64,000 nt of DNA from a virus, in IMG/VR virus record IMGVR_UViG_3300042516_003202; one strand, written 5' to 3'. Positions 1 to 64,000 of this stretch are shown here, in pieces. The notes beneath the pieces were generated by a model. The model was given only the letters and a program-made list of their open reading frames with translations, was not told where the DNA came from and did no database searches. Positions within the stretch are counted from its first letter, which is position 1, and each line of letters starts with the position of its first letter. A program made the translations under genes and the position numbers.

Positions 1-3000
1 TCCATCCCCATTAAGATCATTTAAATTATTATATCCGGGGAAAAGTTCATAAGACTGATCTGTTCCTGTTGAATTTGCTCTAATTAATTTATATAAAACT
101 CTAAAATTACTACTTGAAGATCTATAAGTGTTTGTTATAACTTTAAGTGAAGTTGCTGGTTTTACTAAATTTATTTGTTTAGAAATGTAAACTGATGCGT
201 GAGGATCATTTACTAGATTATTTGACCTTGGATCAGAAGAATAATTTGTAATTGGGGAATTTAATCTATTTCTAATTAGAGCAACTGATGTGGACTCTGT
301 TAAATCAATCACTGGAGATAAATTTACATCCGAAGATTGTAAATTTATTCCTATGGTTAATGATTTTGATCTAGGTATAAATTGAAGATTTCTAGTTTCG
401 TTAATTTTTGATGCTACTAACCTAGGTGTATTGAAATTGTTTTTGGAATTTAAAGAGATTTCAGAATAACCTTGATCTAAGAATGATGCCTCAGATCCTC
501 CTCCACTAGTACCGGAAATAGTTCTAATTAAGGAAGAAATTGATGTTCTGTCTGGAGAAATTATATTAAATTTAGGTATTATTGAATTAAATTGATAGTT
601 TTGAGTAGCTTTACAATTTCCTCCGCCAAAAGTTTTTTCATTTGCAAATATTGCATTTACATTGTCATATTGCCCAAATTGTAAATAATAATTATCAGCA
701 TCTCTTAGGGAAGATAATAATGAGGAATTTGATGGAAGGACGTGATTTGCGTTTATCCTAATTAAAGAAACATTATTAGATTCGTATTTGTATACTAATG
801 ATCCAGGATCGTGATTTCTGCTAGCAGAATTGTTGATTCCTCTACTTAAAATTGATAATGAACCACTGTTTACCGCATAATAAGAAATAATTTCATTATT
901 AATTAGAACATAACCAGTGTTAATACCAGAAACAACTCTTCCCTCAAACGTTGTAAAGTTTGATGTATTGGCTATTGATATAACTGTGCTTGATGAAACT
1001 AAAGATGATTGTAAAGGTTCTGGTGTTGTGTCTGGAGATACGCCACTTATTATAACCATATTGTTATTTGCGTGCATTCCATGACTATAATGATTAACTT
1101 TGAAAACATTTCCTGTATATAAATCACTAGGAACATATGCTGGATTTCTTGTAGAAGTTCCAGCCAATGAAACTAAAGTGGTATTATCATAGTATGATAA
1201 CCCTGTTCCACTGGCAAATTCTTGCATATAAACATTCTTTAAATATAAAGTATCAATATTTGCTCTTGCGGAAACTGATAATGTAGCATTTGATCCTTTT
1301 CCAATGTAACTGGTTGTTATTCCCAGCATATCACCTAAAGCATATCCTTCTCCACTACTTGCTATAGAAACATTTGATATTTTTCCACCAGAAATAGTTA
1401 TATTTGCAGAAGCACTTACTACATTTGGACCATATCCTTGAATTGTATATAACGGAACATTAGTAAAAGTACCATCAGAATATCCAGTTCCAACATTGGA
1501 TGCAGTTAAGGTCAAGATATTTCCACCAACTTGCTCAATAAATCCATAATTGCTATTTGCATTAGAAACTATCTTTCTTCCAATACTATATACATTTTGT
1601 GCAGAACTTCCATATGAAGTTGTTATTCCAATTACTAGCTTTCTCGGATATGCAGTTATCGGATTTTCGACTAATTTTTCAATGTTGCTGTCATAATCTT
1701 CTCCCAAATTATTACTTAAGTTGGGATTAACAAAATATGCGGTTCCACTAGATTGTGAAAACTGAGCTTTATAAAATTTAAATTTCAAATCTTGATATAA
1801 TGATGCAACAGGTCCAGTTCCATTATGGGATTTATATAAATGACCACCAATATATTGATTTGAATAAAATACTTGTAAAGAATTAGGATAAGTTTGCGTT
1901 TCAACAGTTGCTTTATTTGATTCTGCGGTCCAAATTTTATATTTTGAGGATGATGGCGAATAAATCGCAATACAATATTGCTTATTTGGTTCTAGATATA
2001 ATGGAGAATTTAATTTTATATTAGTTGGTGTGCTTCCATTAGGTGAAGTTTTAATATTAGATGGTAAAACACTAACTCTTGCATAATCTTGAAGTAATTT
2101 TTTAGTTGGATTTCCACCAAGATCAGATTCTCTTATTTCTAACGTTAATTTCTCATCAGAATCTTTTTCTGAGAAAAATAAATCAATTGATGTTAAAAAT
2201 CCACCTGTATTATCTGTTTTGAATGTTTGTATTAATGGATGCTTATTTGCTAGTAAATCTCTAGATATTACAGGTCTTCTAACTAGAGTTCCATTATATG
2301 AATTTGGATTTCTTGACACATAGAAAGAAGTTTCACAATAACTTATTGTAGAAGATCCCTGAGATTGTAATTTAAAAGTTTTATCACCAAGTATAAATGA
2401 TGTAGATGGCATTGGATTTACATATGGGTTTCTGATATAAAAACAACCTATTAAATCCCCATAATTATCGGTTATCAACTCTTGATTTTGGACAGTTGCT
2501 TGAGCTCCACTAGTTCTTCCAACTAAAAGCATTCCATAAGGAGTATATCCGTAATATCTACCATCAGACTCATCCATTAAAGAATAAGTATCTATATTAA
2601 TTATAGTAGATGACTGTGAATATACACTAAGGACATTTGTTGGGTCATATGGATTTATTGTATACTTTTCTGTTGGATTTCCATAATAACCAAATTTGTG
2701 ATCTAAATCTGCTAATCTAAAACAAGCAACTCTATTAGATCCAACATAACCGTCAACGGTTTCTCCAGATTTAAATATTCCGGATACCATTGATATTTTT
2801 AAAAGTTTTGGGATTATATCAATATCAGATTTGCCATCAAACGATGAAAAATACTTTGTAGAAGGCAATAAATTTTTTGCAGTAAATTCAACATTTCTAG
2901 ATCTTAATTTTTCTCCAGACTCATTGCTTAGTATTAAATTTTGGAGATAAGAATTTTCCCAATCACTTTGTGTTTTTACTACAGATCCTTTAAAATTATT

Positions 3001-6000
3001 AATAGTTCTAACCCAAGAATCTGTTGATGGGCGCAATGTTAGATTTCCTGAAAAATCTGTTAGTCCAAAAGGATTTAAATTTTCTTCAGTAGTAGCAAAT
3101 GGTTGTGCTATATCTCCCCATTCAACTTCATTATAATTTAATGTAATTAAATCTCCAGTCTTTTTAACATTTGGATCAAACAAATCTATATTCGTTGAAA
3201 AATCAGCACTCTCAAAATTTATATTTTCACTTGGTAAAATTTGTGTTTTTAATGAATATAATGAAACGTCAGTAGTTAATTCATTTTTTTCACCATCAAT
3301 TGCAGATTTGGCGTCGGAATTTGAAATTTCAATAAAATTATTAGTTTTAAAATTATCAACAAAGAATCCACATTTAAATCTACTTAATCCATCTTCATCA
3401 ATTATTTGTAAAGATTTTGTATCTAATTCTAATAATGTTAAAGATGCAAATTCTTCTAAACTTTTAATTCTATCTTCTAGTTTTCCAATATCTTTCATAG
3501 TATAACGCTTATTTTCAATTTGAGTAACTTTTATGTCACTAATATTGTAAACGTATGGTGGATATTTAATTATTCCAACATCCATTGAATCATCTAAAGT
3601 CAAAGGTGGATTTGGATTTATTGCTGGATTGCCTTTTATTAATTGGAATAATCCAGTTTTTGTTAAAACTACTCTATCAATTCTTGGAACGTAGTATGAA
3701 TAACCAACCGAAGAAGTTTCATTTTGTGCAATAATTGAAGAAGGACTTAGTGCAGATAAAAAGTTTCTGGACGAAAATGCAAAAGGAGAATAACCAATAG
3801 AAGTAAATTTAGAAACTCTAGGTCTAAAATCCAATACATCACTTAGAGAAATATTTGTACTTAATTTTGGTATATCTTTTTTATATCTTTCTGAATCATA
3901 ACTATTTACGGTATAAACATCTCCACTATCAATAGAATCCACTTCATAATAATTGAATATAATTGTTAATTTTTTTGTTGGTGAACTAGTACCAACTCTT
4001 CTTTTTATTCTGGAATAATCATAATATTGTTCCCTTTGCCCACCATCTAAAGAATAATCGCCAGTTTTATTAATATATCTTCCTTCATAAATTGAAGTTA
4101 ATTGGGAAGAAACTTTAGATTCTTCAAATTTTACAACTTCTAGTGGTTGAAACTTGTTTCCATTTAAATAAACAAATTCAACTTCATTTGATGAAGATGA
4201 TATTACTTGTCCAACTGCATTACTTGTTGCACCTCTACAATACTCTCCAACAATTACAGTTGAATTTAAACTAGTTCCTGATGGGAAAATTAATCTATCA
4301 AGTTGTGCTGGATTACTATCTAAAGATTCGAAAATTCCTACTATCTTTGCAACATCTGGAACATTTAAAGATATTTCTTCATCTTCTATCCTCAATCCAT
4401 AATATGGACTAGTTGACAGACCACTAAGATTAGCAGTGATAGACGAAGAAGTTTTATCTATTATAATACTTTCACTTTTTTTATAAATTTTTGTTTTATT
4501 TCTTACTACATTTTTTATAGCAGTAACTTGAATAGTTATATTAGACTGGGATGGTCTTAATCCAGAAATAAGTAGTGTCGCTCCATTATCTGCAAATCTT
4601 ATTTTATCTGAAGAAAGAGGATCAACAACTCCATCACTGTAGAATAAAGCATATCTTTCAGGTCTATATTGAGAAAAATATGCGTTTGAAACACCAATAT
4701 CACTTGACGCGGATAAATTTAATGTTCCTGTATTTGAAGTACTTTTTCCAGTTACTTGTTTTTTTATAGTTAGGGATGCCCCACCTAAATCAACTGAAGA
4801 TATATTGGAATTGCCAAGTTTTGAATATAAGTAAGATTTGTCCTCATTTTTAATTGACGATTCGCCTAAGAAAAATGTAGAGTTAATTGTTGTTTGTGGT
4901 AAAGAACCAACACAAACATTTGTAACGTTTGAAACTGGGGCAATAGTTAAAGATAAACCGCCATTATTTACTGAAACAACCCTTGCATATGATTCTGTAG
5001 AAAAACCAGATCTTTGATATCTAATAATAGCATCACTTTTTATTCCTACAAAATTTTTCCCGGAACAAGTTACCGTGCTTATCCCAGATGCTCCTTCACT
5101 AATAGTTATTACATCAGTTATATTAAAGTTAGGTGCTATTTGTTTCTGTAAAAAAGTATCTGCAGAAAAATCAGTGCTTAGACCTAGACTGGAAGAATCT
5201 TGATAGACTGATTTAATATCTTGACTTCCGTATGTTTTTATTGAAGATACTACTCTAGTTATACCAGTATTATTGTTTATGGTAATCTGTTCATTTTGAA
5301 TAAATGTTCCAGAAACTTGAGACACTGTTAGTTCTTTTTCATTTGGAGATCCAACAACATATGCAGATGCTCCACTACTTAATCCTTTAATATATGAAGT
5401 TTCTGGGCATTCGTTAGAAGTTAATGAAGCACTTAATGTCAATACTGTATATGTTTGCACATCATACAGATATAAATTAAATCTTGAAGAAGGATCTACA
5501 TAAGCCGAATCACTTGAAGAAAATGAATATACTCTTGCTTTACCTATAGTTGTTCCAGTTCCGGAAATTGTACTTGATTTTCTATAGTTAAAAAGATCAA
5601 TAGAATAATTATTATCAATACCCACAAAAGGAGATCCTGAAACATTATTTAAGATAAGTAAATTTCCCATTTCAAATGGAACAGGAACATTCCTTAAAGA
5701 TTCGGTTGTTCTTGGTTTTTCTACATCTAATAAAACTGTTCCTGTATTTTCAACATCATAACCACCAACATATGCCTTACCTGAAGAAATTTTAACACAC
5801 AATAAATCTTCAGATGGAACATTGTTTTGATCTGTTCTTTGATTTGAAGTAAAAACTCCATTAGAATCTATTAAATTGTTAAGAGACTCTTCGACTTCTA
5901 TATTGAATGGTGCTAAGGTATAATTGCCAGATTCTTCATAAGTTCTTTTTGCTAAGAAATCTTTTATTAATGAATAATCTGTTGTTTCTTTTATTTTTTT

Positions 6001-6843
6001 GACTTGCCCATCAGTAATTCTTAGTAATTCTATAAAACTTTTATCATCATAATCACTTAAAAGTTTTTTTGATAATTTGGTTGAGATTTTAAATCTATCT
6101 GACCCTGGAGCAGAGTAGTTTGTAAATCCTTTTGCATTGTCATATAAACTAGTATCACTTTTTGCAGTAACAACTTCTTCAAAAACACTCAATCCAACTC
6201 TATAAGATGGTGAATTTGTATATTGGTCAAGTATTAAAGTGTCTTCTGCTACTGAAACAAAGTATCCTCTAATAAAATAAATTCCAGGAGAAATAGAAAC
6301 TGCTGATCCCGTGCTAGTGGAATTTGTTTCTAAAAGAGTTGCTATTGTGCTGCCTGATGTTATAGAAGTATTTCCGTAACTAAATGTCTCTTCTGTAATC
6401 AGTGTTTCCCCATCTACAAATTGAGAAGATTCAAATTGGGTATTTGCTGATAAGTATTTTACGTATAATGTAGTTACATTTTCTGTAGAGTCTATTCTTT
6501 TAACTACATTTTGAACTATTGCAGTTATTTGAGAAGTTTGACCTTTTATTTTTTTACCTACCAAACTATCTACATAAAATTCTACATCTAAACCAAGATG
6601 TACTGGATCAATTTTAACTGCATAATAATTTCTATTAAAAGAAATATTTCCAGGGATAACTACCGAACCATCTTTGAATATATTATTTCCAAAAGCAGAA
6701 ATTTGATTTTGTAATATACTCTGTAATGTTGTTAATTCTCTAGCTTGAACTGGAAATCCTGGTTTAAATAAAACTTTATAAAAATTTTTTTCTGCATCAA
6801 AATCGTCATAATAAGGGGAAACGTTTAAATCTGTTTTTTCCAT
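1..6843 (-). CDS. DUF4815-type large virion structural protein (3' end beyond window)
   Basis: ATG at 6843; manual translation MEKTDLNVSPYYDDFDAEKNFYKVLFKPGFPVQARELTTLQSILQNQI and the internal KRYTMKDIGKLEDRIKSLE are typical of T4-like cyanophage DUF4815 proteins. The frame is open to position 1, which is why the ORF track omits it. Confidence 0.9.
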   Translation of the reverse strand, partial: MEKTDLNVSPYYDDFDAEKNFYKVLFKPGFPVQARELTTLQSILQNQISAFGNNIFKDGSVVIPGNISFNRNYYAVKIDPVHLGLDVEFYVDSLVGKKIKGQTSQITAIVQNVVKRIDSTENVTTLYVKYLSANTQFESSQFVDGETLITEETFSYGNTSITSGSTIATLLETNSTSTGSAVSISPGIYFIRGYFVSVAEDTLILDQYTNSPSYRVGLSVFEEVVTAKSDTSLYDNAKGFTNYSAPGSDRFKISTKLSKKLLSDYDDKSFIELLRITDGQVKKIKETTDYSLIKDFLAKRTYEESGNYTLAPFNIEVEESLNNLIDSNGVFTSNQRTDQNNVPSEDLLCVKISSGKAYVGGYDVENTGTVLLDVEKPRTTESLRNVPVPFEMGNLLILNNVSGSPFVGIDNNYSIDLFNYRKSSTISGTGTTIGKARVYSFSSSDSAYVDPSSRFNLYLYDVQTYTVLTLSASLTSNECPETSYIKGLSSGASAYVVGSPNEKELTVSQVSGTFIQNEQITINNNTGITRVVSSIKTYGSQDIKSVYQDSSSLGLSTDFSADTFLQKQIAPNFNITDVITISEGASGISTVTCSGKNFVGIKSDAIIRYQRSGFSTESYARVVSVNNGGLSLTIAPVSNVTNVCVGSLPQTTINSTFFLGESSIKNEDKSYLYSKLGNSNISSVDLGGASLTIKKQVTGKSTSNTGTLNLSASSDIGVSNAYFSQYRPERYALFYSDGVVDPLSSDKIRFADNGATLLISGLRPSQSNITIQVTAIKNVVRNKTKIYKKSESIIIDKTSSSITANLSGLSTSPYYGLRIEDEEISLNVPDVAKIVGIFESLDSNPAQLDRLIFPSGTSLNSTVIVGEYCRGATSNAVGQVISSSSNEVEFVYLNGNKFQPLEVVKFEESKVSSQLTSIYEGRYINKTGDYSLDGGQREQYYDYSRIKRRVGTSSPTKKLTIIFNYYEVDSIDSGDVYTVNSYDSERYKKDIPKLSTNISLSDVLDFRPRVSKFTSIGYSPFAFSSRNFLSALSPSSIIAQNETSSVGYSYYVPRIDRVVLTKTGLFQLIKGNPAINPNPPLTLDDSMDVGIIKYPPYVYNISDIKVTQIENKRYTMKDIGKLEDRIKSLEEFASLTLLELDTKSLQIIDEDGLSRFKCGFFVDNFKTNNFIEISNSDAKSAIDGEKNELTTDVSLYSLKTQILPSENINFESADFSTNIDLFDPNVKKTGDLITLNYNEVEWGDIAQPFATTEENLNPFGLTDFSGNLTLRPSTDSWVRTINNFKGSVVKTQSDWENSYLQNLILSNESGEKLRSRNVEFTAKNLLPSTKYFSSFDGKSDIDIIPKLLKISMVSGIFKSGETVDGYVGSNRVACFRLADLDHKFGYYGNPTEKYTINPYDPTNVLSVYSQSSTIINIDTYSLMDESDGRYYGYTPYGMLLVGRTSGAQATVQNQELITDNYGDLIGCFYIRNPYVNPMPSTSFILGDKTFKLQSQGSSTISYCETSFYVSRNPNSYNGTLVRRPVISRDLLANKHPLIQTFKTDNTGGFLTSIDLFFSEKDSDEKLTLEIRESDLGGNPTKKLLQDYARVSVLPSNIKTSPNGSTPTNIKLNSPLYLEPNKQYCIAIYSPSSSKYKIWTAESNKATVETQTYPNSLQVFYSNQYIGGHLYKSHNGTGPVASLYQDLKFKFYKAQFSQSSGTAYFVNPNLSNNLGEDYDSNIEKLVENPITAYPRKLVIGITTSYGSSAQNVYSIGRKIVSNANSNYGFIEQVGGNILTLTASNVGTGYSDGTFTNVPLYTIQGYGPNVVSASANITISGGKISNVSIASSGEGYALGDMLGITTSYIGKGSNATLSVSARANIDTLYLKNVYMQEFASGTGLSYYDNTTLVSLAGTSTRNPAYVPSDLYTGNVFKVNHYSHGMHANNNMVIISGVSPDTTPEPLQSSLVSSSTVISIANTSNFTTFEGRVVSGINTGYVLINNEIISYYAVNSGSLSILSRGINNSASRNHDPGSLVYKYESNNVSLIRINANHVLPSNSSLLSSLRDADNYYLQFGQYDNVNAIFANEKTFGGGNCKATQNYQFNSIIPKFNIISPDRTSISSLIRTISGTSGGGSEASFLDQGYSEISLNSKNNFNTPRLVASKINETRNLQFIPRSKSLTIGINLQSSDVNLSPVIDLTESTSVALIRNRLNSPITNYSSDPRSNNLVNDPHASVYISKQINLVKPATSLKVITNTYRSSSSNFRVLYKLIRANSTGTDQSYELFPGYNNLNDLNGDG

Positions 6844-6848
6844 TTTAG

Positions 6849-8411
6849 TTAAAATTCCAGTACAATTTTAATGTCTTCTTTTTGCCTTGGACTTCTAGTT
6901 ACAAGCGGTCGGTTGTCCAAATAAATTACATCGCCAGATGATTTATTTATTTCTGGTTGAGACATTCCATTTATAAATGTTGAACCTAAATTAACAGATT
7001 TAGTTGAAGTTAAATCTGTGGTTATGCCACTGAAGTTTATATCAATAGATCCACTGAATGAATTTGATGATGTTATTACACCACCTATTGTAGAAAATCC
7101 AACTGCCTTAGATTTAAACGCAACATCTTTAGAATCTTTTTGGTCGTATGATAATGAATTATAATATAAAGATCTATCCGTAAAATATTTCAAAACATTT
7201 GTTTGTTGATCAAATGATGCAATATATCCTATTGCTGTTCCAACACCGCTTATTGTTTGATATATTGGATTTCCTGGTATTGCATCATCCGGATAAGAAA
7301 CTGAATTTGATAATAATTTTATTGCGTGTACGCCAGAGAATGTATCCCCTGAAAAAATGGAACTTGAAGATCCAGCAATGTTTGGATTTTTAAGTATACC
7401 AATTTGTGCAAATTTTGCATCTGTTGGAAAATCTTTTGTAGAATCGTCAAATCTAGCATAAAGTAAAACTCTTTCACATCCAAGTTCATTATAAATGTCA
7501 TAACCATGTCCCTTTGATGGCGGTATAATTGGTATTAAGTGTGCAAAAGAAGTTGCACTTTGATTTATTGAAGATAAGTCTACTCTTCCATAAGTGTAGT
7601 TTTTTCCTCCACTAGAAACTATCACATCATTTATTCTTCCACCAACAACATCAACTATGACTTTTGCACCTTCACCATCCCCTATAATATCCAATTCTGA
7701 GGTTGATTGTGTATATCCAGAACCTGCAGATTCTATATAAACTTTTTTAATTTGATTGGTATTTACTGATGAATCTGCACTATTTCTTATGGCAGATATA
7801 TCAGGATCAGTTGTAGTATCCCAATCAATTGGGACAGAAATATACTCTATAGAATCAAATTTTATAATATCTGAAGGACTAACTGTGAACAAATATTTCC
7901 AAACATACCCATCTCCACTTTCTCCTGCCCTAGATGGCTCTAAATCGACAAATTTTGGCTCATCTTGGGAAGGATTTCCTAGTCTGTTTGCTGAGGATGA
8001 TCCATTGTCTATGCACAAATAAACTCTATAATCGCTATTAACTACATAATAGTTCGCATCATATAATCTATATGAATTAGTTTTTCGTGATGGATTACTG
8101 ACAGAATAATCATGACGATACAGTTCATATATGGTATTTTTAGTCCAATCAACTCGTCTAATTAATCTTCTAATATTGCCAGTTGTTATTTTCTTTCCAA
8201 ATAATATAGTATCTCTAGAGTGATTTAAATAATTAAAATTGTCAATTGGAGTTGGAATTGCTTCATCCCAGGTTGAAGATCTTCCAAATCCAACTGCTGT
8301 GGGATTTGGAAGACCTAAGAATATATAATACGAATTGTTTGAATCTTTAACCGAATCTACAAAATTACCGGCATTTAATATTCGAAATTGATCAGTAACA
8401 ATTGCAGACAT
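6849..8411 (-). CDS. gp8: baseplate wedge subunit gp8-like
   Basis: 520 aa; MSAIVTDQFRILNA start, YDLYRHDY-like and DGYVWKYLF motifs, PLVTRSPRQKEDIKIVLEF end; synteny after gp7. Confidence 0.88.
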   Translation of the reverse strand: MSAIVTDQFRILNAGNFVDSVKDSNNSYYIFLGLPNPTAVGFGRSSTWDEAIPTPIDNFNYLNHSRDTILFGKKITTGNIRRLIRRVDWTKNTIYELYRHDYSVSNPSRKTNSYRLYDANYYVVNSDYRVYLCIDNGSSSANRLGNPSQDEPKFVDLEPSRAGESGDGYVWKYLFTVSPSDIIKFDSIEYISVPIDWDTTTDPDISAIRNSADSSVNTNQIKKVYIESAGSGYTQSTSELDIIGDGEGAKVIVDVVGGRINDVIVSSGGKNYTYGRVDLSSINQSATSFAHLIPIIPPSKGHGYDIYNELGCERVLLYARFDDSTKDFPTDAKFAQIGILKNPNIAGSSSSIFSGDTFSGVHAIKLLSNSVSYPDDAIPGNPIYQTISGVGTAIGYIASFDQQTNVLKYFTDRSLYYNSLSYDQKDSKDVAFKSKAVGFSTIGGVITSSNSFSGSIDINFSGITTDLTSTKSVNLGSTFINGMSQPEINKSSGDVIYLDNRPLVTRSPRQKEDIKIVLEF

Positions 8412-8430
8412 TATTATTCCTTTTTTTCTT

Positions 8431-8438
8431 TATTTATA
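8431..8438 (-). promoter_or_regulatory. T4-type late promoter TATAAATA
   Basis: exact TATAAATA 20 nt upstream of the gp8 start. Confidence 0.8.
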
Positions 8439-8440
8439 TG

Positions 8441-11400
8441 TTATAAATCAATTTTTGAAAGTGCCCCAGTTGAGCGAAGACCAAATTTTCTCCTTTGTAT
8501 TGTCGGATACGTAGTTAAACCTACTGAAGTTGTATACTCATTCAAATTCACCGAGATGGAATTAATGTTATCTGATCTTTTTAATCCACTAAATCTTCCC
8601 CAAGAAAACTCTCCCTTTTTAGTATTACCAAATGTTGAAATTCCGGTAATATTACTGTTTGACATTATATTGCATGTTATAGAACCTTGTAAATTTAAAT
8701 TAGTAATAGAATGTACGTAATAAATGTTATTGCAATATTCTGTTCCTATGGCAACTTTTTCTGTATTATTTGAATCAATAGAAGTTAATCCAGAACCAAC
8801 AGTTGTATCAAAAACATATATTGGATATCCAACTTTTAATGTATTTGGATCATAATCCTGGTCATATTTTACAAAGAATTTAATTGCAAGGTCAGTGCCT
8901 ATTCCGGAAGTTGTTGTTATACCTGTTATTATTCCCGAAAATCCGTCCACAAAAATAATATCTTTTATTATTTCCTTATTGGCAGTAGGAACTGGAGCAA
9001 TAACCTGAGGTGGATTTGTATGAGTATATCCGAATCCAGGACTTACGATATTTATTGGTGAGGTAATTGTTCCTGCGGACGAAACAGTTGCATAAATTAT
9101 TGCATTTGATCCACCCACACCAACCGAACGAGTTTTAAGTAAAATACTATTTCCAATACCAAGATATCCAGATCCACCATTAATTATTGATATTGAAGAT
9201 ATTGAAGTTGATCCGGTAGATACTACTGCACTGATGGCAGCAGACACTGGATCTTGATTTGCAATAACCAATCCATCAAACGAACGTACTTCATTGCCGA
9301 AATTATTTTCTTCATAATTAAAAAATTGAGCATCATCTACAAATATAAAATTATCCGAAGGCGTAAATGATTTAATTATTTTCGCGGTTGGGAATACTAA
9401 AGGTTCTATAGAATCTCTTTCTTTTGAATAAAATGTTTCGTTTATAATTAAATCTCTTTTTTGAGTTATTAGATTAATTGGTCTTGGATTAATTTGATCA
9501 ACACCATCACCAAGATAAATTCCAGTTTCAAAAATATCTGAAGAAAGTATATAAGAAACTAACCTTGGATCTTGACCAATAGTTTGTGGTATGAGATCAT
9601 TTTTGTTTATTTGAACAGAGTCACCAGGTTTAATAGTTTGTGTAATATCAACCTCAACACTATCTACACCTGAAGTTCCTCTATAAAAGAATATAGAAAT
9701 ATTATCAGAAGGTTTTGGTGCTTCTAAGAATGAAAATGTAGTTCCTCCGGTGAATCTATAAGAAACATCAGGTTCTTGCATAACTCCATTTATGTAAATT
9801 AATAGAACGGAATCAAAATCAATCAGAGAAGAGTCTGGATCAAGTCTATTAATTTCAAAACTTAAGAGTTCACCATTTTTGTATAATGGGAATCTAGTTC
9901 GAATTCCATCTTGTAATTGTTTAATGTTATCAATATAATCAAATTCCCCAACTTGCCACGAAGCAAAGCTATCTGCTTTAATATCAGTTACTGTAAATAA
10001 AATTGGAGTTATTGGTTTTTGCAATCCTTGTGCAGTTGTTAACCCCACAGGTTGGAATATATCTCCAAGTTCAAATCCATATCCAGATTTATTTAATTCA
10101 TAATCTGATATTCTATAGTATGTTGAATTTACCCCAACTTCTATGGATGGACTTACTGAGAAAGTTAAAGAAACGCCAATTCCGCACTTAGTAGTATTAC
10201 CTACAGAAACTTTAGAAACCCCTACAATAGGAAGCCTTTCATACGATGGATCTGGGATAGCAACATATGGATTTACATACCCACTACCACCGCTTACGAT
10301 ATTAAAAGAAGTTACAGTGCCTCCAGAACCAACAAATGCTTTTATATTTGCAGGAGTTCCGTTGTGTAAAGAGTCTGTTATACCGATTGAGATTGTATTA
10401 TAATACCCCGACCCAATAATAGGACCTATATCAAAACCAAAAGTAGTACTAAATGCAACATTATTAGTTGTTGATTTTGAAATAAAAATAGAATTAATTC
10501 CAATTGATGATACTAAAGTGTCATATTGTAAAAATCTAGTTAAGTTTGGAACTATTGGATTTACTAAATTTAAAGTTTGCTCATTCAAAATGTCAATAAC
10601 TTTTTGTCCAACAGAAATGGAAGTAGTAGTAATTCCAGTTATGACATCAGTATTAATTCCTATCATTCCAGTCGTTGCTATACCAACAACGATTGATGTT
10701 GTGAAACCTATAGATCTAATTGATCCACCAGCACCAACTTTTAAATCAATCATTGATGAAGGTATTCCAACTAAAGGTGCATAACCAAGACCTCCAGTAA
10801 ATGCCAATGAAACTAAAATACCACCTCTTGGCAATTCATTTTGATTTACATCATAGTCCACCGTAAATACATCATTTGTATTTGGTATTTTTATGCCAGT
10901 AAATGAAACACTTGATATTCCTGGAGACGAAAGTATTTCGTAATTATTTCCAGTATTATTTTGAGTGTCTGGTGTTTGGAATACATCATTGATGAAAACT
11001 AAATTATTTCCTGGTATAGCGTTTGCAACAGGAACTTCATTTTTATAAAGGGTAAATGTTCTTGCAATTCCCGTAAAATTTTGAGATATGTCATCATATA
11101 TTTGATTTCCAGTATAATCTTTTCTTAAAAATACTCTTCCATTAAATGTTGATTTTGGAGAAGGGAGGTAATTTTCACTTAATACATCATTATTGCCTTT
11201 TCCATCTGGTGCATCAGCAAACCAAATTTTATTGCCAACAATATTATATGCCCCTTTATAAAGTCTAAAGACATCTCCACTAGTATGGAAGGTTTCAGTT
11301 GAACCTAAAGATGCCCTAATAACTTGAACTAGTGGTATTGATCCAATACCAGTTATTGGTCCCTTAACTGTGGTTCCAAATCCAACATTTATAACATTTA

Positions 11401-14400
11401 AATATTCATCCTTCCCCTTTAATATATCTCCAGAATATATTGAACCAATACCAGAAAATCTTATAAATGTTGTTCCCACACCAACACTTTCACTTAAAGT
11501 GTATGTTAAAGATGTATAAGTCAATGGATATTGATTTACACCGTTAACGGTGATCACACTTTTTTCCATTTTTTTAACCATCTCAAATTTATGTAAATTT
11601 CCAGATCCTACATTAGTGAAAGTAAATCCTATTCCAGAACCTCCAGAAACTCCAGTAATTTTGAAAGTATTTCTATCTATTTTTATCGCATAAACTTTTG
11701 ATGGGCATATATCAGTGGTAATTCCAGTCGAATAAGTTTTTCTAAACGTTGTTGCAGTTGATACATTTGATAACGTTAATGCTGGTTTCAAATTATTAGA
11801 ATAATAAAGTCTATCAGAACCGATTGGTATAACAGAAGATGCTGTTATAGAATTAATTCCAATAGAAATAATAGTTCCAAGAGAATTGTTGTTTCCAGAA
11901 TAAATTCCAGATCCAATTTTAAGTATTTCTGTGTTTCCTATTCCTGTAATTACTGTAGAACCTACAGAAGTGACATTACCAATAAAATAAGAATAAGTTT
12001 CACCTATGGATACTATGGTAGTATTACCATTTGAAAAACCCTCTCCAGATATAGAAAAAGATCCAGTAGAAATACCAACAGTAGATGCTAATCCAATTAG
12101 TGTATTAAAACCAACTATAGAATCGGCAATTAAAGTTATTCCACCAACTAAAGTTGATCCTATTCCAACGGGCAATGGTGGGATATTTGATAATGTAGAT
12201 CCTGGTGTATAAATTAACTCCTCACCAGTCTCAAAGAAATGATCTTTTATAGTAAAAACTCCAGTTTCTTTATTTAAAACTGATTCTTTTTTAGGATTAA
12301 ATGATTTTACAAATATAGGTATTCTGTTGTAATTTAAATCAAAATCTAATCTATCTTTTCCAAAGTTATTAATTGAACCATATCTTGATAAGTACTGCCT
12401 TTCTATTGCAGAACCATAAGTCAAAACATCTGGAGGATTAAATTCGTCAATTTCTTTATATAAAATATGATCATATGACTGAATAGTTAATTGACTTGAA
12501 GCAAATTTTGGATCTGGATGGAAATTTATACAAGCAATTGACCCAAATAATGATGCAGAGAAAGTTCCAATTCCATTTGGACTTCCAACACTTATAAATG
12601 GATCACTTTGAAGACTTATTGACAATTCATCACAAATAGTAGTCACTTGATGCATTGCTATTGTTGATCCAACTGAAATCTTTACAATAGATCTAAATCC
12701 AGACTCTAAAGATGAGTCAAATATTTTAATAGATGAAATTCCTACCGTTTTACTGTAATTTGATTCTATTCTAGAGGTACGCTCAGTTTCTTCTAATTGA
12801 TCTTCAACTAAAAATCTATAAGTGCCTATTCCCGATGCAGTTGTTCCAAATCCAACGGATTTTGATTTTATTAAAATATTATTCGTTTTATTATTTGTAA
12901 AATCTAATGTTATTACTCCTGAAGATACATTTAACCCAAAAGTACCAATATGACTTCCAGATGATCCACCTAAAGATTTTTGGTTATCAAAATAAAATTC
13001 TGATATGTGGGTATCAGTTCCGTCATAGCATCCAACAACTTCATAGTAGTTTAGGTTATAATTATCAGTATCTACAACAATTGCTGATGCATAGACTGCA
13101 TTAAATTGTGTTGATAAACCTCTAAAAATTACCGTCGAGACCCCAACTTGAGGTAAAAGTTTATCAGTATTTCCATAAAGGCGAATAAAACCATAATCTT
13201 TAAATCCACTCTGTTTATTATAACTTTCATTAAAATATTCCCTATAAATTTTCAATCTATAGCTAGTTTCATAAGGGTCTGCTGGATTAAATCTTAAAAC
13301 AGGATCTCCAGATAGACTTATTTCTCCATTAAATGTTCCAAGTAATCTTGAGGAATAAACATCACTTTTGTTTAAAGTAAAAGTATTTTTAAAGTCATTA
13401 ATTACAACAACTTCACTTAATTGATATGGGGAATCGGATTCGCGTATTTCTGAAATTTGAATTAAAAACTTTGAATAAAAATCTGTAACTGGGTACGTCA
13501 AAGAATCTAAGAAAACGTCCTTATTAAATTCAGAACTCGAGAAACTATTACTAATATCATCTATTTGTAAAACTCGATTAGTTTTGCATTCAATATAGTC
13601 TGTTAACTTTTTATTTAATAATCTAATATAAGATGATGAATTTGTAGTTGAATCATAATCAAACGCAAGGTCAAAGTTTTTAATAACATCAACTCTTTTT
13701 TCATCATTAAAATCCAATGTTATTGATATTCCTTGAGTAGATCCTATAGATGTTTTGGCAGATGAAGATATTCCAGTGTTTGCAAAGCTTTTAGTTCCTG
13801 CTGGGTGAGCTAAAGTATTTAAGATTGTTGAAAATTTATTATATTCTTTAGAGCTTTTAATTGAATATGCTAAATTTTGATAATAATCATTATCTTGCAA
13901 TACTTGAAGATCATCATCCAATCTTCCAACATTTGTTTTCCATCCAAGATCTGAGGTCAACGAAGAAGAAATTATAAATTCACCATCATATTCAATAATA
14001 TTGCCAACTATACATTTGTTACCAGATACGGATCCTAATATTTCATCTCCTTTTTTGACAAAAAATACATCAGAATTGGTAATAGTTATTGCTTTATACA
14101 ATAAACTTTTAACGGTAATGTCAGTTAAAGTCCCATTAATATATAAAACTTCATTTTCAAAAAATTGTTTAGAATTTTGATTTAATTTAAAAACTGGATA
14201 ATTCTTTTTATTAACCGCAACACTATAAACAGTTTGCGATAATGCTGGGTCACCAGCGTATGAAGTATATGGACTTATATCATATTTTAGTAAAGTATTT
14301 CCTGGAGAATTAATAAATTCAACTACTCTAAAGAAATTATATCCATGATCTGAAGAATTAAATCCGTTTCCTGGAGAAGTTATGTTACCAAATTCATCTT

Positions 14401-17400
14401 CATAACTTCTTTTTTGCAATCCTTCAATAAAAACATAATCTCCAGATTCAAAAGGAGGAGTAGAGAATGCACTTATTCCTGGACTTCTTAATTTACAATG
14501 AACAATTCCATTAGTATATGTGGTAATTCCTGAGATTGAAATTCCATTACTATTGTTTACAGTATATAATTGATGAACAACGTTTTCTAATCCATTAGGT
14601 TTAGAAATAACTTTAACTTCTGAAATAGAACTTGCACTCATTTCAACATCAAATTTTCCAGAATCAATAACTTTTCTGGAAGAAGTATTCAGTAATATTA
14701 AGTTTGGTTTCGAGATATAATTTTTACCACCTTCTATTACTTCAACACGATCTATTTCATCAGCATTTTTTAAAAATAACTGTGTACTAATATCAGCTTT
14801 TGGTCTTAATGTATTATCTGAAACATACGAATAACCTTGACTAGATAAATTTAAAAATTCAAGTTTACCGATTGATTTTGATTTAATATCAAGAACTGCA
14901 TTTTTTCCACCAGTTCTAGATCCAAATATTCCACCAACAGTGCTTGGTGATGTGGATATGCCAGAAATAAAAGGTAAAGATTTATATCCAGATCCTTCAT
15001 TTAATAAAGATATATTTGAAATTGGTCCAATAGAAGTTTTAGAATTTGTCGAATATGAAATAGTTTCACACTCACTCTTTAAATAATAACTTTTTTCTGG
15101 TATTTCTTGTAATGAAATATAAAAATGTGTTCCAGCGACCCCAGATATTTTATAGGTATTGTTATATAAACTATTAATGAATTTTATTTGGTAATCTTGC
15201 TCATTTGTATTGGTAAATATAGATTTTCCATTTTTTGTTAATGAATAGTATAAAGAAACTGGTAAATTTTTATCAAATTTCAGTTTTAAACTTCCATTTA
15301 CACCCACAACTCCATTTTTAGTAATATTGAAAATTGTTGATATTCCGGATGAAACAAAGTTTTTATTAAATTCTTTATCATAAAATAGTTCAAAATCGTA
15401 TCCAGAAAGTGAAGAATCTGAAAGGTTAAATTCTAAGAAATTATTTTTAACTGATAGAATTTGAGAATTTATTTTAGATACATATTGGATATTTCCACCA
15501 CTACTTCCTATAGAAATTAATTTTGGTGGGAAAGATATTGAATCTAAATATGTTTCCGATAATTTAATAGTATTGCTGTCAACAACATAAACGTAATATT
15601 CACCTTTTGATAAATTTTGAATATTGGCGTCTTGAGAATAATAGAATATTTTTTGACCAGTATAAAATCCGTGCGAATTAATTGATATGCTATTATTTAA
15701 AGTACTAACAGAAGTTGAACCAAATCCAACTCTATTTACCAATAACTTATTATACTCAGAATCATATGAAATCTTGAGAGAAGATGAAGTTTCTATTCCA
15801 CCAGAAGAAATATTTGGTACAACATTTAATTTTATAGTATCACCATTAACTAATGTATGGTCTGTTGATATTGATACTTTAGTTTGTATTTTACGAACTG
15901 TTCCAGTTATGTTTTCATATCCGGTTAGTTGTGTTTGAATCTTATAGTCATCATAATCTATACTTCCACCAACTCCAGCACCGATAAAAAATAGACCTGA
16001 AGTTTGTGTAGTTAATCCAACTTGAGTTACAATTCCAATATAATCTTTTGATTTATTAATTACGTAAACTTCTTGGGAGGGTCCCGATAAAGGTAAGTTG
16101 AAAGTGTTTCCTCCAGAAGTATCCTCGGTATTAGAAACACTTATAGGAACACCTAAAGGACTAATTGTTAGTAAAACTTTTTGATTATTTTTTAATCCAT
16201 GATTAGGAATATATATTGATTGAATTGGTATAGAAATTTGATTGGAATAATTTCCAATATTTCTTTGAACATTTGTGATAGTTCCAACATCTGTACCAAA
16301 TCCAACAGATTTTTGAGGATTAAAATAATTAGTTTTTGAAAAAGAAGAATCAAAGAAGTTGGTATTTGTCTTTATTTCAAAAGTATTTGGATAATAAGAA
16401 ATTAATTCCGAAACTGTATGCGAAATTCCAGTTTGTCCTCTTCTTACCTTTATTATATTTTGCTCTTCAAAAACATTTAAGACTAACGCAACTTCAGACC
16501 CTATAGTTATAGAACTACCAATGCTAATATTTTTTGGTATTTCGCTAACATATATGTCTGTTGAAATACCGCTAGATGCGGCAGAGCTCAGAGATTTTGT
16601 AAGTCTAGAATAATACCTATCAACTTTTATGTTATGATCTCCAGTTATATTTTTTAATGAAGTGGATAGACCTATTATTTGAACGTTCGAATTATTATCT
16701 AATTCGTGGTATGGAAGAATTCTTACCGAAACCGTATTAGAGTCTTTCCACACAAATGTAGCATTTTCGTATACTTTATATGAAGTTTCTAAAGATACTA
16801 TGTCATCTTTATTGTAAATTTCGGAAACTATTGCATTTGCCCCAGATCCAGAGGAACCATCATTATCGAAAACTACAATATCACCAATAGCATAATCTTG
16901 CCCAGAATTAACAACATCAATTTTATCAATAACACCTGGTTTGGTTTGTTCTATAGTTGTTATTTGTTTAGAAAATTCATTTAATAATGGTATAAAATCG
17001 CTTTTTGAATATTTTTGCGATACTCTATGTGGAAATGTATTTCTCAGTAAAGTTGTTTCATTAAAATCATCGTTTTGATCTAAAATAAAATCATCAGAAA
17101 CTATAGATCTATAACTATTTCCAATAAAATATGGGAAATTTGGAATTAAATTTGAACTTGATTGTGAAGATGTTACCCCAACATAATACGCATAAGTTCC
17201 GTTTGGAAAATCTGGAGTTACTGCATATCTACCATTACTTTCATCTAAATCTCCAGAATTGGTAAATTTATAATCATCAACAAAATATCCTAGAGGGAAA
17301 TTATTTAAAGAAGGTCTATTTTCAATAAAAGATCCACTTAAAGAATAACCTGTTTTTAATATGACTATTTCAGAGTTTAAGTTTTTGGGATCATTATGAC

Positions 17401-20400
17401 CATATGGACCATATATTGGATATCCATCTCTAGACCATCCTATTATCTTAGAATGACCTTCACGAGTAGATCTAGGCTCATCAAATTGTGTCCCATCTCT
17501 ATTTGTCGAATAACCAACTATTCCATAAGTCATTCCACCTTCACGAGGAGTTAGATATTCATCAGAATATCTAAAATTGTTATTAAGAGTTAAATATCTA
17601 ACTTCTGGGAATAAAATTGCATTTCTTCCTGGAGAATTGATTATTATTTTAGTATTATTTCCATATCCTATACCGCCGTTTATTACGATAACTGAAGTTA
17701 TAGAACCATTTACAACTACAGCACGTAACTTAGCACCAATACCATTTCCAACAACTTGTAAATCTAATGACTTGCTGTAAAGAAGACCTCTAGATTGAAC
17801 TTCAACTTTGACTATTCTGCCATTGATAACAATTGGTTTTAATTGCGCTCCTCTACCTTTTTGAAGAGATATTGTTGGTTTTTTATTAAAGTTCAGAATT
17901 TGGGATCCATAATTAGTACCATTTTCATATACATATACCCCAGAGATTTTACCTCTGACTACTGGTGTTGCTGTTATTATTCCAGTAGATTGTGAATATT
18001 CTGCATCAATATTGATTTTTACTTCTGGATATGAAAATACTTGATATCCAGATCCAGAACTTTCAAACTTAACATATTTTCTTCTTTCATAATTTGACTT
18101 TGAAAATCCAACAGAAATTCCTCCAATTTCAGACAATCTGAAATAATCATCATCCACTTTTAATACATTATATTGTTTATCGGTGGATAAACCACTCATA
18201 TATCCACCAGTTGATGAATATTCGATTATATCACCATCTTTAAATCCATGATTTTTAAAATTAATAGTGTAGTTTTGAGTTGATATTCCAGAAGGTTTTA
18301 CGCGCAAAACTTTATTAGCATATCCTTCTCCACCATCAACTACTCTAATCTGAGATAGAACACGTATAGGGTCATAAAATCTAAATTTATGAATTCCCCC
18401 AGTATTTACTGTAGTAAATCCAACAGTATTAATACCAGAATTCAAATCTGATAATGTGTTGAATAATTTAATAGATTTCGTATTTAAAATTTTTGGATAG
18501 TAAATTGCACCATTAATTAAATATAAATCTTGATCAGTATTAGATAATCCAAAACTTCCGACTCCTAATTGAGGGTTTCCGTTTGAACTATAAACTATTT
18601 TCTTCCCATCAACTAAATCATGATTTTCTAAAAATGTAATTGTTTCTTCCGAAATATTAATTCCACCACCGAATTCATATTGAGCAGCGTTAAACTCTAT
18701 TTCTTTGTATTGGTCAGAAATTATGGGTTCTAAAATTGCCCCCTTTCCATTTCCACCAGAAACTGAAACTGTTATAACTCTTTCAAGAGAAACTTTTTGT
18801 GGATCTACTAAAACTTCCTTTATAGATCCTTCAACGATTAAATTTGCAAGAGCAGTAGTTCCAATACCAACAGTTGGATTTGAAATTATTACTTTTGGAG
18901 GATCAATAACATCATAATCCTCTCCAGAATTTATAACTGAAATGTTGTTAATTGGACCATAATAGATTCTATCATCAGATTTATAATTTATGATAGAAAC
19001 TCCATTAACTAAAACACCAACTTCTCCTGGTTTTGTTTCAATTTTTTTAACATAATCTTCATATTTTTGAGATATTGGGAATTTAATTAATGAATTGGAA
19101 GGAAGTAATTTTTCAGATGTTTGAGAACGTAAAGTAAAAGTATGAGTTCCCAAATTTTCATTAATTTCTAATTCTATGTTATCTCCAGTGGAAAGGAAAG
19201 ATCTTGATGAATATAGTTTAATTTTATTTTTTTGATCTAAAACTTCAACATAATACACTGCATTATTACTTAATCCACTTATTGGAGTTGTAGTTGTATG
19301 TGTATATACTACTTCATCGCCAGTAATGAATGGAACCTCATTATCAAATGAAAGTGTAGAATACTTTCTTGTTACTGCATTTAATCCACCAAATACATTA
19401 TTAACATCAGACAGTTGACTTATAGTTTTTGATATTTTTTTAATTTTAGTTGTTATATTATATGAAGGCAAAGAATTTGACGATACATAAATGAAATCGT
19501 TATTTTCTACATAAGTATTTTGAACGTCTGATAATATTTTTGAATATGTTAAAGGTATGTTAGAACTAGATGCGTACTTATAATTTCTTCTTATACTTAA
19601 TTTTTGATTAAGAGGAGAATTTTGTATTTCAGTATCTAATTGGACAATATTACTATTAATATTTTGGACTAAAACATTTTCTAATATAATATCTTCAGAA
19701 TTTTGCTTTAAAATATCTACATAATCCCCATTTTTTAAGCTACTTTTATCTGGAGATTCATATAAGACTATTTGCGAGCTTCCATTAGAATACGACTGGA
19801 TTTCGTATCTAGATTTAACGTTGTAAACCCAAGAATTAAAAAGTTTTTGTTTAAAAGATCTTTCAGATAAGGGGTTTAATATTTTATCCCCATAATTTTT
19901 TACACTAATTGTTTCACCTTCTCTAAAAAGATTTAAATTATCTACTTTTGAGATATTAGATAATGATCCAGTAACTATAAATTCAATTTTTTTATTGATA
20001 TCTCCATTTTCATAACCATAAATTACATCAGAATTAAAATATAAATCTGAAGAACATGGAATACTTGAAGTTATTCCAGTGCATCCAAAAAATTGAGTTA
20101 AATTTTTATTAGTATATGATATTTGTTGAGAATTTGATATAAAAGTTCCTGTTTTACCAAATCCAACAGTAGAGTCGACATTTATAATTGAAGATCCTAC
20201 AGAAACAGTTTCAGTTATTTTTGTTTTTGGGGTAATTTTGAAGTTTCCATCCGTTAAATCAGAATCATCATACCCATAAAATAGTTCTATTCTGTAGAGA
20301 GCTTTATTATTTCTTGTTAAAATATCAACTCTGGAGACTGGACCAGAATATAGTTGATTATTTGATCTTATTTCTTGTCCAATTAAATTTTCAGGGTTAC

Positions 20401-21160
20401 AATTTTTAGTTATTAAATCTGCTATTACAATTTTTCTTCTTAAATACTCTGAAGATGATGGTTTAAGAACAAAATCTTCTGTATTTAAAACCTTTACTTC
20501 TTCTCCATACAAAACTCTAAAAAGTATTTTTATGGATTCTTCAGTGCCTTTAGATTTATAAAAAGATTTAATTTGAGAAATAAAATTATCTACGTTTAAA
20601 TCTGGAGTAAATTTTATATCTTCAAATCCAGGCGCGAAGAGATATTTTAATCTTTTATAAAAATTTTGTAAAAATAATGCGCTTAAATTTACGACAGTAG
20701 AATTATTTTTATGCGATGCTGCAATTGAAGTTGAAAAAATTAATTCTCCTGGATTTAAAGGATCGTCAAAAGAAGTAATTCCACAAAATCCACGGATACA
20801 ACCAGTAAATTTATTTCCTTCAATTTTTTTATAAGTAATAATCTCATCATCTATTTTTAATAACCCATATTCATCAGGAAATCCTTTTGTTGAGGACACG
20901 GTAATTTCCGAAGATGAAGCAGTAATATTTGAGGAAAGAGTAGTTTTCCCCGAAATAACTTCCGGTGTTATTGACTGAAATCTTAAATATTGATCTAAAT
21001 TTTCTGCAATATCTACAGGACCGCCAGGGTACTCCTGAGATTTATAATAATCTTTAAGAAATTCAGAAAACTTTGGATTTTCATCTAAAAAGAATTCTGG
21101 TATCTGATTGTCAATTACTTCTTGTATTTTTACTCTTTGCTCAAATCCTGTTGATATCAT
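8441..21160 (-). CDS. gp7: baseplate wedge initiator gp7-like (giant)
   Basis: 4239 aa; N-terminus with FLKDYYKSQE and FYKSKGTEESIKILFRVLYG, many GSGY beta-repeats, QDNDYYQNLAYSIKS motif; between gp6 and gp8. Confidence 0.85.
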   Translation of the reverse strand: MISTGFEQRVKIQEVIDNQIPEFFLDENPKFSEFLKDYYKSQEYPGGPVDIAENLDQYLRFQSITPEVISGKTTLSSNITASSSEITVSSTKGFPDEYGLLKIDDEIITYKKIEGNKFTGCIRGFCGITSFDDPLNPGELIFSTSIAASHKNNSTVVNLSALFLQNFYKRLKYLFAPGFEDIKFTPDLNVDNFISQIKSFYKSKGTEESIKILFRVLYGEEVKVLNTEDFVLKPSSSEYLRRKIVIADLITKNCNPENLIGQEIRSNNQLYSGPVSRVDILTRNNKALYRIELFYGYDDSDLTDGNFKITPKTKITETVSVGSSIINVDSTVGFGKTGTFISNSQQISYTNKNLTQFFGCTGITSSIPCSSDLYFNSDVIYGYENGDINKKIEFIVTGSLSNISKVDNLNLFREGETISVKNYGDKILNPLSERSFKQKLFNSWVYNVKSRYEIQSYSNGSSQIVLYESPDKSSLKNGDYVDILKQNSEDIILENVLVQNINSNIVQLDTEIQNSPLNQKLSIRRNYKYASSSNIPLTYSKILSDVQNTYVENNDFIYVSSNSLPSYNITTKIKKISKTISQLSDVNNVFGGLNAVTRKYSTLSFDNEVPFITGDEVVYTHTTTTPISGLSNNAVYYVEVLDQKNKIKLYSSRSFLSTGDNIELEINENLGTHTFTLRSQTSEKLLPSNSLIKFPISQKYEDYVKKIETKPGEVGVLVNGVSIINYKSDDRIYYGPINNISVINSGEDYDVIDPPKVIISNPTVGIGTTALANLIVEGSIKEVLVDPQKVSLERVITVSVSGGNGKGAILEPIISDQYKEIEFNAAQYEFGGGINISEETITFLENHDLVDGKKIVYSSNGNPQLGVGSFGLSNTDQDLYLINGAIYYPKILNTKSIKLFNTLSDLNSGINTVGFTTVNTGGIHKFRFYDPIRVLSQIRVVDGGEGYANKVLRVKPSGISTQNYTINFKNHGFKDGDIIEYSSTGGYMSGLSTDKQYNVLKVDDDYFRLSEIGGISVGFSKSNYERRKYVKFESSGSGYQVFSYPEVKINIDAEYSQSTGIITATPVVRGKISGVYVYENGTNYGSQILNFNKKPTISLQKGRGAQLKPIVINGRIVKVEVQSRGLLYSKSLDLQVVGNGIGAKLRAVVVNGSITSVIVINGGIGYGNNTKIIINSPGRNAILFPEVRYLTLNNNFRYSDEYLTPREGGMTYGIVGYSTNRDGTQFDEPRSTREGHSKIIGWSRDGYPIYGPYGHNDPKNLNSEIVILKTGYSLSGSFIENRPSLNNFPLGYFVDDYKFTNSGDLDESNGRYAVTPDFPNGTYAYYVGVTSSQSSSNLIPNFPYFIGNSYRSIVSDDFILDQNDDFNETTLLRNTFPHRVSQKYSKSDFIPLLNEFSKQITTIEQTKPGVIDKIDVVNSGQDYAIGDIVVFDNDGSSGSGANAIVSEIYNKDDIVSLETSYKVYENATFVWKDSNTVSVRILPYHELDNNSNVQIIGLSTSLKNITGDHNIKVDRYYSRLTKSLSSAASSGISTDIYVSEIPKNISIGSSITIGSEVALVLNVFEEQNIIKVRRGQTGISHTVSELISYYPNTFEIKTNTNFFDSSFSKTNYFNPQKSVGFGTDVGTITNVQRNIGNYSNQISIPIQSIYIPNHGLKNNQKVLLTISPLGVPISVSNTEDTSGGNTFNLPLSGPSQEVYVINKSKDYIGIVTQVGLTTQTSGLFFIGAGVGGSIDYDDYKIQTQLTGYENITGTVRKIQTKVSISTDHTLVNGDTIKLNVVPNISSGGIETSSSLKISYDSEYNKLLVNRVGFGSTSVSTLNNSISINSHGFYTGQKIFYYSQDANIQNLSKGEYYVYVVDSNTIKLSETYLDSISFPPKLISIGSSGGNIQYVSKINSQILSVKNNFLEFNLSDSSLSGYDFELFYDKEFNKNFVSSGISTIFNITKNGVVGVNGSLKLKFDKNLPVSLYYSLTKNGKSIFTNTNEQDYQIKFINSLYNNTYKISGVAGTHFYISLQEIPEKSYYLKSECETISYSTNSKTSIGPISNISLLNEGSGYKSLPFISGISTSPSTVGGIFGSRTGGKNAVLDIKSKSIGKLEFLNLSSQGYSYVSDNTLRPKADISTQLFLKNADEIDRVEVIEGGKNYISKPNLILLNTSSRKVIDSGKFDVEMSASSISEVKVISKPNGLENVVHQLYTVNNSNGISISGITTYTNGIVHCKLRSPGISAFSTPPFESGDYVFIEGLQKRSYEDEFGNITSPGNGFNSSDHGYNFFRVVEFINSPGNTLLKYDISPYTSYAGDPALSQTVYSVAVNKKNYPVFKLNQNSKQFFENEVLYINGTLTDITVKSLLYKAITITNSDVFFVKKGDEILGSVSGNKCIVGNIIEYDGEFIISSSLTSDLGWKTNVGRLDDDLQVLQDNDYYQNLAYSIKSSKEYNKFSTILNTLAHPAGTKSFANTGISSSAKTSIGSTQGISITLDFNDEKRVDVIKNFDLAFDYDSTTNSSSYIRLLNKKLTDYIECKTNRVLQIDDISNSFSSSEFNKDVFLDSLTYPVTDFYSKFLIQISEIRESDSPYQLSEVVVINDFKNTFTLNKSDVYSSRLLGTFNGEISLSGDPVLRFNPADPYETSYRLKIYREYFNESYNKQSGFKDYGFIRLYGNTDKLLPQVGVSTVIFRGLSTQFNAVYASAIVVDTDNYNLNYYEVVGCYDGTDTHISEFYFDNQKSLGGSSGSHIGTFGLNVSSGVITLDFTNNKTNNILIKSKSVGFGTTASGIGTYRFLVEDQLEETERTSRIESNYSKTVGISSIKIFDSSLESGFRSIVKISVGSTIAMHQVTTICDELSISLQSDPFISVGSPNGIGTFSASLFGSIACINFHPDPKFASSQLTIQSYDHILYKEIDEFNPPDVLTYGSAIERQYLSRYGSINNFGKDRLDFDLNYNRIPIFVKSFNPKKESVLNKETGVFTIKDHFFETGEELIYTPGSTLSNIPPLPVGIGSTLVGGITLIADSIVGFNTLIGLASTVGISTGSFSISGEGFSNGNTTIVSIGETYSYFIGNVTSVGSTVITGIGNTEILKIGSGIYSGNNNSLGTIISIGINSITASSVIPIGSDRLYYSNNLKPALTLSNVSTATTFRKTYSTGITTDICPSKVYAIKIDRNTFKITGVSGGSGIGFTFTNVGSGNLHKFEMVKKMEKSVITVNGVNQYPLTYTSLTYTLSESVGVGTTFIRFSGIGSIYSGDILKGKDEYLNVINVGFGTTVKGPITGIGSIPLVQVIRASLGSTETFHTSGDVFRLYKGAYNIVGNKIWFADAPDGKGNNDVLSENYLPSPKSTFNGRVFLRKDYTGNQIYDDISQNFTGIARTFTLYKNEVPVANAIPGNNLVFINDVFQTPDTQNNTGNNYEILSSPGISSVSFTGIKIPNTNDVFTVDYDVNQNELPRGGILVSLAFTGGLGYAPLVGIPSSMIDLKVGAGGSIRSIGFTTSIVVGIATTGMIGINTDVITGITTTSISVGQKVIDILNEQTLNLVNPIVPNLTRFLQYDTLVSSIGINSIFISKSTTNNVAFSTTFGFDIGPIIGSGYYNTISIGITDSLHNGTPANIKAFVGSGGTVTSFNIVSGGSGYVNPYVAIPDPSYERLPIVGVSKVSVGNTTKCGIGVSLTFSVSPSIEVGVNSTYYRISDYELNKSGYGFELGDIFQPVGLTTAQGLQKPITPILFTVTDIKADSFASWQVGEFDYIDNIKQLQDGIRTRFPLYKNGELLSFEINRLDPDSSLIDFDSVLLIYINGVMQEPDVSYRFTGGTTFSFLEAPKPSDNISIFFYRGTSGVDSVEVDITQTIKPGDSVQINKNDLIPQTIGQDPRLVSYILSSDIFETGIYLGDGVDQINPRPINLITQKRDLIINETFYSKERDSIEPLVFPTAKIIKSFTPSDNFIFVDDAQFFNYEENNFGNEVRSFDGLVIANQDPVSAAISAVVSTGSTSISSISIINGGSGYLGIGNSILLKTRSVGVGGSNAIIYATVSSAGTITSPINIVSPGFGYTHTNPPQVIAPVPTANKEIIKDIIFVDGFSGIITGITTTSGIGTDLAIKFFVKYDQDYDPNTLKVGYPIYVFDTTVGSGLTSIDSNNTEKVAIGTEYCNNIYYVHSITNLNLQGSITCNIMSNSNITGISTFGNTKKGEFSWGRFSGLKRSDNINSISVNLNEYTTSVGLTTYPTIQRRKFGLRSTGALSKIDL

Positions 21161-21161
21161 A

Positions 21162-23045
21162 TTACCTCGTTAACTTACCATTAAAGTAGCTTGAAGTTAT
21201 TGGGAAATTAACTCCTGAAATTTGTTCACCGGAAACAATAGTATCTCTTAGCATATTTATATTAGGTGAACTGGAGTTAACATCAAAAATAACATACAAA
21301 TCTTTGAGACCTATTACATCATTTGATTCTGGGTATGCTTGTATTTCTATAACTCCATTAGGAAGTTCTGTACTAAAAATATTGATTGTATTAATCAATA
21401 TCTCACCAGTTTTATAATTAACTTGTCCTATTGATTTTTTAACAATTTCATATGTCTTTAAATCTTCCAAAGGTTTTACTATTGTTAATGAACCAATGTC
21501 ACTGTTAGGTTCCGGAACATCAACAAAATAGCAAGTAGACGTTTCTCCAAGGATATTAAATCCCGTACTTTTTATATTATATTTACCAATTTCTCTGTGA
21601 AATTGATTACCAAAACAAAGTTCATATTGTGCAAATCTATTCAGCACACAATTTAAATTTCTTCTAATTTTTACTCGGGTAATATTAGAAGTTATAGAAG
21701 TGTCAACACCATCAATCAATTGTAAAACTTTACTATATCTAAATCTTCCACCAAATTTATTTAAGTTTACTGATTTTGAATATGATTCGAGAGTTGATAT
21801 AATTTTAGTTTTAAGATCTGAAGTATTGCTAATTTTATTGGAATCATAGTAAATAGAAGATTCAATTTCAACAAACAGTGTTTTGAGATCAACTATCTTG
21901 TGATTAATTCCAATTGAAGCATATTTTTTCAGTTTATTTAATAAATCTTCTTTGGTAAAATCTGATAATTTATAAGAATTTTTTGGTTTAATGCTTATTA
22001 GAACATTTCCAAATTCTGGCGGGTCTAATTCCTCTCCACCTATTACAGATACAGATTCTGCATCAGGATAAATCATTTTTATAATAGACTCATAATCTCT
22101 TGATGTTACTGCCCTATATTGCGAAGAATATATTCTAGGTGCAAAATATTTGATAGAATCTATAGATTCTATATCACTACCACCAGTTGCCGATGAGTTG
22201 GTTGTAATGGAAATTGAACCAACTGGATTTTGTACAACATCTACTATATTTGTAATAACCCCTGAGAATGAAAATGAAGAAGGACCATTTCCTTCAGGAC
22301 CATCTGTTACAATATAAGTAACTTCAATTATAGAATTATTTTTTAATTTTCTTCCTAAAATTCCATCACCAAATATTAATTCATATTTTTCATCTTCTAT
22401 CTCTTGAATTAAATAAATTTCAGATTTTGAATTGATATCAATGATATTATCAATTAATTTGTACTCAAATCCATCTACTTTTACTTTTATTGTCGAAGTA
22501 TCTATATTTTGATTGTCTAATATAAATTTTTGTTTTATTGAGTTATTTGTAACAAATTGCTTAGTAATAAAAACACCCTGATAAATGTTAATATTTTTAA
22601 AGGAAGCTACTGAAGTATTTTGATTGACATTTGTTAAAATATTTTCTGGTATCGAAAATACATATGAAGTATTGTCCGACGATCCAACACAAACTAATCC
22701 AGATTTTAGGATAAGTTGGGTTGGTAAAGATGAAGTTGATGAAAGTTGAACATCAAATGATATATTTGCTTTTGCACATGTTTTAGATCTCGGTATATAT
22801 CCAACATTTCTTGCTAAAGAAACTACATTATTCCTGAAAGTCGCAGAATCCAGAAAGGATTCGTTGACAATCATGTTTGAATTAAATGCAGTTATGTACG
22901 TATTATACGCTAATACGTCAATTAATACTGAAAAATTAGATCCTTCAAAGTCAAAATCAGTAAACGTAGAGTTTGCTCTAAGGTATGATTTTATTAAAGT
23001 TTTTATTTGATCAAAATCTAGATCTGTAAATTTTGTAAAAGGCAT
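21162..23045 (-). CDS. gp6: baseplate wedge subunit gp6
   Basis: LDFDQIK..FTDFDFEGSNFSVLIDVLAYNTY and RAVTSRDYE motifs. Confidence 0.93.
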   Translation of the reverse strand: MPFTKFTDLDFDQIKTLIKSYLRANSTFTDFDFEGSNFSVLIDVLAYNTYITAFNSNMIVNESFLDSATFRNNVVSLARNVGYIPRSKTCAKANISFDVQLSSTSSLPTQLILKSGLVCVGSSDNTSYVFSIPENILTNVNQNTSVASFKNINIYQGVFITKQFVTNNSIKQKFILDNQNIDTSTIKVKVDGFEYKLIDNIIDINSKSEIYLIQEIEDEKYELIFGDGILGRKLKNNSIIEVTYIVTDGPEGNGPSSFSFSGVITNIVDVVQNPVGSISITTNSSATGGSDIESIDSIKYFAPRIYSSQYRAVTSRDYESIIKMIYPDAESVSVIGGEELDPPEFGNVLISIKPKNSYKLSDFTKEDLLNKLKKYASIGINHKIVDLKTLFVEIESSIYYDSNKISNTSDLKTKIISTLESYSKSVNLNKFGGRFRYSKVLQLIDGVDTSITSNITRVKIRRNLNCVLNRFAQYELCFGNQFHREIGKYNIKSTGFNILGETSTCYFVDVPEPNSDIGSLTIVKPLEDLKTYEIVKKSIGQVNYKTGEILINTINIFSTELPNGVIEIQAYPESNDVIGLKDLYVIFDVNSSSPNINMLRDTIVSGEQISGVNFPITSSYFNGKLTR

Positions 23046-23046
23046 T

Positions 23047-23448
23047 TTATCTTGTTGCCTCTAAAATGTAGGTGAAATTTTGTTTTGGAAACTCTTCGCC
23101 TATAATATCAAATTCAACGTTAATTTCAAAGGAATTTAAATCTGGTGATGGGTCTACATTAATTTTTACATTAGTAACTCTAGGTTCATAATTTTGAATT
23201 GCAAACTCTATTTGTGTTTTTAATAGAGAAGCCGATCCAAAATCAACAAAATCAAATAATGTAGTTCTAACTTCTGTCCCTACTGTTGTATTAAAAAATC
23301 TTTCACTTGGAAGAGTTTGTACAAGATTCCTAATCGATCTTTTAATAGCAGATTCATTAGTTAAAGAGAGAGCATCTTTAGTTACGGGATGCATATCAAA
23401 TGATAAACTAATGTCCTTAAACTTTTTAGATACTCTCGTTATCGCCAT
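23047..23448 (-). CDS. gp25: baseplate wedge subunit gp25
   Basis: FKDISLSF..AIKRSIRNLV..ERFF..NYEPRV; GPW/gp25 family; upstream of gp6. Confidence 0.92.
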   Translation of the reverse strand: MAITRVSKKFKDISLSFDMHPVTKDALSLTNESAIKRSIRNLVQTLPSERFFNTTVGTEVRTTLFDFVDFGSASLLKTQIEFAIQNYEPRVTNVKINVDPSPDLNSFEINVEFDIIGEEFPKQNFTYILEATR

Positions 23449-23472
23449 TAAAGAAAAACTAGTATTTTTCTT

Positions 23473-23480
23473 TATTTATA
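23473..23480 (-). promoter_or_regulatory. T4-type late promoter TATAAATA
   Basis: exact motif 25 nt upstream of gp25. Confidence 0.85.
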
Positions 23481-23489
23481 TGGTTATTT

Positions 23490-23732
23490 TTACCATGAAT
23501 GACCATAAGTGGGTTCTGTTCCATACTCCCAATCATCATAATCATTATCATTGCGAATAGTTTTATGCATTTTTTCACTTAAATTGAATTTATTTTTTTC
23601 AACATCATCATGCATAATTTCTTGAATAACTTTTTTCTTTTCGGTAACAACTTCATAGTCCGTGATAAGTTTTGTGGTTCCCCACATCTGATGCATGTAG
23701 TTTTTATCCCTATCAACTGGTAAATTTGCCAT
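23490..23732 (-). CDS. conserved cyanophage hypothetical protein
   Basis: 80 aa with SD AGGAG; MWGTTKLITDY / DWEYGTEP motifs recalled from cyanomyoviruses. Confidence 0.75.
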   Translation of the reverse strand: MANLPVDRDKNYMHQMWGTTKLITDYEVVTEKKKVIQEIMHDDVEKNKFNLSEKMHKTIRNDNDYDDWEYGTEPTYGHSW

Positions 23733-23800
23733 TTTAGCTCCTGTTTTTGTTAAAAACAGAACTTTTTTTGGAAGGAGGTTGCTATCTCCCCTATGACTAT

Positions 23801-24142
23801 TTAACGATAAAGGTATCTTAAGTTATAATTGTCGGAATTTAAGTATTTTAATATCTCAAGTGCGATTAATTTGGGATTTCCATCACCACAAGTGTATACA
23901 TCTATTGCCAAACACCCATTTTCTGGCCAAGTATGACACGAGACATGACTTTCTGCGAGTGCAATCACAATTGTACACCCCTGAGGAATGAAACAATGCG
24001 AGAAAACGTTCAAAATAGTCATTTTTGCACGTTCAATACCACGTATCATAGCATTTTGAAGCGATTCTAGGTCATTAATCGCTTCAAAATCAACATCGTA
24101 CACCTCTAAGAGCAGGTGATTACCCATCGAAAACTGTTCCAA
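23801..24142 (-). CDS. speD: S-adenosylmethionine decarboxylase proenzyme (pyruvoyl-dependent)
   Basis: GxHLLLE, F.PQG, LAESHVSCHTWPE (E|S autocleavage site) and DVYTCG motifs; TTG start. Confidence 0.9.
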   Translation of the reverse strand: MEQFSMGNHLLLEVYDVDFEAINDLESLQNAMIRGIERAKMTILNVFSHCFIPQGCTIVIALAESHVSCHTWPENGCLAIDVYTCGDGNPKLIALEILKYLNSDNYNLRYLYR

Positions 24143-24162
24143 CGCACAAAAATCGCAAAAAT

Positions 24163-24618
24163 CTATTTATTACGTATTTTTTGGACCATTTCATAGTCCT
24201 GTTCTAGAATTTTCTTCAAATATTCGTCTTCCCACAGATCATAATAGTTGGTTTTTGCTAAAATTGCTCTCATTTTTGTTAAAAATTGAGAATCTTGATA
24301 CAAAATTAGATTATATTTTCCATTATTAGTTTGAACTCCATTAATAAAACTATCTTCATCACGAAAATCGTCAAAAAACTTATATTTTGGGTATAATTTG
24401 TTTAATTCTTCTATTTTTTGATAACCGTATTCGAGATCTAAATCATCTTCGACAATAAAAATAACGACACCAAACTCTTCTTCAAGAGGTTTAATGTCGT
24501 TTATTGAACAATTAACTATTTTATACGTATTTGCCTTTGCGAAGGGGCATACAGAATGCCCCTTTAGATCTGGATGAGATTTTTGAATAGTTTTTATCCA
24601 ATTTTCCAGATCTTTCAT
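24163..24618 (-). CDS. hypothetical protein with CPFA motif (DUF1415-like)
   Basis: 151 aa, HSVCPFAK near N-terminus. Confidence 0.6.
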   Translation of the reverse strand: MKDLENWIKTIQKSHPDLKGHSVCPFAKANTYKIVNCSINDIKPLEEEFGVVIFIVEDDLDLEYGYQKIEELNKLYPKYKFFDDFRDEDSFINGVQTNNGKYNLILYQDSQFLTKMRAILAKTNYYDLWEDEYLKKILEQDYEMVQKIRNK

Positions 24619-24621
24619 ATA

Positions 24622-24777
24622 TCAACCTTTACCTTGACCTCTGTAAGGTTTACGAGCCTTGTTGCGAGACGTCGCAGAATACTTAGTGCCATCTCCATCA
24701 CCCTGCCGAGTTTTCTTCGGAGGACCGGGAATATAAGACTCGCGCTTGTTCAGTCCGCCTTTTGCTTTTGCTGCCAT
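24622..24777 (-). CDS. small basic protein (51 aa)
   Basis: manual translation MAAKAKGGLNKRESYIPGPPKKTRQGDGDGTKYSATSRNKARKPYRGQGKG; fills the gap between neighbours. Confidence 0.8.
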   Translation of the reverse strand: MAAKAKGGLNKRESYIPGPPKKTRQGDGDGTKYSATSRNKARKPYRGQGKG

Positions 24778-24779
24778 AG

Positions 24780-24950
24780 TTATTCTCCTATAATTTCAGT
24801 TTCAAGTTCTTCTGGTTTTGGAGAACCTGTCTTGTAAAATTGAATTGACAGATCCTCCATAGTTTGAAAATATTCTTCCTCTGTAAGATTAGTATAAATT
24901 TTACGCCCCTTACAGAGAATATTATACCTTTCGTCAGATTTGTTAGACAT
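24780..24950 (-). CDS. conserved cyanophage hypothetical protein
   Basis: MSNKSDERYNILCKGRKIY..; ATGA overlap with the upstream stop gives the true start at 24950. Confidence 0.75.
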   Translation of the reverse strand: MSNKSDERYNILCKGRKIYTNLTEEEYFQTMEDLSIQFYKTGSPKPEELETEIIGE

Positions 24951-25711
24951 CAAATAACTCTTGTTTTTTCGTGACCAACTCGGATACGTGGATCGCACCA
25001 AATTTCAAATCCTGCTTCTTTTGCATCCAAACAGAAACTGACATCTTCGCCGCACATATCCTGAACCTCCCCAGATTCAAAAATTTGCATCTTAGGGGCA
25101 AACCATGGATACTTCATTTCAGGGTGTTCAAATACACCATGCTTAATCAGCAACCAACCAAATCCAGTGTAATCTACTGTAAATGGTTTTCTGCGATTTT
25201 TCATGGTTTCTAGAGTTTCATGATTCATGACTCCTCCATTACCACGGAAATCTTCTTCGTCTAACCAGTGAGCAACTGAAGTGGTCATTCCATCTTCTGT
25301 ACAATACCAACCGGCAGCAATATCTTTCTCCATTAAAACTAACTGAAGAAATGTTTGTGTGCTGAATACAATGTCAGAATCTATCCAAAGTTGGTAATCA
25401 TACTGTAGCTTACCGTCCCATGGAAGCTGATCTGGACCTCTTAATACGTTTGCTCCAAGGCACTTGCAGCGAGCAAAATTTACCATGGAACTATAATCTT
25501 GGGAGATTTGAATACTTGCACCAATTTGGACAAGATCAAAACATAATTGAACAAAATTCTTTAAAAATGTGTAAGAAACTCCTCTTCCAGGAAGACAAAA
25601 TACAATTGACTTTCCTCTAAGCATTTCTTTTGCTTTTTCATAATCAAACTCTGGTTCTTGCGAATTTGATGCTGTGGGAGTTTTTGCTTTTATAGTAAAT
25701 CCTTTAGCCAT
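24950..25711 (-). CDS. glycosyltransferase-like (GT-A fold) protein
   Basis: FCLPGR, YSSMVNFARCK, LWIDSD (DxD), GFGWLLIK, GEDVSFC, RIRVGHEK motifs. Confidence 0.75.
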   Translation of the reverse strand: MAKGFTIKAKTPTASNSQEPEFDYEKAKEMLRGKSIVFCLPGRGVSYTFLKNFVQLCFDLVQIGASIQISQDYSSMVNFARCKCLGANVLRGPDQLPWDGKLQYDYQLWIDSDIVFSTQTFLQLVLMEKDIAAGWYCTEDGMTTSVAHWLDEEDFRGNGGVMNHETLETMKNRRKPFTVDYTGFGWLLIKHGVFEHPEMKYPWFAPKMQIFESGEVQDMCGEDVSFCLDAKEAGFEIWCDPRIRVGHEKTRVI

Positions 25712-25760
25712 AATAGAAAGATTTTTACATCAGTATCATACCTTATTATGTATGTGATTG

Positions 25761-25928
25761 TCAATTAGGTGAATTAGAATCCTCAACGGCGACTTTCTCC
25801 ATCTCAAAAAACGTGCCGCTCAAATCTAAGGTTTTCCATATTTCATCAAATTCTTCTTTTGATAAATTTGAATGAATACATGTTCTATCTGCGCGAATGT
25901 CATAGATGTTGTAAGTATACTCATTCAT
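25761..25928 (-). CDS. small hypothetical protein (55 aa)
   Basis: manual translation MNEYTYNIYDIRADRTCIHSNLSKEEFDEIWK..; overlaps the upstream stop. Confidence 0.65.
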   Translation of the reverse strand: MNEYTYNIYDIRADRTCIHSNLSKEEFDEIWKTLDLSGTFFEMEKVAVEDSNSPN

Positions 25929-26094
25929 CCGTAGTATTCTCCGCTAGAATCACTTCATTACCTTCAATATTAAATTTAATTTCAGTGTCCTCATACCAAG
26001 AAAATTCATTTATAATCCATTCTGGTATTGTAATGTAGTATTCGCCAGTGACTGGATCAATTTGCAAGGATTTTATTTCTTTATTTTTTTTCAT
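25921..26094 (-). CDS. AbrB/MazE-like swapped-hairpin small protein (57 aa)
   Basis: manual translation ..QIDPVTGEYYITIPEWIINEFSWYEDTEIKFNIEGNEVIL; pattern fits SpoVT/AbrB domain. Confidence 0.6.
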   Translation of the reverse strand: MKKNKEIKSLQIDPVTGEYYITIPEWIINEFSWYEDTEIKFNIEGNEVILAENTTDE

Positions 26095-26359
26095 TAAAAT
26101 ATTCTTAATTTTCTTTCAATTTTATATATTATTTTTATTTTTTTAGTCAACCTTTTGGGTAAATTTTACTGGGGGAATTTTTTTTACTTTAAGGTAATTA
26201 TAAGTCTTGTTTGGGTAACACTTTATAGATTAGGGGATCCATTGGTTTTTAGCCCCACGGCCGCCGCCATCACGATACCGTTATACGATAATACTGCTGT
26301 TTGGCACGAACGAATGGGGGTGTGGTATCACGATACTGTTATGCCCGCATGTGCCAAAT

Positions 26360-26389
26360 AAAAAAAAGGGAGGGCGTCGCCGCCCCCCT
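26360..26389 (-). terminator. intrinsic terminator closing the early cassette array
   Basis: GGGGGGCG-GCGA-CGCCCTCC stem with GNRA loop followed by T8. Confidence 0.85.
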
Positions 26390-26396
26390 GCTGCTC

Positions 26397-26588
26397 TCAC
26401 TTCACGTCGCCCAGGGCGCTGTTCGTGGTGCTCATGCGGGTGCCGCGTGAACCAGCGGCGCCGCCGTGGGTGCGAACGCGGGTGCTGCCGCCCTTGATCT
26501 GGTTCGCCCAACGGAGGGCGCGGGCACCGTGCGCCACGGGCAGGCGGGTGATGGTGAACTGGATGCCGTCGATGGTGGTGGTGGTCAT
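26397..26588 (-). CDS. early small protein (63 aa, basic)
   Basis: MTTTTIDGIQFTITRLPVAHG..; ATG directly after cassette leader. Confidence 0.8.
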   Translation of the reverse strand: MTTTTIDGIQFTITRLPVAHGARALRWANQIKGGSTRVRTHGGAAGSRGTRMSTTNSALGDVK

Positions 26589-26613
26589 CGGGTGCGGTGC
26601 GGTGTGCTCTGGA

Positions 26614-26642
26614 ATTGTAGACGATGGAGGGGCAGGCGTCAA
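26614..26642 (-). promoter_or_regulatory. sigma70-type early promoter TTGACG-17-TACAAT (type example of cassette)
   Basis: -35 at 26637-26642, -10 at 26614-26619, 17-nt spacer. Confidence 0.85.
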
Positions 26643-26657
26643 CCTGCCCCGCAGGGG

Positions 26658-26918
26658 TCAGGCGGCGATCTGCTGCAGGTCGCCGTTGCGGCGGGCGTCG
26701 CTGATCAGGCGCCCCAGGGAGAGGCCCAGCAGGTCGGGCGAGGAGATCACCTCTGCCAGGTGAGCAGCGAAGGCGGGGGTGGCATCGAACCCGTAGGCAC
26801 GGTCGGCGCTGCTCTGGAAGATGATCTCAACAGCGGTGCCGTCGATCTCAACGTTGGCGATGGCGCTGCTCTGCTCGGTGGTGAAGGAGCGGAAGATGGG
26901 GGCGGTAGCGGTGGTCAT
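26658..26918 (-). CDS. KTSC-like domain protein
   Basis: SSAIANVE..VEIIFQSS..AYGF..SLGRLISDARR resembles the KTSC pattern; cassette context. Confidence 0.55.
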   Translation of the reverse strand: MTTATAPIFRSFTTEQSSAIANVEIDGTAVEIIFQSSADRAYGFDATPAFAAHLAEVISSPDLLGLSLGRLISDARRNGDLQQIAA

Positions 26919-26987
26919 GAGGTGCGGTTGCGTGTGCTTGAGAATTGTACCATGGAAAGGGGGCGCCCTTGGGCACCCCCGTGGGGG

Positions 26988-27230
26988 TCAGAAGTTGTCT
27001 GCCACGTCCCAGCGAATCACCTGCAGGTCAGGGCTGAGGCGGGCGCAGGTCTCCCATGCCTGCTGGGCGGTGGGTGCCATGTAGGCCATGACCTCATGGC
27101 GCTGGCGGCGGGTGTTCCAACCGCTGAACAGGAACTTGTACTCCTGCTCCTCAGCGAACACGTCTTCCCAGTCCTGCTCGGTGGGGATGTACGCTTCGTC
27201 GATCTGGGCGTAGTCGGTGAAGGCGGTCAT
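26988..27230 (-). CDS. early small protein (80 aa)
   Basis: MTAFTDYAQIDEAYIPTEQDW..; cassette context. Confidence 0.8.
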   Translation of the reverse strand: MTAFTDYAQIDEAYIPTEQDWEDVFAEEQEYKFLFSGWNTRRQRHEVMAYMAPTAQQAWETCARLSPDLQVIRWDVADNF

Positions 27231-27299
27231 CGGGTGTGGTGCGGTTTGCTCTGGAATTCTACAGGATGGGAGGGCAGGGGTCAACCTGCCCCTGGAGGA

Positions 27300-27560
27300 T
27301 CAGATGCCTGCCACGGCAGCAGCGATGCGGTCCCGCTTGCGGATCGCGGTGGGCACGATGAACCACAGGTCGCGCTTCCCATTATCGGAGCGGGTGGCAT
27401 CCAGAACGCCTGCCTTCTCAAGGTCGACCATGAGGGCGTGGATGGTGCCCTTATGGCGGCGGGGGTCCATGCCCATGGCGCGAACCAGGTCGCTGCAGGT
27501 CATCGGGCCGTCGTTGATCAGGCGGGTGCGGATCGCGGTGCGGATGATGGAGGTCAGCAT
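27300..27560 (-). CDS. putative winged-helix DNA-binding protein (86 aa)
   Basis: L..DGPMTCSDLVRAMGMD..IHALMVDLEKAGVL..W resembles wHTH; cassette context. Confidence 0.5.
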   Translation of the reverse strand: MLTSIIRTAIRTRLINDGPMTCSDLVRAMGMDPRRHKGTIHALMVDLEKAGVLDATRSDNGKRDLWFIVPTAIRKRDRIAAAVAGI

Positions 27561-27631
27561 CTGAGCGGGGTGCGGTGTGCTTGAGAATTCTACAGCATGG
27601 GAGGGGGCACCCGTGGGCACCCCCGTGGGGG

Positions 27632-27811
27632 TCAGCGGAGGCGCTGCAGGTCGATCAGGCAATCCGCGAAGGAGTTGCTGCCGTTGATCTGCAGCGCCGC
27701 TGCTGCAACCGCTTCCTTGAGGGTCGCTGCCTGGATCGTGAGGATCTCAGACTCGATGCCCTCGGCACCGATCCAGGTGGCGTCAAAGCGGAAGGTGGTG
27801 GCGGTGGTCAT
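27632..27811 (-). CDS. early small protein (59 aa)
   Basis: MTTATTFRFDATWIG..; cassette context. Confidence 0.75.
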   Translation of the reverse strand: MTTATTFRFDATWIGAEGIESEILTIQAATLKEAVAAAALQINGSNSFADCLIDLQRLR

Positions 27812-27879
27812 GGCGCTCTGCCGTTGGTACCTGAGAATTCTACAGCATGGGGGGCAGGCGTCAACCTGCCCCGTGAGGA

Positions 27880-28071
27880 TCAGAAGCGCACTGCCCAGTT
27901 CGGGTCGGTGAGGCAGTTGACCCAGGCGCACCAGGTGCCGTTGCTGCTCACGCAGAACAGGTCGTTACCCTTGCGCTGCTCAACCACCACCACGGGGTCG
28001 CCTGCCATCTGGTTTGCCAGGCGGTTTTTCGCCTTGCTGCTGATCGGGGTCAGGGTCACGGTCATGGTCAT
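27880..28071 (-). CDS. conserved cyanophage small protein (63 aa)
   Basis: PISSKAKNRLANQM..VEQ..W.VRF family; cassette context. Confidence 0.8.
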   Translation of the reverse strand: MTMTVTLTPISSKAKNRLANQMAGDPVVVVEQRKGNDLFCVSSNGTWCAWVNCLTDPNWAVRF

Positions 28072-28099
28072 CGGATCGGTTGCGGTTGAGAGAATTCTA

Positions 28100-28297
28100 T
28101 CAGGGCATGGGGCAGTCACCGAACATCTCCTCCCACAGGTCGATGATGCGTTCGGGTTGGCGTGGAGCAGGTGCCCACTCCAGGGGGCAGGCAACGCCCA
28201 GGCGGGTGATCGGGTGTTCGGTGTAGGTATTGTCGTCGCTGCAGTAGGAGAGGCTCACGTCCTGGTAGGGGGTGCCGATGCGGATGCCAGTCTTCAT
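28100..28297 (-). CDS. early small protein (65 aa)
   Basis: MKTGIRIGTPYQ..; after truncated cassette. Confidence 0.7.
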   Translation of the reverse strand: MKTGIRIGTPYQDVSLSYCSDDNTYTEHPITRLGVACPLEWAPAPRQPERIIDLWEEMFGDCPMP

Positions 28298-28333
28298 GGG
28301 AGGCGGTGCGGTGTGCTCTGGAATTGTAGACGA

Positions 28334-28492
28334 TCAGCGGCGGGTGTCACCACACCATGCAGGGTCTGCCTGGCAGAGTGCTTCGGCGGTCTGCTCCTGG
28401 TAGACGTTGATCGTGGCGTTTGCACGGTGCAGCGTAACGGTGCCCAGCAGCACGGCAAAGGCGGCAAAGGCGGTGGGGAGGATGTGGCGCAT
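28334..28492 (-). CDS. small secreted/membrane protein (52 aa)
   Basis: manual translation MRHILPTAFAAFAVLLGTVTLHRANA..LCQADPAWCGDTRR; hydrophobic N-terminus. Confidence 0.7.
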   Translation of the reverse strand: MRHILPTAFAAFAVLLGTVTLHRANATINVYQEQTAEALCQADPAWCGDTRR

Positions 28493-28546
28493 GGTTGGGG
28501 GGGGTGTAGGTAGGGAGGGAAGGGGGGCGGTTGCCCCCCGCAGAGA

Positions 28547-28741
28547 TCAGAACAGCAGGTTGGCGATGCTCTGGAGAACGTCGCCGTACTCACCCACGAT
28601 GTTGCCAGCAGCGTCGCGAATGTAGGCATAGTCGCCGCTCTCATCGTGCATGGAGAAACAGAGGTCCATGGCACGGTCCAGGTCGGTCACGGTCTCTGCC
28701 TCACCGAGGGCAGGGCAGGCAACGTAGAAGGTGGTGGTCAT
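28547..28741 (-). CDS. conserved cyanophage small protein (64 aa)
   Basis: YVACPALGEAE..DLCFSMHDE..IVGEYG. Confidence 0.8.
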   Translation of the reverse strand: MTTTFYVACPALGEAETVTDLDRAMDLCFSMHDESGDYAYIRDAAGNIVGEYGDVLQSIANLLF

Positions 28742-28809
28742 GAGGTGCGGTGCGGTGTGCTTGAGAATTGTAGCGTATGGAGGGGGCACCCGTGGGTGCC
28801 CCGTGAGGA

Positions 28810-28989
28810 TCAGGCGTCCATCGCCTCCTTCAGTGCCTGGTACGCTGCCAGGTAGTAGTCGGCGTCGGCGTCGTTGCCCTTGAGGCGCTCATCACATGCC
28901 AGGCAGAGCACAGCAGTGCGCAGGGTGCTCCAGCGTGCCTCAGGCAGGGTCACGGTCTTCAGGGTTTGGGGCATCCAGGTGGTGGTCAT
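28810..28989 (-). CDS. early small protein (59 aa)
   Basis: manual translation MTTTWMPQTLKTVTLPEARWSTLRTAVLCLACDERL..; cassette context. Confidence 0.75.
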   Translation of the reverse strand: MTTTWMPQTLKTVTLPEARWSTLRTAVLCLACDERLKGNDADADYYLAAYQALKEAMDA

Positions 28990-29056
28990 GAGTCCTGTGC
29001 GGTTTGCTCTGGAATTCTACAGCATGGGGGGCAGGCGTCAACCTGCCCCGTGAGGA

Positions 29057-29221
29057 TCAGTCAGCGTAGAGGCGGCGGAAGTCCTCCACGAACTCACGTG
29101 CCTGGTCGCCGCTCATGTTGCACACCATCTCACGGGCGACGGTTTCCCAGGAGAATTCGTCTGCCAGGTCATAGATCGCGGAGCGTGCCTCAGAGGCGGT
29201 CAGGCGGGTGGCGGTGGTCAT
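29057..29221 (-). CDS. early small protein (54 aa)
   Basis: manual translation MTTATRLTASEARSAIYDLADEFSWETVAREM..; cassette context. Confidence 0.75.
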   Translation of the reverse strand: MTTATRLTASEARSAIYDLADEFSWETVAREMVCNMSGDQAREFVEDFRRLYAD

Positions 29222-29290
29222 GAGGTGCGGTGCGGTGTGCTTGAGAACTGTAGCGTATGGGGTGGGGCACCCGTGGGTGCCCCGTGAGGA

Positions 29291-29470
29291 TCAGGCGCAG
29301 ATGACCTCTGCCATCTTGTGCAGCAGGGCGTCAACCCGCTCCTGGCAGCGTGCCTTGTAGGCAGGGTGAGCAAGGCGCAGGTCGATCAGGGCCTCCTGCA
29401 GGTGCGCTTCCAGGTAGCGGCGCTGAGCAGCGGCGCTGAGCAGATCAAAGGCGGGGGAGATGGCGATCAT
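29291..29470 (-). CDS. early small protein (59 aa)
   Basis: manual translation MIAISPAFDLLSAAAQRRYLEAHLQE..; cassette context. Confidence 0.75.
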   Translation of the reverse strand: MIAISPAFDLLSAAAQRRYLEAHLQEALIDLRLAHPAYKARCQERVDALLHKMAEVICA

Positions 29471-29537
29471 CGGATCGGTTGCGGTTGCTTGAGAACTATA
29501 GCGTATGGGAGGGGCACCCGTGGGTGCCCCGTGAGGA

Positions 29538-29741
29538 TCAGTCTGCCAGGTTTAACCACAGGGCGTCGGCAACGGCGCTGCCAGCGCCCAGGATGTCGTC
29601 GCGAACGATCATGCGCAGTGCCTCTGCGCCATCGGGCAGGCGGTGGATGGTGCGGATCCAAGAGGCGCCCAGCAGGTTGCCGCGGCCTTCGGAGCACTGG
29701 GCGATCAGGGCAGCAAGGGCGCGAACGTCGGCGTGAGTCAT
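29538..29741 (-). CDS. early small protein (67 aa)
   Basis: MTHADVRALAALIAQC..; cassette context. Confidence 0.75.
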   Translation of the reverse strand: MTHADVRALAALIAQCSEGRGNLLGASWIRTIHRLPDGAEALRMIVRDDILGAGSAVADALWLNLAD

Positions 29742-29805
29742 CGGTCGGTTACGGTTGCTTGAGAACTGTAGCAGGTAAAGGGGGGGCGGTTGCCCCCCGT
29801 GAGGA

Positions 29806-30066
29806 TCAGGCGAACCAGCGGCCTGCGTCGTCGATCCCACCTGCCCAGCGGCGCTGGGTGCTCTCACCTGCGGGGATCTTCTCCAGATCAACCCAGCGGC
29901 GGCGCTCAATACCCTGCGACATGGGAGGGAAGGAGATGGTGCGATCCTCCAGGCGGCAGGCAAGGGGGGTGGCAGCAGCATGGTAGCGGGCGCTGCCGCC
30001 CCAACCAATGTAGACAGTGCCGTGAGCAGAACCCTGGCAGATGTGGTGGGAGGTGGGGAGGGTCAT
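29806..30066 (-). CDS. early small protein (86 aa)
   Basis: MTLPTSHHICQGSAHG..; cassette context. Confidence 0.7.
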   Translation of the reverse strand: MTLPTSHHICQGSAHGTVYIGWGGSARYHAAATPLACRLEDRTISFPPMSQGIERRRWVDLEKIPAGESTQRRWAGGIDDAGRWFA

Positions 30067-30164
30067 GGTCGGGAAGCGGTGCGGGGTCCGTTTGCCCCGC
30101 TTGAGAGAATACTAGGCGATGGAGGGGGGCACCCGTGGCAGATACCGCACAAGTTTACAAACGT

Positions 30165-30365
30165 TCACACTTCGCGGGTGCTGCACCATCCGCTGATCGG
30201 GCATCGCGGGAGGCGGGCAGCACCGTGGCGATCGTAGGCATCCTGCTGCACGATCCCTGCCAGTTCGGCGGTGCCCACGTGCTGGGCAGATTGCTTGCCG
30301 CTGGCGTGAGTGATCACCCATACGGTCTGGCGGGTGTGGAGGTTGCTGGCGATGTTGAAACGCAT
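30165..30365 (-). CDS. early small protein (66 aa)
   Basis: MRFNIASNLHTRQTVW..; cassette context. Confidence 0.7.
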   Translation of the reverse strand: MRFNIASNLHTRQTVWVITHASGKQSAQHVGTAELAGIVQQDAYDRHGAARLPRCPISGWCSTREV

Positions 30366-30461
30366 TGGGGGCGGTGCTGGTGTGCTCTGGTGAAGGGGTG
30401 GAGGCAAAGGGGAAGGGCAGAGCCCCTCCGCTGTGCCACCTAGCGGGTTGGCACAGCCCGA

Positions 30462-30611
30462 TCAGAAGTCGATGGCGTTGAGTGTAGGTTCTGCACCATA
30501 CTCATCACATTCGTCAACACTATCCCCCAGAACAATAGAGTCAAGAATTTGGAGGATTTGGTCGCCGTTGTTGCCAGAGCGGAGGAGAGAAAGCGCAAGG
30601 TCGCGGGTCAT
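30462..30611 (-). CDS. conserved cyanophage small protein (49 aa)
   Basis: manual translation MTRDLALSLLRSGNNGDQILQILDSI.. Confidence 0.8.
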   Translation of the reverse strand: MTRDLALSLLRSGNNGDQILQILDSIVLGDSVDECDEYGAEPTLNAIDF

Positions 30612-30668
30612 CGTAGTTTTGAAATTAGGGTTACTGGGTGTCTTTAAGGGCGCACCCGTTCCCGTTGA

Positions 30669-30830
30669 TCAGCGTTCCAGTTGTGCCAGCGAACTGGGGG
30701 CGATGTGAGAAGGCGAACCGCAGGAGCGATAGAACTCAACCATGCGATCTGCCTCCTCTTTAGTGTTGAACCACTGGGAGCGCCACTCACACTGATTATA
30801 GGGGGTTTGGTAGCGAACTTCGAAGCGCAT
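30669..30830 (-). CDS. conserved cyanophage small protein (53 aa)
   Basis: manual translation MRFEVRYQTPYNQCEWRSQWF..FYRSCGSP. Confidence 0.8.
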   Translation of the reverse strand: MRFEVRYQTPYNQCEWRSQWFNTKEEADRMVEFYRSCGSPSHIAPSSLAQLER

Positions 30831-30896
30831 GAGGTTTGGGTGGTGAACTTGTACAGTGTAGCACGTGGTGGGGGGCAGGAGCGCCCCCCGTGAGGA

Positions 30897-31163
30897 TCAG
30901 AGACCGAATACGTCGGCGTTGATCTCTGCTCGGTTGATCTCAGGATCGTTCCACATCACACCATCAGGAGTTTGCTTGCTGCCACAGTCATAGAGCACTT
31001 CGATGAGATCCTCATAACAGCAAACGTCACCGTTTTTGATCGTGTTGTAGACACCCTCATCGTTGTTGATGTAGAGTGCAACATTCCAGGTCTTGTAGTT
31101 AGTCCAGTCGCCGTAAGCAACATCCAGCAGGTTGGTCTGGTGAGTGCGGGTTGCGGTTGCCAT
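30897..31163 (-). CDS. conserved phage protein (WTNYxTWNV family)
   Basis: WTNYKTWNVALYINNDEGVY..TPDGV.W motifs. Confidence 0.8.
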   Translation of the reverse strand: MATATRTHQTNLLDVAYGDWTNYKTWNVALYINNDEGVYNTIKNGDVCCYEDLIEVLYDCGSKQTPDGVMWNDPEINRAEINADVFGL

Positions 31164-31228
31164 GGGGTTCGGTGTTGAACTTGTTCAGTGTAGCACGTGG
31201 TGGGGGGCAGGAGCGCCCCCCAGGGGGA

Positions 31229-31408
31229 TCAGATGGCGCTGGTGCCCTTGCTCACCCAGAGTGCCAGGCGCATGGTGCTTGCCTTGCTCACCTGCTTCAC
31301 GGTGCGCCCGTGTGCCAGGGCAGCAGTCTTCAGGCAGGTGCGCTTGGCGTCCTCATTGCCCACCAGGATCAGGCGAGCGTACTGGAGCAGTTGCTGTTGG
31401 GTTGCCAT
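31229..31408 (-). CDS. early small protein (59 aa)
   Basis: manual translation MATQQQLLQYARLILVGNE..; cassette context. Confidence 0.72.
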   Translation of the reverse strand: MATQQQLLQYARLILVGNEDAKRTCLKTAALAHGRTVKQVSKASTMRLALWVSKGTSAI

Positions 31409-31475
31409 GGTCGGTTCGGGTGTTGAACGTGTTCAGTATAGCATGGGTTGGGGGCGCCCAGCGCCCCCAGGGGGA

Positions 31476-31652
31476 TCAGTCTTCAGGTCCGAAGCAGCAC
31501 TCCAGGGAGAATGCTTCCAGTTCCTGGTCGTCGTCCCAACCGTAGAGGTCCCAACCTGGGCCCTCCTCCTCATCACACACGGCGTTCCAGTCATCCTCAG
31601 TGGGCACGAACTGCTCGTCGATCTGAGCGTAGTCGGTGAAGGCGTAGGTCAT
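31476..31652 (-). CDS. acidic small protein (58 aa), N-terminal paralog of 26988-27230
   Basis: manual translation MTYAFTDYAQIDEQFVPTEDDWNAV.. Confidence 0.75.
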   Translation of the reverse strand: MTYAFTDYAQIDEQFVPTEDDWNAVCDEEEGPGWDLYGWDDDQELEAFSLECCFGPED

Positions 31653-31727
31653 GGGGTGGATCCCTCAAGAACAAACGTAGTATGGCATGGGGGTGGGGGG
31701 CGTTTCAACCCCCCGTGTGCCAGTTGA

Positions 31728-31967
31728 TCAGGCGGCGATCACCTGCAGTTGCTCGCTGCGGATCGCGGTGTTGATGAAGCGCCCCACGGATTCGCCCTGT
31801 GCGATAGTGTCATTCACTTGTGCAACAAACTGTTCAACATCAGCAACACCGTAGGTATAGTCACGCCCACCGTTGAAGGTGATGGTCACTTGCCCACTGT
31901 TGCTGTTTTGATCAGTCTTTGCAGCAGTCATGTTCTCGATGGCGCTGGATTCGAATTTGGTAAACAT
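31728..31967 (-). CDS. KTSC-like domain protein
   Basis: ESSAIEN..VTITFNGGRDYTY.V..ESVGRFINTAIR. Confidence 0.6.
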   Translation of the reverse strand: MFTKFESSAIENMTAAKTDQNSNSGQVTITFNGGRDYTYGVADVEQFVAQVNDTIAQGESVGRFINTAIRSEQLQVIAA

Positions 31968-32100
31968 AATTAAAAAAAAGTAAAGGGTTTGAGTGAAGTG
32001 TTTTGAGCGGGATGCTTCACCCCCGCTGATGTGATCAGTATGGCACGGGTTGGGGGTGGGGTCAACCCCCTGTGTGCCACCTTGCCAACTGGTCTACCGC

Positions 32101-32283
32101 TCAGTTTGTATACACTACGTCTGCGTAGTTGTTGTCTAGCATCGCTGCAGCGTAGAGTTTAGGATTGAGATGATAATAGCCGCTGTTCAGTTCAATCCAG
32201 AACGCAGGCATTTCATTCTCACGCCACCAGTAAAGTGCGTCTTTGAAACTATCGAATCCGCAGTTGAGTAGAGCGAACATCAA
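32101..32283 (-). CDS. hypothetical protein
   Basis: 60-aa ORF with ATGA overlap to upstream gene. Confidence 0.6.
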   Translation of the reverse strand: MMFALLNCGFDSFKDALYWWRENEMPAFWIELNSGYYHLNPKLYAAAMLDNNYADVVYTN

Positions 32284-32453
32284 CCCTCCAGCAGTTCGGG
32301 ATAGTATTCCTTAACCTCCTCGGTCAATTCTTCATCCGAATACTTGTCATAACCCTCGCTCAGGTAGTCGTAGCAGAGCATGGTCATCGTCTTGAGGTCC
32401 ATGTCATCCAGCATCTGCTGGATGAGTTGCTCCTGGAGTTCAGTGCGGTTCAT
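32280..32453 (-). CDS. conserved cyanophage small acidic protein (57 aa)
   Basis: manual translation MNRTELQEQLIQQMLDDMDLK..YYPELLEG. Confidence 0.75.
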   Translation of the reverse strand: MNRTELQEQLIQQMLDDMDLKTMTMLCYDYLSEGYDKYSDEELTEEVKEYYPELLEG

Positions 32454-32605
32454 TTCAGAAGTTGGGTGAAGTTGTCGACGATAATTTGGCAGGCAAGATC
32501 TTGAACCTCAGAGAGGTAATCTGCCTCACCGAACTGTGACTCTAGCAGGGAGATCAGATCCTCTTGGATTTGTTCACGAACTGAAATAATGTCAGTTTGG
32601 GTCAT
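32450..32605 (-). CDS. small acidic protein (51 aa)
   Basis: manual translation MTQTDIISVREQIQEDLI..ACQIIVDNF; overlapping start/stop. Confidence 0.7.
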   Translation of the reverse strand: MTQTDIISVREQIQEDLISLLESQFGEADYLSEVQDLACQIIVDNFTQLLK

Positions 32606-32871
32606 CAGTTTGCGTAGATGGACATGTTTTTACGCATACGAATGTAGTCATCAATCATCTCACCAACTTGTTCGTAAATGTAGGAAGAACCGCCTACATC
32701 ACAGAGAACATCTTCAGTGAGAACTTTAGAGAAACGCACTTCATTATCGTTAGCATCGAACTCAAAAACATCCTCTCCAGTATATACAAACGCAGCACAA
32801 CCTGCGTCCTCACCTTGTTGCTCAATCAGTTTGTCGATTGAGTTACGAAGTTCAGAAAGAGTGCGGTACAT
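32605..32871 (-). CDS. conserved cyanophage hypothetical protein
   Basis: MYRTLSELRNSIDKLIEQQGEDAGCAAFVYTGEDV. Confidence 0.75.
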   Translation of the reverse strand: MYRTLSELRNSIDKLIEQQGEDAGCAAFVYTGEDVFEFDANDNEVRFSKVLTEDVLCDVGGSSYIYEQVGEMIDDYIRMRKNMSIYAN

Positions 32872-33035
32872 CAGTCGTTGGTGGGGTGATTGACAATTTG
32901 ATCTTCAATTTGGTTGGCAAGATCTTCCAACCACTCACGATCTTCGTCGTCTTCATACTGTGCATTCTCACGAACAAATCGCATGAGAAACTCAATCTGT
33001 TCGTCAGTGAAATGATACTCTTTGAGTTCAGTCAT
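32871..33035 (-). CDS. small acidic protein (54 aa)
   Basis: manual translation MTELKEYHFTDEQIEFL.. Confidence 0.65.
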   Translation of the reverse strand: MTELKEYHFTDEQIEFLMRFVRENAQYEDDEDREWLEDLANQIEDQIVNHPTND

Positions 33036-33181
33036 CATACCTCATCCCGCATTTCAGAGATCTTGTCATAGAGTTGCTCAACGTCAACGTCAAGGTGCTC
33101 GCTCAACATGCACCAGTCGTGCATCTCCATGATCGCCAGGATGGCGTCGAGTTCTTCAAAGGTGAGGGTGGTAAGTGTCAT
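33035..33181 (-). CDS. small acidic protein (48 aa)
   Basis: manual translation MTLTTLTFEELDAILA.. Confidence 0.65.
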   Translation of the reverse strand: MTLTTLTFEELDAILAIMEMHDWCMLSEHLDVDVEQLYDKISEMRDEV

Positions 33182-33183
33182 GA

Positions 33184-33312
33184 TCAGTAGTCGTAGTTGC
33201 TGTTAAGAAACTGGTTGAAGGATTGCTCCTCGTTGTCATCCTCCTCATAGAGATCTTCAATGTCATAGATCTCACCAGGAGCATCTTGAATCTCAAGCAG
33301 ATAGGTGTCCAT
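33184..33312 (-). CDS. small very acidic protein (42 aa)
   Basis: manual translation MDTYLLEIQDAPGEIYDIEDLYEEDD..; follows palindrome-type promoter. Confidence 0.7.
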   Translation of the reverse strand: MDTYLLEIQDAPGEIYDIEDLYEEDDNEEQSFNQFLNSNYDY

Positions 33313-33379
33313 GGGTTTGGTGGTGAACTTGTTCAGTATAGGGGGTGTGTGGGGCGCTGGGCGCCCCGTGTGTGCCGCT

Positions 33380-33715
33380 TTACTGATTGGTCAGGGCACC
33401 CTGCTCGTTGAGCACACCCCAGGCAATGCCGCTGCTATACAAACCGATGTAGCGGTTGCCAACACTCAACCCAACGATTTCATCGCCTGGTTCACCGATA
33501 AAGTTGACACCAAGGTAGAAGAATTGGGTGATCATTTCAGGGGTTTGGAACTTCATGGTCTGGATCTTCTCCCAGAGGATAGTAGCAACAACGTAAATCA
33601 CTGCTGCCACGGTGAGAACAACAGTCCGCACGTTGGCATAGAGTTTCTGATAATCAACCTGCGCAAGGAAGGCGATCAGGTCGTCGGTGGGGGGGAAGGA
33701 TTTGGTGAGGTTCAT
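33380..33715 (-). CDS. membrane-anchored hypothetical protein
   Basis: MNLTKSFPPTDDL.. with hydrophobic VVLTVAAVIYVVATIL segment. Confidence 0.7.
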   Translation of the reverse strand: MNLTKSFPPTDDLIAFLAQVDYQKLYANVRTVVLTVAAVIYVVATILWEKIQTMKFQTPEMITQFFYLGVNFIGEPGDEIVGLSVGNRYIGLYSSGIAWGVLNEQGALTNQ

Positions 33716-33864
33716 GTCAAGAATGGGGCAGTTGGGGATGTGTAGAGGTGTCCCAACCACGAGATCAGTATGGCACGCCAGGGGCACCAGCACAACCCCC
33801 TGCAACATTCCTTAACATCAGCACCGCTTATCAGTCTCATCAGCAACTCTAATGTCCCAGGGGC

Positions 33865-33893
33865 TTGACACATCCTGTAATCTTGACTAGAAT
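33865..33893 (+). promoter_or_regulatory. sigma70 promoter TTGACA-17-TAGAAT on the plus strand
   Basis: near-consensus; no convincing downstream ORF. Confidence 0.7.
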
Positions 33894-34092
33894 ACCTTTG
33901 CTAGGGTTGATGACAATAATATAAAGCTTAATATTAATACTTTAAAGAGATGTGTTAACATACCCCGCAGGGGTATGAGTTATGTACACATAAGCACGTT
34001 AGATGGTGTGGGAAGGGGTGAGTGGGGTGAAGCACGATTCTTGCACTATAAGACGACTAGAGTAAGGTATAACAATTGCTTTTTATGCAAAG

Positions 34093-34122
34093 AAAAAAGG
34101 CAGGGACACCACTCCCTGCCTT
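34093..34122 (-). terminator. intrinsic terminator downstream of tRNA
   Basis: AAGGCAGGGA-GTGGTG-TCCCTGCCTT followed by T-tract. Confidence 0.8.
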
Positions 34123-34199
34123 CGTTACCCACTCACCTATGTTTTATGGTATATTACCTCTCTCGCGTGTATGGGTGACGATGATCTCAAATCACCCAA

Positions 34200-34284
34200 T
34201 AGGAGCAGGGAGACTTGAACTCCCACGGGCGTTATGCCCAACAGATTTTAAGTCTGGTGTGTCTACCGATTCCACCATGCTCCC
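34200..34284 (-). tRNA. trnL-UAA: tRNA-Leu(UAA), intronless, CCA not encoded
   Basis: GGGAGCA/TGCTCCT acceptor, GGTAGAC D-loop, CT-TAA-AA anticodon loop, long variable arm, GGGAG-TTCAAGT-CTCCC T-arm. Confidence 0.95.
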
Positions 34285-34294
34285 TTATGTGTAT

Positions 34295-34323
34295 AGTATA
34301 CGATATCTCGTGATGATTGTCAA
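34295..34323 (-). promoter_or_regulatory. sigma70 promoter of tRNA-Leu TTGACA-17-TATACT
   Basis: consensus hexamers, 17-nt spacer containing ACGAGAT. Confidence 0.85.
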
Positions 34324-34430
34324 GTGCTTGTCAATCTCGTAGAGATATGATATACTATGATATGCATGATCTCGTAGAGATGTGTATAAGATACGTGTGC
34401 ATCTCGTACACATCTCGCACGCGATCTCGT
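34305..34430. repeat. ATCTCGT heptamer cluster I
   Basis: perfect copies at 34305, 34334, 34369, 34401, 34424, variant at 34412. Confidence 0.85.
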
Positions 34431-34432
34431 AG

Positions 34433-34903
34433 TTACCAATGTTTGTCAAACACGAACCCGTCCACGAACTCGTAGTCATAACGAAGTCCCTGGTCCCAGG
34501 TTGCTTGCCAATCAACTACAACGAACGCAGGAATGTCCAGTGCATAGCAGTCAGTGGTAGTCTGCTCTGCAAAGTCTGCCTCCGATTGATAATGCCCCCG
34601 ATAGGCATCTCCAAAGTACTCCAGATCACTTTCTTCCCAGATAGACAAGAATGCTTCTACAGCATCCTGACTATACAAACCACACAGGCGATCGTAGATT
34701 TCCTGATACTCCTCGGAGATTTCAGGTTCGGGGACCTTAGTCAGCAAACCCTTTGCATTCAACAGTTCTACGTAGAACATGGTGAACTTGAGTTTGCCGT
34801 CGATCTCATAACCACATGCCCGAACGATATCAGACATCTTGGCAGGCGGTTCTTGTGCCTGCATTTCAGTCACTTTAGAAACGAGAGCGGTGCCAGTCAG
34901 CAT
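34433..34903 (-). CDS. cyanophage AbrB-like N-terminal domain fused to ArdA-like antirestriction domain
   Basis: MLTGTAL..IVRACGY..FTMFYVELLNAKG (cyAbrB-like) + DAYRGHYQSEADFAE..VDWQATW..YDY..GFVF (ArdA-like, acidic). Confidence 0.65.
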   Translation of the reverse strand: MLTGTALVSKVTEMQAQEPPAKMSDIVRACGYEIDGKLKFTMFYVELLNAKGLLTKVPEPEISEEYQEIYDRLCGLYSQDAVEAFLSIWEESDLEYFGDAYRGHYQSEADFAEQTTTDCYALDIPAFVVVDWQATWDQGLRYDYEFVDGFVFDKHW

Positions 34904-34983
34904 GGGGATGTCCCTCAGGTACGAATGTAATGTAGCAGGGTTTGAGGTGCTTGTAAAGCACCGAGGTGCCAGTTCAGAAGGCG

Positions 34984-35154
34984 TCACACATCATAGCAGA
35001 TGTTGGCACGCTTCATCTCACCATACCATGCCATGTTAACGTCGTCCATGATGGACTTGAGAGACATGCAGAAATTAGCATGTTCTGCCTGGGAATTCAT
35101 GAGTTCCGTGCGGTGCTCATGACGCTCAACGATCTTGGTGTTGTAGTAGTTCAT
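34984..35154 (-). CDS. early small protein (56 aa)
   Basis: manual translation MNYYNTKIVERHEHRTELM..; palindrome-type promoter upstream. Confidence 0.7.
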   Translation of the reverse strand: MNYYNTKIVERHEHRTELMNSQAEHANFCMSLKSIMDDVNMAWYGEMKRANICYDV

Positions 35155-35221
35155 GGGGGTGTTTCAGGAACGAATGTAATGTAGCAGGGTGCTGGGTAGA
35201 AGTCCAGCACCCTTGTGCCAG

Positions 35222-35377
35222 TTAGTTCACTGCCACACGCTCATAGTCCACATAGGCATGTGGAAACATTTCACTGTACTCATCCACAAGATCTTCTGCA
35301 TGTTCCTTTGTTTTTGAAACGGACAGGAGTTTGCGACCACTAATTTCATCCCAGGAAAGCATGAAAACGTGATACAT
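35222..35377 (-). CDS. early small protein (51 aa)
   Basis: MYHVFMLSWDE..YSEMFPHAYVDY; palindrome-type promoter upstream. Confidence 0.72.
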   Translation of the reverse strand: MYHVFMLSWDEISGRKLLSVSKTKEHAEDLVDEYSEMFPHAYVDYERVAVN

Positions 35378-35448
35378 CGGAGAATTCCTCAGGAACGAAT
35401 GTAATATAACCCCCCAGCACCAGAAGCGCAAGGGGGGTTGGTCCAGTC

Positions 35449-35653
35449 TCACACCTGGCACAATTGCACAAGGCGGTTGCGAATATCAAACAACTCCATC
35501 TCATCCATATCTGCAGAATCAAGATCTACAGGGGCAAATTCTTCAAGATTAATATTGCCATCAGAATAGATGGGAGCATAGTACAACTCATCGCCATCTT
35601 CCTGGGAGAGAGTGTATACACAACCGTGATCAGGGTAGGTGATGAAAATCATG
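35449..35653 (-). CDS. early small acidic protein
   Basis: MIFITYPDHGCVYTLSQEDGDELYYAPI..; start placed downstream of the TATGTT -10 at 35677-35682. Confidence 0.7.
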
Positions 35654-35712
35654 GTGCCGTGGTGTTGAACGAAACCAACATAACGCCGATTTGGGGTGCT
35701 TTGGGGCAACAT

Positions 35713-35736
35713 TAGACCAGTTCACAAAGCGGCACA
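35713..35736. promoter_or_regulatory. 24-bp palindromic site shared by divergent promoters
   Basis: TAGACCAGT-N6-AGCGGCACA; -10 boxes exactly 30 bp away on both sides (TATGTT minus 35677-35682; TATCTT plus 35767-35772). Confidence 0.7.
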
Positions 35737-35891
35737 AGACCTGCCCCAGGTGGCAGGGTGCTGTGGTATCTTATAAGGACAATCAGATGAGGGGAGGGGT
35801 ATCCCTGTGGACGACAATACATCGCCACTTTCCCTGCCTTGAAATAATTATATAACGCTACTGTTATACCATTATAGCATATTATAATGAT

Positions 35892-35915
35892 TGTGCCAGT
35901 ATAAGAACTGGCACA
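35892..35915. repeat. perfect copy of the 24-bp palindrome TGTGCCAGT-ATAAGA-ACTGGCACA
   Basis: perfect 9-bp inverted repeat; 15 degenerate copies elsewhere (30432-60606). Confidence 0.9.
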
Positions 35916-36073
35916 TGTATCAGAATGGATCTAGATCCTTTATGCTAGCATGGACTTCTTCATCACCCTCAAGATCTAGAAGATCTTTCCAGTTCATATC
36001 TTCTAGATCTAGATCATCATAACACTCAACGTATAGAGTGACACATACCTTGCGTTTTTGTGCGATCATGAGT

Positions 36074-36487
36074 ATCTCGTGCAATGTGTGTGTATTGTAT
36101 CATGCATAGTGGCGATATGCAAGATCTTGATAGTCTTGCCCATCTCGTGCATAATCGTCATCCTCGTGCAGATCTCGTGTATGATTCTCGTAGTACGAAT
36201 CCTCGTCGAGACTGCAATCGTTGCCATAGAAATCGATCTCGTAATCGTCGTACATAGTAGTTTGATGAACGCTTGTGTATTGTACCATGATCTCGTAGAG
36301 AGTGCAAGCCCCATAACGCTCGCCCAGATCTCGTACCAGATAATGATACTGTTATATATGCATATAATGCTTGAAATGTTATGAAACGCACATATCTCGT
36401 AAGTGTTGTATGATGATATAATCTCGTGCAGATCTCGTAGTATTATGATGTCTTATGAGTCTCGTAGCGATCTCGTGCGGATCTCGT
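36074..36487. repeat. ATCTCGT heptamer cluster II / GATC-dense region
   Basis: 11 perfect ATCTCGT copies; 15 GATC sites between 35928 and 36483. Confidence 0.85.
36100..36255 (-). CDS. conserved cyanophage small acidic protein (51 aa)
   Basis: MYDDYEIDF..DYQDLAYRHYA; own promoter TTGCAC-17-TACAAT at 36279-36307. Confidence 0.75.
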   Translation of the reverse strand: MYDDYEIDFYGNDCSLDEDSYYENHTRDLHEDDDYARDGQDYQDLAYRHYA

Positions 36488-36517
36488 AACAGTTTTATGG
36501 GGGCGGCGGGGTAAAAC

Positions 36518-36546
36518 TTGACAAACTGCGCGTGTTATGCTATGCT
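36518..36546 (+). promoter_or_regulatory. sigma70 promoter TTGACA-17-TATGCT
   Basis: points toward the 10-bp repeats and the GIY-YIG gene. Confidence 0.75.
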
Positions 36547-36560
36547 CGCCAACCTCACAA

Positions 36561-36670
36561 GACTCAGAAGGATTCAGAAGCATTCAGAAGGATTCAGAGG
36601 CATTTACAAGCATTCGGAGGCATTTACAAGCATTCAAACATATTTACACCCATTTAAAACCATATAACAC
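36561..36670 (+). repeat. tandem degenerate 10-bp repeat (consensus CATT(C/T)A(G/C)AAG) x11
   Basis: gactcagaag gattcagaag cattcagaag gattcagagg catttacaag cattcggagg catttacaag cattcaaaca tatttacacc catttaaaac catataacac. Confidence 0.88.
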
Positions 36671-36798
36671 TATCATTATATCACACAATAACAAATTTTT
36701 CTCAATATTGTCATTCTCACACATACGAAAAAGTCTCATAATTAGAATAGTATCCAATACACTATAACTAGTGTATAAAACACTATGCATTTAAACAC

Positions 36799-37548
36799 AT
36801 GGCAAGGGGTATTATCTACCTAATCACAAACAAAGAGAATGGATTAAAGTACGTGGGAAGCACTCTCTTACCCATGAACAAAGAATGGCAGGCACACATT
36901 CAATCAGCAAACAAAATGTCTCCTGAACCATTACACAGAGCATTTCGTCAATATGGAATACATCGTTTTACAATACAAGAACTAGATGAATGTGATGAAA
37001 GAGAATTGAATGAGAAAAGAGAACAGTGGATAAGACACTATGACTCTTATAATGGAGAGAACTATAACTATCGTGTCTTTGAAGAAGAAGAAGATGATGA
37101 AGAAGATTTAGTACCTATCATACCAGAAACAATTAATAAACCAAAGTATAGGCATACATTTAACAATCAAGATCGTAAAAACATTAAACGTACTGGACAT
37201 AAAGTACAAGGTAAGCATCTTGAAACTGGTGAGATCAAGATATGGGAATCGGCAGCACTAGCAGCAGAAGAAGTGACAGGTAATGCAAGAAAGAATTCAA
37301 ATATAATGACTTGTGCCCGTAACTGTTATAGATGTTATGGATATAAATGGTCAGTTGTTGAAGAACATAATAAGAAAAGATCTGTGTTTGGCATACACAA
37401 AAAAACGGAGAGATTAGGTCCCCGTTATGAGAGTATTACTGAAGCAATGAAAGCACTACGTGGCAATAGTGCTGGATTAGGTTTAATTAAAAGTTTGAAA
37501 CATCCTGGGCGATATAGTTATAGAGGATTCTATTGGTATTATGGTTGA
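36799..37548 (+). CDS. GIY-YIG family protein with two NUMOD1/IENR1-like DNA-binding repeats (possibly inactive)
   Basis: GIIYLITN..KYVGST, RAFRQYG..FTI, NYN; C-terminal WESAALAAEEV..CYGYKW and YESITEAMKAL..YRGFYW. Confidence 0.8.
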   Translation: MARGIIYLITNKENGLKYVGSTLLPMNKEWQAHIQSANKMSPEPLHRAFRQYGIHRFTIQELDECDERELNEKREQWIRHYDSYNGENYNYRVFEEEEDDEEDLVPIIPETINKPKYRHTFNNQDRKNIKRTGHKVQGKHLETGEIKIWESAALAAEEVTGNARKNSNIMTCARNCYRCYGYKWSVVEEHNKKRSVFGIHKKTERLGPRYESITEAMKALRGNSAGLGLIKSLKHPGRYSYRGFYWYYG

Positions 37549-37793
37549 ACCCATTTATCAAGAGGACATTTGGCAGCAGTGTAAATAACTTTATTTTCTA
37601 AAAAGCATCCGCAATTCTTACATCTAATAGACTCTGCATGATACTCTGGGCATGAGCGACATATGGATAATCTACGATCTTTTTCTTCATCAGTTGCAAA
37701 TATCTCATTACCTGAGATAGCATCCATAATTGCATCTTGAATTAATGAAACTAAATTATTTGCTTGTTCTGGTATAGATGGAAATTCGCTCAT
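37539..37793 (-). CDS. small 6-Cys protein, paralog 3
   Basis: RLSICRSCPEY..CKNCGCFLENK..CPLDKW; start at ATG next to upstream stop. Confidence 0.8.
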   Translation of the reverse strand: MSEFPSIPEQANNLVSLIQDAIMDAISGNEIFATDEEKDRRLSICRSCPEYHAESIRCKNCGCFLENKVIYTAAKCPLDKWVQP

Positions 37794-37794
37794 G

Positions 37795-38043
37795 TTACCA
37801 TTTATCAATTGGGCATTTTGATTGTTGAATTTTAACTTTGTGCTTAAGAAAGCAACCACACTGTTTACAACGTTTGCTTGTTTTAGCAAAGTGCTCACAT
37901 CGTTGACAATGATACATTCTTTCTTTTTGCAATTCTTCAGATGCAAGAATTGGTTGATCAGACATAATCACATCCTTTGCAAGATTTGCCAGGTTTTTTG
38001 CCTGATCAAATAATGAAGGAAATTCAGTCGGTGACTGGGACAT
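37795..38043 (-). CDS. small 6-Cys protein, paralog 2
   Basis: RMYHCQRCEHF..CKQCGCFLKHK..CPIDKW. Confidence 0.8.
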   Translation of the reverse strand: MSQSPTEFPSLFDQAKNLANLAKDVIMSDQPILASEELQKERMYHCQRCEHFAKTSKRCKQCGCFLKHKVKIQQSKCPIDKW

Positions 38044-38353
38044 GATTTTCAATTTTCTCAAGTAATTCTTTTGCTCCAGATAACCAACCTTCTTTATCTG
38101 CACCCCAGCGATCAATTGGACATGATTCGCCAGTATCTTCTGTTTTATTTGGAAGATAGCATCCACAACGCTTACAATCTAATCGTTTTGGATCAAATTG
38201 ATCACATCCTCTACAAATTTCCATACGCTTTTCTGCTGTTTCTGGGGAAACTGCAAAGTTAATTGATCCGGGTGATGCAATTTTTGAGTGATCAGTAAAA
38301 TATAAATTGAATTCCCAAAAAAGATCAAGCAATTTTTCTTTATCGTAAGTCAT
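38024..38353 (-). CDS. small 6-Cys protein, paralog 1
   Basis: RMEICRGCDQF..CKRCGCYLPNK..CPIDRW; late-type TAATAAATA upstream. Confidence 0.8.
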   Translation of the reverse strand: MTYDKEKLLDLFWEFNLYFTDHSKIASPGSINFAVSPETAEKRMEICRGCDQFDPKRLDCKRCGCYLPNKTEDTGESCPIDRWGADKEGWLSGAKELLEKIENHVPVTD

Positions 38354-38380
38354 AGTTTTTTCAAGATTTTTGAATATTTA

Positions 38381-39637
38381 TTAGTAACCACCGATGATGT
38401 TTCCACCACCTTCAACTACAGTATAACCAGAACCTGCGATTCCTCTTCCACCAGCACCAGCACTTCCTGGTCCTGTAGTATTTCCACCAGATTCTCCCCA
38501 ACGTCCTCCAGATCCTCCTGATGTTCCTGGATTTCCTGCATTGCCCGGAGTTCCTGGATTTCCATTAGATCCTCTGTTTTCAGTACTCCAATTATCACGA
38601 CATCTTTGCCAAGTATTTCCTGCATTACCAGCATTTCCTGGATTTCCTGGATTTCCTACTCCACCTTCAAGTGAAGATCCTGGACCATAATTTGTCCATC
38701 CACGTCCACGTCCACCAGTTCCACCAGTTCCTTTAGTTCCTGCATTTCCCTTGAATCCTTTGGTTCCAGGATCACGACTTTCATTTTGAACTCTTCTACA
38801 TTCCCAATCACGATATTGACCACACCATCCACATCTTCCTTGGCGATTGTGACAATATTCTCTGCGATAACCACTTGGGCATCCACCACAAGGACTACAG
38901 CAACTTCTTCCAGTATTATTGTCTACCTTTCTACATCTTGCTGCGGATCCATCAGTTCCATCAGCTCCGGCAGATCCATCAGTTCCATCAGAACCACCTT
39001 CACCACCACCTCCACCGCCACGTATGAATCCACTACCAACAACAGCAACTTTCAGTGGGCGATTGGTGACAAATCTTGCTCCTGGTCCTCCAGGATTTCC
39101 ACTTCCTCCACCTACTGCTCCACCTTCTCCACCACATCCTCTAACGGTTCCAGAAACTTCAACATACATGTTAGGGGCATCAACATCTGGAGAGAATCCT
39201 AATGCAGCAGTATTAGGGTCTGGATTATTGCATCCAACTTCACCTGTGATGTAAACATTCTTTTTAATGTTTTTAGTCATATTCCCACCCCATGGAATTC
39301 CACCAGGTGCATGGGCTGCTCTTCCGAGTCTAAATCCATATCCAGATGAATCATTATCAGCATCAGTTCCAGACTGCACAGCTTCGTATTCTTTACAAGA
39401 TCCACGAAACTGTGAAGTCTTCCAACCTGATTGAGTAGTTACTATGTTTGAATTTTCATCTGCATCCGGAACAACTGGATTTTCAGTGTAAATGCTGGTA
39501 TTACGAATTAACTGCGATGCCTTAACTGCTCCAGTATCAGTCTCTTTAAAAACTTGTCTTAGTGAACTGAATGGTATTGCTCCAGAATTAAAATGAAAAG
39601 TAGTATTAATTGAAACCGCCATTACCTGTTCAAACAA
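38381..39637 (-). CDS. Gly-rich tail-fiber/adhesin-like protein with collagen-like and Cys-rich insert
   Basis: N-terminal ..KTSQFRGS, polyglycine motifs (RGCGGEGG, RGGGGGGEGG, GGSGGRWGE, GAGGRGI), G-X-Y runs and a 9-Cys loop; late-type CTAAATA upstream. Confidence 0.7.
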   Translation of the reverse strand: MFEQVMAVSINTTFHFNSGAIPFSSLRQVFKETDTGAVKASQLIRNTSIYTENPVVPDADENSNIVTTQSGWKTSQFRGSCKEYEAVQSGTDADNDSSGYGFRLGRAAHAPGGIPWGGNMTKNIKKNVYITGEVGCNNPDPNTAALGFSPDVDAPNMYVEVSGTVRGCGGEGGAVGGGSGNPGGPGARFVTNRPLKVAVVGSGFIRGGGGGGEGGSDGTDGSAGADGTDGSAARCRKVDNNTGRSCCSPCGGCPSGYRREYCHNRQGRCGWCGQYRDWECRRVQNESRDPGTKGFKGNAGTKGTGGTGGRGRGWTNYGPGSSLEGGVGNPGNPGNAGNAGNTWQRCRDNWSTENRGSNGNPGTPGNAGNPGTSGGSGGRWGESGGNTTGPGSAGAGGRGIAGSGYTVVEGGGNIIGGY

Positions 39638-39668
39638 AGGTGAATCTATCTTTGTTTATTTAGAAAGA

Positions 39669-39821
39669 TTAACTAAAATCTGGGACTATTTCCACATTAG
39701 TAAATTGCTGTTCCTTAACATGTTTTTCCCACATAATGGCATCCTCAATATTATAGAAAGTTGCCACTTGTTTGGATACGGATTTCTTTTTGTTTTTGTT
39801 GTAGATAACCTGGTACTTCAT
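39669..39821 (-). CDS. conserved cyanophage small protein
   Basis: MKYQVIY..QVATFYNIEDAIMWEKHV. Confidence 0.7.
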   Translation of the reverse strand: MKYQVIYNKNKKKSVSKQVATFYNIEDAIMWEKHVKEQQFTNVEIVPDFS

Positions 39822-40023
39822 GAGGAGATTCAATAAAGATTTCAATGATTGTTTCATCATTCCAGTGTCGTATGACACCAGCAACGATGAAACAGTTAGT
39901 AATCAGATAAGTTGCAAAGATTACAGTGCGAATAACTGCAACTCTATCTGATTCTTTGTCACATTTGGATGCTTTTTCGCCCAGTGCTTTTGCCCACCAT
40001 CTCCATGGACTTTTAGGTTTCAT
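39751..40023 (-). CDS. conserved membrane protein
   Basis: WRWWAKALGEKA..IRTVIFATYLITNCFIVAGVIRHW. Confidence 0.72.
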   Translation of the reverse strand: MKPKSPWRWWAKALGEKASKCDKESDRVAVIRTVIFATYLITNCFIVAGVIRHWNDETIIEIFIESPHEVPGYLQQKQKEIRIQTSGNFL

Positions 40024-40255
40024 AGACTGATTTCCTGGATCTGACATATTCTAACTGATTCCATTGATTTTGGTAGCAAAGCACAAGTAATCGTTCGTTT
40101 TCATGTAAGGAACAGGCATAAAGATTTTCTGAATCTTTGGGGCGAACGTTTACCTCAATTGTAATATATTCTTTTCCTTTGAAATAAATCCACCCTTCAA
40201 CGCCTTTGCCGTTGTTCCATATTACATAATCGTTGATCTGTGGTTCGTATTTCAT
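40013..40255 (-). CDS. conserved cyanophage hypothetical protein
   Basis: YEPQINDYVIW..EGWIYFK..YITIE. Confidence 0.7.
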   Translation of the reverse strand: MKYEPQINDYVIWNNGKGVEGWIYFKGKEYITIEVNVRPKDSENLYACSLHENERLLVLCYQNQWNQLEYVRSRKSVYET

Positions 40256-40258
40256 ACA

Positions 40259-40489
40259 TCAAGTAATAAACACATCAACAATACGGGATTTCTCTTCGCT
40301 TGCCAGAGCAAACTTATGAGCATTCACCACACGCTCCATGATACGATCAGTGTAACGATCATCAAAATCATTACAGTTGGAAAGAATCTCAAATGCTTCT
40401 GTATCAGATTCTGCAATCAAACTAATCGTGCCGCCATATTCCGAAGAAGGAAAAGGAACCCAGTAGGTGACGATGTAAAGATACTTCAT
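40259..40489 (-). CDS. conserved cyanophage hypothetical protein
   Basis: YIVTYWVPFPSSEYGG. Confidence 0.72.
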   Translation of the reverse strand: MKYLYIVTYWVPFPSSEYGGTISLIAESDTEAFEILSNCNDFDDRYTDRIMERVVNAHKFALASEEKSRIVDVFIT

Positions 40490-40502
40490 TTGCTGTTTTA
40501 AA

Positions 40503-40673
40503 TTACTCCTTGATTGTAGTCGAATGGTTGAGATTTGTCAATTGGCGTTGTAGTTCACATTTCATAGAAATTAAATGCGAATACAAAAAAGATTGATACT
40601 CATTACCTTCAGTTAAAGCGGTAAGGTTATCAATCTGCATCAATGCCAAGATCAGTTTTGTTTGATCACTCAT
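40503..40673 (-). CDS. small hypothetical protein (56 aa)
   Basis: manual translation MSDQTKLILALMQIDNL..ELQRQLT. Confidence 0.6.
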   Translation of the reverse strand: MSDQTKLILALMQIDNLTALTEGNEYQSFLYSHLISMKCELQRQLTNLNHSTTIKE

Positions 40674-40885
40674 CACATGAACTCTGCCATATAGTAGTCA
40701 ACAGTAACCTCAAGTTCTGCTGCTTTTTGTTCAATCTCATCTTCAATAATCATCCTTGATTTCTCTTTACGCATTTCATACTCAAGATATGCTTGCTTGG
40801 CATTGTAATACATTTCTTGTGCTTCTGCGTGCTTGCTGAAATCCATGAATGCCTTGATGAATTGTTTGATGTCGTCTTTGTTCAT
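40673..40885 (-). CDS. hypothetical protein
   Basis: MNKDDIKQF..AAELEVTVDYYMAEFM; ATGA overlap. Confidence 0.7.
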   Translation of the reverse strand: MNKDDIKQFIKAFMDFSKHAEAQEMYYNAKQAYLEYEMRKEKSRMIIEDEIEQKAAELEVTVDYYMAEFM

Positions 40886-41040
40886 TTTTTGTTGTAAGGG
40901 CAGTCGGGATGATGTGTGAAGCGAGCACATGATTCATGTGCTTTGAAAAGTTCTTGATCACGTTTGATCAACATACCATTCCACATCAGAATGGCAATCA
41001 CACCAAGATAGATGTAAGATGTTTTCATCACTATTATAGG

Positions 41041-41244
41041 TCAGAAGGAGGGCACCACGTCGTAGCGTAGTCCAGTTTCCGATCTGTCCATTCGCTCCCA
41101 GATCGTGTAAAGTTTATTATAAAGTGCTGAAGCACTACCATACTCCCTAGAAAGACGGATTTCATCTGCATTTTCTAGATTTTGAATTGCAGAGAGGATA
41201 ATACCAATCTCATGCACATTTAGATTTACATTCATTTCTTTCAT
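41041..41244 (-). CDS. hypothetical protein
   Basis: MKEMNVNLNVHEIGIILSA.. Confidence 0.7.
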   Translation of the reverse strand: MKEMNVNLNVHEIGIILSAIQNLENADEIRLSREYGSASALYNKLYTIWERMDRSETGLRYDVVPSF

Positions 41245-41246
41245 TT

Positions 41247-41633
41247 TTAGTCCCAACTAACGTTTTGAAGTAGAAAACCAGGCATCACATATGTCCAGGC
41301 ACCAAGTCCATCAGCACCACCAGTACCACCAATTTTATACTCCCATTTGTATTCATATTTGTTATGACTGTCCCAAGTCATATATCCTTTCTCTTGGTCA
41401 AAGCGTCCTTTGATAGTCAACGCATGTTTGTTAGAGTAGATATTGCGTGTGCGAAGGGCACCACTCTTTTCACGTGTTTCAACTACCTTACATACATCAG
41501 GATAGGTTTGATCACCTGCCTCAAGCATACAAGGAGTTTCGTATGTAAAGGGGCGATATGATACTTTTTGTTCTTGTGCAACTGCAGGAGCAGCAGCAAT
41601 CAGAACAGTGACAAGAGCAAGCAGTTTTTTCAT
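41247..41633 (-). CDS. secreted protein with signal peptide
   Basis: MKKLLALVTVLIAAAPAVA|QE. Confidence 0.75.
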   Translation of the reverse strand: MKKLLALVTVLIAAAPAVAQEQKVSYRPFTYETPCMLEAGDQTYPDVCKVVETREKSGALRTRNIYSNKHALTIKGRFDQEKGYMTWDSHNKYEYKWEYKIGGTGGADGLGAWTYVMPGFLLQNVSWD

Positions 41634-41766
41634 GATTTCAAATGTTTGATGAGTTCTGGAAAATTTGCGTGTCCTTTGTATAATATACCACCGATTACCA
41701 GTATGTCAAGTAGAAGGAGCACTACTAACATAATGACAACGTAGAGTGCATCTTTCTCTGATTTAT

Positions 41767-42084
41767 TCATCCGATGACTCTCCAGCAGACAACAGCATTG
41801 CCCTTGCGTGGAGAAGCGATATGAGCGAAAGCACCATAAGAAAGATCCAAGTCAGCATGAGAATATGGACCACGATCATTCACCCTCACAATTACTTGTT
41901 TACCATTGTCTTGGTTTGTAACCCTAATTTTGCTTCCCATACGAAGGTAAGGGTGAGCAGCAGTCCAACGGTAAGCATCAAATCGTTCTCCATTTGCAGT
42001 TATATTACCATGAAAACCATCACCAACACCGTAGAATGTAGCAATTCCACATGTAAGTCCAGCAATCAGTGTTTCAATCATCAT
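41767..42084 (-). CDS. rlpA: RlpA-like (double-psi beta-barrel) lytic transglycosylase
   Basis: ATFYG..TANGERF..TAAH..G..VRVNDRGPY..LDLS..AF. Confidence 0.88.
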   Translation of the reverse strand: MMIETLIAGLTCGIATFYGVGDGFHGNITANGERFDAYRWTAAHPYLRMGSKIRVTNQDNGKQVIVRVNDRGPYSHADLDLSYGAFAHIASPRKGNAVVCWRVIG

Positions 42085-42284
42085 TTCAATTCAATTCGGT
42101 CAAAAAGTAGCATACCTATCTCAAAAAGTAAATCCTCATCCATGTCACCCATAGTGTTGCGAATACCTCCAATAATTGCGGTTTGCAGAACCTCTATAAA
42201 AGATTCGTCCATAGAGACATAATCAATTACCGCTGGTTTGAGTGCGTCAGCAATTTTAGAAACAGATTGAGTGGAGAGATTCAT
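42081..42284 (-). CDS. hypothetical protein
   Basis: 67-aa ORF in overlapping operon. Confidence 0.65.
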   Translation of the reverse strand: MNLSTQSVSKIADALKPAVIDYVSMDESFIEVLQTAIIGGIRNTMGDMDEDLLFEIGMLLFDRIELK

Positions 42285-42724
42285 TTGTTTGTTTTTTTGT
42301 AAAGGTCAATTAAATCATTATCAAACCAAAGTCTTTTATCAGATTCACAAATAACGCTTTTCATCTTATTGCGAATCTCTTCCCATTCTTCAAGAGTCGT
42401 ATTTATACTTACATCATTAAGATGTGTAAGAATAAAACCAATAAAAGAATGCTGATTTTCCATAACATCAATCATATCTTGTGAACGCCAATTTTCACGA
42501 CACAAGATATTAATTGCCTTTGGACTTTTGACCTTTTGAATCATTGGATAAATTCCAACTCTTTCAAATACACGATCCTCACGATGTGGATGTTTTTTCA
42601 TATCTTTTTTCCATTCAGCAACTTGTTTTTGTGAAAGTTGAAAAAAATGATACTCACAATCGGAGAGTTCTTCATTAATTAACTCCCATTCAGAAAAATT
42701 CAACCAAACATTACGACGTGACAT
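42281..42724 (-). CDS. hypothetical protein
   Basis: MSRRNVWLNFSEW.. 147 aa. Confidence 0.65.
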   Translation of the reverse strand: MSRRNVWLNFSEWELINEELSDCEYHFFQLSQKQVAEWKKDMKKHPHREDRVFERVGIYPMIQKVKSPKAINILCRENWRSQDMIDVMENQHSFIGFILTHLNDVSINTTLEEWEEIRNKMKSVICESDKRLWFDNDLIDLYKKTNK

Positions 42725-42726
42725 GA

Positions 42727-42885
42727 TCAGTTTTCGGGGTAGAGTTTCCAACCATCAGGGTAAATACCCATTTCTTCGCAACGCACTTCATAGGCAATAC
42801 GTTGCAGGAAACGCAGATCCATCTCCTCAACTGCTTTCACAATAGAGCGGCGGATCTGCTTGTCTTGAATGGTGTCTGTGATCAT
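42727..42885 (-). CDS. conserved small protein (52 aa)
   Basis: manual translation MITDTIQDKQIRRSIVKAVEEMDLR..; palindrome-type promoter upstream. Confidence 0.7.
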   Translation of the reverse strand: MITDTIQDKQIRRSIVKAVEEMDLRFLQRIAYEVRCEEMGIYPDGWKLYPEN

Positions 42886-43003
42886 CGGGTGTTCCCTTGA
42901 TTACCTTGTAATTATACTGCCTGCAGCAGGCGGTTGGGTAACACCTGTGCCACTTATAGCACTGTCATATGATGTGCTATATAAAAAAACAAAGATTTTA
43001 TTC

Positions 43004-43621
43004 ATGGAAATAATAGATCACATAGCAATTTTTAAAAATGCTGTTCCACAAAATATTTGTGAAGATTTCATCAATTTTTTTGAAGATGTTCAAAATTCAA
43101 GAATAGGACGTAAGTTTAAATATCAAGGTAATGAATTTGACGCTGAAGAAGTAGGTGATGACGGAAAAAATCAATTTAAAGAAGGTGTATATGGAAGATC
43201 TGATAAGGCATTATGGATTGATAAATTTGATACGAAACTAACCAACATATGCTACGATTTTTTAGGAAAGGCATTTGAGCAATATGCCGCAGAATATCCC
43301 GACCTTCAAAACACTCCCCTAACAGTTCTTGACGTTAAAATGCAAAGAACTGATCCTGGAGGAGGTTATCACGTTTGGCACTCAGAGAGTTCACATTATA
43401 CTTCATCAAATAGAGTTTTAGTTTGGATGATATATTTGAATGATATTCCAAAGGGAGAGGGAGAAACTGAGTTTTTTACTCAACGACTTAGATTTCATCC
43501 AGAAAGAGGAACCATTCTACTTTGGCCAGCAGGATATACTCATGCACATAGGGGAAATTTCGTAAGAACAACATCAAAATATGTAATAACTGGATGGTTT
43601 ATTATAGTAAATAATGATTAA
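43004..43621 (+). CDS. 2OG-Fe(II) oxygenase (prolyl-4-hydroxylase-like)
   Basis: MQRT.PGGGYHVWHSE..RVLVWMIYLND..GETEF..WPAGYTHAHRGN..KYVITGW. Confidence 0.9.
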   Translation: MEIIDHIAIFKNAVPQNICEDFINFFEDVQNSRIGRKFKYQGNEFDAEEVGDDGKNQFKEGVYGRSDKALWIDKFDTKLTNICYDFLGKAFEQYAAEYPDLQNTPLTVLDVKMQRTDPGGGYHVWHSESSHYTSSNRVLVWMIYLNDIPKGEGETEFFTQRLRFHPERGTILLWPAGYTHAHRGNFVRTTSKYVITGWFIIVNND

Positions 43622-43623
43622 TT

Positions 43624-44094
43624 TTATAATATATGTCTTGGCAATGTAGAAAAAAATTTTACATTATCTCTCAATTGTATTTTTTCTCTACAATACTGGT
43701 CGTAGAGCGTTTCTTCCTGCTCCCGTGCTTCTACTTCATGTGGTTGATACCAATACTCATACTTCTCCACAGGTTCTTTAGAATAACATAATTTCCCATA
43801 ACGAACCCGCAGTGAACCCACCACCCATTGCCTAAGGTGAGCAAGTTCATGTAAAAGAGTTTTTATATACAACTCCTCATCCATATAAGTATCAAGTTCA
43901 ATTAAGAATTGACGAGGGCGATATTGCTCACCTACTATGTCACAATAACCATTCACACCTTCACGTTTCAATCCACGATGAAGAATTTCAACGTGGATCT
44001 TATGGCGTGGAAAGAATTTGTTTAGAAACCAAGTGGTAACGTCCTCACAGAGGCGCTTGCGATAACCGTATCCAGAATACGTGATGTAAGACAT
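43624..44094 (-). CDS. putative zinc metallopeptidase
   Basis: LLHELAHLRQ (HExxH) and downstream QPHEVEA. Confidence 0.75.
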   Translation of the reverse strand: MSYITYSGYGYRKRLCEDVTTWFLNKFFPRHKIHVEILHRGLKREGVNGYCDIVGEQYRPRQFLIELDTYMDEELYIKTLLHELAHLRQWVVGSLRVRYGKLCYSKEPVEKYEYWYQPHEVEAREQEETLYDQYCREKIQLRDNVKFFSTLPRHIL

Positions 44095-44241
44095 GAACCC
44101 CAGTGCAAAAACCAAACAAAAGAACCAAGAAAAATAAGTTTGTCAGTCGTTGTCATCATCAGTGAATTGCATCAGAACATAATTGAAGGCGACTGCACCA
44201 AGCATGGCAACAGACCACCAAAAAAAGATCATTAACATGAT

Positions 44242-44685
44242 TCACTTCGCATAAAGATAACTACCTGCCCAATCAGCATTCTTAAACAACCATTCACGTT
44301 CTTCAATCAAACGCAGATCATAGCGAACACCTTTGGCAGGTGCTTTCCAACTAGCAGATTTGTATACTTCACCAGTTTTTTGATCTACGAAGGCATGAAC
44401 AGAGCGAGAACCATTACTATCAATAAAGACAATTTTGTGGTACTTGCGTCCAGACTCAAGGATGAAATCAACTGGGCATTCGTTGTTCTTGAGTTCATCA
44501 ATCTTACGTTGATGATACTCTTTAGTTTCAAGATCATCAACAAACTTTTGATGTCCACGGATGGCATACTCAACGTAATTGTGCTTGAGTGCCTCACAAA
44601 GAGCATAGGTATGCCTCAGAACAGCGTCAGCGATGCTCTGCCGTGCCTGTTCTTGGGCAGCGTAGTCAGCGAAGGTGGTGCTCAT
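44242..44685 (-). CDS. conserved phage protein (GRKY..TGEVYKSASWKAPAK family)
   Basis: motif match; palindrome-type promoter upstream. Confidence 0.8.
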   Translation of the reverse strand: MSTTFADYAAQEQARQSIADAVLRHTYALCEALKHNYVEYAIRGHQKFVDDLETKEYHQRKIDELKNNECPVDFILESGRKYHKIVFIDSNGSRSVHAFVDQKTGEVYKSASWKAPAKGVRYDLRLIEEREWLFKNADWAGSYLYAK

Positions 44686-44772
44686 GGGTGTGTTGTGTAT
44701 GTACCTATTATAAAGGCACACAGGTGCTTGTGGAGTGCCTGTGTGCCAGTTGATAAAGTGGTATAAAAATGT

Positions 44773-44985
44773 TTAACCTTCTTCTAAATCGCCAATTTCA
44801 TTTTCAGTTAAAAATGCGGACTTTGAAATTGGATCCCAGATATAAGAATATGTATCTTGTGGATCTTCCTCAATATCCTCACAATACCTTACAGAAAAAT
44901 AATCTAGTTTGTTGGAAACATTCTTTAGATAGAAATCTACAACATCTTGTCCATATTCTTGAATAAGAAATTCCTTTTCAGTCAT
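44773..44985 (-). CDS. hypothetical protein
   Basis: MTEKEFLIQEYG..; start placed downstream of the -10 at 45015-45020. Confidence 0.6.
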   Translation of the reverse strand: MTEKEFLIQEYGQDVVDFYLKNVSNKLDYFSVRYCEDIEEDPQDTYSYIWDPISKSAFLTENEIGDLEEG

Positions 44986-45070
44986 GGATTTACTTTTGAG
45001 TGTCAACAACATTCAGTATAAAGCAAAAATTGATCCTTGAGTGGGCAAGTGTGCCAGTTTGATAAGTGTC

Positions 45071-46972
45071 TCATTTACCAACTTTTAAGGTGACTGCAGA
45101 TTGAATATCATCCAAGTATGCCTTACCCCTAGCCATTCTTGAACTTGAGAGAAGCAAATACCCTCTACCAGATGCTGCAGAGTGCATACTCATAACTATT
45201 TTCTTTTTAACCAATTCTTTAATATTAGATTGATTTGCAGAGATAAAAAATAAAAATTCAAGATTTAATAAAAGATTTCTAAATTGATCAAAATTTCTAT
45301 CCGATATAACATCACCACCTTTTCTCTGTTTTATCAATTTATACTTATCTTTTATTTTTTTTGTTAAAGTTTTTGGTATTTCCTTTTCTATTAAAAAATC
45401 AGCATATTTGAATAAAAATTTTGTTTTATTTGGTTTAGTTTTTAAAGAGGTAATAATTTTTAAATAATCATCTTTTGTCAAAAGACCAACTTTTCTCATA
45501 ATTTGTTTTGCTACAGAATTTTCATCATCAATTTCGTTCAAAATACTAATACGATTTTTTATTAAATCATTATAAGCTTTATTGAAAGATGTCCGATAAC
45601 TGGGATGATTGGTCATTTCATTAAAAACATTTAAAGTTACTTGCCCCTCACCAGTCTGCGAAGTTGTTTCTGATGGTCCCCCTTGTTTACCAGGTTTTAT
45701 CAGTACTGATCCACTACCAGGCAATAATTCAATAAAGTAATTCAAGTGTTTAATTTTTTTATCTGGTTTTTTTATTTCATATGTAAAATTAAAGTATTGA
45801 GTAGTAAGATTTAATTTATAATCATTGGGTGTTAAGTTTTCTATTGAAATTAACTCATTCAAATATTTTTCAAATACCGCCTTATTTTTTGACAATTGCA
45901 TTAAAAATCTTACTTCACTTAAAAACCAATCATCATCTTCTTTATTTTCGTGCAAATAAACTGAATTATAATTTAATATTGAAAATGGTGTATTACTATC
46001 CTTAACCTGCTTCAAACTAACTGGAAACATTATTTTTGAACGATATAATTGAGTTATTATCTCCAAATAATGTCTTGGATTTAGAAGTTTATTATCCCCC
46101 ATCATTTTTACTTTTTGATTTATTAACGTCTTAATGTTTTTGACTTGATTTTTTTTTACCAAGTAAATGTCCGCAGTCGATAACTTGTTAGATTCACTAA
46201 AAAATCTTTTACCAAGACTTTTTTGGTAATTTTCCATCATAGTAAAACAACGATTTTTATCTTGTTTAGAATTATTTTTTATAAAATCAACAAAATTAGA
46301 AGACTCATGATGATATTCGTATAATTTACCATCGTTGCCACATTTTTCTATAATTTTCTTTGCACTATAGTATGCGGAATATAACCACTCATAATATCCA
46401 TTATTATATTTTTGATCATCATAAATTGCAGACATATAAGATATTTTTTCAGTATTCAAAAATATATCTGTATATACATTAAAATTTTCTAATGTTTGAT
46501 TTGAATTCCACTTTAAAAAATACACATAATCAATAAAATCATAAAAACTGAACTTTTTCGGAATATTTTCACTACAAACAAACATGGTTACAATTTCACC
46601 AAGAATTGATAAAGTATTGTAGACAACCTGAGTTGTTTTTTGATAATTTGACAAATACTTTTTAAGAATATTCTTTATTTCATTTATATTTCCTAAAGTT
46701 GGAAGTTCTTCTTCATCTATTATAGATTTAATATTTTTTGCTAAAAAATCAATAGTAATATTTTCATTTTCTTTTCTTGAGGTTAGATCATGAAGAACTT
46801 TTGATCTGATATATACTCTTTGCCTAATAGAAAAAGAACTTTTAAATAAGTATCCAATATTATCCTCTAAAGTTTTCGACGAGAAAACATTTAAAATAGT
46901 CTTTAATTTTTCATCTGAAATTTTAGCAATATCTTTTTTTGTTATTTTTTCAAACTGACTTGGTACTATCAT
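45071..46972 (-). CDS. large AT-rich protein, possible PD-(D/E)xK nuclease-like domain
   Basis: 633 aa; NKLSTADIYLVK..MFPVSLKQ; late-type CTAAATA upstream. Confidence 0.5.
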   Translation of the reverse strand: MIVPSQFEKITKKDIAKISDEKLKTILNVFSSKTLEDNIGYLFKSSFSIRQRVYIRSKVLHDLTSRKENENITIDFLAKNIKSIIDEEELPTLGNINEIKNILKKYLSNYQKTTQVVYNTLSILGEIVTMFVCSENIPKKFSFYDFIDYVYFLKWNSNQTLENFNVYTDIFLNTEKISYMSAIYDDQKYNNGYYEWLYSAYYSAKKIIEKCGNDGKLYEYHHESSNFVDFIKNNSKQDKNRCFTMMENYQKSLGKRFFSESNKLSTADIYLVKKNQVKNIKTLINQKVKMMGDNKLLNPRHYLEIITQLYRSKIMFPVSLKQVKDSNTPFSILNYNSVYLHENKEDDDWFLSEVRFLMQLSKNKAVFEKYLNELISIENLTPNDYKLNLTTQYFNFTYEIKKPDKKIKHLNYFIELLPGSGSVLIKPGKQGGPSETTSQTGEGQVTLNVFNEMTNHPSYRTSFNKAYNDLIKNRISILNEIDDENSVAKQIMRKVGLLTKDDYLKIITSLKTKPNKTKFLFKYADFLIEKEIPKTLTKKIKDKYKLIKQRKGGDVISDRNFDQFRNLLLNLEFLFFISANQSNIKELVKKKIVMSMHSAASGRGYLLLSSSRMARGKAYLDDIQSAVTLKVGK

Positions 46973-46990
46973 GTTTTTCTAAATATTTAG

Positions 46991-47020
46991 AAAAAAAGGG
47001 GAGGTTTTACCCTCCCCTTT
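46991..47020 (-). terminator. intrinsic terminator
   Basis: AAAGGGGAGG-GTAAAA-CCTCCCCTTT plus T-tract. Confidence 0.85.
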
Positions 47021-47022
47021 GA

Positions 47023-47427
47023 TTACTTGTTCATTTGTAGAGTTGGAACTGGCATTCCACCTTCAGTAGGAACATAAATCGTCACATTACCATTCTTGCT
47101 GCCATCTTCAAGTCCAGTAATGTAAAGATACTGAAGATACTCACGGTTGTCTTTCAGCGAATTGCCGATAATCTGGTTTGCTTTGGCAACACCAGTAGCA
47201 CGGATAACTTCAGCATCAGCAAGTTGTTGAGCACTATCTTTCTTTGCTTGTGCTTCCAGAACTGCAACCTGTCGGGTGTACTCTGCTTTCTGAAGTTCTG
47301 CCTTACCATCAAGAGATTGTGCCCACACATTATAGAGTGGTCCAACAACAGAACTAATCACAAACAAAGAGACCAGAAATGATGCTCCAATAATCAGAGC
47401 ATTACGCATAGTGTTGTCTTGTTGCAT
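47023..47427 (-). CDS. membrane protein, SPFH/band-7 C-terminal-like
   Basis: N-terminal TM, AEA/AQA coiled coil, YLQYLYI, IYVPTEGGMP. Confidence 0.6.
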   Translation of the reverse strand: MQQDNTMRNALIIGASFLVSLFVISSVVGPLYNVWAQSLDGKAELQKAEYTRQVAVLEAQAKKDSAQQLADAEVIRATGVAKANQIIGNSLKDNREYLQYLYITGLEDGSKNGNVTIYVPTEGGMPVPTLQMNK

Positions 47428-47446
47428 AATTTACCTCAAATAAAGT

Positions 47447-47869
47447 TCAGGGAATAATCCAATCATAACTACCAGGAGTTTCTACACTCTCAAACCCATC
47501 ATACTCATCAATACGATAAGGACCAGAAACTTCATCAATACGAAGTTTAGCACACATTCCGTTTGCTTTGTCACCCAGTTCTTCTACAACTTGAACAAGA
47601 ACAGGGTCGTGGCGGTCAACATCACCATAATACCAAGATTGTGCCGAATATGCTTTATTATAAGCAGTTAGTTCATCTTTACTCATAGTAAAGATTTCTT
47701 TTGTGGTTTGTGGTTTCAGTCGTTGTTCAGGTGGAACTAACCAAACAGAAAATCCCCACTCATTATCTTCAATCCAAACTTTTTGTTCTTTGATGTCCCA
47801 GTAACGTTGACATGCTTCTTTAGAGAGACCAAACCCACCGTAGCAGGCATTATAAACCACTTTAGTCAT
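47447..47869 (-). CDS. conserved phage protein (YGGFGLS..RHDP..EYDG)
   Basis: motif match. Confidence 0.75.
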   Translation of the reverse strand: MTKVVYNACYGGFGLSKEACQRYWDIKEQKVWIEDNEWGFSVWLVPPEQRLKPQTTKEIFTMSKDELTAYNKAYSAQSWYYGDVDRHDPVLVQVVEELGDKANGMCAKLRIDEVSGPYRIDEYDGFESVETPGSYDWIIP

Positions 47870-47871
47870 AA

Positions 47872-48360
47872 TCAGAGTTTGAAAGGAGAAACAATGATAC
47901 GAGGTTCAACATACACAGGGCGTGTCTTACCATTACCACTTGGATCAGAACACATCACCCAAGTTCCTTCAGCACTATCAGGAGAGAACAAACCATTAGG
48001 ATCTGCTTGAGGAAGGGTTACACCACTAATTCGCTCATACTTTTGAGGATTGGTGTATTGAGTTGCAGCAGGCAAACCATAACCAATAGAGTTGCACAGA
48101 AACACTGGACGACCAGTAGTTTCAGGAACAATATAAGTATAAGTCACCAGTCCATCTTGGTCACGCATCTCAATAATTTGTTTCATCAGTTTGCGTTCAC
48201 GGAAGTTCTTGATTGCAGGCATACCAGTTTGTGCGGTGCCTTCTTGGAGGATACGTTCTTGTTGATCACGTTGTTTTTGATCGGAATTGCTAAAATCATC
48301 ACAACCAACAAGAGTTACACCCAGAAGTGCGATGGCAGCAACAGAAGCAAATGGTTTCAT
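47872..48360 (-). CDS. lipoprotein
   Basis: lipobox LVG|C; QADPNGLFSP..EGTWVMC. Confidence 0.75.
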   Translation of the reverse strand: MKPFASVAAIALLGVTLVGCDDFSNSDQKQRDQQERILQEGTAQTGMPAIKNFRERKLMKQIIEMRDQDGLVTYTYIVPETTGRPVFLCNSIGYGLPAATQYTNPQKYERISGVTLPQADPNGLFSPDSAEGTWVMCSDPSGNGKTRPVYVEPRIIVSPFKL

Positions 48361-48439
48361 GATTTGGATTGATTACTTTGTTATTATAGGATGGATTGTG
48401 GGAAGTAGGAAAGGTCTTGTGCCAGTTCTTTAAGTGTCC

Positions 48440-48979
48440 TCAACCCTTATGATTCTTATCAAAAGGTGCTTTGAAATAATGATTCGCAGCAGAATGAAAA
48501 ATCATCACACCTTCTGGATTCATAAAACCAGGAGAAGCAAGAGAACCATAATTCCAGAGACGATCCATTTCATCATCAAGAACATTTGTGCTAAACTCTC
48601 CAGTATAAAGAGTCGGAACAACATAGCAACAAGCAGGAAGATTTTCTTGATTCCAGATGCTCACATTAAACAAAGAGAATCGTTTCTCCCCTTTGGGAAG
48701 ATCATATCCTCGTTGAATTCCACTACCCCACCATTCACCATGATGACGACCAGGGCCAAGTTTCATCAGTTCATCTTTGTTTTCGGTTGCCCAACGATGA
48801 AAACCAAAGTTGTCGGACTCTGCACTCAACCAACGATTGCGACTTCCAATGAACATATCTCCATCATCAGTAATGTAGATAATTCCATTAGTTCCGTCAA
48901 TTTTTTCCGTGACCACACATTCCTTATGAAGACGGGGAATTTTAGGAAATGCAACAAATTCGGGATATATAGTGGTCAT
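48440..48979 (-). CDS. RNA ligase (Rnl2-like adenylyltransferase domain only)
   Basis: FPKIPR, TEKIDGTN (motif I), SRNR, GEWWG, FSLFN, EGVMI. Confidence 0.85.
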   Translation of the reverse strand: MTTIYPEFVAFPKIPRLHKECVVTEKIDGTNGIIYITDDGDMFIGSRNRWLSAESDNFGFHRWATENKDELMKLGPGRHHGEWWGSGIQRGYDLPKGEKRFSLFNVSIWNQENLPACCYVVPTLYTGEFSTNVLDDEMDRLWNYGSLASPGFMNPEGVMIFHSAANHYFKAPFDKNHKG

Positions 48980-48985
48980 TATACT

Positions 48986-49303
48986 TTATTGAGGAAGGTT
49001 AGAGATAAAGGATTGAAGATCTGCAGGCATAGCATCAGCAGGAACTTCAGCAGCACGGTGACGGATAATATCTGCGAGTGCTACCTTATGTTCAGGAGAT
49101 GCTTTGATGTACTCAAACTGCATATTTTGCAGTTCTTGAACCGCACCTGTTCGGAATGACTTTGATTGCTCAAAGGTATTCCTGCGAACATTCTCATACT
49201 TTGGGGAAAAGAATGCAGTGAAGAGAAGGTCGTGGTAGGCAACTCCCCAGATGAGAGCACCAAACCCAACCACACCACCTACAATAGCAAGAATTGGTTT
49301 CAT
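48986..49303 (-). CDS. membrane-anchored protein
   Basis: N-terminal TM followed by YENVRRNTFEQSKSF helical domain. Confidence 0.72.
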   Translation of the reverse strand: MKPILAIVGGVVGFGALIWGVAYHDLLFTAFFSPKYENVRRNTFEQSKSFRTGAVQELQNMQFEYIKASPEHKVALADIIRHRAAEVPADAMPADLQSFISNLPQ

Positions 49304-49422
49304 TTGTCATTCTCCAGAGTAGATTTCAGTAGTTCATTCATAGTGCGACGAGCACGATAGTTCTGAATGATGTCCATTACACAATAACCAAAGGCAAATC
49401 CTGCCATAATCGTAGTAATCAT
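49300..49422 (-). CDS. small membrane protein (40 aa)
   Basis: manual translation MITTIMAGFAFGYCVMDII..; ATGA overlaps. Confidence 0.6.
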   Translation of the reverse strand: MITTIMAGFAFGYCVMDIIQNYRARRTMNELLKSTLENDK

Positions 49423-49610
49423 TTGGAAGAACCTCCAGAGTTCTTAAAGATAAGATTAGCAAGTACAATCATAGCAAGGTTCTGCCAGAAGGTCAAAGAT
49501 ACATTAAACCAAGACAGAATAACCCCAAGCAACCATGCTTCAAAGAGAATTCCAGCAGTTGCAATAACAATAACAGCAAAAACAGCAGCAATAGTAGCAG
49601 AATCTTTCAT
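49419..49610 (-). CDS. small integral membrane protein
   Basis: two to three hydrophobic segments. Confidence 0.7.
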   Translation of the reverse strand: MKDSATIAAVFAVIVIATAGILFEAWLLGVILSWFNVSLTFWQNLAMIVLANLIFKNSGGSSK

Positions 49611-50143
49611 CAGATTGCCTCCGTTGCCAGTTTAGCACCTTTGAACTTGCCACGAGCACTCTTGTTCTTGGTATCTACACCAGTCACCACAGCGATCTGG
49701 GGAGTGCTAGAACCAGTGTACAGTAGAATATCACCTTTGCTCAAAGCGCCAGGAGTGCCCACATAATGGTTCTCACTACTGCCCATCTTGGCGCTGAAGG
49801 TGTAAGGTACAACTTCTTCCAGAGCACTCTTGTCAAAGACATGAATTGCTCCAGTACCTTTCTCTTCAATCAGGTATTGGTTTTGACTGTTGGTGCCGAT
49901 GTGAGTGCCATAGGCAACCTTACCGTCAACAGTGAAAGAATAAAGGGTTTTAGTGTCCGCCATTTCAGTTTCCTCTTCGTAAAGTTTTAGATCAGAACCA
50001 TAACAAGAAAAAGATTGATTGTTATGAAGATATCTGCAGGTGTAATATCCAGTACTACTATAATCACTTACATAAGTAATTTTAGCAGGTTTTTTTCCAG
50101 CTCGTTTGGTGACAATATCACCAAGATTAAATTCCAGTGCCAT
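49610..50143 (-). CDS. hypothetical protein
   Basis: 177-aa ORF in operon. Confidence 0.7.
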   Translation of the reverse strand: MALEFNLGDIVTKRAGKKPAKITYVSDYSSTGYYTCRYLHNNQSFSCYGSDLKLYEEETEMADTKTLYSFTVDGKVAYGTHIGTNSQNQYLIEEKGTGAIHVFDKSALEEVVPYTFSAKMGSSENHYVGTPGALSKGDILLYTGSSTPQIAVVTGVDTKNKSARGKFKGAKLATEAI

Positions 50144-50145
50144 AA

Positions 50146-50412
50146 TTAAAGACTTTCAACTTGATTAAGAATAATGTCAATATCTTCTGTGGTCAAATGC
50201 CCCATAACATCATCTGTAATAGGAGTATCATAGCAGATCTCCCAATCTTCCTCAAGTCCTTTGAGAACTGCAAGTTCATAGAGTCCGTCAGATCCACCAT
50301 AAGAGTGTGACGATTTGATTACAGATACACCGTAACCATTATCAAAGAAGTGTTTTGCCTGAACACCATCCCAGTTAGGATGTGGTTCAAAATTAAGATC
50401 AGTGAATTTCAT
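50146..50412 (-). CDS. conserved phage protein
   Basis: FDNGYGVSVI..SYGG..GLYELAVL..YDTPITDDV.G.LT. Confidence 0.78.
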   Translation of the reverse strand: MKFTDLNFEPHPNWDGVQAKHFFDNGYGVSVIKSSHSYGGSDGLYELAVLKGLEEDWEICYDTPITDDVMGHLTTEDIDIILNQVESL

Positions 50413-50414
50413 AA

Positions 50415-50663
50415 TCAGTTACCAAATCGCTGTGCCCAGAGTGAATAAGAATGGTTTTTCATGTGTTCAAGCATTTCATAACGCTGCCGAATTTCAGAGT
50501 CTTCAGGAAGATCATAGATGCAGGGAATGGCAAGATCCATTCCATCAACAGCATGATTAAGAATGCTATTCAAAAGATCATGTTCTTCAACAGTAAACTC
50601 CATCGTGATGGGTTGCGTGTCGTAATAGTCTTTAATAATTTCAACAGTTTCCATAATAATCAA
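50415..50663 (-). CDS. hypothetical protein
   Basis: 82-aa ORF in operon. Confidence 0.6.
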   Translation of the reverse strand: MIIMETVEIIKDYYDTQPITMEFTVEEHDLLNSILNHAVDGMDLAIPCIYDLPEDSEIRQRYEMLEHMKNHSYSLWAQRFGN

Positions 50664-51070
50664 ACAGCAAGGGTAGCAGAAGGGATTTCAACTTGTTTTA
50701 CCATATCAGGAAAACGTCCATCATTAGTATAGCACACCCACTCACCATCTTTAGTGAAAATGTAGGAGTATTCTTCACTATCGCACAGATACTCATTCAG
50801 GTCAGCATCGTGGCGAGGAGGGCAATCTTCACCACGCTGGGAATAGTATTGAGGACCATATTCCTGTGCTTTGGTCTCACTATTCCAACGGTCTTCAGTC
50901 CAGCAAGAACTCATATCGCCACCATCAATCAGTTCAGTAGCAAGAGCACGGGTGTTGTAGTGAGTTTTCAGGATGCGACCCAACCATTCAGGATAACCAT
51001 TCCAGTGGTGGTACACAGAGAGCACAGAACCGTTCTTCAGTTCAATACCGATGCGGGAGCGAGTTGCCAT
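50660..51070 (-). CDS. conserved phage protein (MATRSRIG..HW.GYP)
   Basis: motif match; palindrome-type promoter upstream. Confidence 0.78.
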   Translation of the reverse strand: MATRSRIGIELKNGSVLSVYHHWNGYPEWLGRILKTHYNTRALATELIDGGDMSSCWTEDRWNSETKAQEYGPQYYSQRGEDCPPRHDADLNEYLCDSEEYSYIFTKDGEWVCYTNDGRFPDMVKQVEIPSATLAV

Positions 51071-51093
51071 GAGGCGTTTCGTTGATTACCTTG

Positions 51094-51858
51094 TTAGTAT
51101 AGGGCATCCACAAGGGGATTGGAGGCACCTTGGACCACTTCTTCAACTGGCACAGCACTTTCTATGCGTTTCTTGGCGATCTCATAGTATTGCTGATCCA
51201 TTTCAATCCCAATAAATTTACGCCCAGTTTGAACTGCAGCAACACCAGTGGTTCCAGATCCCATTGTATTGTCTAAAACAGTTTCTCCAGGATTAGTGTA
51301 GGTTTTAATTAGATATTCCATGAGATCCACAGGTTTTTGTGTTGGATGTAATCCTTTTTCTTGTTTGAACTTTAATACAGTTTTAGGATATCTTGACCCA
51401 TCTGGATTATCTCTATGTTTTGATTGGGCACTTCCATAAACTTCACCAATTTTGCTTACATTTGAAGAAAATCCGCTGTAAGGGGTTGAGTACCACATCT
51501 GAGGATTATAGGTACATTTTTTGCGATAAAATACCAAGATATTTTCGTGAGATTTCAAAGGCATTACCTTGGAATTCATAGGATTTGTACCTTGAGGTTT
51601 TTCCCAAATCCATTCATAACGAAAGTTCTCAAGATTTGATGCTGCAAGTATAGTTGTAAATGGTTGTGCCGCAGTAAACACCATTGCACCATTTTCTTTA
51701 CAAATGCGATTGTATTGTTCCCATAACTTATCCAATGGAATAATACTATCCCACTTACAAGCAGTTGTACCATATGGAAGGTCTACCAACACCATATCTA
51801 CAGAGTTATCGGCAAGTGTTGGTAGAATTTCTAAACAATCACCCAATAACAATGTCAT
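51094..51858 (-). CDS. DNA amino-methyltransferase, beta class
   Basis: GDCLE, DLPY (motif IV), HPTQKP, VLDNTMGSGTT (motif I). Confidence 0.92.
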   Translation of the reverse strand: MTLLLGDCLEILPTLADNSVDMVLVDLPYGTTACKWDSIIPLDKLWEQYNRICKENGAMVFTAAQPFTTILAASNLENFRYEWIWEKPQGTNPMNSKVMPLKSHENILVFYRKKCTYNPQMWYSTPYSGFSSNVSKIGEVYGSAQSKHRDNPDGSRYPKTVLKFKQEKGLHPTQKPVDLMEYLIKTYTNPGETVLDNTMGSGTTGVAAVQTGRKFIGIEMDQQYYEIAKKRIESAVPVEEVVQGASNPLVDALY

Positions 51859-52423
51859 GAATTTCCTCACAAGAATCCAATTTAACAGTTGTCCAAAGTT
51901 GATCAGACATGCTCTTCTGAATTTTAGCAAAAAAATCTTCAGAAGTACATTCCCATCCCATTATTTTCCCTTTAGTATCTTTGCGAGATCCCATGGTCTC
52001 TTTCCACTCCTGTTCATGATAATTTAATTTATCTGCATCAATAACAATAAAATAGTAAATTTTATTTCCTCTTTCCCAATCACTTTTTTCACATGCAAGA
52101 CAAAATATATAATCTTCTTTTTTTACACTAAGAAATTCAAGTTTTTCTGTGATTGTTTTATGCTTTGTTAATCGTGATCCAGAAATAGTAACTACATCAT
52201 TTTCAACAAATCCACCTTTATTACTAATGCGGATTCCAGAATCTGTAGTTTGATCTACTCCACTTTTATGGTTAAAGTCTGGTTTCCAATCACTACCAAA
52301 TCCAGCATCTTTCAGTGCTTTTGAAAGAAGTTCTTCCCAATACTCTGCTTTACATTGACCACTATAAAGTTCATGATGTTTTTCAAGATAATGAGTAACA
52401 ATAGGGACAAGAGACTCAAACAT
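51839..52423 (-). CDS. putative type II restriction endonuclease
   Basis: overlaps MTase start; EYWEEL..HKSGVD..RISNKGG resembles a PD-(D/E)xK variant. Confidence 0.45.
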   Translation of the reverse strand: MFESLVPIVTHYLEKHHELYSGQCKAEYWEELLSKALKDAGFGSDWKPDFNHKSGVDQTTDSGIRISNKGGFVENDVVTISGSRLTKHKTITEKLEFLSVKKEDYIFCLACEKSDWERGNKIYYFIVIDADKLNYHEQEWKETMGSRKDTKGKIMGWECTSEDFFAKIQKSMSDQLWTTVKLDSCEEIHDIVIG

Positions 52424-52503
52424 AATTTAAGAAATATACAGTAGTATCATAAAGGCACCCCAGAAAACTAGGGTGCCTGATGTGCCAGTTTAGCAACTGT
52501 TAC

Positions 52504-52716
52504 TCAATCATCATAAACCCTACATTCAAGAGCATTAGGGTGAGCATCGCAGTACAATTCTAATGCAGTTGGATCATGATTGTCATTTGGGTGATTTTCT
52601 TTGTAGGATTTCAATGCTTCAAGTTCCTCTTCAGTGTGCCTCCGTGCCTGGGGAGAAATCATGGGATCTTCCAAAAGTTCTTCATCCTTCTGGATATGTT
52701 GGTCGATGTTTTCCAT
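52504..52716 (-). CDS. cp12: viral CP12 (Calvin-cycle inhibitor)
   Basis: ISPQARRH.EEEL..DPTALELYCDAHPNALECRVYDD. Confidence 0.93.
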   Translation of the reverse strand: MENIDQHIQKDEELLEDPMISPQARRHTEEELEALKSYKENHPNDNHDPTALELYCDAHPNALECRVYDD

Positions 52717-52744
52717 TTTAGTGTTTTGATGATACTTATTTATT

Positions 52745-52921
52745 TTATCGGGGAGTACAATCACCCTTTCCTTCAAGAGAACGAACCATCAACTCGGTGA
52801 ACTTTTCCATTTTTTGAGCAGAAACTGTTTGTGGTGCATAGGTAATGGCATTTTTGAGTGCTAGAAGTTCATTCCATTCTTCGGTTGTGAGGTTTGCGGT
52901 TCCAGTTTTTGAAAGGGTCAT
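52745..52921 (-). CDS. conserved small protein (58 aa)
   Basis: manual translation MTLSKTGTANLTTEEWNELLALKNAI..MEKFTELMVRSL. Confidence 0.7.
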   Translation of the reverse strand: MTLSKTGTANLTTEEWNELLALKNAITYAPQTVSAQKMEKFTELMVRSLEGKGDCTPR

Positions 52922-53016
52922 AGTGTTTTTGTGATGTGTCCCAATATTAGCATTTCAATACATAACTATCTAGAAACTTAATGTTTTCTTTGGGATCGCG
53001 TTACAATGCGTTACAA

Positions 53017-53244
53017 TCACTCTCTATTGAAGAATGGTCCGAAGAATCCACTATCACCAGATTTGCGATTTTCAAGTTTATCAAGAAGCGCATCTGTTGA
53101 CATAAGAGTATCAATACGTGAAATCATGTCGGCAACAACACTACAAACCATAGGTCGCTCTTGGCGTGCAGCATATGCTAAAGCATTACGCAGAGATGCT
53201 TCTGCTTCTTTCAAACTTTGTTCTACTGATTCACTTAATGCCAT
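53017..53244 (-). CDS. conserved cyanophage protein
   Basis: MALSESVEQSLKEAEASLRNALAYAARQERP. Confidence 0.78.
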   Translation of the reverse strand: MALSESVEQSLKEAEASLRNALAYAARQERPMVCSVVADMISRIDTLMSTDALLDKLENRKSGDSGFFGPFFNRE

Positions 53245-53400
53245 TCAATCTGTCCTCACATTTAGTATAAAAGGTTCCGTTTACATAACAGGATTTGCCT
53301 GGTTCATAGTATTTTACCACAGGCGTCTGTATTCTTGGATATTCTACCACATTTTTCACATGGCAGAATAAATTGTAACCACAAATAAGAGTTTCAATCA

Positions 53401-54102
53401 TCAGCATTCATCCATGCCAACTGTTTGAAATAATTTACGGAGAGTATAAGATCCATCTCCATTATCAATCCACTCAATCTGGTCACCCTCTTTAAGATTT
53501 GCTGCTTCCATCAAATCATTTGGAAAACATACGAAATATTCTCCACTAGGACCATCTACTTCCACAGGAAGTTGCCACTTTGTAACTTTATCTTTAGGGG
53601 TCTCTCTAATCCAAAATCCATCAGCAGTCATAGTCCAACCAGCAGCAATTGCTTCATCATAAGTTGCATCAAGTTTTGCTCGCTTATCATAGTATTCTGC
53701 TTCACGCAGATTATACTCACGGCACTTTTCTTTCTCCTGATCTGATGCTGCCTTTTCGCACATCGCATTCAATTCTTCTTCAGTGTATTGAAGTGCTTCC
53801 ATATCACTATGCCCCCAAGGAGGCATAGTATCATTTTCCCAAAAATCATTCCAAGATTTCTTACATTCTGGAGAAGGATCATCTTTATCGCAAGATAAAT
53901 GACCCTTTCCATTACCATTCAGAAGAGCAAGAAGTTCATAACAACGACTTGCATGTAATTTATGCATGTGGTAGTTTTCATCAACTACATTCTTAATCAC
54001 GTCATAAATCTCTTGTGGAGTTGCATTCGAAGTAGAAATAGCATCGTGCATCCACTCTTCAAGTTTTTGAAGAGAGTAATTTTTGTAGTCAAAGTCCATC
54101 AA
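53401..54102 (-). CDS. multidomain protein with C-terminal AbrB/MazE-like domain
   Basis: C-terminal LPVEVD..YFVCFPNDLMEAANLKEGDQIEWIDNGDGSYTLRK. Confidence 0.7.
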   Translation of the reverse strand: MMDFDYKNYSLQKLEEWMHDAISTSNATPQEIYDVIKNVVDENYHMHKLHASRCYELLALLNGNGKGHLSCDKDDPSPECKKSWNDFWENDTMPPWGHSDMEALQYTEEELNAMCEKAASDQEKEKCREYNLREAEYYDKRAKLDATYDEAIAAGWTMTADGFWIRETPKDKVTKWQLPVEVDGPSGEYFVCFPNDLMEAANLKEGDQIEWIDNGDGSYTLRKLFQTVGMDEC

Positions 54103-54253
54103 GGTAATCCTTAATTGCTTGCTCCACTATAACCTGGATCTCCTTGCTTGTCAACCCATTTAACCAAGACCATTTTGGGTCTTGTGGGTCCCAGTCCATG
54201 GTGAACGATCCATCTTCGTTCTCTGTTATTTTAAGAGTGTCTTCAGACTCCAT
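54089..54253 (-). CDS. conserved small protein (54 aa)
   Basis: manual translation MESEDTLKITENEDGSFTMDWDPQDPKWSWLNGLT. Confidence 0.72.
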   Translation of the reverse strand: MESEDTLKITENEDGSFTMDWDPQDPKWSWLNGLTSKEIQVIVEQAIKDYLDGL

Positions 54254-54440
54254 CACCAGTCTCCTGCCAAGTTTGTTTTTCCGCTTTGCGAAGTTTTTTA
54301 AGTTCTTTCATCATCTCTTTAATTTCTTGATATGCTGTTTCTGGACTGATTTTATCAGAAATTTCAAGTCCAACAACATATTGCACTTTATCTCCAAATC
54401 GGGCAAGTGCTCTTTCAAATTCAGTTAAAGTTTCATACAT
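54243..54440 (-). CDS. conserved cyanophage protein
   Basis: MYETLTEFERALARFGDKV..AYQEIK. Confidence 0.75.
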   Translation of the reverse strand: MYETLTEFERALARFGDKVQYVVGLEISDKISPETAYQEIKEMMKELKKLRKAEKQTWQETGDGV

Positions 54441-54654
54441 CGTAATTAATCCTACAACGTTCAGCAAGAATATCTATACGTGCATCAAGAGAATTTTCAA
54501 GACGATAAAGTTCATTGGTAGTTTCTGTATTTTCCCTTTCAAGAAGTTCTATACGATTCTCCAATTCAATTAGTTTACTATAAAGATCAATATGATCTTC
54601 TACAATTTGTTTTTCAGTTGGAGAAAAAAACCAACTTATAAATTTACGGATCAT
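54433..54654 (-). CDS. coiled-coil hypothetical protein
   Basis: LENRIELLERENTETTNELYRLEN. Confidence 0.7.
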   Translation of the reverse strand: MIRKFISWFFSPTEKQIVEDHIDLYSKLIELENRIELLERENTETTNELYRLENSLDARIDILAERCRINYDV

Positions 54655-54880
54655 TTTTTACATTCCTTAGTTGACTTTGAACATATATCATTTCATCTTG
54701 AAGTCTTATAATACGTTCATCAAATGATTTAATCCATTCAATAATCATGTAACTTTCACCAGTTTCTTCATTTTTAACAGTGTAATAAAAATCATTTGCA
54801 TCCTCTTTTTCATAAGGATATAAACGTTGCTCTAATTCAGAAACTATTTGCCATAACCATATTCTTAAATACCTAATCAT
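54644..54880 (-). CDS. hypothetical protein
   Basis: 78-aa ORF in overlapping operon. Confidence 0.62.
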   Translation of the reverse strand: MIRYLRIWLWQIVSELEQRLYPYEKEDANDFYYTVKNEETGESYMIIEWIKSFDERIIRLQDEMIYVQSQLRNVKNDP

Positions 54881-55041
54881 AATACACCAACAGATTTAAG
54901 ATAGTTTCTGTATGCAGTATATCTTCTTATACTTGGTTGATCTTTGACGCCTAACTGGTGACAAATTTCACAATAGCATAACCACTCATACCAAGGAGTC
55001 GTTGGATCTAAAACATGATATGGATAATCAGAGTTTTCCAC
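54877..55041 (-). CDS. conserved small protein (GTG start)
   Basis: manual translation ..DYPYHVLDPTTPWYEWLCYCEICHQLG..RNYLKSVGVL. Confidence 0.65.
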   Translation of the reverse strand: MENSDYPYHVLDPTTPWYEWLCYCEICHQLGVKDQPSIRRYTAYRNYLKSVGVL

Positions 55042-55243
55042 CCACTACCCCTTCATGAACTTTTTCGGGTTCAGGGAAACCTTCCTGCCGTCCTTTAAGG
55101 ATAAAACGGGTCGCTGATATACATTGCTCTTTAGTGAGAGACGTGACCAATCCGTTTCCGTTAAGATCTGTTGAATCCCAGAGTCCATACCTTTTCTCCT
55201 GAACGTAGAAACAATCATCAATTAAAGTTTGTTTTTCTTCCAT
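55028..55243 (-). CDS. conserved cyanophage protein
   Basis: IDDCFYV..GLW.S..GLVTSLT.EQC..ATR..YEGVVGGKL-like end. Confidence 0.72.
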   Translation of the reverse strand: MEEKQTLIDDCFYVQEKRYGLWDSTDLNGNGLVTSLTKEQCISATRFILKGRQEGFPEPEKVHEGVVGGKL

Positions 55244-55577
55244 AGTCATCCTCAAATCTTACGATGTCCTCTTCATCACAAATAGATCCAACTTGAACTT
55301 CAATAAATTTAACACCAAATTCACCAGCAGTCATTCGGTGAAGTTCATTCTTACGAATATGTATGTGATCTCCACGTTTAACATCACACTGATAAGTTGA
55401 TGTTGTAACAATACCATCACCTTCAACAATTACCCAAAATTCTTGACGACTGGTATGTCTCTGCAAAGAAAACTGGAGATTTGGATTTACATAAATCGTT
55501 TTAATTTTGTAGGGATTAGTACTATCTTCTTCATGAAGATCAAACCAACCCCACGGTCTTTCAGTTCTTTCGCTCAT
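55218..55577 (-). CDS. mannose-6-phosphate isomerase type II cupin domain protein
   Basis: ERPWG..K.I.VNP..SLQRH..R.EFW.IVEG..HR..IEVQ.G..EEDIVRFEDDYGR. Confidence 0.88.
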   Translation of the reverse strand: MSERTERPWGWFDLHEEDSTNPYKIKTIYVNPNLQFSLQRHTSRQEFWVIVEGDGIVTTSTYQCDVKRGDHIHIRKNELHRMTAGEFGVKFIEVQVGSICDEEDIVRFEDDYGRKTNFN

Positions 55578-55686
55578 TTACTTTTTCTACAGTTTCATGA
55601 AGTTGTTTGAGTGCTTCAATTGTTTCTGGAGTTTCTTCCCACTCCCAAGAGTTTCCATTTTTATCAACAAAAGTGCGTGTTGTCAT
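55561..55686 (-). CDS. conserved small protein (41 aa)
   Basis: manual translation MTTRTFVDKNGNSWEWEETPET. Confidence 0.65.
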   Translation of the reverse strand: MTTRTFVDKNGNSWEWEETPETIEALKQLHETVEKVNERKN

Positions 55687-55874
55687 TCGTTTTCTCCTTG
55701 GAAAGTAATAGTATAATCTTTTTTCTTAAACTTACAACGCTCTATGTATTTTTTAGCGTGTGCTTCACATTGAAAGTAACAAGTTTTTTTATCCTTTAGA
55801 TCTTTTCCATCTTTATGCACAATCTTAACTGGAAATCCAGGATGTGGAAACTCTTCTTTAATTGGTTTAATCAT
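55683..55874 (-). CDS. conserved cyanophage protein
   Basis: FPH.GFP..KTCYFQCE.HAKKYI.R. Confidence 0.7.
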   Translation of the reverse strand: MIKPIKEEFPHPGFPVKIVHKDGKDLKDKKTCYFQCEAHAKKYIERCKFKKKDYTITFQGENE

Positions 55875-55878
55875 TTAA

Positions 55879-56073
55879 TTAATCATAAAGGTTTTGTTCT
55901 TGTTGCAACCTATCTATGTGATGATAGATTGTTTCTTGAGAGTATTCAAATTCCACAAATCTTTGTGGATTTTTCTTTTGCATTTTAGAAAGCATATTGA
56001 TCCAGTCATAGTGTTTATCTACGACCCAACCATATCGGCGTTCATCATGCATTATATCATAGATGGAGATCAT
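55879..56073 (-). CDS. conserved cyanophage protein
   Basis: DERRYGWVVDK.YDWINML. Confidence 0.7.
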   Translation of the reverse strand: MISIYDIMHDERRYGWVVDKHYDWINMLSKMQKKNPQRFVEFEYSQETIYHHIDRLQQEQNLYD

Positions 56074-56246
56074 TTTAAGTGTTTGGGTTTTTCGGTGTCA
56101 AATTGATACCATTTAGCATCTTTCATCTGAAGGCACATGAGTACTGTAGCATGTTCTCTCTGTTCTCTGGGTGTGCCACGATACAAATGTCTACGTTGAT
56201 GGGCACAGCACCAAACATTATAATAAATTTTTGCCTTTTCGTTCAC
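56070..56246 (-). CDS. conserved small protein (GTG start)
   Basis: manual translation ..IYYNVWCCAHQRR..EH.TV.MCL.MKDAKW. Confidence 0.62.
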   Translation of the reverse strand: MNEKAKIYYNVWCCAHQRRHLYRGTPREQREHATVLMCLQMKDAKWYQFDTEKPKHLK

Positions 56247-56428
56247 ATTTTATCCCCAAGTGTATATTCTCTTGGTCCATAATTTGGGTTTTTCTCAATA
56301 TATTTCTGCACTGCCTTTGCACCTATACCACCTTGCTTATCAAGAATTTTCATTACTTGTTTTTTTGACAATTTTGTCTTTACTTCTTTTTTCTTTGCTT
56401 CTTCTAAAAACTGTTTGAAAGTAATCAT
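56243..56428 (-). CDS. small basic late protein, candidate internal head protein
   Basis: MITFKQFLEE N-terminus; late-type AATAAATA just upstream. Confidence 0.6.
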   Translation of the reverse strand: MITFKQFLEEAKKKEVKTKLSKKQVMKILDKQGGIGAKAVQKYIEKNPNYGPREYTLGDKM

Positions 56429-56448
56429 GACTTTTTGAAAGTATTTAT

Positions 56449-56784
56449 TCAATCCCATGGTGATTTTCGCTGCAATACTCTAGCAATCTTTTCATTATAC
56501 TGTGGTGGTTCGTTGAGTTTTTCTACTAGTGCATCAAAGTTTTCTTTTGATAGAATAATCTTTTCTGGTGGATAAGAACCTTTACCCCAAAACTCTTCAA
56601 ACTTATAAACATACTCCATATGTTCCCATCCGTGATTAAGAGAATGCCAGAACTCTCCCCACACATGGTAGTCATCAAAGCGAAAACCTTGGTGAGATAT
56701 CAAACGATACCACCACCAGAATGGCGTATAGTAAATCGGTTTAAATCCGAGTATCCACTTGTTTAGGAACACAGGAAAGTCCAT
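56449..56784 (-). CDS. hypothetical protein with DUF1778-like C-terminus
   Basis: IILSKENFDALVEKLNEPP..PW. Confidence 0.55.
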   Translation of the reverse strand: MDFPVFLNKWILGFKPIYYTPFWWWYRLISHQGFRFDDYHVWGEFWHSLNHGWEHMEYVYKFEEFWGKGSYPPEKIILSKENFDALVEKLNEPPQYNEKIARVLQRKSPWD

Positions 56785-57029
56785 TATACTCCCCTACCCC
56801 CAAGATTCCAAGGGTCAACACCATCAGGAATAGGATCATCCCATGCCCCCTTACCCTCATCAGAATAGTTTACATAAAGATTATCACCACCAATGTTTAG
56901 GTGAAAGACTTGACCGTTGTTGAGATAAATTCCCATCCATACTGCACGCCCTTCTTCCATTACTTCATAATGAAACATCTTCACATCTTCCAGAATAATT
57001 TCATCTGGGTTCTTTACAAAACGTGTCAT
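56784..57029 (-). CDS. hypothetical protein
   Basis: NPDEIILEDV..HYEVM..W.GIY. Confidence 0.68.
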   Translation of the reverse strand: MTRFVKNPDEIILEDVKMFHYEVMEEGRAVWMGIYLNNGQVFHLNIGGDNLYVNYSDEGKGAWDDPIPDGVDPWNLGGRGV

Positions 57030-57176
57030 TTTGATTTCTGCTGTTCTACATTAGAAGTTGAAAAGTGTGGTTCAATATGAGTAACTGAAACTACAATTAC
57101 CAAACCACAAATTGCGGCAAGCATTAAATCTCCGAGTTTCATTTTTTTCTCCTTTGTTTTCGTTTTTATATAGGTT

Positions 57177-57473
57177 TTATTTCAAAACCTCATTAACATC
57201 AACGGCATCATAATCATCAATACCGAGTTTAAACCTTACAAAATCTGTGAAATCCATGGCATCTTGTTCATAAACACAATACCCACCATTATTATCACTC
57301 TCCGTGTAATTGGTAAAGTAATCATCAAATACTACCATAATGGCAAGGGCACGAGAATGATCATGTTCTGTGATGGTTTTATGAGGATGTGCCACAATCT
57401 TTGTGATACACTCAAAGAGTTCCTCACGATTATAAGAGAATGCTTTTGCTTCTGGGTTGAGTTTGTAAGTCAT
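57177..57473 (-). CDS. hypothetical protein
   Basis: MTYKLNPEAKAFSY..; ATGA overlap. Confidence 0.65.
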   Translation of the reverse strand: MTYKLNPEAKAFSYNREELFECITKIVAHPHKTITEHDHSRALAIMVVFDDYFTNYTESDNNGGYCVYEQDAMDFTDFVRFKLGIDDYDAVDVNEVLK

Positions 57474-58198
57474 GAGAAATTGTAATGAACACGGGTGTAG
57501 AAATCTTTGAAACAACTCCTATTGAGGAGTTTCATCATCGCTGGAGGAATGTAGTATGAATATTCACTGAAGAAATCTTCTTTACTGAGAAATCTGAGAC
57601 CATGAAGATACCAAGTGCCAAATTGCTCATGGAATGCTCTCACAGCACGATATTGCTTTGTAGTGCAAGGAACATACTTATTGGTAGATGTTTCAAAATC
57701 TTCAGGATGACCAGGATTTGCCTGTGTCATCATAACACACACGGTTTGACCTTCACCTGTGCCGAAGTATTCGGAAACCATATACACCCAATGTTCATCC
57801 ACTGGGAATACATCACGATGATACTTCTGCTCATATTCTTTCATACAAGCATCAGCAACCAGTTGGAAGTTTTCTTTTTTCTTTGCTTGTAGTTCTTCCA
57901 TTAGTTCTTCATGTTCAATCTTACGAAGTTCTTTAAGAGCATCAGAATACTTGTCGATACCAGCAATAGCAGCTCTTACAGCATCCATTCGTTCCTCCTT
58001 TTCAATATCAGCGAGTTCTTTTAGAGCATCGCCATTTTCAGCATAAAGTTTTTCTACTGCTTCCCATGCTTTTTTATTTGCCACTTCTTTTTGGACTTTC
58101 TGGTAATCTTCTTCAGATACTTTAGCAATAATCACTTCGTTTGCTGCTTCTCGTTTTGCTGCTTCTTCAAGCATTTCTTCGTGTGTAGGTTCAATCAT
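57470..58198 (-). CDS. hypothetical protein (helical N-term, globular C-term)
   Basis: 242-aa ORF, MIEPTHEEMLEEAAKRE. Confidence 0.68.
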   Translation of the reverse strand: MIEPTHEEMLEEAAKREAANEVIIAKVSEEDYQKVQKEVANKKAWEAVEKLYAENGDALKELADIEKEERMDAVRAAIAGIDKYSDALKELRKIEHEELMEELQAKKKENFQLVADACMKEYEQKYHRDVFPVDEHWVYMVSEYFGTGEGQTVCVMMTQANPGHPEDFETSTNKYVPCTTKQYRAVRAFHEQFGTWYLHGLRFLSKEDFFSEYSYYIPPAMMKLLNRSCFKDFYTRVHYNFS

Positions 58199-58383
58199 GG
58201 TTCCCAAGCGTAAGATTTTAATAGTTGATTGTCTTTTTCAAGTTGTTCAATTCGTTCATTCATCTCTTGCAGAAGTTCAATTAATGCAAGAGTATCAATC
58301 GTTTCTGTGTCTTGCCCATTCTCCATATCAATATATTGAGAATAGAAAAGTTCTTGTTTGAAGTTTCGTTTAGTCATCATCAC
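58195..58383 (-). CDS. hypothetical protein
   Basis: 62-aa ORF with overlaps. Confidence 0.6.
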   Translation of the reverse strand: MMMTKRNFKQELFYSQYIDMENGQDTETIDTLALIELLQEMNERIEQLEKDNQLLKSYAWEP

Positions 58384-58555
58384 ACATCCATTCCTTCAAA
58401 TCAATAATCTCATACCAATCAGGAGCATAATCATCATTCTTCATAACATTAATTTTGTCAGTTGCTTCCTCTTCAGTATCATAGCACGCAACCCAATCAC
58501 CCGTAGCACGGTCAGGATAATAGTTGTATCCAGCAATCAACAGATAAGTTTTCAT
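58370..58555 (-). CDS. hypothetical protein
   Basis: YLLIAG.NYYP..GDW..Y..DWYEIIDL. Confidence 0.65.
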   Translation of the reverse strand: MKTYLLIAGYNYYPDRATGDWVACYDTEEEATDKINVMKNDDYAPDWYEIIDLKEWMCDDD

Positions 58556-59361
58556 CGCAGTTTCTCCCTAATCGTTCGGATACACTCATTCCACTTATAA
58601 CTGTTAGTTTCGTGTTCTGATGGCAACCACAAACTGATTTCATCAATCAAAGTAGCAATACAAGTATCACCATCCCAATCAACACCAGTTGTGAATACAT
58701 CTGCCCACCAATCATGGATCAAATCACTCAAGGTTTGTGGTTTGGTAGAAGATGAAACCACACCTTGCTTGACTGCTTCACGGAATGCTTCTTTCAATCC
58801 ATCAGCAACTTGTTCTGGTGTTTGAGGTGTTGGTTTGTAATCAACTACACCATAACCATCATGAATTCTGATAGTTTCTTCCATTTCATTATGAACTCGT
58901 TCTCCTCGTTCTTGTGCGGTTTCTTGAAACTCTCCTACCTTATAATCCTTCTGTGCGGACTTATAACCATTTACAAAGTGCATCCAAGTTGGACTGTCCC
59001 AACATCCATCAGTAATATGAGTCGTAGGATAATTACCATAAACTCTTTTATATGCTTCTTCGCAAGGAGTTTTTGTTTTTTCCAGTTCCTTATAAAATTC
59101 CAACTTACTTTGAAGCACTTTGATTTGTGCCTCAATATCTTCAATCACAGTCATAGGAGTTTCGTATTTCACAGGTTCATTCATTTTAATGTGTAGTTGT
59201 GTTTTAGGTGTTACCGTTCCCAATCTACCAGTTCCTTCAACTTTTATGGTAGTTTCTCCACTTGGTGATGTGAATTTAAGGTCAGTCATTTTATCTTTGT
59301 TAAGAGGTCCATAAACTTGTTCCATTAGTTTTTGAAAGTCCTTATCCATATCCCAAAGCAT
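58552..59361 (-). CDS. mosaic hypothetical protein
   Basis: 269-aa ORF; start uncertain. Confidence 0.6.
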   Translation of the reverse strand: MLWDMDKDFQKLMEQVYGPLNKDKMTDLKFTSPSGETTIKVEGTGRLGTVTPKTQLHIKMNEPVKYETPMTVIEDIEAQIKVLQSKLEFYKELEKTKTPCEEAYKRVYGNYPTTHITDGCWDSPTWMHFVNGYKSAQKDYKVGEFQETAQERGERVHNEMEETIRIHDGYGVVDYKPTPQTPEQVADGLKEAFREAVKQGVVSSSTKPQTLSDLIHDWWADVFTTGVDWDGDTCIATLIDEISLWLPSEHETNSYKWNECIRTIREKLR

Positions 59362-59615
59362 TAGAGTGCCTCCAATTCATCACATACATCAAGTATAGCA
59401 CGGGCATCAAGCACCATATCTTCCACACCTTCCTCTCTACAAAACTGATAGTATTGGAGTTCTGCTACTAACTCACGGAGAATATCAGCAATAATTTTTT
59501 TGCTGTAAGGGTCAAGATAAGTGTCAAATTGTTCTACTGGTGTCATTAGTGCTTTGGAATAACCATCAACATAAGTATTCCAAATTACTTGTGCTACTTC
59601 TTTTTTGTTAGCCAT
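59361..59615 (-). CDS. hypothetical protein
   Basis: 84-aa ORF in operon. Confidence 0.62.
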   Translation of the reverse strand: MANKKEVAQVIWNTYVDGYSKALMTPVEQFDTYLDPYSKKIIADILRELVAELQYYQFCREEGVEDMVLDARAILDVCDELEAL

Positions 59616-59835
59616 TTTCTTTCATCACAGGATGCTCGTATTCTACACCAATTTGTTCTAAAAGTGTGCGGGCAAAGGTAATCTCACCGTAATCAGCACC
59701 TACCTCAAAGGCAACATCACCATTAGTATAATCATTTGGATTGAAATCATCACCATACTTATTGTAACAGTGCTTCATCTCTGCGTATTTTTTGAGAACT
59801 CCAAGAAGAAGTGTGAGTTTTTGTTCGTCAGTCAT
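59608..59835 (-). CDS. hypothetical protein
   Basis: 75-aa ORF in operon. Confidence 0.62.
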   Translation of the reverse strand: MTDEQKLTLLLGVLKKYAEMKHCYNKYGDDFNPNDYTNGDVAFEVGADYGEITFARTLLEQIGVEYEHPVMKENG

Positions 59836-60014
59836 TCTTCATCCTCATCAAAACCACCAACACCAATATCTACAAAGGTAGAACCATCAACGTCCTCAAA
59901 AAGTTGGAAGTCAAAATCACCTTGATAAAAGTTATACCTGTATCCATCAGTAATTCTTACTTCTTGGTCAAGTGGAAACTCTTTGAGTTTTTCAATAAAT
60001 TCAGCAACAGTCAT
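59832..60014 (-). CDS. hypothetical protein
   Basis: MTVAEFIEKLKEFP.D.EV. Confidence 0.62.
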   Translation of the reverse strand: MTVAEFIEKLKEFPLDQEVRITDGYRYNFYQGDFDFQLFEDVDGSTFVDIGVGGFDEDEE

Positions 60015-60343
60015 TTCACCCCCAGCAAATCCTTTTCTTCGTCAGTCAAACGAGCAATCAGTTCTTTACGCTTTTGTGCTTTGATTTCTTTCTCTTGTTG
60101 TTTCACAAGCATTTCATCCAAGATACTATCCATTGTGCAGAAATCATAATCTCCTCCACTCTTCCAATCAGATCGTCCTTCATTGTCAATAAAAACAGTG
60201 TTATTAGACCATTTGCCATCATCGTGCCAATCATTACGCAGAGTGATTTTATAACCTTCATCAGTTTGACGGAAGGTTACATCACGAATAGAAAGTTTCT
60301 GTGCTTTACAGAGAAAGTCCAGTAGTTCGGTTGTAGTAATCAT
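60011..60343 (-). CDS. hypothetical protein
   Basis: 110-aa ORF, ends LTDEEKDLLGV. Confidence 0.65.
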   Translation of the reverse strand: MITTTELLDFLCKAQKLSIRDVTFRQTDEGYKITLRNDWHDDGKWSNNTVFIDNEGRSDWKSGGDYDFCTMDSILDEMLVKQQEKEIKAQKRKELIARLTDEEKDLLGVK

Positions 60344-60525
60344 TTCATTTGCTCCAAAACATCAATAAAGTGTTGAATACAATCTTTGGGAATGTGAATG
60401 GTTTGGTATCCTGGTCCATTACCATCCTCTACACTCACAGTTCCATACTCATCGGCAGTGAAATCAAAACTCCAACCATCTTCATCGTGTATAATTTTAA
60501 TGTGCTTGGTGATTGTGTAGGTCAT
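60340..60525 (-). CDS. hypothetical protein
   Basis: MTYTITK..; palindrome-type promoter at 60547-60606. Confidence 0.7.
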   Translation of the reverse strand: MTYTITKHIKIIHDEDGWSFDFTADEYGTVSVEDGNGPGYQTIHIPKDCIQHFIDVLEQMK

Positions 60526-60594
60526 CGGTTGGTTGCTTATGAGGTTATTATACGACCAAACACACCCCACCACAAGGAGGAGTGTGCCAGTTCT

Positions 60595-60822
60595 TCAAGT
60601 GTCCTCAAAATCTCTTGGTTCTTCGTATGCCTCATCGCATCCAGTAAATGCGTATTTCTTATTATTCATCTTATACCATTCGTGGTTCAAAGCATAAAAG
60701 AATGTCATCCATTCTCCGTCGTAATATGAAAGTCCTTCATTATAAGAACCAAAGACATTAGTTTCTTCTGGAACTCTCATCCAGATTTTCCAGTAATCAA
60801 AAATTAGTTTTGTGAGTTTCAT
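60595..60822 (-). CDS. hypothetical protein
   Basis: 75-aa ORF whose end overlaps the palindrome. Confidence 0.6.
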   Translation of the reverse strand: MKLTKLIFDYWKIWMRVPEETNVFGSYNEGLSYYDGEWMTFFYALNHEWYKMNNKKYAFTGCDEAYEEPRDFEDT

Positions 60823-60998
60823 TTTCTCTTACCAGAGTTCTCATAAATGATTGCTTGTTCCAAAGACATTCCAAGATAAGTGTAATCAATTATACCACTA
60901 CTATCAGTTAAATCAGGATGAACCCAATAATTTGGATGATACCAATCAGTCCATCCAAGTGCTCTCAAATCATCAGCAGTTTTTACTTCTTTATTCAT
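60819..60998 (-). CDS. hypothetical protein
   Basis: MNKEVKTADDLRALGW..WVHP; start chosen to avoid long overlap. Confidence 0.55.
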   Translation of the reverse strand: MNKEVKTADDLRALGWTDWYHPNYWVHPDLTDSSGIIDYTYLGMSLEQAIIYENSGKRK

Positions 60999-61206
60999 CA
61001 TCGCAGTCAAAATAATCTCCATCAAATAAGTTATCATAATTGTTGAGTGCCTGATAAAACCACCAAGCATCTTCTTCAACATCAATCAATCTATGCTGAC
61101 ACACCCATTTTGTATAATATCTTTCAGGGAACATTAGAATATACCAACAATCAAAAGCACTTCTCCAAGTGCGTCTGTTATTCCAGAGGGTTTTGAGTTT
61201 ATTCAT
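60991..61206 (-). CDS. hypothetical protein
   Basis: 71-aa Trp-rich ORF. Confidence 0.6.
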   Translation of the reverse strand: MNKLKTLWNNRRTWRSAFDCWYILMFPERYYTKWVCQHRLIDVEEDAWWFYQALNNYDNLFDGDYFDCDDE

Positions 61207-61535
61207 AGGTAGTAAGTGTCCTCCTCATATTTCACATAATCACTACAAATATGGCAGAAGAAATCTCCACCAGTATCTTCTGGGTTAGTTATACACATAA
61301 CCCATACCCAAAAACATTCCCTAAACCAATACCAACCTGCATCTAACTTTTCAAAGAGATTCATAGGACGATTGATTTTCATAACTTCACCAGGAGTTCC
61401 ATTCAAAATAATACTCATATTATAATCAAGTTGTTTGTTAACTTCTGCGTTAAGTTCGTCTTTGAAAACTTTTTCCCAATCTACCTTACCAAAGAGTTCT
61501 TCAAGTTCTTGTGCGGTGGTCGGTTTATTATTCAT
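61203..61535 (-). CDS. hypothetical protein
   Basis: MNNKPTTAQE.. Confidence 0.6.
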   Translation of the reverse strand: MNNKPTTAQELEELFGKVDWEKVFKDELNAEVNKQLDYNMSIILNGTPGEVMKINRPMNLFEKLDAGWYWFRECFWVWVMCITNPEDTGGDFFCHICSDYVKYEEDTYYL

Positions 61536-61685
61536 ATCTAATCTTCTTTGGATTGTTTCTTTTACCACATACAGGACACTTTACACCATCCATCACCAGT
61601 TGTCTATCACAAGAATTACACCAAAAGAAACCATACTTTGCCTGTTTGGCTTTCTCACGATTTCTTGGTTGGTAGTCCTCATCCA

Positions 61686-61907
61686 TTATTTCACTTCCAC
61701 ATAAATCGTTTCACCAAGTTGAGTTTTACATTTCCACCTCTTGCCGCAAGTGAGACATTCAAGAGCAGAAGTTGTTATATTTCTATCTGGATTAGTATTC
61801 ACTCCGTTCTTATCATAGATTGGAGGATAATATGCGGCAGTTGAAGAACCTGGACTTTGAATAAATCTACAATCCTCTCTGGGACATTGGGGAGTTATAT
61901 TAGTCAT
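61686..61907 (-). CDS. small Cys-containing (zinc-ribbon-like) protein
   Basis: CP..DC ... CLTCGKRW. Confidence 0.62.
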   Translation of the reverse strand: MTNITPQCPREDCRFIQSPGSSTAAYYPPIYDKNGVNTNPDRNITTSALECLTCGKRWKCKTQLGETIYVEVK

Positions 61908-62587
61908 AATGCATCATCAACCCAGAAGAACCCAAGACAAGTTTTCATAAAGAACCTCACCAAACGATTAGGTTTCTCATTCATATAATACCTCAAATAT
62001 CGTTGATTTCCAATCGTATAATAACCTTTATGATTATTTCCCTGTTTGATTACAAAAGAAGTTTCAGGATAAGAACTAACATAAGCACTCAATCCAGTTC
62101 CATAAGTAAGTTTTATGTGAGGTGGAAAATGTCCATGCTCCTTCGCATACTCAAAGTTATCACTAATTCTATCAAACTTATATTCGTAGTTTCTCTCCGC
62201 AGTTAGTTTAGAGGCATAAAAGTTTCTCTTCGTTTTCTCAATCAGATTATCAATATTCTCACCAAACTCTTGTTGTATTTCATCCAGGGTTTTGGGTTTC
62301 TCTGGGATAATAAGGAGATGTTTTACTTTATCAAAGTTTTCATTAGTTTCAGATACTTTCATACCCATAGCATCAAATAATGCTGCTATGTATTTCACAG
62401 AAGTTAGTTTAGTAGTATCTACATCATAAAATTTAGTTCCGATGTATAAAGTTCCTTGTGGTTGAATATAAGTGTTGTTTTGAACTCTTGCCGAGTAAGT
62501 ATCCAATACTGGTTGTCCTATGTTGTTTTCCCAGACATCAACATCCCAAGGAGATGAGATATTCTTTTCAGGTTTCCATTCCTTCAT
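61904..62587 (-). CDS. hypothetical protein
   Basis: 227-aa ORF in operon. Confidence 0.65.
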   Translation of the reverse strand: MKEWKPEKNISSPWDVDVWENNIGQPVLDTYSARVQNNTYIQPQGTLYIGTKFYDVDTTKLTSVKYIAALFDAMGMKVSETNENFDKVKHLLIIPEKPKTLDEIQQEFGENIDNLIEKTKRNFYASKLTAERNYEYKFDRISDNFEYAKEHGHFPPHIKLTYGTGLSAYVSSYPETSFVIKQGNNHKGYYTIGNQRYLRYYMNEKPNRLVRFFMKTCLGFFWVDDAL

Positions 62588-62862
62588 CGGATTCCATCTC
62601 CAAAGAGTTTTTTCAGTTCATCGTATAATGACCGAAGTTCATTATACTGTCCCATATATGCGAAATGTTCTGTTTCTTTTTGTGTTTGTAGTAAAACAAA
62701 AAGTTGTCTTACTTGTTCGTGTGTGAGAGTAATTTTATAACTCTTCTGAATTTCAATCACCATCGTCCAATACTCCTCAAAACATCTAATAGTTTGGTGA
62801 ATGCCCAAGAGATTACAAGTGCTTGCCCCCAAGTAACTGGAAAGAACGATACAATTGCCCAT
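62584..62862 (-). CDS. hypothetical protein
   Basis: start uncertain (overlap with upstream gene). Confidence 0.5.
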   Translation of the reverse strand: MGNCIVLSSYLGASTCNLLGIHQTIRCFEEYWTMVIEIQKSYKITLTHEQVRQLFVLLQTQKETEHFAYMGQYNELRSLYDELKKLFGDGIR

Positions 62863-62939
62863 CCAAGTATTGCGACAACAACAAGAAGACCCATCAATTC
62901 ACCAATGATTTCTGGGATAGTTGGTTTAAACATTTTCAA
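62757..62939 (-). CDS. small membrane protein
   Basis: two hydrophobic segments. Confidence 0.62.
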   Translation of the reverse strand: MKMFKPTIPEIIGELMGLLVVVAILGWAIVSFFPVTWGQALVISWAFTKLLDVLRSIGRW

Positions 62940-63130
62940 TCCTCCACATAATGGTAGATAGGTTTGTTGTATTTCCTTGCCATTTTAACACAAACTCTTG
63001 CTGCCATAAGTTCATCAAATCTTTTGATAAGAAAATATTCTCCTGTTGGAGATAACTTCAAAACCTTATAATAAACTTTCATCTCATCAAAATCAAAGAG
63101 TTCTTGGATTTTATAATCGGGTTCAGTCAT
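62936..63130 (-). CDS. hypothetical protein
   Basis: 64-aa ORF. Confidence 0.6.
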   Translation of the reverse strand: MTEPDYKIQELFDFDEMKVYYKVLKLSPTGEYFLIKRFDELMAARVCVKMARKYNKPIYHYVED

Positions 63131-63299
63131 TTTCGGTTTCCATCAAATTTACATAAGGAGTAGTTTTCCATTCACTCCACATATTATCAGGGTCTGGGGG
63201 ACATAAAGAACCAGAGGCATCCGCAGTAAAAAGAACAAACCGATACTGAAAATCTGGACGGCACATCGGTCCATTATCAATAATTCTCATTTCAATCAT
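63123..63299 (-). CDS. hypothetical protein
   Basis: MIEMRIID..WSEWK. Confidence 0.55.
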   Translation of the reverse strand: MIEMRIIDNGPMCRPDFQYRFVLFTADASGSLCPPDPDNMWSEWKTTPYVNLMETEND

Positions 63300-63517
63300 T
63301 TCCGTGCCTCCCAATATTTACCTTCCATACCACACTCATAGTACTTTCTCGCATGATCACAATACTTACCATTAGATCTTCCAGTCACAACATTTCCAGT
63401 CAAAGCAGGATGAAGGCATAAGTCAAATGTGTCACCAAATCCAGTAATGCGAGCATTCCAATCTCTCTTATAGTGCTTACAATCCTTACAAAGTTTAATA
63501 GGTTCAGTCATCACCAC
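63296..63517 (-). CDS. small 4-Cys protein
   Basis: KLCKDCKHY..CLHP..C..AR..CG.EGKYWE. Confidence 0.65.
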   Translation of the reverse strand: MVMTEPIKLCKDCKHYKRDWNARITGFGDTFDLCLHPALTGNVVTGRSNGKYCDHARKYYECGMEGKYWEARK

Positions 63518-63834
63518 TCACACTCCACAATCACAGAAAACCCAAGTTTATCTTTGAGACATTCTACCATAAATTCCTGAAACTCATAAGAAGTCGGAGA
63601 ACACTCTTCAATCAAAATATGATAATGAATATCCCCATCCATATGGTAAGTTAGATAAACATCCTCAACATACAAATCACCATAATTTACTCCACTAAAC
63701 TTTTCTGTAGAATTCTTATGTTCTTGGAGAATTTCTTCTGCTGCTGTTTTTATTTTGATAAAGTTATGGTACGCATCTTCAATATCAAATCCAGAAGTCA
63801 GTTCAGTCATCTCAAATACCTGCGTCAGCATCAA
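63511..63834 (-). CDS. hypothetical protein
   Basis: 107-aa acidic ORF. Confidence 0.62.
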   Translation of the reverse strand: MMLTQVFEMTELTSGFDIEDAYHNFIKIKTAAEEILQEHKNSTEKFSGVNYGDLYVEDVYLTYHMDGDIHYHILIEECSPTSYEFQEFMVECLKDKLGFSVIVECEW

Positions 63835-64000
63835 TAGTGAAGTTTGGTTTGTCTGTGATGACTTCTACACTCATACTATCCATAATCGCAGCAATCAAAT
63901 CCCTTACATTTTCCCTTGACTTGGCAGTATAATATCCACTCCAGTTTGATACTGCTAGAGAATGAGTGAGTGTATCAGTAATAACTGCGAGTTCGTGTGC

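Follow-up and report, generated by a model that had tools for sequence, protein, structure and literature searches.

The 64,000-nt window of viral DNA analysed here contains a minus-strand array of 21 small genes. Taken as a whole, it is probably best explained as a modular-shuffling array of the PeSL (early promoter and stem-loop) type, consisting of single-gene cassettes with GC-rich, host-like codons. On the same reading, the source would be an uncultured T4-like cyanomyovirus of the Kyanoviridae type and the island its early hyperplastic region. Sequence reading, the ORF list and parsing placed 21 consecutive ORFs of 49–88 aa at 26397–31967, in agreement with the ~20 of an earlier note, which did not state the strand. 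All 21 ORFs end in TGA, and the spacers between them measure 28–133 nt, the majority 64–75 nt. Four ORFs are exactly 180 nt long, as the earlier note had pointed out, but they are unrelated in sequence and the coincidence is not significant (p of about 0.07 under uniform lengths). The array also runs past the 31967 end given there, with a partial module at 32032–32070 and a full module at 33307–33393. Two long plus-strand ORFs (372 and 312 aa) are in all likelihood artefacts, high GC leaving few stop codons. The baseplate genes gp6 and gp25 lie directly downstream, and the same genomic frame is found in S-RSM4 and the freshwater phage S-SRM01.

Fifteen spacers align as one module of TGAYCCnCAC, a G4-6...C4-6 hairpin, a TAnAnT -10 box, a C/A-rich leader and ATG. 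This module is full (~70 nt) before 15 of the 21 ORFs, truncated to -10 box and leader before two (ORFs at 28297 and 28071), and divergent or lacking the -10 box before four (30611, 30365, 30066 and 28492). Nor is its start uniform: the exact string TGATCCTCAC occurs in seven modules, the others reading TGATCCCCCT, TGACCCCCAC and similar. The four hairpin alleles described previously are all present (A, three exact copies and two variants; B, three exact copies and one variant; C and D, two copies each), together with at least three more. Alignment and covariance modelling of the 15 modules, a check that had been proposed, yielded 16 copies with E values from 2e-17 to 5e-5; every one lies on the minus strand at 26586–33393, and no convincing copy turned up elsewhere in the window. 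The features are as follows, with G and L numbers denoting relatives.

34200–34323, minus strand: tRNA-Leu (anticodon UAA) with a near-consensus promoter, TTGACA-17-TATACT
32101–33393, minus strand: upstream continuation, seven small ORFs (42–88 aa, GC3 0.38–0.72) kept in relatives and headed by the full module at 33307–33393
32280–32453, minus strand: DUF7326 ORF within this continuation
31728–32103, minus strand: cassette 1, 79-aa ORF (31967–31728), phrog_4357, paralogue of cassette 20, homologues in G002 and G003; 133-nt spacer with TTGAC hairpin, CATACT -10 box, second leader hairpin and AT-rich end
31476–31730, minus strand: cassette 2, module and acidic 58-aa ORF (31652–31476), paralogue of cassette 19; precisely deleted in L151/L154
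31229–31478, minus strand: cassette 3, module and 59-aa ORF (31408–31229); order swapped with cassette 4 in G002
30897–31231, minus strand: cassette 4, module and 88-aa ORF (31163–30897), DUF7249/phrog_871
30669–30899, minus strand: cassette 5, module and 53-aa ORF (30830–30669), dN/dS 0.15
30462–30671, minus strand: cassette 6, divergent 57-nt spacer and 49-aa ORF (30611–30462)
30165–30464, minus strand: cassette 7, 66-aa ORF (30365–30165) behind a 96-nt spacer that has two hairpins but lacks a -10 box; position 30400 in the spacer is a recurrent breakpoint
29806–30167, minus strand: cassette 8, 98-nt spacer (half hairpin, TAGTAT, leader hairpin GCGGGGCAAACGGACCCCGC) and 86-aa ORF (30066–29806)
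29538–29808, minus strand: cassette 9, module (hairpin allele C) and 67-aa ORF (29741–29538)
29291–29540, minus strand: cassette 10, module (allele A) and 59-aa ORF (29470–29291)
29057–29293, minus strand: cassette 11, module (allele A) and 54-aa ORF (29221–29057); L137 has an extra 61-aa cassette at this module
28810–29059, minus strand: cassette 12, module (allele B, TTGACG-16-TAGAAT) and 59-aa ORF (28989–28810); module shares a 49-bp perfect repeat with that of cassette 17
28547–28812, minus strand: cassette 13, module (allele A, top covariance-model score) and 64-aa ORF (28741–28547), phrog_25733; homologues of about 80% nt identity in S-RSM4, S-WAM2 and S-H9-1
28334–28549, minus strand: cassette 14, hairpin allele C with no clear -10 box, 52-aa ORF (28492–28334) with a hydrophobic N-terminus, signal-peptide-like by eye
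28100–28336, minus strand: cassette 15, truncated module (TGATCGTCTACAATTC and leader, no hairpin) and 65-aa ORF (28297–28100); site of inserted 75-aa and 78-aa cassettes in relatives
27880–28102, minus strand: cassette 16, truncated module (stop overlaps TAGAAT) and 63-aa ORF (28071–27880), phrog_1653
27632–27882, minus strand: cassette 17, module (allele B) and 59-aa ORF (27811–27632); in L138 and L140 this module is the site of an inserted 73-aa cassette
27300–27634, minus strand: cassette 18, module and predicted 86-aa winged-helix DNA-binding protein (27560–27300)
26988–27302, minus strand: cassette 19, module (allele B variant, TTGACC-17-TAGAAT) and 80-aa ORF (27230–26988); missing from L155
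26658–26990, minus strand: cassette 20, module and 86-aa ORF (26918–26658), phrog_4357; missing from L151, start codon lost by a module swap in L137
26397–26660, minus strand: cassette 21, the last gene, module (allele B, TTGACG-17-TACAAT) and 63-aa ORF (26588–26397)
26360–26396, minus strand: terminator, a GC hairpin followed by a T-run and the only one in the array of canonical intrinsic form; GC3 is 0.89 before it and 0.26 after

The module hairpins fold with about -19 to -25 kcal/mol, leaving the last ~25 nt before the AUG mostly unpaired. Across 37 modules from five phages, counted on an alignment fitted to the model's own structure, 94% of cells were paired and 35 carried double changes, compared with 11.7 in shuffles; none of 500 shuffles matched this count, and slid controls reached at most 11. 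The outer GGGG/CCCC arms hardly vary; it is the inner stem that covaries. There are 18 promoter-like sites, compared with 4.6 ± 2.3 in shuffled sequence, and only about seven modules have a recognisable -35. Each linker would supply the stop codon of the preceding gene and a GC hairpin that probably forms the 3' end of the preceding mRNA or a putative partial terminator. It would also carry a putative -10 box of the host sigma-70 type, which in some alleles is paired with a TTGAC -35 in the hairpin loop, and a short C/A-rich leader that is apparently unstructured and has no Shine-Dalgarno sequence; the first codons (ATG-ACC-ACC) may often come from the linker too. Only the hairpin at the array end qualifies as an intrinsic terminator by the usual rule, as no U-run follows those of the modules. 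Judged from the sequence, the claim that every cassette is independently expressed appears overstated, since 4–6 cassettes have no convincing -10 box or recognisable promoter and the hairpins do not have the U-run of a canonical terminator.

The cassettes are genuine genes, and purifying selection acts on them. Eleven orthologue pairs of cassette ORFs gave dN/dS values of 0.15–0.66, and independent gene callers predict the same ORFs. Five cassettes match PHROG or Pfam phage families of undescribed function. Only cassette 18 has a recognisable fold; it is also the most widely conserved member, with 396 clusters in metagenomes. The others may be drawn from a large pool of phage families without known function, and their description in the earlier note as host-takeover or anti-defence peptides is a guess.

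The same architecture recurs, in the same frame beside gp25/gp6, on at least 13 contigs of IMG/VR and about 20 from metagenomes. Rather than one identical gene order with no breakpoints at the modules, these relatives differ in content and order with junctions in the modules, which supports the proposed exchange of cassettes through them. Between conserved anchors, ten arrays together contain 121 GC3-rich small ORFs; these fall into 57 families, of which 29 occur in a single array. Where the window has the order c02-c03-c04-c05, G002 has c02-c04-c03-c05, and the homologies overlap at modules m03, m04 and m05. Contigs with an identical or 98% identical cassette-18 protein show inserted cassettes of 61, 73, 75, 78 and 94 aa, precise loss of c02, c19 or c20, and replacement of c07–c15. 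At least 14 distinct junction sites were found, all within a spacer or module or ≤20 nt from an ORF end, with crossovers at the hairpin edge, in the interval between hairpin and -10 box, just past the -10 box, or in shared ATGACCACC codons. Because events that cut genes are lost, survivorship alone would leave intergenic breakpoints; we therefore argue for repeat-mediated exchange from the overlapping homology, not from the intergenic position.

The linkers are near-repeats, so the phage's general homologous recombination could cross over between them, whether they lie in one genome or in relatives infecting the same cell. Entire genes would in this way be deleted, inserted, replaced or reordered, while coding sequence and expression signals stay intact. 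The usual moving unit would be a leader end, ORF, stop, hairpin and -10 box. Earlier work has described how PeSLs are built, crossovers falling between -10 and ATG, and mini-circles (PMC2839356; PMC4122927).

A site-specific, integron-type system would instead have the GGGG...CCCC hairpins act like attC, with a dedicated protein, such as cassette 18 or an unrecognised recombinase, excising and inserting cassettes. The near-invariant outer arms around a covarying inner stem would suit it, as would the precise c02 deletion, both ends of which fall 17–18 nt after a stop at a hairpin foot. Arbiol et al. speculated on a GGGG...CCCC-binding protein (PMC2839356), and here the most conserved cassette encodes a predicted small DNA-binding protein. 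Yet array G003/G005 has no cassette 18, and the window's larger ORFs contain no tyrosine or serine recombinase domain and no integrase-like protein, as the earlier note had supposed in doing without an integrase. The junctions vary in position within the module and carry 16–66 bp of shared sequence, the signature of homologous exchange, and they also occur at hairpin-less minimal modules. With a promoter-type element in every cassette (if not always a recognisable one), unlike integron cassettes, we regard a site-specific system as very improbable.

The contrast in GC and codon usage with the rest of the genome, missed by the earlier note, is the array's most striking property. The island has about 60% GC in a genome of roughly 30%, and its GC3 is 0.79 compared with 0.14 in structural genes, climbing steadily towards the distal end before an abrupt drop at the terminator. 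Leucine is encoded by CTG (64%) in the island and by TTA (62%) in structural genes; for arginine the preferred codons are CGC (88%) and AGA (79%), respectively. Of all codons, UUA, AGA and ACA account for 0.07, 0 and 0.07% in the island and for 4.66, 2.31 and 2.78% in structural genes. Among GC-rich codons, the island prefers C-ending over G-ending ones and avoids NCG and CGG (CGC 88% vs CGG 2%, ACC 83% vs ACG 4%, GCC 46% vs GCG 10%, CCC 56% vs CCG 13%). The phage tRNA-Leu(UAA) gene, 2.2 kb upstream of the island, reads a codon that is nearly absent there; this codon, UUA, is the commonest leucine codon in structural genes.

These GC-rich, C-ending codons probably reflect the preference of a high-GC picocyanobacterial host, the rest of the genome following the opposite set. 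"Host-like" refers here to the literature and to Synechococcus codon usage. By avoiding UUA, AGA and ACA, these genes, presumably the first expressed, could be translated by the host tRNA pool before phage tRNAs accumulate. In a Synechococcus of 66% GC, limitation by UUA, AGA and ACA, together with tRNA-Leu(UAA), has been reported for a T4-like cyanophage (PMC11726456), and cyanomyoviruses maintain low GC and carry tRNAs (PMC3152331).

Alternatively, the codons might record history and not selection: the island would be a recent import, not yet decayed to the phage's composition, from the host or a different type of phage with high GC. Rapid cassette turnover, with many cassettes private to one array, is consistent with such an import; the rise in GC3 to the distal end and its drop at the terminator could reflect residence age, and the upstream cassettes that every relative has kept are those with less GC. 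Some cassettes are also as similar as gp25 between phages, or more so (63–68% vs 47% aa, window vs G003). Nevertheless, both members of orthologue pairs at dS 0.3–2.1 retain high GC3, and third-position singleton changes are biased per site from A/T to G/C in the island and in the opposite direction in the flank (binomial p = 1.6e-4), implying equilibrium GC3 of about 0.70 and 0.37, respectively. Every related lineage examined shows the GC jump with different cassettes. The examined cassette families belong to viruses (99% of the cassette-18 cluster), and across 185,579 species genomes the module pattern has a single match, due to chance. The specific choice among GC-rich codons is what translational selection predicts. 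We thus consider an import unlikely.

Somewhat less likely still is GC-biased gene conversion, in which the repeats would make the island a recombination hot spot and heteroduplex repair would favour G/C, leaving its GC a by-product of shuffling. GC content is highest where the array's repeats are densest, and the L148 lineage, which has the same architecture with few model-matching modules, shows lower GC3 and much weaker GC enrichment. Modules are swapped by conversion-like events (the module before c20 is replaced in L137), and the per-site bias to G/C fits conversion as well as selection. Conversion, however, should treat C and G alike at third positions, where the island strongly prefers C, and the singleton bias in the island's intergenic sequence is not towards G/C. 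To our knowledge, GC-biased conversion has not been shown for T4-type recombination. The step from 36% to 55–64% GC within 1 kb might also suggest a GC-rich fragment of another organism misjoined into an AT-rich phage contig. This artefact is refuted by independent contigs: the AT-rich gp6/gp25 frame stands beside a GC-rich array in many samples and assemblers (IMG/VR, ENA, JGI, Logan), one such contig is 100% identical over 9.4 kb, and the window itself spans both island junctions.

In the literature examined we found no report of dense PeSLs in cyanophages. The PeSL comparison drawn in the earlier note is apt, and PeSL cassettes of T4-related coliphages likewise undergo gene gain, loss and reordering at their linkers. 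The cyanophage module differs from the RB49/phi1 PeSL, of which an AT-rich UP element is part, in having no such element. "Integron-like", as the array had been called, does not fit: integron cassettes are without a promoter of their own, whereas the cyanophage cassettes have promoter-type elements, follow no attC/integrase logic and exchange at variable positions, as in homologous recombination.

GC content is 27-33% across the window except at 26-32 kb, where it reaches 57-64%, and at 32-36 kb, where it is ~47%. From 31967 down to 26397, this GC-rich island carries 21 ORFs of 49-88 aa in succession, all ending in TGA (21/21) and here termed cassettes 1-21 (c01-c21) in that order; the genes of the array lie on the minus strand throughout. 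The spacers between them are mostly 64-75 nt long, and 15 can be aligned as a single module (numbered with the cassette that it precedes, as m11 or m17). This module runs from the stop codon through the 10 nt ahead of the hairpin (TGAYCCnCAC), a hairpin of 7-9 G:C-rich pairs (G4-6...C4-6), a spacer of 6-12 nt, a -10 box (TAnAnT) and a C/A-rich, G-poor leader of ~25 nt to the ATG, which is frequently followed by ACC-ACC; module GC is 57-66%. Two of the remaining spacers are cut down to -10 box and leader, and the other four diverge. When the 64 kb was searched with a covariance model of the module, 16 copies scored at E 2e-17 to 5e-5, each on the minus strand and within 26586-33393; outside that interval the model gave no convincing match, and no Rfam family matches the modules. 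Module parsing and the covariance model bear out the earlier note's description of the array overall; it had left the strand unstated, and its exact repeat counts and boundaries were off. The four ORFs of exactly 180 nt that it had singled out are unrelated in sequence, and their equal length is not significant. The sole canonical terminator of the array follows the last cassette:

26388-26360, minus strand: array terminator, a GC hairpin with a T-run.

Antisense to the cassettes lie two plus-strand ORFs, 26466-27584 (372 aa) and 27575-28513 (312 aa), most likely stop-poor artefacts of high GC. Long spurious opposite-strand ORFs in such GC-rich islands are a pitfall for genome annotation.

The TAnAnT box is invariant in the module alignment, and a consensus scan found 18 sigma-70-like sites in 26-34.5 kb versus 4.6 ± 2.3 in shuffled sequences. 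A TTGAC-type -35 occurs in only ~7 modules, and the promoters are predictions from the sequence. In module allele B, TTGAC(G/C) sits in the hairpin loop, 16-17 nt upstream of TAGAAT or TACAAT, which places the hairpin over the -35 position. Folding energies of the hairpins are about -19 to -25 kcal/mol, and the final ~25 nt ahead of the AUG are mostly unpaired. Across 37 modules from five phages, 94% of stem cells are paired and 35 are double-change cells versus 11.7 in shuffles, in an alignment that had been fitted to the covariance model; this count was reached by 0 of 500 shuffles, slid controls gave at most 11, and compensatory change keeps the stem. A U-run is absent after all module hairpins, and the modules contain no Shine-Dalgarno sequence. 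The hairpins may terminate transcription, cause pausing or only protect 3' ends.

A second hairpin family occupies the 5' leader past the -10 box, with the consensus GCGGGGCAAACGGACCCCGC and the conserved loop CAAACGGA. It has matches in 18 of the retrieved loci and stands directly upstream of the cassette-18 gene in the lineage of L148 and L149 (L- and G-numbered sequences being related IMG/VR or metagenome contigs). Because the loop is conserved, it suggests a putative binding site for a protein or RNA.

30081-30100 and 32006-32027, minus strand: second hairpin family in the window.
L148:6964-6983, L141:1837-1856, L132:13923-13942 and others: second hairpin family in related contigs.

Orthologue pairs between the window and related contigs gave dN/dS of 0.15-0.66 (11 pairs), and independent gene callers predict the same ORFs on metagenome contigs. 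In Pfam and PHROG scans, five cassettes hit phage families whose function is unknown, and 20 of the 21 received no function. For cassette 18, the predicted fold (pLDDT 89.9) suggests a winged-helix domain closest to MarR-type regulators; its protein has 396 cluster representatives in metagenomes and belongs to a cluster of 425 members, 99% of them viral. The takeover or anti-defence role that the earlier note had proposed for the cassettes is a guess. A KTSC-like signal in cassettes 1 and 20 was weak (E 0.2) and was set aside as unreliable. Cassette 14, inspected by eye, has a hydrophobic signal-peptide-like start ending in ...HRANA and then a short Cys-containing tail, which makes it a candidate for a small exported peptide:

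28334-28492, minus strand: cassette 14, 52 aa.

Immediately downstream of the array lie a gene for a conserved 253-aa protein, an AdoMet-decarboxylase-like gene, gp25, gp6 and giant structural genes; upstream are conserved small genes, a gene for a weak ArdA-like protein and tRNA-Leu(UAA). Pfam matches to Gp6-like and gp25 identify T4-type baseplate genes, and BLAST against the phage collection matched Synechococcus myoviruses only. On these two grounds the window is assigned to a T4-like cyanomyovirus of Kyanoviridae type. The wider neighbourhood comprises:

1-21160, minus strand: giant structural ORFs (>2281 aa and 4239 aa); codon usage extremely AT-rich, GC3 ~0.14.
34200-34323, minus strand: tRNA-Leu (anticodon UAA) with a near-consensus promoter, TTGACA-17-TATACT, 2.2 kb upstream of the array.
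34433-34987, minus strand: ArdA-like antirestriction protein, 156-184 aa; weak Pfam match (E 3.5e-5), under the curated cut-off.
36799-37548, plus strand: GIY-YIG domain protein of free-standing homing-endonuclease type, 5 kb upstream of the array and on the opposite strand.
48440-48979, minus strand: RNA-ligase-domain protein (E 4.5e-12).
51094-51858, minus strand: N6/N4 DNA methylase (Pfam E 4e-32).

The tRNA gene shares 81% nucleotide identity with its counterpart in the related contig G002, and the ArdA-like protein is kept in related contigs (family F22; 81% amino-acid identity with G002). The methylase and RNA-ligase-domain genes belong to an AT-richer part of the array's one-directional gene block, and homologues of the giant ORFs in related contigs carry YHYH-domain matches.

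The array is absent from every cultured phage in the phage collection. Its position is syntenic with variable regions of S-RSM4 and S-SRM01. The frame of the freshwater phage S-SRM01 is closest, with merely 40-48% GC there and no modules; S-RSM4 has a cassette-13 homologue followed by a single weak, AT-richer module copy (14.5 bits). In S-RSM4 (NC_013085), this homologue, at ~5900-6143, lies on the strand opposite the annotated CDS SRSM4_165, which may mean that NC_013085 is annotated on the wrong strand at this locus.

Arrays of the same kind were found in at least 13 IMG/VR contigs with a degenerate module pattern and the covariance model (a 14-base module seed was too unspecific in IMG/VR, and the longer pattern was used instead), and look-ups with the cassette-18 protein added ~20 further metagenome contigs. 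Species genomes yielded one chance match to the pattern only, in a Ruminiclostridium MAG (9.9 bits). Every array contig shows the AT-rich gp6/gp25 frame, an abrupt jump to 56-66% GC and a gradual fall upstream, which rules out that the window is a chimera of assembly. Over 9.4 kb, one contig and the window are 100% identical.

Gene content is hypervariable inside the conserved anchors: the 121 GC3-rich small ORFs of ten arrays fall into 57 families, 29 of which were each seen in one array only. Cassette order also differs, being c03, c06, c16, c18, c02, c12 in contig G001, while G002 has c03 and c04 swapped and two additional genes between c01 and c02. The closest comparison set consists of contigs whose cassette-18 protein is identical or 98% identical. 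Within this set, there are precise losses of c02, c19 or c20. Contig L137 has an additional 61-aa cassette at m11, L138 and L140 have an additional 73-aa cassette at m17, and L137 and L151, at the minimal module ahead of c15, have additional cassettes of 75 aa and 78 aa. Replacements span several cassettes: c07-c15 have given way to two other cassettes in L141 and L142, and c07-c11 to a single 94-aa cassette in L151 and L154.

At every event, the junction sequences show 16-66 bp of module sequence common to both sides. Crossovers fall at the hairpin foot (17-18 nt past the stop), in the interval between hairpin and -10 box, just past the -10 box plus TTC, or in shared first codons (ATGACCACC). 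The hairpin, -10 box and first part of the leader usually move with the upstream gene, and the last ~12 nt of the leader with the downstream gene. The distinct junction sites number at least 14, and each lies in a spacer or no more than 20 nt from an ORF end; spacers alone make up 24% of the island. Survivorship would also favour intergenic junctions, and the shared homology is therefore the real argument for repeat-mediated exchange. RB49/phi1 show the same junction pattern, down to crossovers in the interval from -10 box to ATG (Arbiol et al., PMC2839356). One module swap has silenced a cassette: in the population variant L137 (4284-4360, versus 26916-26990 in the window), a different allele has taken the place of the module ahead of c20 and the ATG is lost (AGG CCC ACC versus ATG ACC ACC).

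The shuffling hypothesis of the earlier note, which staked itself on relatives that do not all share one gene order and on breakpoints at the modules, survives its own test and is supported: relatives differ in content and order, and junctions lie in modules. Its further proposal, exchange without an integrase, agrees with a Pfam scan that found no recombinase domain in 26 of the 29 ORFs of at least 130 aa (minus-strand or non-overlapping plus-strand) in the 64-kb window, the three ORFs in 1-21160 (1-6843, 6849-8411 and 8441-21160) lying outside the scan. Together with the varied crossover positions, this result argues for homologous rather than site-specific recombination, and 'integron-like', the label given to the array, was the wrong one.

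The island also differs from the rest of the window in codon usage. GC3 is 0.79, rising to 0.89 at the distal end, versus 0.14 in the structural genes, and among GC-rich synonyms in the island C-ending codons are favoured, while NCG and CGG are avoided.

Codon usage in the island and in the structural genes
Leu codons: island, CTG 64%; structural genes, TTA 62%.
Arg codons: island, CGC 88%; structural genes, AGA 79%.
Ile codons: island, ATC 93%; structural genes, ATA/ATT 94%.
UUA share of all codons: island, 0.07%; structural genes, 4.66%.
AGA share of all codons: island, 0%; structural genes, 2.31%.
ACA share of all codons: island, 0.07%; structural genes, 2.78%.

Among population variants, third-position singletons in the island favour AT-to-GC changes per site (13 changes at 118 sites versus 29 at 624), and those in the flank run in the opposite direction (42/262 versus 28/103). 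The two biases differ with p = 1.6e-4 and imply an equilibrium GC3 of ~0.70 versus 0.37, on counts that are small and include some 'singletons' on long branches. Transient import of foreign codon bias is rejected on this direction of change and on the high GC3 kept in both lineages of orthologues at dS 0.3-2.1. A lower dS in cassettes than in the backbone is not clean evidence of transfer, because strong codon bias itself depresses dS. Two other processes may contribute to the composition: gene conversion biased towards GC, at a hot spot of recombination, and recurrent import out of a pool of GC-rich cassettes. One lineage of the same architecture, represented by L148, has weaker GC enrichment.

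In a Synechococcus of 66% GC, the T4-like cyanophage Syn9 is limited by UUA, AGA and ACA along with tRNA-Leu(UAA) (Zborowsky et al. 2025, PMC11726456), and cyanomyoviruses normally remain AT-rich, compensating with tRNAs (Limor-Waisberg et al. 2011, PMC3152331). We infer that the genes expressed first stay in codons that the host would prefer and would thereby need no phage tRNAs; the tRNA-Leu(UAA) gene beside the array would then ready translation of the AT-rich later genes. Going further, we tentatively propose, as a possibility that we would stop short of calling probable, that selection upholds two codon sets in this phage genome, the composition of the island being adaptive and actively maintained and not an accident of gene transfer. 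The early genes, in GC-rich codons and behind host-type promoters, would then be expressed at DNA entry, and the GC-rich linkers would double as recombination seams through which the population shares a large early-gene pool. If this is true, the array is independent of phage tRNAs and immune to host resistance acting through scarce tRNA-Leu(UAA), tRNA-Arg(UCU) and tRNA-Thr(UGU).

Modular shuffling by promoter-early stem-loops (PeSLs) is established in a few coliphage and vibriophage pairs (PMC2839356, PMC4122927); the array and its metagenomic relatives extend the PeSL logic, at high density, to environmental cyanophages. Contigs that encode an identical protein differ by single cassettes, which makes the region a natural system for observing the exchange of phage accessory genes. 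The array contradicts the textbook picture of cyanomyoviruses as uniformly AT-rich and reliant on their own tRNAs. The putative first-expressed genes avoid exactly the codons recently found to be limiting for such phages when the Synechococcus host is high in GC, which makes a step of the phage-host arms race that is based on translation directly testable. The analysis contributes junctions resolved to the nucleotide among population variants, a test of substitution direction and a comparison of codon usage; we found no description in the literature of GC-rich early islands in cyanomyoviruses.

Among known systems, integrons share with the array a dense one-directional layout, short and mostly unknown genes, imperfect inverted repeats and a large exchangeable pool. 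Neither an IntI tyrosine recombinase nor promoterless cassettes with attC was found here, however, and the array has no integrase (26 ORFs scanned), no attI and no single Pc promoter. Most of its cassettes carry their own -10 or -35 consensus, its repeats are hairpin-plus-promoter modules unlike attC, and its junctions vary in position within the repeat and share homology. Hendrix, Juhala and colleagues reportedly described the morons of lambdoid phages as self-sufficient units of promoter, gene and terminator whose composition is atypical. A moron is inserted singly among essential late genes, and its expression comes from the prophage. The likeness lies in a single gene with its own promoter, a downstream hairpin, a base composition unlike the surroundings and presence or absence among relatives, whereas the array concatenates at least 21 units in the putative early region of a lytic phage, joined by a common repeated linker that mediates exchange.

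PeSLs were described in the T4-type phages RB49/phi1, T4/PST and KVP40/nt-1 (Arbiol et al. 2010, PMC2839356; Comeau et al. 2014, PMC4122927). As there, a stem-loop (of the GGGG...CCCC type, as in RB49) and a predicted sigma-70-type promoter lie between small ORFans in a hyperplastic region of a T4-like phage, here 21 ORFs of 49-88 aa with gp6/gp25 directly downstream. Indel, replacement and reordering junctions of close relatives fall inside the elements, the -10-to-ATG interval included (at least 14 sites, with shared homology), and no dedicated recombinase appears to be involved (26 ORFs scanned). Judged by its position and breakpoints, the array appears to work like a PeSL region. It differs in host group, being from a cyanophage: the PeSL papers (PMC2839356, PMC4122927) do not mention cyanophages, and dense PeSLs were not seen in a study of S-PM2 (PMC4503421). 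The array modules lack a Shine-Dalgarno sequence and the AT-rich UP element of the RB49/phi1 version, with no UP-like tract found upstream of the -35; their hairpin overlaps the -35 instead of preceding it and has no U-run; and the element takes in the stop codon and often the first codons. Terminator activity and mini-circles were shown experimentally for RB49 (PMC2839356), whereas the array is known from its sequence. The whole array is, moreover, GC-rich, with codon usage opposite to that of the rest of the genome. The literature on tRNA compensation (PMC3152331, PMC11726456) fits the AT-rich cyanomyovirus with its tRNA-Leu(UAA) and its structural genes rich in UUA, AGA and ACA. That literature describes a phage genome of uniformly low GC, whereas here a 6-kb block stands at GC3 0.8-0.9 with those codons essentially absent: two codon sets coexist within one genome.

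Follow-up and report, generated by a model that had tools for sequence, protein, structure and literature searches.

The window analysed here, a stretch of 64,000 nucleotides of DNA from a T4-like cyanophage, carries 16 sites between 30.4 and 60.6 kb that conform to an inward-facing dyad with the gene-strand consensus TGTGMCAGTT-N4-AACTGKCACA, and this dyad is the upstream element of a promoter class heading small early-type genes in the T4-like cyanophages (Kyanoviridae). On balance it is probable that the phage element copies the Yfr2 promoter element of cyanobacteria and that a dimer of the host protein PlmA activates the early phage genes through it.

The motif is present at all 16 positions listed in a preliminary description of this DNA, and every site faces small genes on the minus strand. 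Half of them (8/16) show at most three mismatches over the 18 specified bases, compared with none in 100 shuffles, and the remaining eight combine a strong promoter-proximal half (AACTGGCACA) with a weaker distal half. The information content of the window sites is ~11 bits for the proximal half and ~7 bits for the distal half, in agreement with the earlier reading that the proximal half is better conserved; in the window cassettes the distal arm runs into the end of the upstream gene. At the K position the phage arms favour G (ACTGGCACA). A scan of the structural region of the window (1-30 kb) found no two-armed sites.

A [TC]AnnnT hexamer is located 29-31 nt past the site on the minus strand in 15 of the 16 cases, compared with a frequency of 0.07 at other offsets in the same flanks (binomial P ~7e-17), and 14 of these hexamers are convincing -10 boxes. 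The exceptions are the minus-strand site at 30432..30455, a palindrome in G+C-rich DNA (TGTGCCAACCCGCTAGGTGGCACA) with no -10 hexamer at 29-31 nt, and the site at 35892..35915 (assigned to neither strand), a perfect palindrome (TGTGCCAGT-ATAAGA-ACTGGCACA) lying in an A+T-rich spacer, where the hexamer counted is TAGCGT and several good TATAAT boxes sit at other offsets with none convincing at 29-31 nt. The preliminary count of 14 of 16 sites is therefore correct.

The other sites form cassettes on the minus strand. A GC hairpin separates the site from the -10 in those at 31679..31739 (half-degenerate site, CATACT at +31, ATG at 31652), 32037..32096 (CATACT at +30, first ORF start at 31967) and 33335..33394 (TATACT at +30, ATG at 33312). 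Hairpins followed by a -10 at +30 are also seen at 34929..34988 (TGn-TACATT, driving the ArdA-like ORF 34433-34903), 35178..35237 (one-mismatch palindrome, 10-bp hairpin, TACATT, ORF 34984-35154) and 35403..35462 (TATATT, ORF 35222-35377). The cassette at 35677..35736 places TATGTT at +30 ahead of ORF 35449-35652, and on the plus strand TATCTT occurs at +30. The -10 lies at +29 in the cassettes at 42911..42969 (hairpin, TATAAT, ORF 42727-42885), 44707..44765 (hairpin, TATAAT, DUF7717 ORF 44242-44685), 45015..45073 (site overlapping the stop of a 633-aa ORF, TATACT, ORF 44773-44985), 48383..48441 (distal arm of the GGACACTT variant, TATAAT, ORF 47872-48360), 51096..51154 (weak hairpin, TATACT, ORF 50660-51070) and 52446..52504 (11-bp hairpin then TTTATGAT, ORF 51839-52423), and the cassette at 60547..60606 has the distal arm GGACACTT and TATAAT at +30 ahead of ORF 60340-60525. 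The start ATG of the minus-strand ORFs is found 56-69 nt past the site, with a longer distance of 105 nt at 32073.

A canonical -35 is mostly absent, the preliminary description having called it poor in most of these promoters, and a G+C-rich hairpin occupies that space in 11 of the 16 sites. The distance from the site to the -10 is constant in the window and the hairpin length is variable; conservation is limited to the arms and the -10, and the spacers are unrelated in sequence. The suggestion that the site marks a separate promoter class is supported, and the two-armed site is centred near -54, close to the -55 at which binding had been placed. This location matches neither of the classic activator classes, I or II. 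The spacer hairpin is present in only 15% of IMG/VR cassettes and is therefore a trait of this phage and some relatives such as S-CRM01. Its probable role in this phage is to terminate or stabilise the transcript coming from upstream, which would make each unit a stop-and-start cassette. The genes are presumed to be early from their type and position, the gene types behind the cassettes (small ORFs, ArdA-like) being suggestive of that class.

The dyad is a two-armed protein site on DNA, as originally proposed. In the arm covariation test 65.6% of cells pair compared with a shuffle mean of 69.5%, and one cell is compensatory; the arms vary independently, which therefore indicates a protein site on DNA and not an RNA hairpin. 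An RNA hairpin or intrinsic terminator made by the dyad was ruled out on this lack of covariation together with the absence of a T-run after the dyad. A sigma-54 promoter (TGGCAC-N5-TTGC) was also rejected, as TGGCAC is followed by TATAAT 29-30 nt later and TTGC is absent at the required spacing; sigma-54 is not known from cyanobacteria. The spacing of CRP/NtcA-type sites does not match.

Other phages share the promoter unit, which recurs in Syn9, S-PM2, P-SSM2, S-CRM01, S-SRM01 and IMG/VR stretches. Sites with at most three mismatches number 3 in Syn9, 6 in S-PM2, 6 in S-SRM01, 18 in S-CRM01 and 11 in P-SSM2, with 0 for a reversed-pattern control. A matrix derived from the window only finds 9 sites in Syn9 (6 with a -10; shuffled genome, 1) and 26 in S-CRM01 (24 with a -10; shuffled genome, 0). 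Over 116 IMG/VR stretches contain the perfect palindrome, and TAnnnT hexamers in them peak sharply at offsets 28-31. The motif is absent from P-SSP7, Syn5, P-SS2, Ma-LMM01 and T4, a set including two T7-like cyanophages and one cyanosiphovirus. Convergent use by other cyanophage families was not found in unrelated cyanophages sharing hosts, and there is therefore no convergence to back a host factor. The T4 proteins MotA and AsiA are not known from T4-like cyanophages.

The degenerate palindrome gives 68 genome matches, 14 of them cyanobacterial, and in 5 of the 13 cyanobacterial loci searched the Cyano-1 sRNA starts exactly 41 nt past the site. The window-only matrix reaches 12 bits or more at 38-44 nt ahead of Yfr2 (Rfam Cyano-1) in 17 of 45 promoters phylum-wide compared with 0 of 65 control windows; among Cyanobiaceae Yfr2 promoters 11 of 28 reach at least 12 bits, 10 of these 11 at 33-40 nt. 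The host distance from site to sRNA start has its mode at 40-41 nt, and the phage register, composed of a 29-30-nt spacer, the 6-nt -10 box and 6-7 nt to the start, matches the host Yfr2 promoters in the position of both the -10 and the RNA start. An Rfam search of the window for a phage-borne Yfr2 gene finds only a tRNA.

In Lambrecht et al. 2018 (PMC6191309), PMM1637 is pulled down by the yfr2 promoter, shifts it in EMSA where the R50A mutant does not, and raises GFP from the yfr2 and yfr4 promoters; the protein is PlmA, a GntR-type regulator described there as present in all cyanobacteria and exclusive to them. The same text describes CGRE1, to which PMM1637 responds at the yfr2 promoters of marine picocyanobacteria, as an element of 21-22 nt with GTTG/GTTA flanks and repeats 13-14 nt apart, and the CGRE1 sequence, rebuilt from this verbal description and from genomes, fits AACTGKCAC-N1-2-GTGMCAGTT with outward-facing half-sites. 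Because the host Yfr2 genes have this site at an equal distance, PlmA is a testable candidate, and it appears to be the best candidate reader of the phage site. A host factor, one of the origins first suggested, is the most economical reader of the dyad, and it is supported by the element heading the Yfr2 genes in the same register and by the lack of a GntR domain in all five reference phages with the motif that were examined. The label of activator fits the published finding that PMM1637 acts positively on yfr2 promoters (PMC6191309).

The phage element reproduces the half-site sequence and register of the cyanobacterial Yfr2 upstream element. The site spans about -65 to -42, with a sigma-70-type -10, often extended (TGn), 29-30 bp further on and the -35 usually missing. 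In the proposed mechanism a dimer of the host GntR-family PlmA (PMM1637 in Prochlorococcus MED4), in the cell before infection, would bind both arms and recruit host RNA polymerase to these -10-only promoters, so that the genes could fire at once without a phage protein. Both the binding of PlmA to the phage sites and their activation by it are predicted from sequence comparison.

It is unlikely that the dyad is instead read by a phage protein, either a virion-delivered or very early activator or an early or middle protein shutting the early promoters off. Such a protein would suit the confinement of the motif to Kyanoviridae among the phages tested, with P-SSP7, Syn5, P-SS2 and Ma-LMM01 lacking it on the same hosts, as well as the G of the phage arms where many host sites have T and the lack of a family assignment for most small ORFs here. 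A GntR domain is found, however, in none of five reference Kyanoviridae genomes carrying the motif, and a GntR reader encoded by these phages was rejected accordingly; the candidates named from the window itself are not supported. The AbrB-like ORF at 25921 has no homologue in Syn9 or in S-CRM01, the latter with 18-26 sites, the ORF at 34433 resembles the antirestriction protein ArdA instead, the wHTH at 27300 has no family match and belongs to G+C-rich DNA rich in long spurious frames, and the ORF at 53401 has only a weak MazE/AbrB-type tail. The host element and its register are moreover kept even in cyanobacterial orders with no known infection by such phages, which indicates that a host reader exists anyway.

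Somewhat less probable again is a host factor other than PlmA reading the inward dyad at Yfr2 promoters and in the phage. PMM1637 binding is known only for MED4 promoters (PMC6191309) with the outward-facing element, and the yfr2-promoter EMSA described there does not discriminate which half-site pair mattered. In the literature consulted PlmA binding beyond Prochlorococcus MED4 is undocumented, and a literature search found no published reader for the inward-facing a'-N4-a arrangement. A single dimer reading inward and outward arrangements would be unusual. Against this, the half-site sequence is identical, picocyanobacterial yfr2 promoters often carry both arrangements with the middle half-site common to both, and Prochlorococcus has very few transcription factors (PMC6778093).

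Homology between the window and related phages ends at the cassettes, suggesting that recombination probably occurs within or between them. The module formed by cassette 35403..35462 and ORF 35222-35377 is missing from one relative (L021), and cassette 48383..48441 is kept in a second (L008) and absent ahead of the same gene in a third (L099). These breaks and this indel of gene plus cassette, the position of the site in the 3' end of the transcription unit that precedes it and the canonical hairpin-plus-T-run terminators in S-CRM01 spacers would suit repeats that are mainly recombination cassettes of the PeSL kind, or RNA hairpins terminating or processing transcripts, conserved through cassette spread, but this is very improbable given that the arms and -10 alone are conserved between unrelated spacers, that the arms pair less than shuffles and precede no T-run, that the -10 distance is fixed though hairpin length varies, and that the same site stands at single-copy host promoters.

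PlmA reportedly associates with the complex of PII and PipX that signals nitrogen and energy status (PMC5083789). Yfr2 goes up in high light and nitrogen starvation. It is quite possible that T4-like cyanophages begin their infection programme by hijacking PlmA with copies of the Yfr2 element, that early expression is gated by the light and carbon/nitrogen state of the host and that phage sites and Yfr2 genes compete for PlmA. Were PlmA the reader, a single phage could use one programme across many hosts, and light and nitrogen signalling in the host would bear on when infection starts. The element could then also serve to mark early promoters in uncultured cyanophage contigs by sequence. A literature search found no paper joining PlmA or CGRE1 to cyanophages, and a text search for the motif brought up nothing but primers.

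Among known systems, the promoter-early stem-loop (PeSL) cassettes reportedly described in T4-type coliphages by Arbiol and colleagues in 2010 are similar in being intergenic units of a stem-loop and an early promoter that flank small hyperplastic-region genes at the borders of shuffled modules, and stem-loops with early-type promoters are found at such borders here. PeSL promoters differ in being simple sigma-70 early promoters that have a -35 box, A/T-rich UP regions and no conserved upstream dyad, whereas in the window the -35 is mostly absent and the dyad present. Doron and colleagues are said to have reported in 2016 a 'novel regulatory element' at early genes of T4-like cyanophages (Syn9, P-TIM40), an unexplained upstream element on which these genes reportedly rely and for which no reader protein is said to have been named. 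The virus family is the same, Syn9 itself has the window motif followed 28-31 nt later by a -10, and the window motif is probably this element, so the mention of such motifs at Syn9 early promoters in the preliminary description is probably right; the window motif precedes small genes of hyperplastic regions and is both abundant and conserved family-wide and in metagenomes. Naming PlmA gives the question of this element a concrete candidate reader.

CGRE1 (PMC6191309), as reconstructed, shares the 9-bp half-site AACTGKCAC / GTGMCAGTT with the phage element, both lie upstream of a -10-type promoter, and its regulator acts positively. The phage element thus has the half-site sequence of CGRE1 and not its arrangement, the reconstructed CGRE1 half-sites facing outward across 1-2 nt and those of the phage inward across 4 nt. 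The Yfr2/Cyano-1 (RF01701) promoters of Nostocales, Cyanothece and others contain the same inward dyad (tGTGmCAGTT-N4-AAcTGTCACa) with the same 29-30 nt to the -10. They differ from the phage promoters in retaining a -35-like TTGCCA or TTGTAT after the site, where the phage usually has a GC hairpin instead, and in arms that prefer T where the phage arms prefer G.

The two-armed motif with its fixed spacing to a -10 box is a real feature of the window. The pattern TGTGCCAGT-N6-ACTGGCACA gives 8 matches at ≤3 mismatches compared with 0 in 100 shuffles, and the other positions listed in the preliminary description keep a strong proximal (promoter-side) arm. Read along the gene strand, every site has a weaker distal arm, tgtGcCAgTT, followed after 4 nt by the strong proximal arm AACTGGCACA and then by 29-30 nt, a -10 hexamer, about 20 nt and ATG. 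The hexamer pattern [TC]AnnnT is found at offsets 29-31 in 15 of the 16 sites (baseline 0.07, P ~7e-17). The sites at 30432 and 35892 have no convincing -10 box at offsets 29-31, and the earlier count of a -10 box at 14 of the 16 sites is therefore right. The better conservation claimed for the promoter-proximal half is borne out by an information content of ~11 bits compared with ~7 bits for the distal arm. The upstream ORF ends with its stop codon at -7 to +25 relative to the dyad start, so that the distal arm is partly coding, which explains its weaker conservation. The structural region of the window contains zero two-armed sites.

A variant arm, GGACACTT / AAGTGTCC instead of TGTGCCAGTT / AACTGGCACA, is present in a relative's contig (L099:4860-4890), and arms of this type also form the distal arms of the window sites 45050, 48418 and 60583. 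Because the variant shares only the inner AAsTGkC with the standard arm, this segment is the conserved core. The site at 35713 has -10-like hexamers 30 nt off on both sides (window 35713-35800), a minus-strand TATGTT and a plus-strand TATCTT, and the latter would yield an antisense or divergent transcript over a 36-aa ORF.

Formation of an RNA hairpin by the dyad is ruled out, as the 65.6% of arm positions pairable across the 16 sites lies below the column-shuffle mean of 69.5%, a single compensatory change links the arms, and none of the window sites has a T-run after the dyad. The arms conserve sequence and not complementarity, and the dyad is read from these patterns as a protein site on DNA.

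The window itself is assigned from its sequence to a T4-like cyanophage, and megablast returns short matches to the Synechococcus myoviruses S-SRM01, DSL-LC03 and S-PM2. Giant minus-strand ORFs at 30% G+C occupy 1-25 kb, and small ORFs, mostly on the minus strand, follow in series from 26 kb onward. Two of the giant ORFs lie at 1-21160, one of >2281 aa (open-ended) and one of 4239 aa, and are presumably structural or fibre proteins. A 253-aa ORF without Pfam match (24950-25711), which has 72-82% DNA identity in more than 30 IMG/VR stretches bearing the perfect palindrome, looks like a conserved core gene bordering the small-gene region. A block of 57-64% G+C at 26000-32000, the rest of the phage being 28-47% G+C, holds four cassettes (dyad, spacer and -10 box ahead of a small minus-strand gene) and short patches like the marine Synechococcus myoviruses S-PM2, S-RSM4 and S-WAM2. 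The sole perfect palindrome of the window, at 35892, is flanked by a tRNA-Leu(TAA) (34200-34284, minus strand) and a GIY-YIG endonuclease-like ORF (36799-37548, plus strand).

The dyad with its -10 box is a predicted promoter type common to the phage family. IMG/VR has more than 116 stretches with the perfect palindrome, compared with about one match expected by chance for 18 specified bases, and in these stretches TAnnnT is sharply peaked at offsets 28-31. Among the matches listed, 104 distinct flanks have a -10 box, 42% of these with an extended TGn and 28% with TTG at the -35 position, a layout in which the dyad spans about -65 to -42. The search in relatives proposed earlier located the motif at ≤3 mismatches in all five reference Kyanoviridae (Syn9 3, S-PM2 6, S-SRM01 6, S-CRM01 18 and P-SSM2 11), the reversed-pattern control giving 0. 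With a matrix built from the window only, Syn9 has 9 sites and S-CRM01 has 26, of which 6 and 24, respectively, are followed by a -10 box; the shuffled genomes have 1 and 0 sites. The motif was not found in P-SSP7, Syn5, P-SS2, Ma-LMM01 or T4.

The spacers of the cassettes contain G+C-rich hairpins in 11 of 16 window sites (mean z -2.75) and in only 15% of IMG/VR cassettes, and in S-CRM01 they form canonical hairpin-plus-T-run terminators abutting the -10, so that these units probably act as combined stop-and-start cassettes. Homology blocks shared with three relatives' contigs (L099, L060 and L008) stop at cassettes, and the cassette of the gene at 47872-48360 is present in L008 and not in L099. 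In the close relative L021 a hybrid cassette combines the promoter half of 35214 with the dyad half of 35439, so that L021 lacks one gene-plus-cassette module, which is present in the window (35221-35442) and missing at L021:11813-11923 with the junction inside the cassette. Such cassette-bounded modules resemble the PeSL idea for T4-type phages.

No phage-encoded reader of the site is apparent. Three candidates named within the window are not supported: the 57-aa AbrB-like ORF at 25921 is found again in S-SRM01 and P-SSM2 and, as a weak match, in S-PM2, and Syn9 and S-CRM01 have no homologue; the supposed AbrB-like ORF at 34433-34903 instead resembles the antirestriction protein ArdA (weak match, E 2.4e-5, just short of the Pfam cut-off); and the proposed wHTH at 27300 is an ORF without family match. 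The five Kyanoviridae genomes contain no GntR domain. The ArdA-like gene is driven by the predicted promoter cassette 34965, and an early anti-defence role would fit.

The phage element also appears, by pattern and matrix matching, at host promoters of the small RNA Yfr2. TGTGMCAGT-N6-ACTGKCACA occurs in 68 stretches in 185,579 species genomes, which is near chance overall, with 14 cyanobacterial, and in 5 of 13 of these cyanobacterial loci an Rfam Cyano-1 (RF01701, Yfr2 family) sRNA starts exactly 41 nt past the dyad. Among Cyano-1 genes gathered from 151 genomes phylum-wide and 41 Cyanobiaceae, the score of the window matrix reaches ≥12 bits in 17 of the 45 phylum-wide promoters, with the site 38-44 nt ahead of the sRNA. 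It also does so in 11 of 28 Cyanobiaceae promoters, 10 of these at 33-40 nt, compared with 0 of 65 control windows. The host promoters have the site, then a -35-like TTGCCA, then a -10 at 29-30 nt.

The likely reader of the phage site would be PlmA, a GntR-family host regulator. The text of Lambrecht et al. 2018 (PMC6191309) describes recovery of the PlmA homologue PMM1637 with the MED4 yfr2 promoter as bait, shifts of the yfr2 and yfr4 promoters by PMM1637 with none for a motif-shuffled promoter or the R50A mutant, increased GFP from both promoters in E. coli, and homologues universal in cyanobacteria and absent elsewhere. Its element CGRE1 is described there as palindromic, 21-22 nt, with GTTG/GTTA flanks and repeats 13-14 nt apart (PMC6191309).

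The pattern CAACTGKCAC-N1-2-GTGMCAGTTG in picocyanobacterial promoters fits this worded description. Its half-site is the same as that of the phage, an identity that is solid at the sequence level, whereas the arms face outward in the CGRE1-type element and inward in the phage. Four nucleotides beyond the CGRE1-type element there is often a third, degenerate half-site, which restores the phage-type inward pair in its usual register; four picocyanobacterial Yfr2 promoters (L228, L236, L263 and L269) read AACTGKCAC, 1-2 nt, GTGMCAGTT, 4 nt and a degenerate AACTnCAC. In this run of three half-sites the middle one is shared by CGRE1 and the phage-type dyad, and PlmA may read either the outward or the inward pair. 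The literature search found no paper linking PlmA or CGRE1 to cyanophages; PlmA binding of the phage sites is offered as a hypothesis and the early timing of the genes as a prediction. We take the motif to be, most probably, the early-gene element reported for Syn9 (Doron 2016). Beyond that element, the analysis contributes its match with the Yfr2 promoters of the host and the hypothesis that PlmA reads the site.
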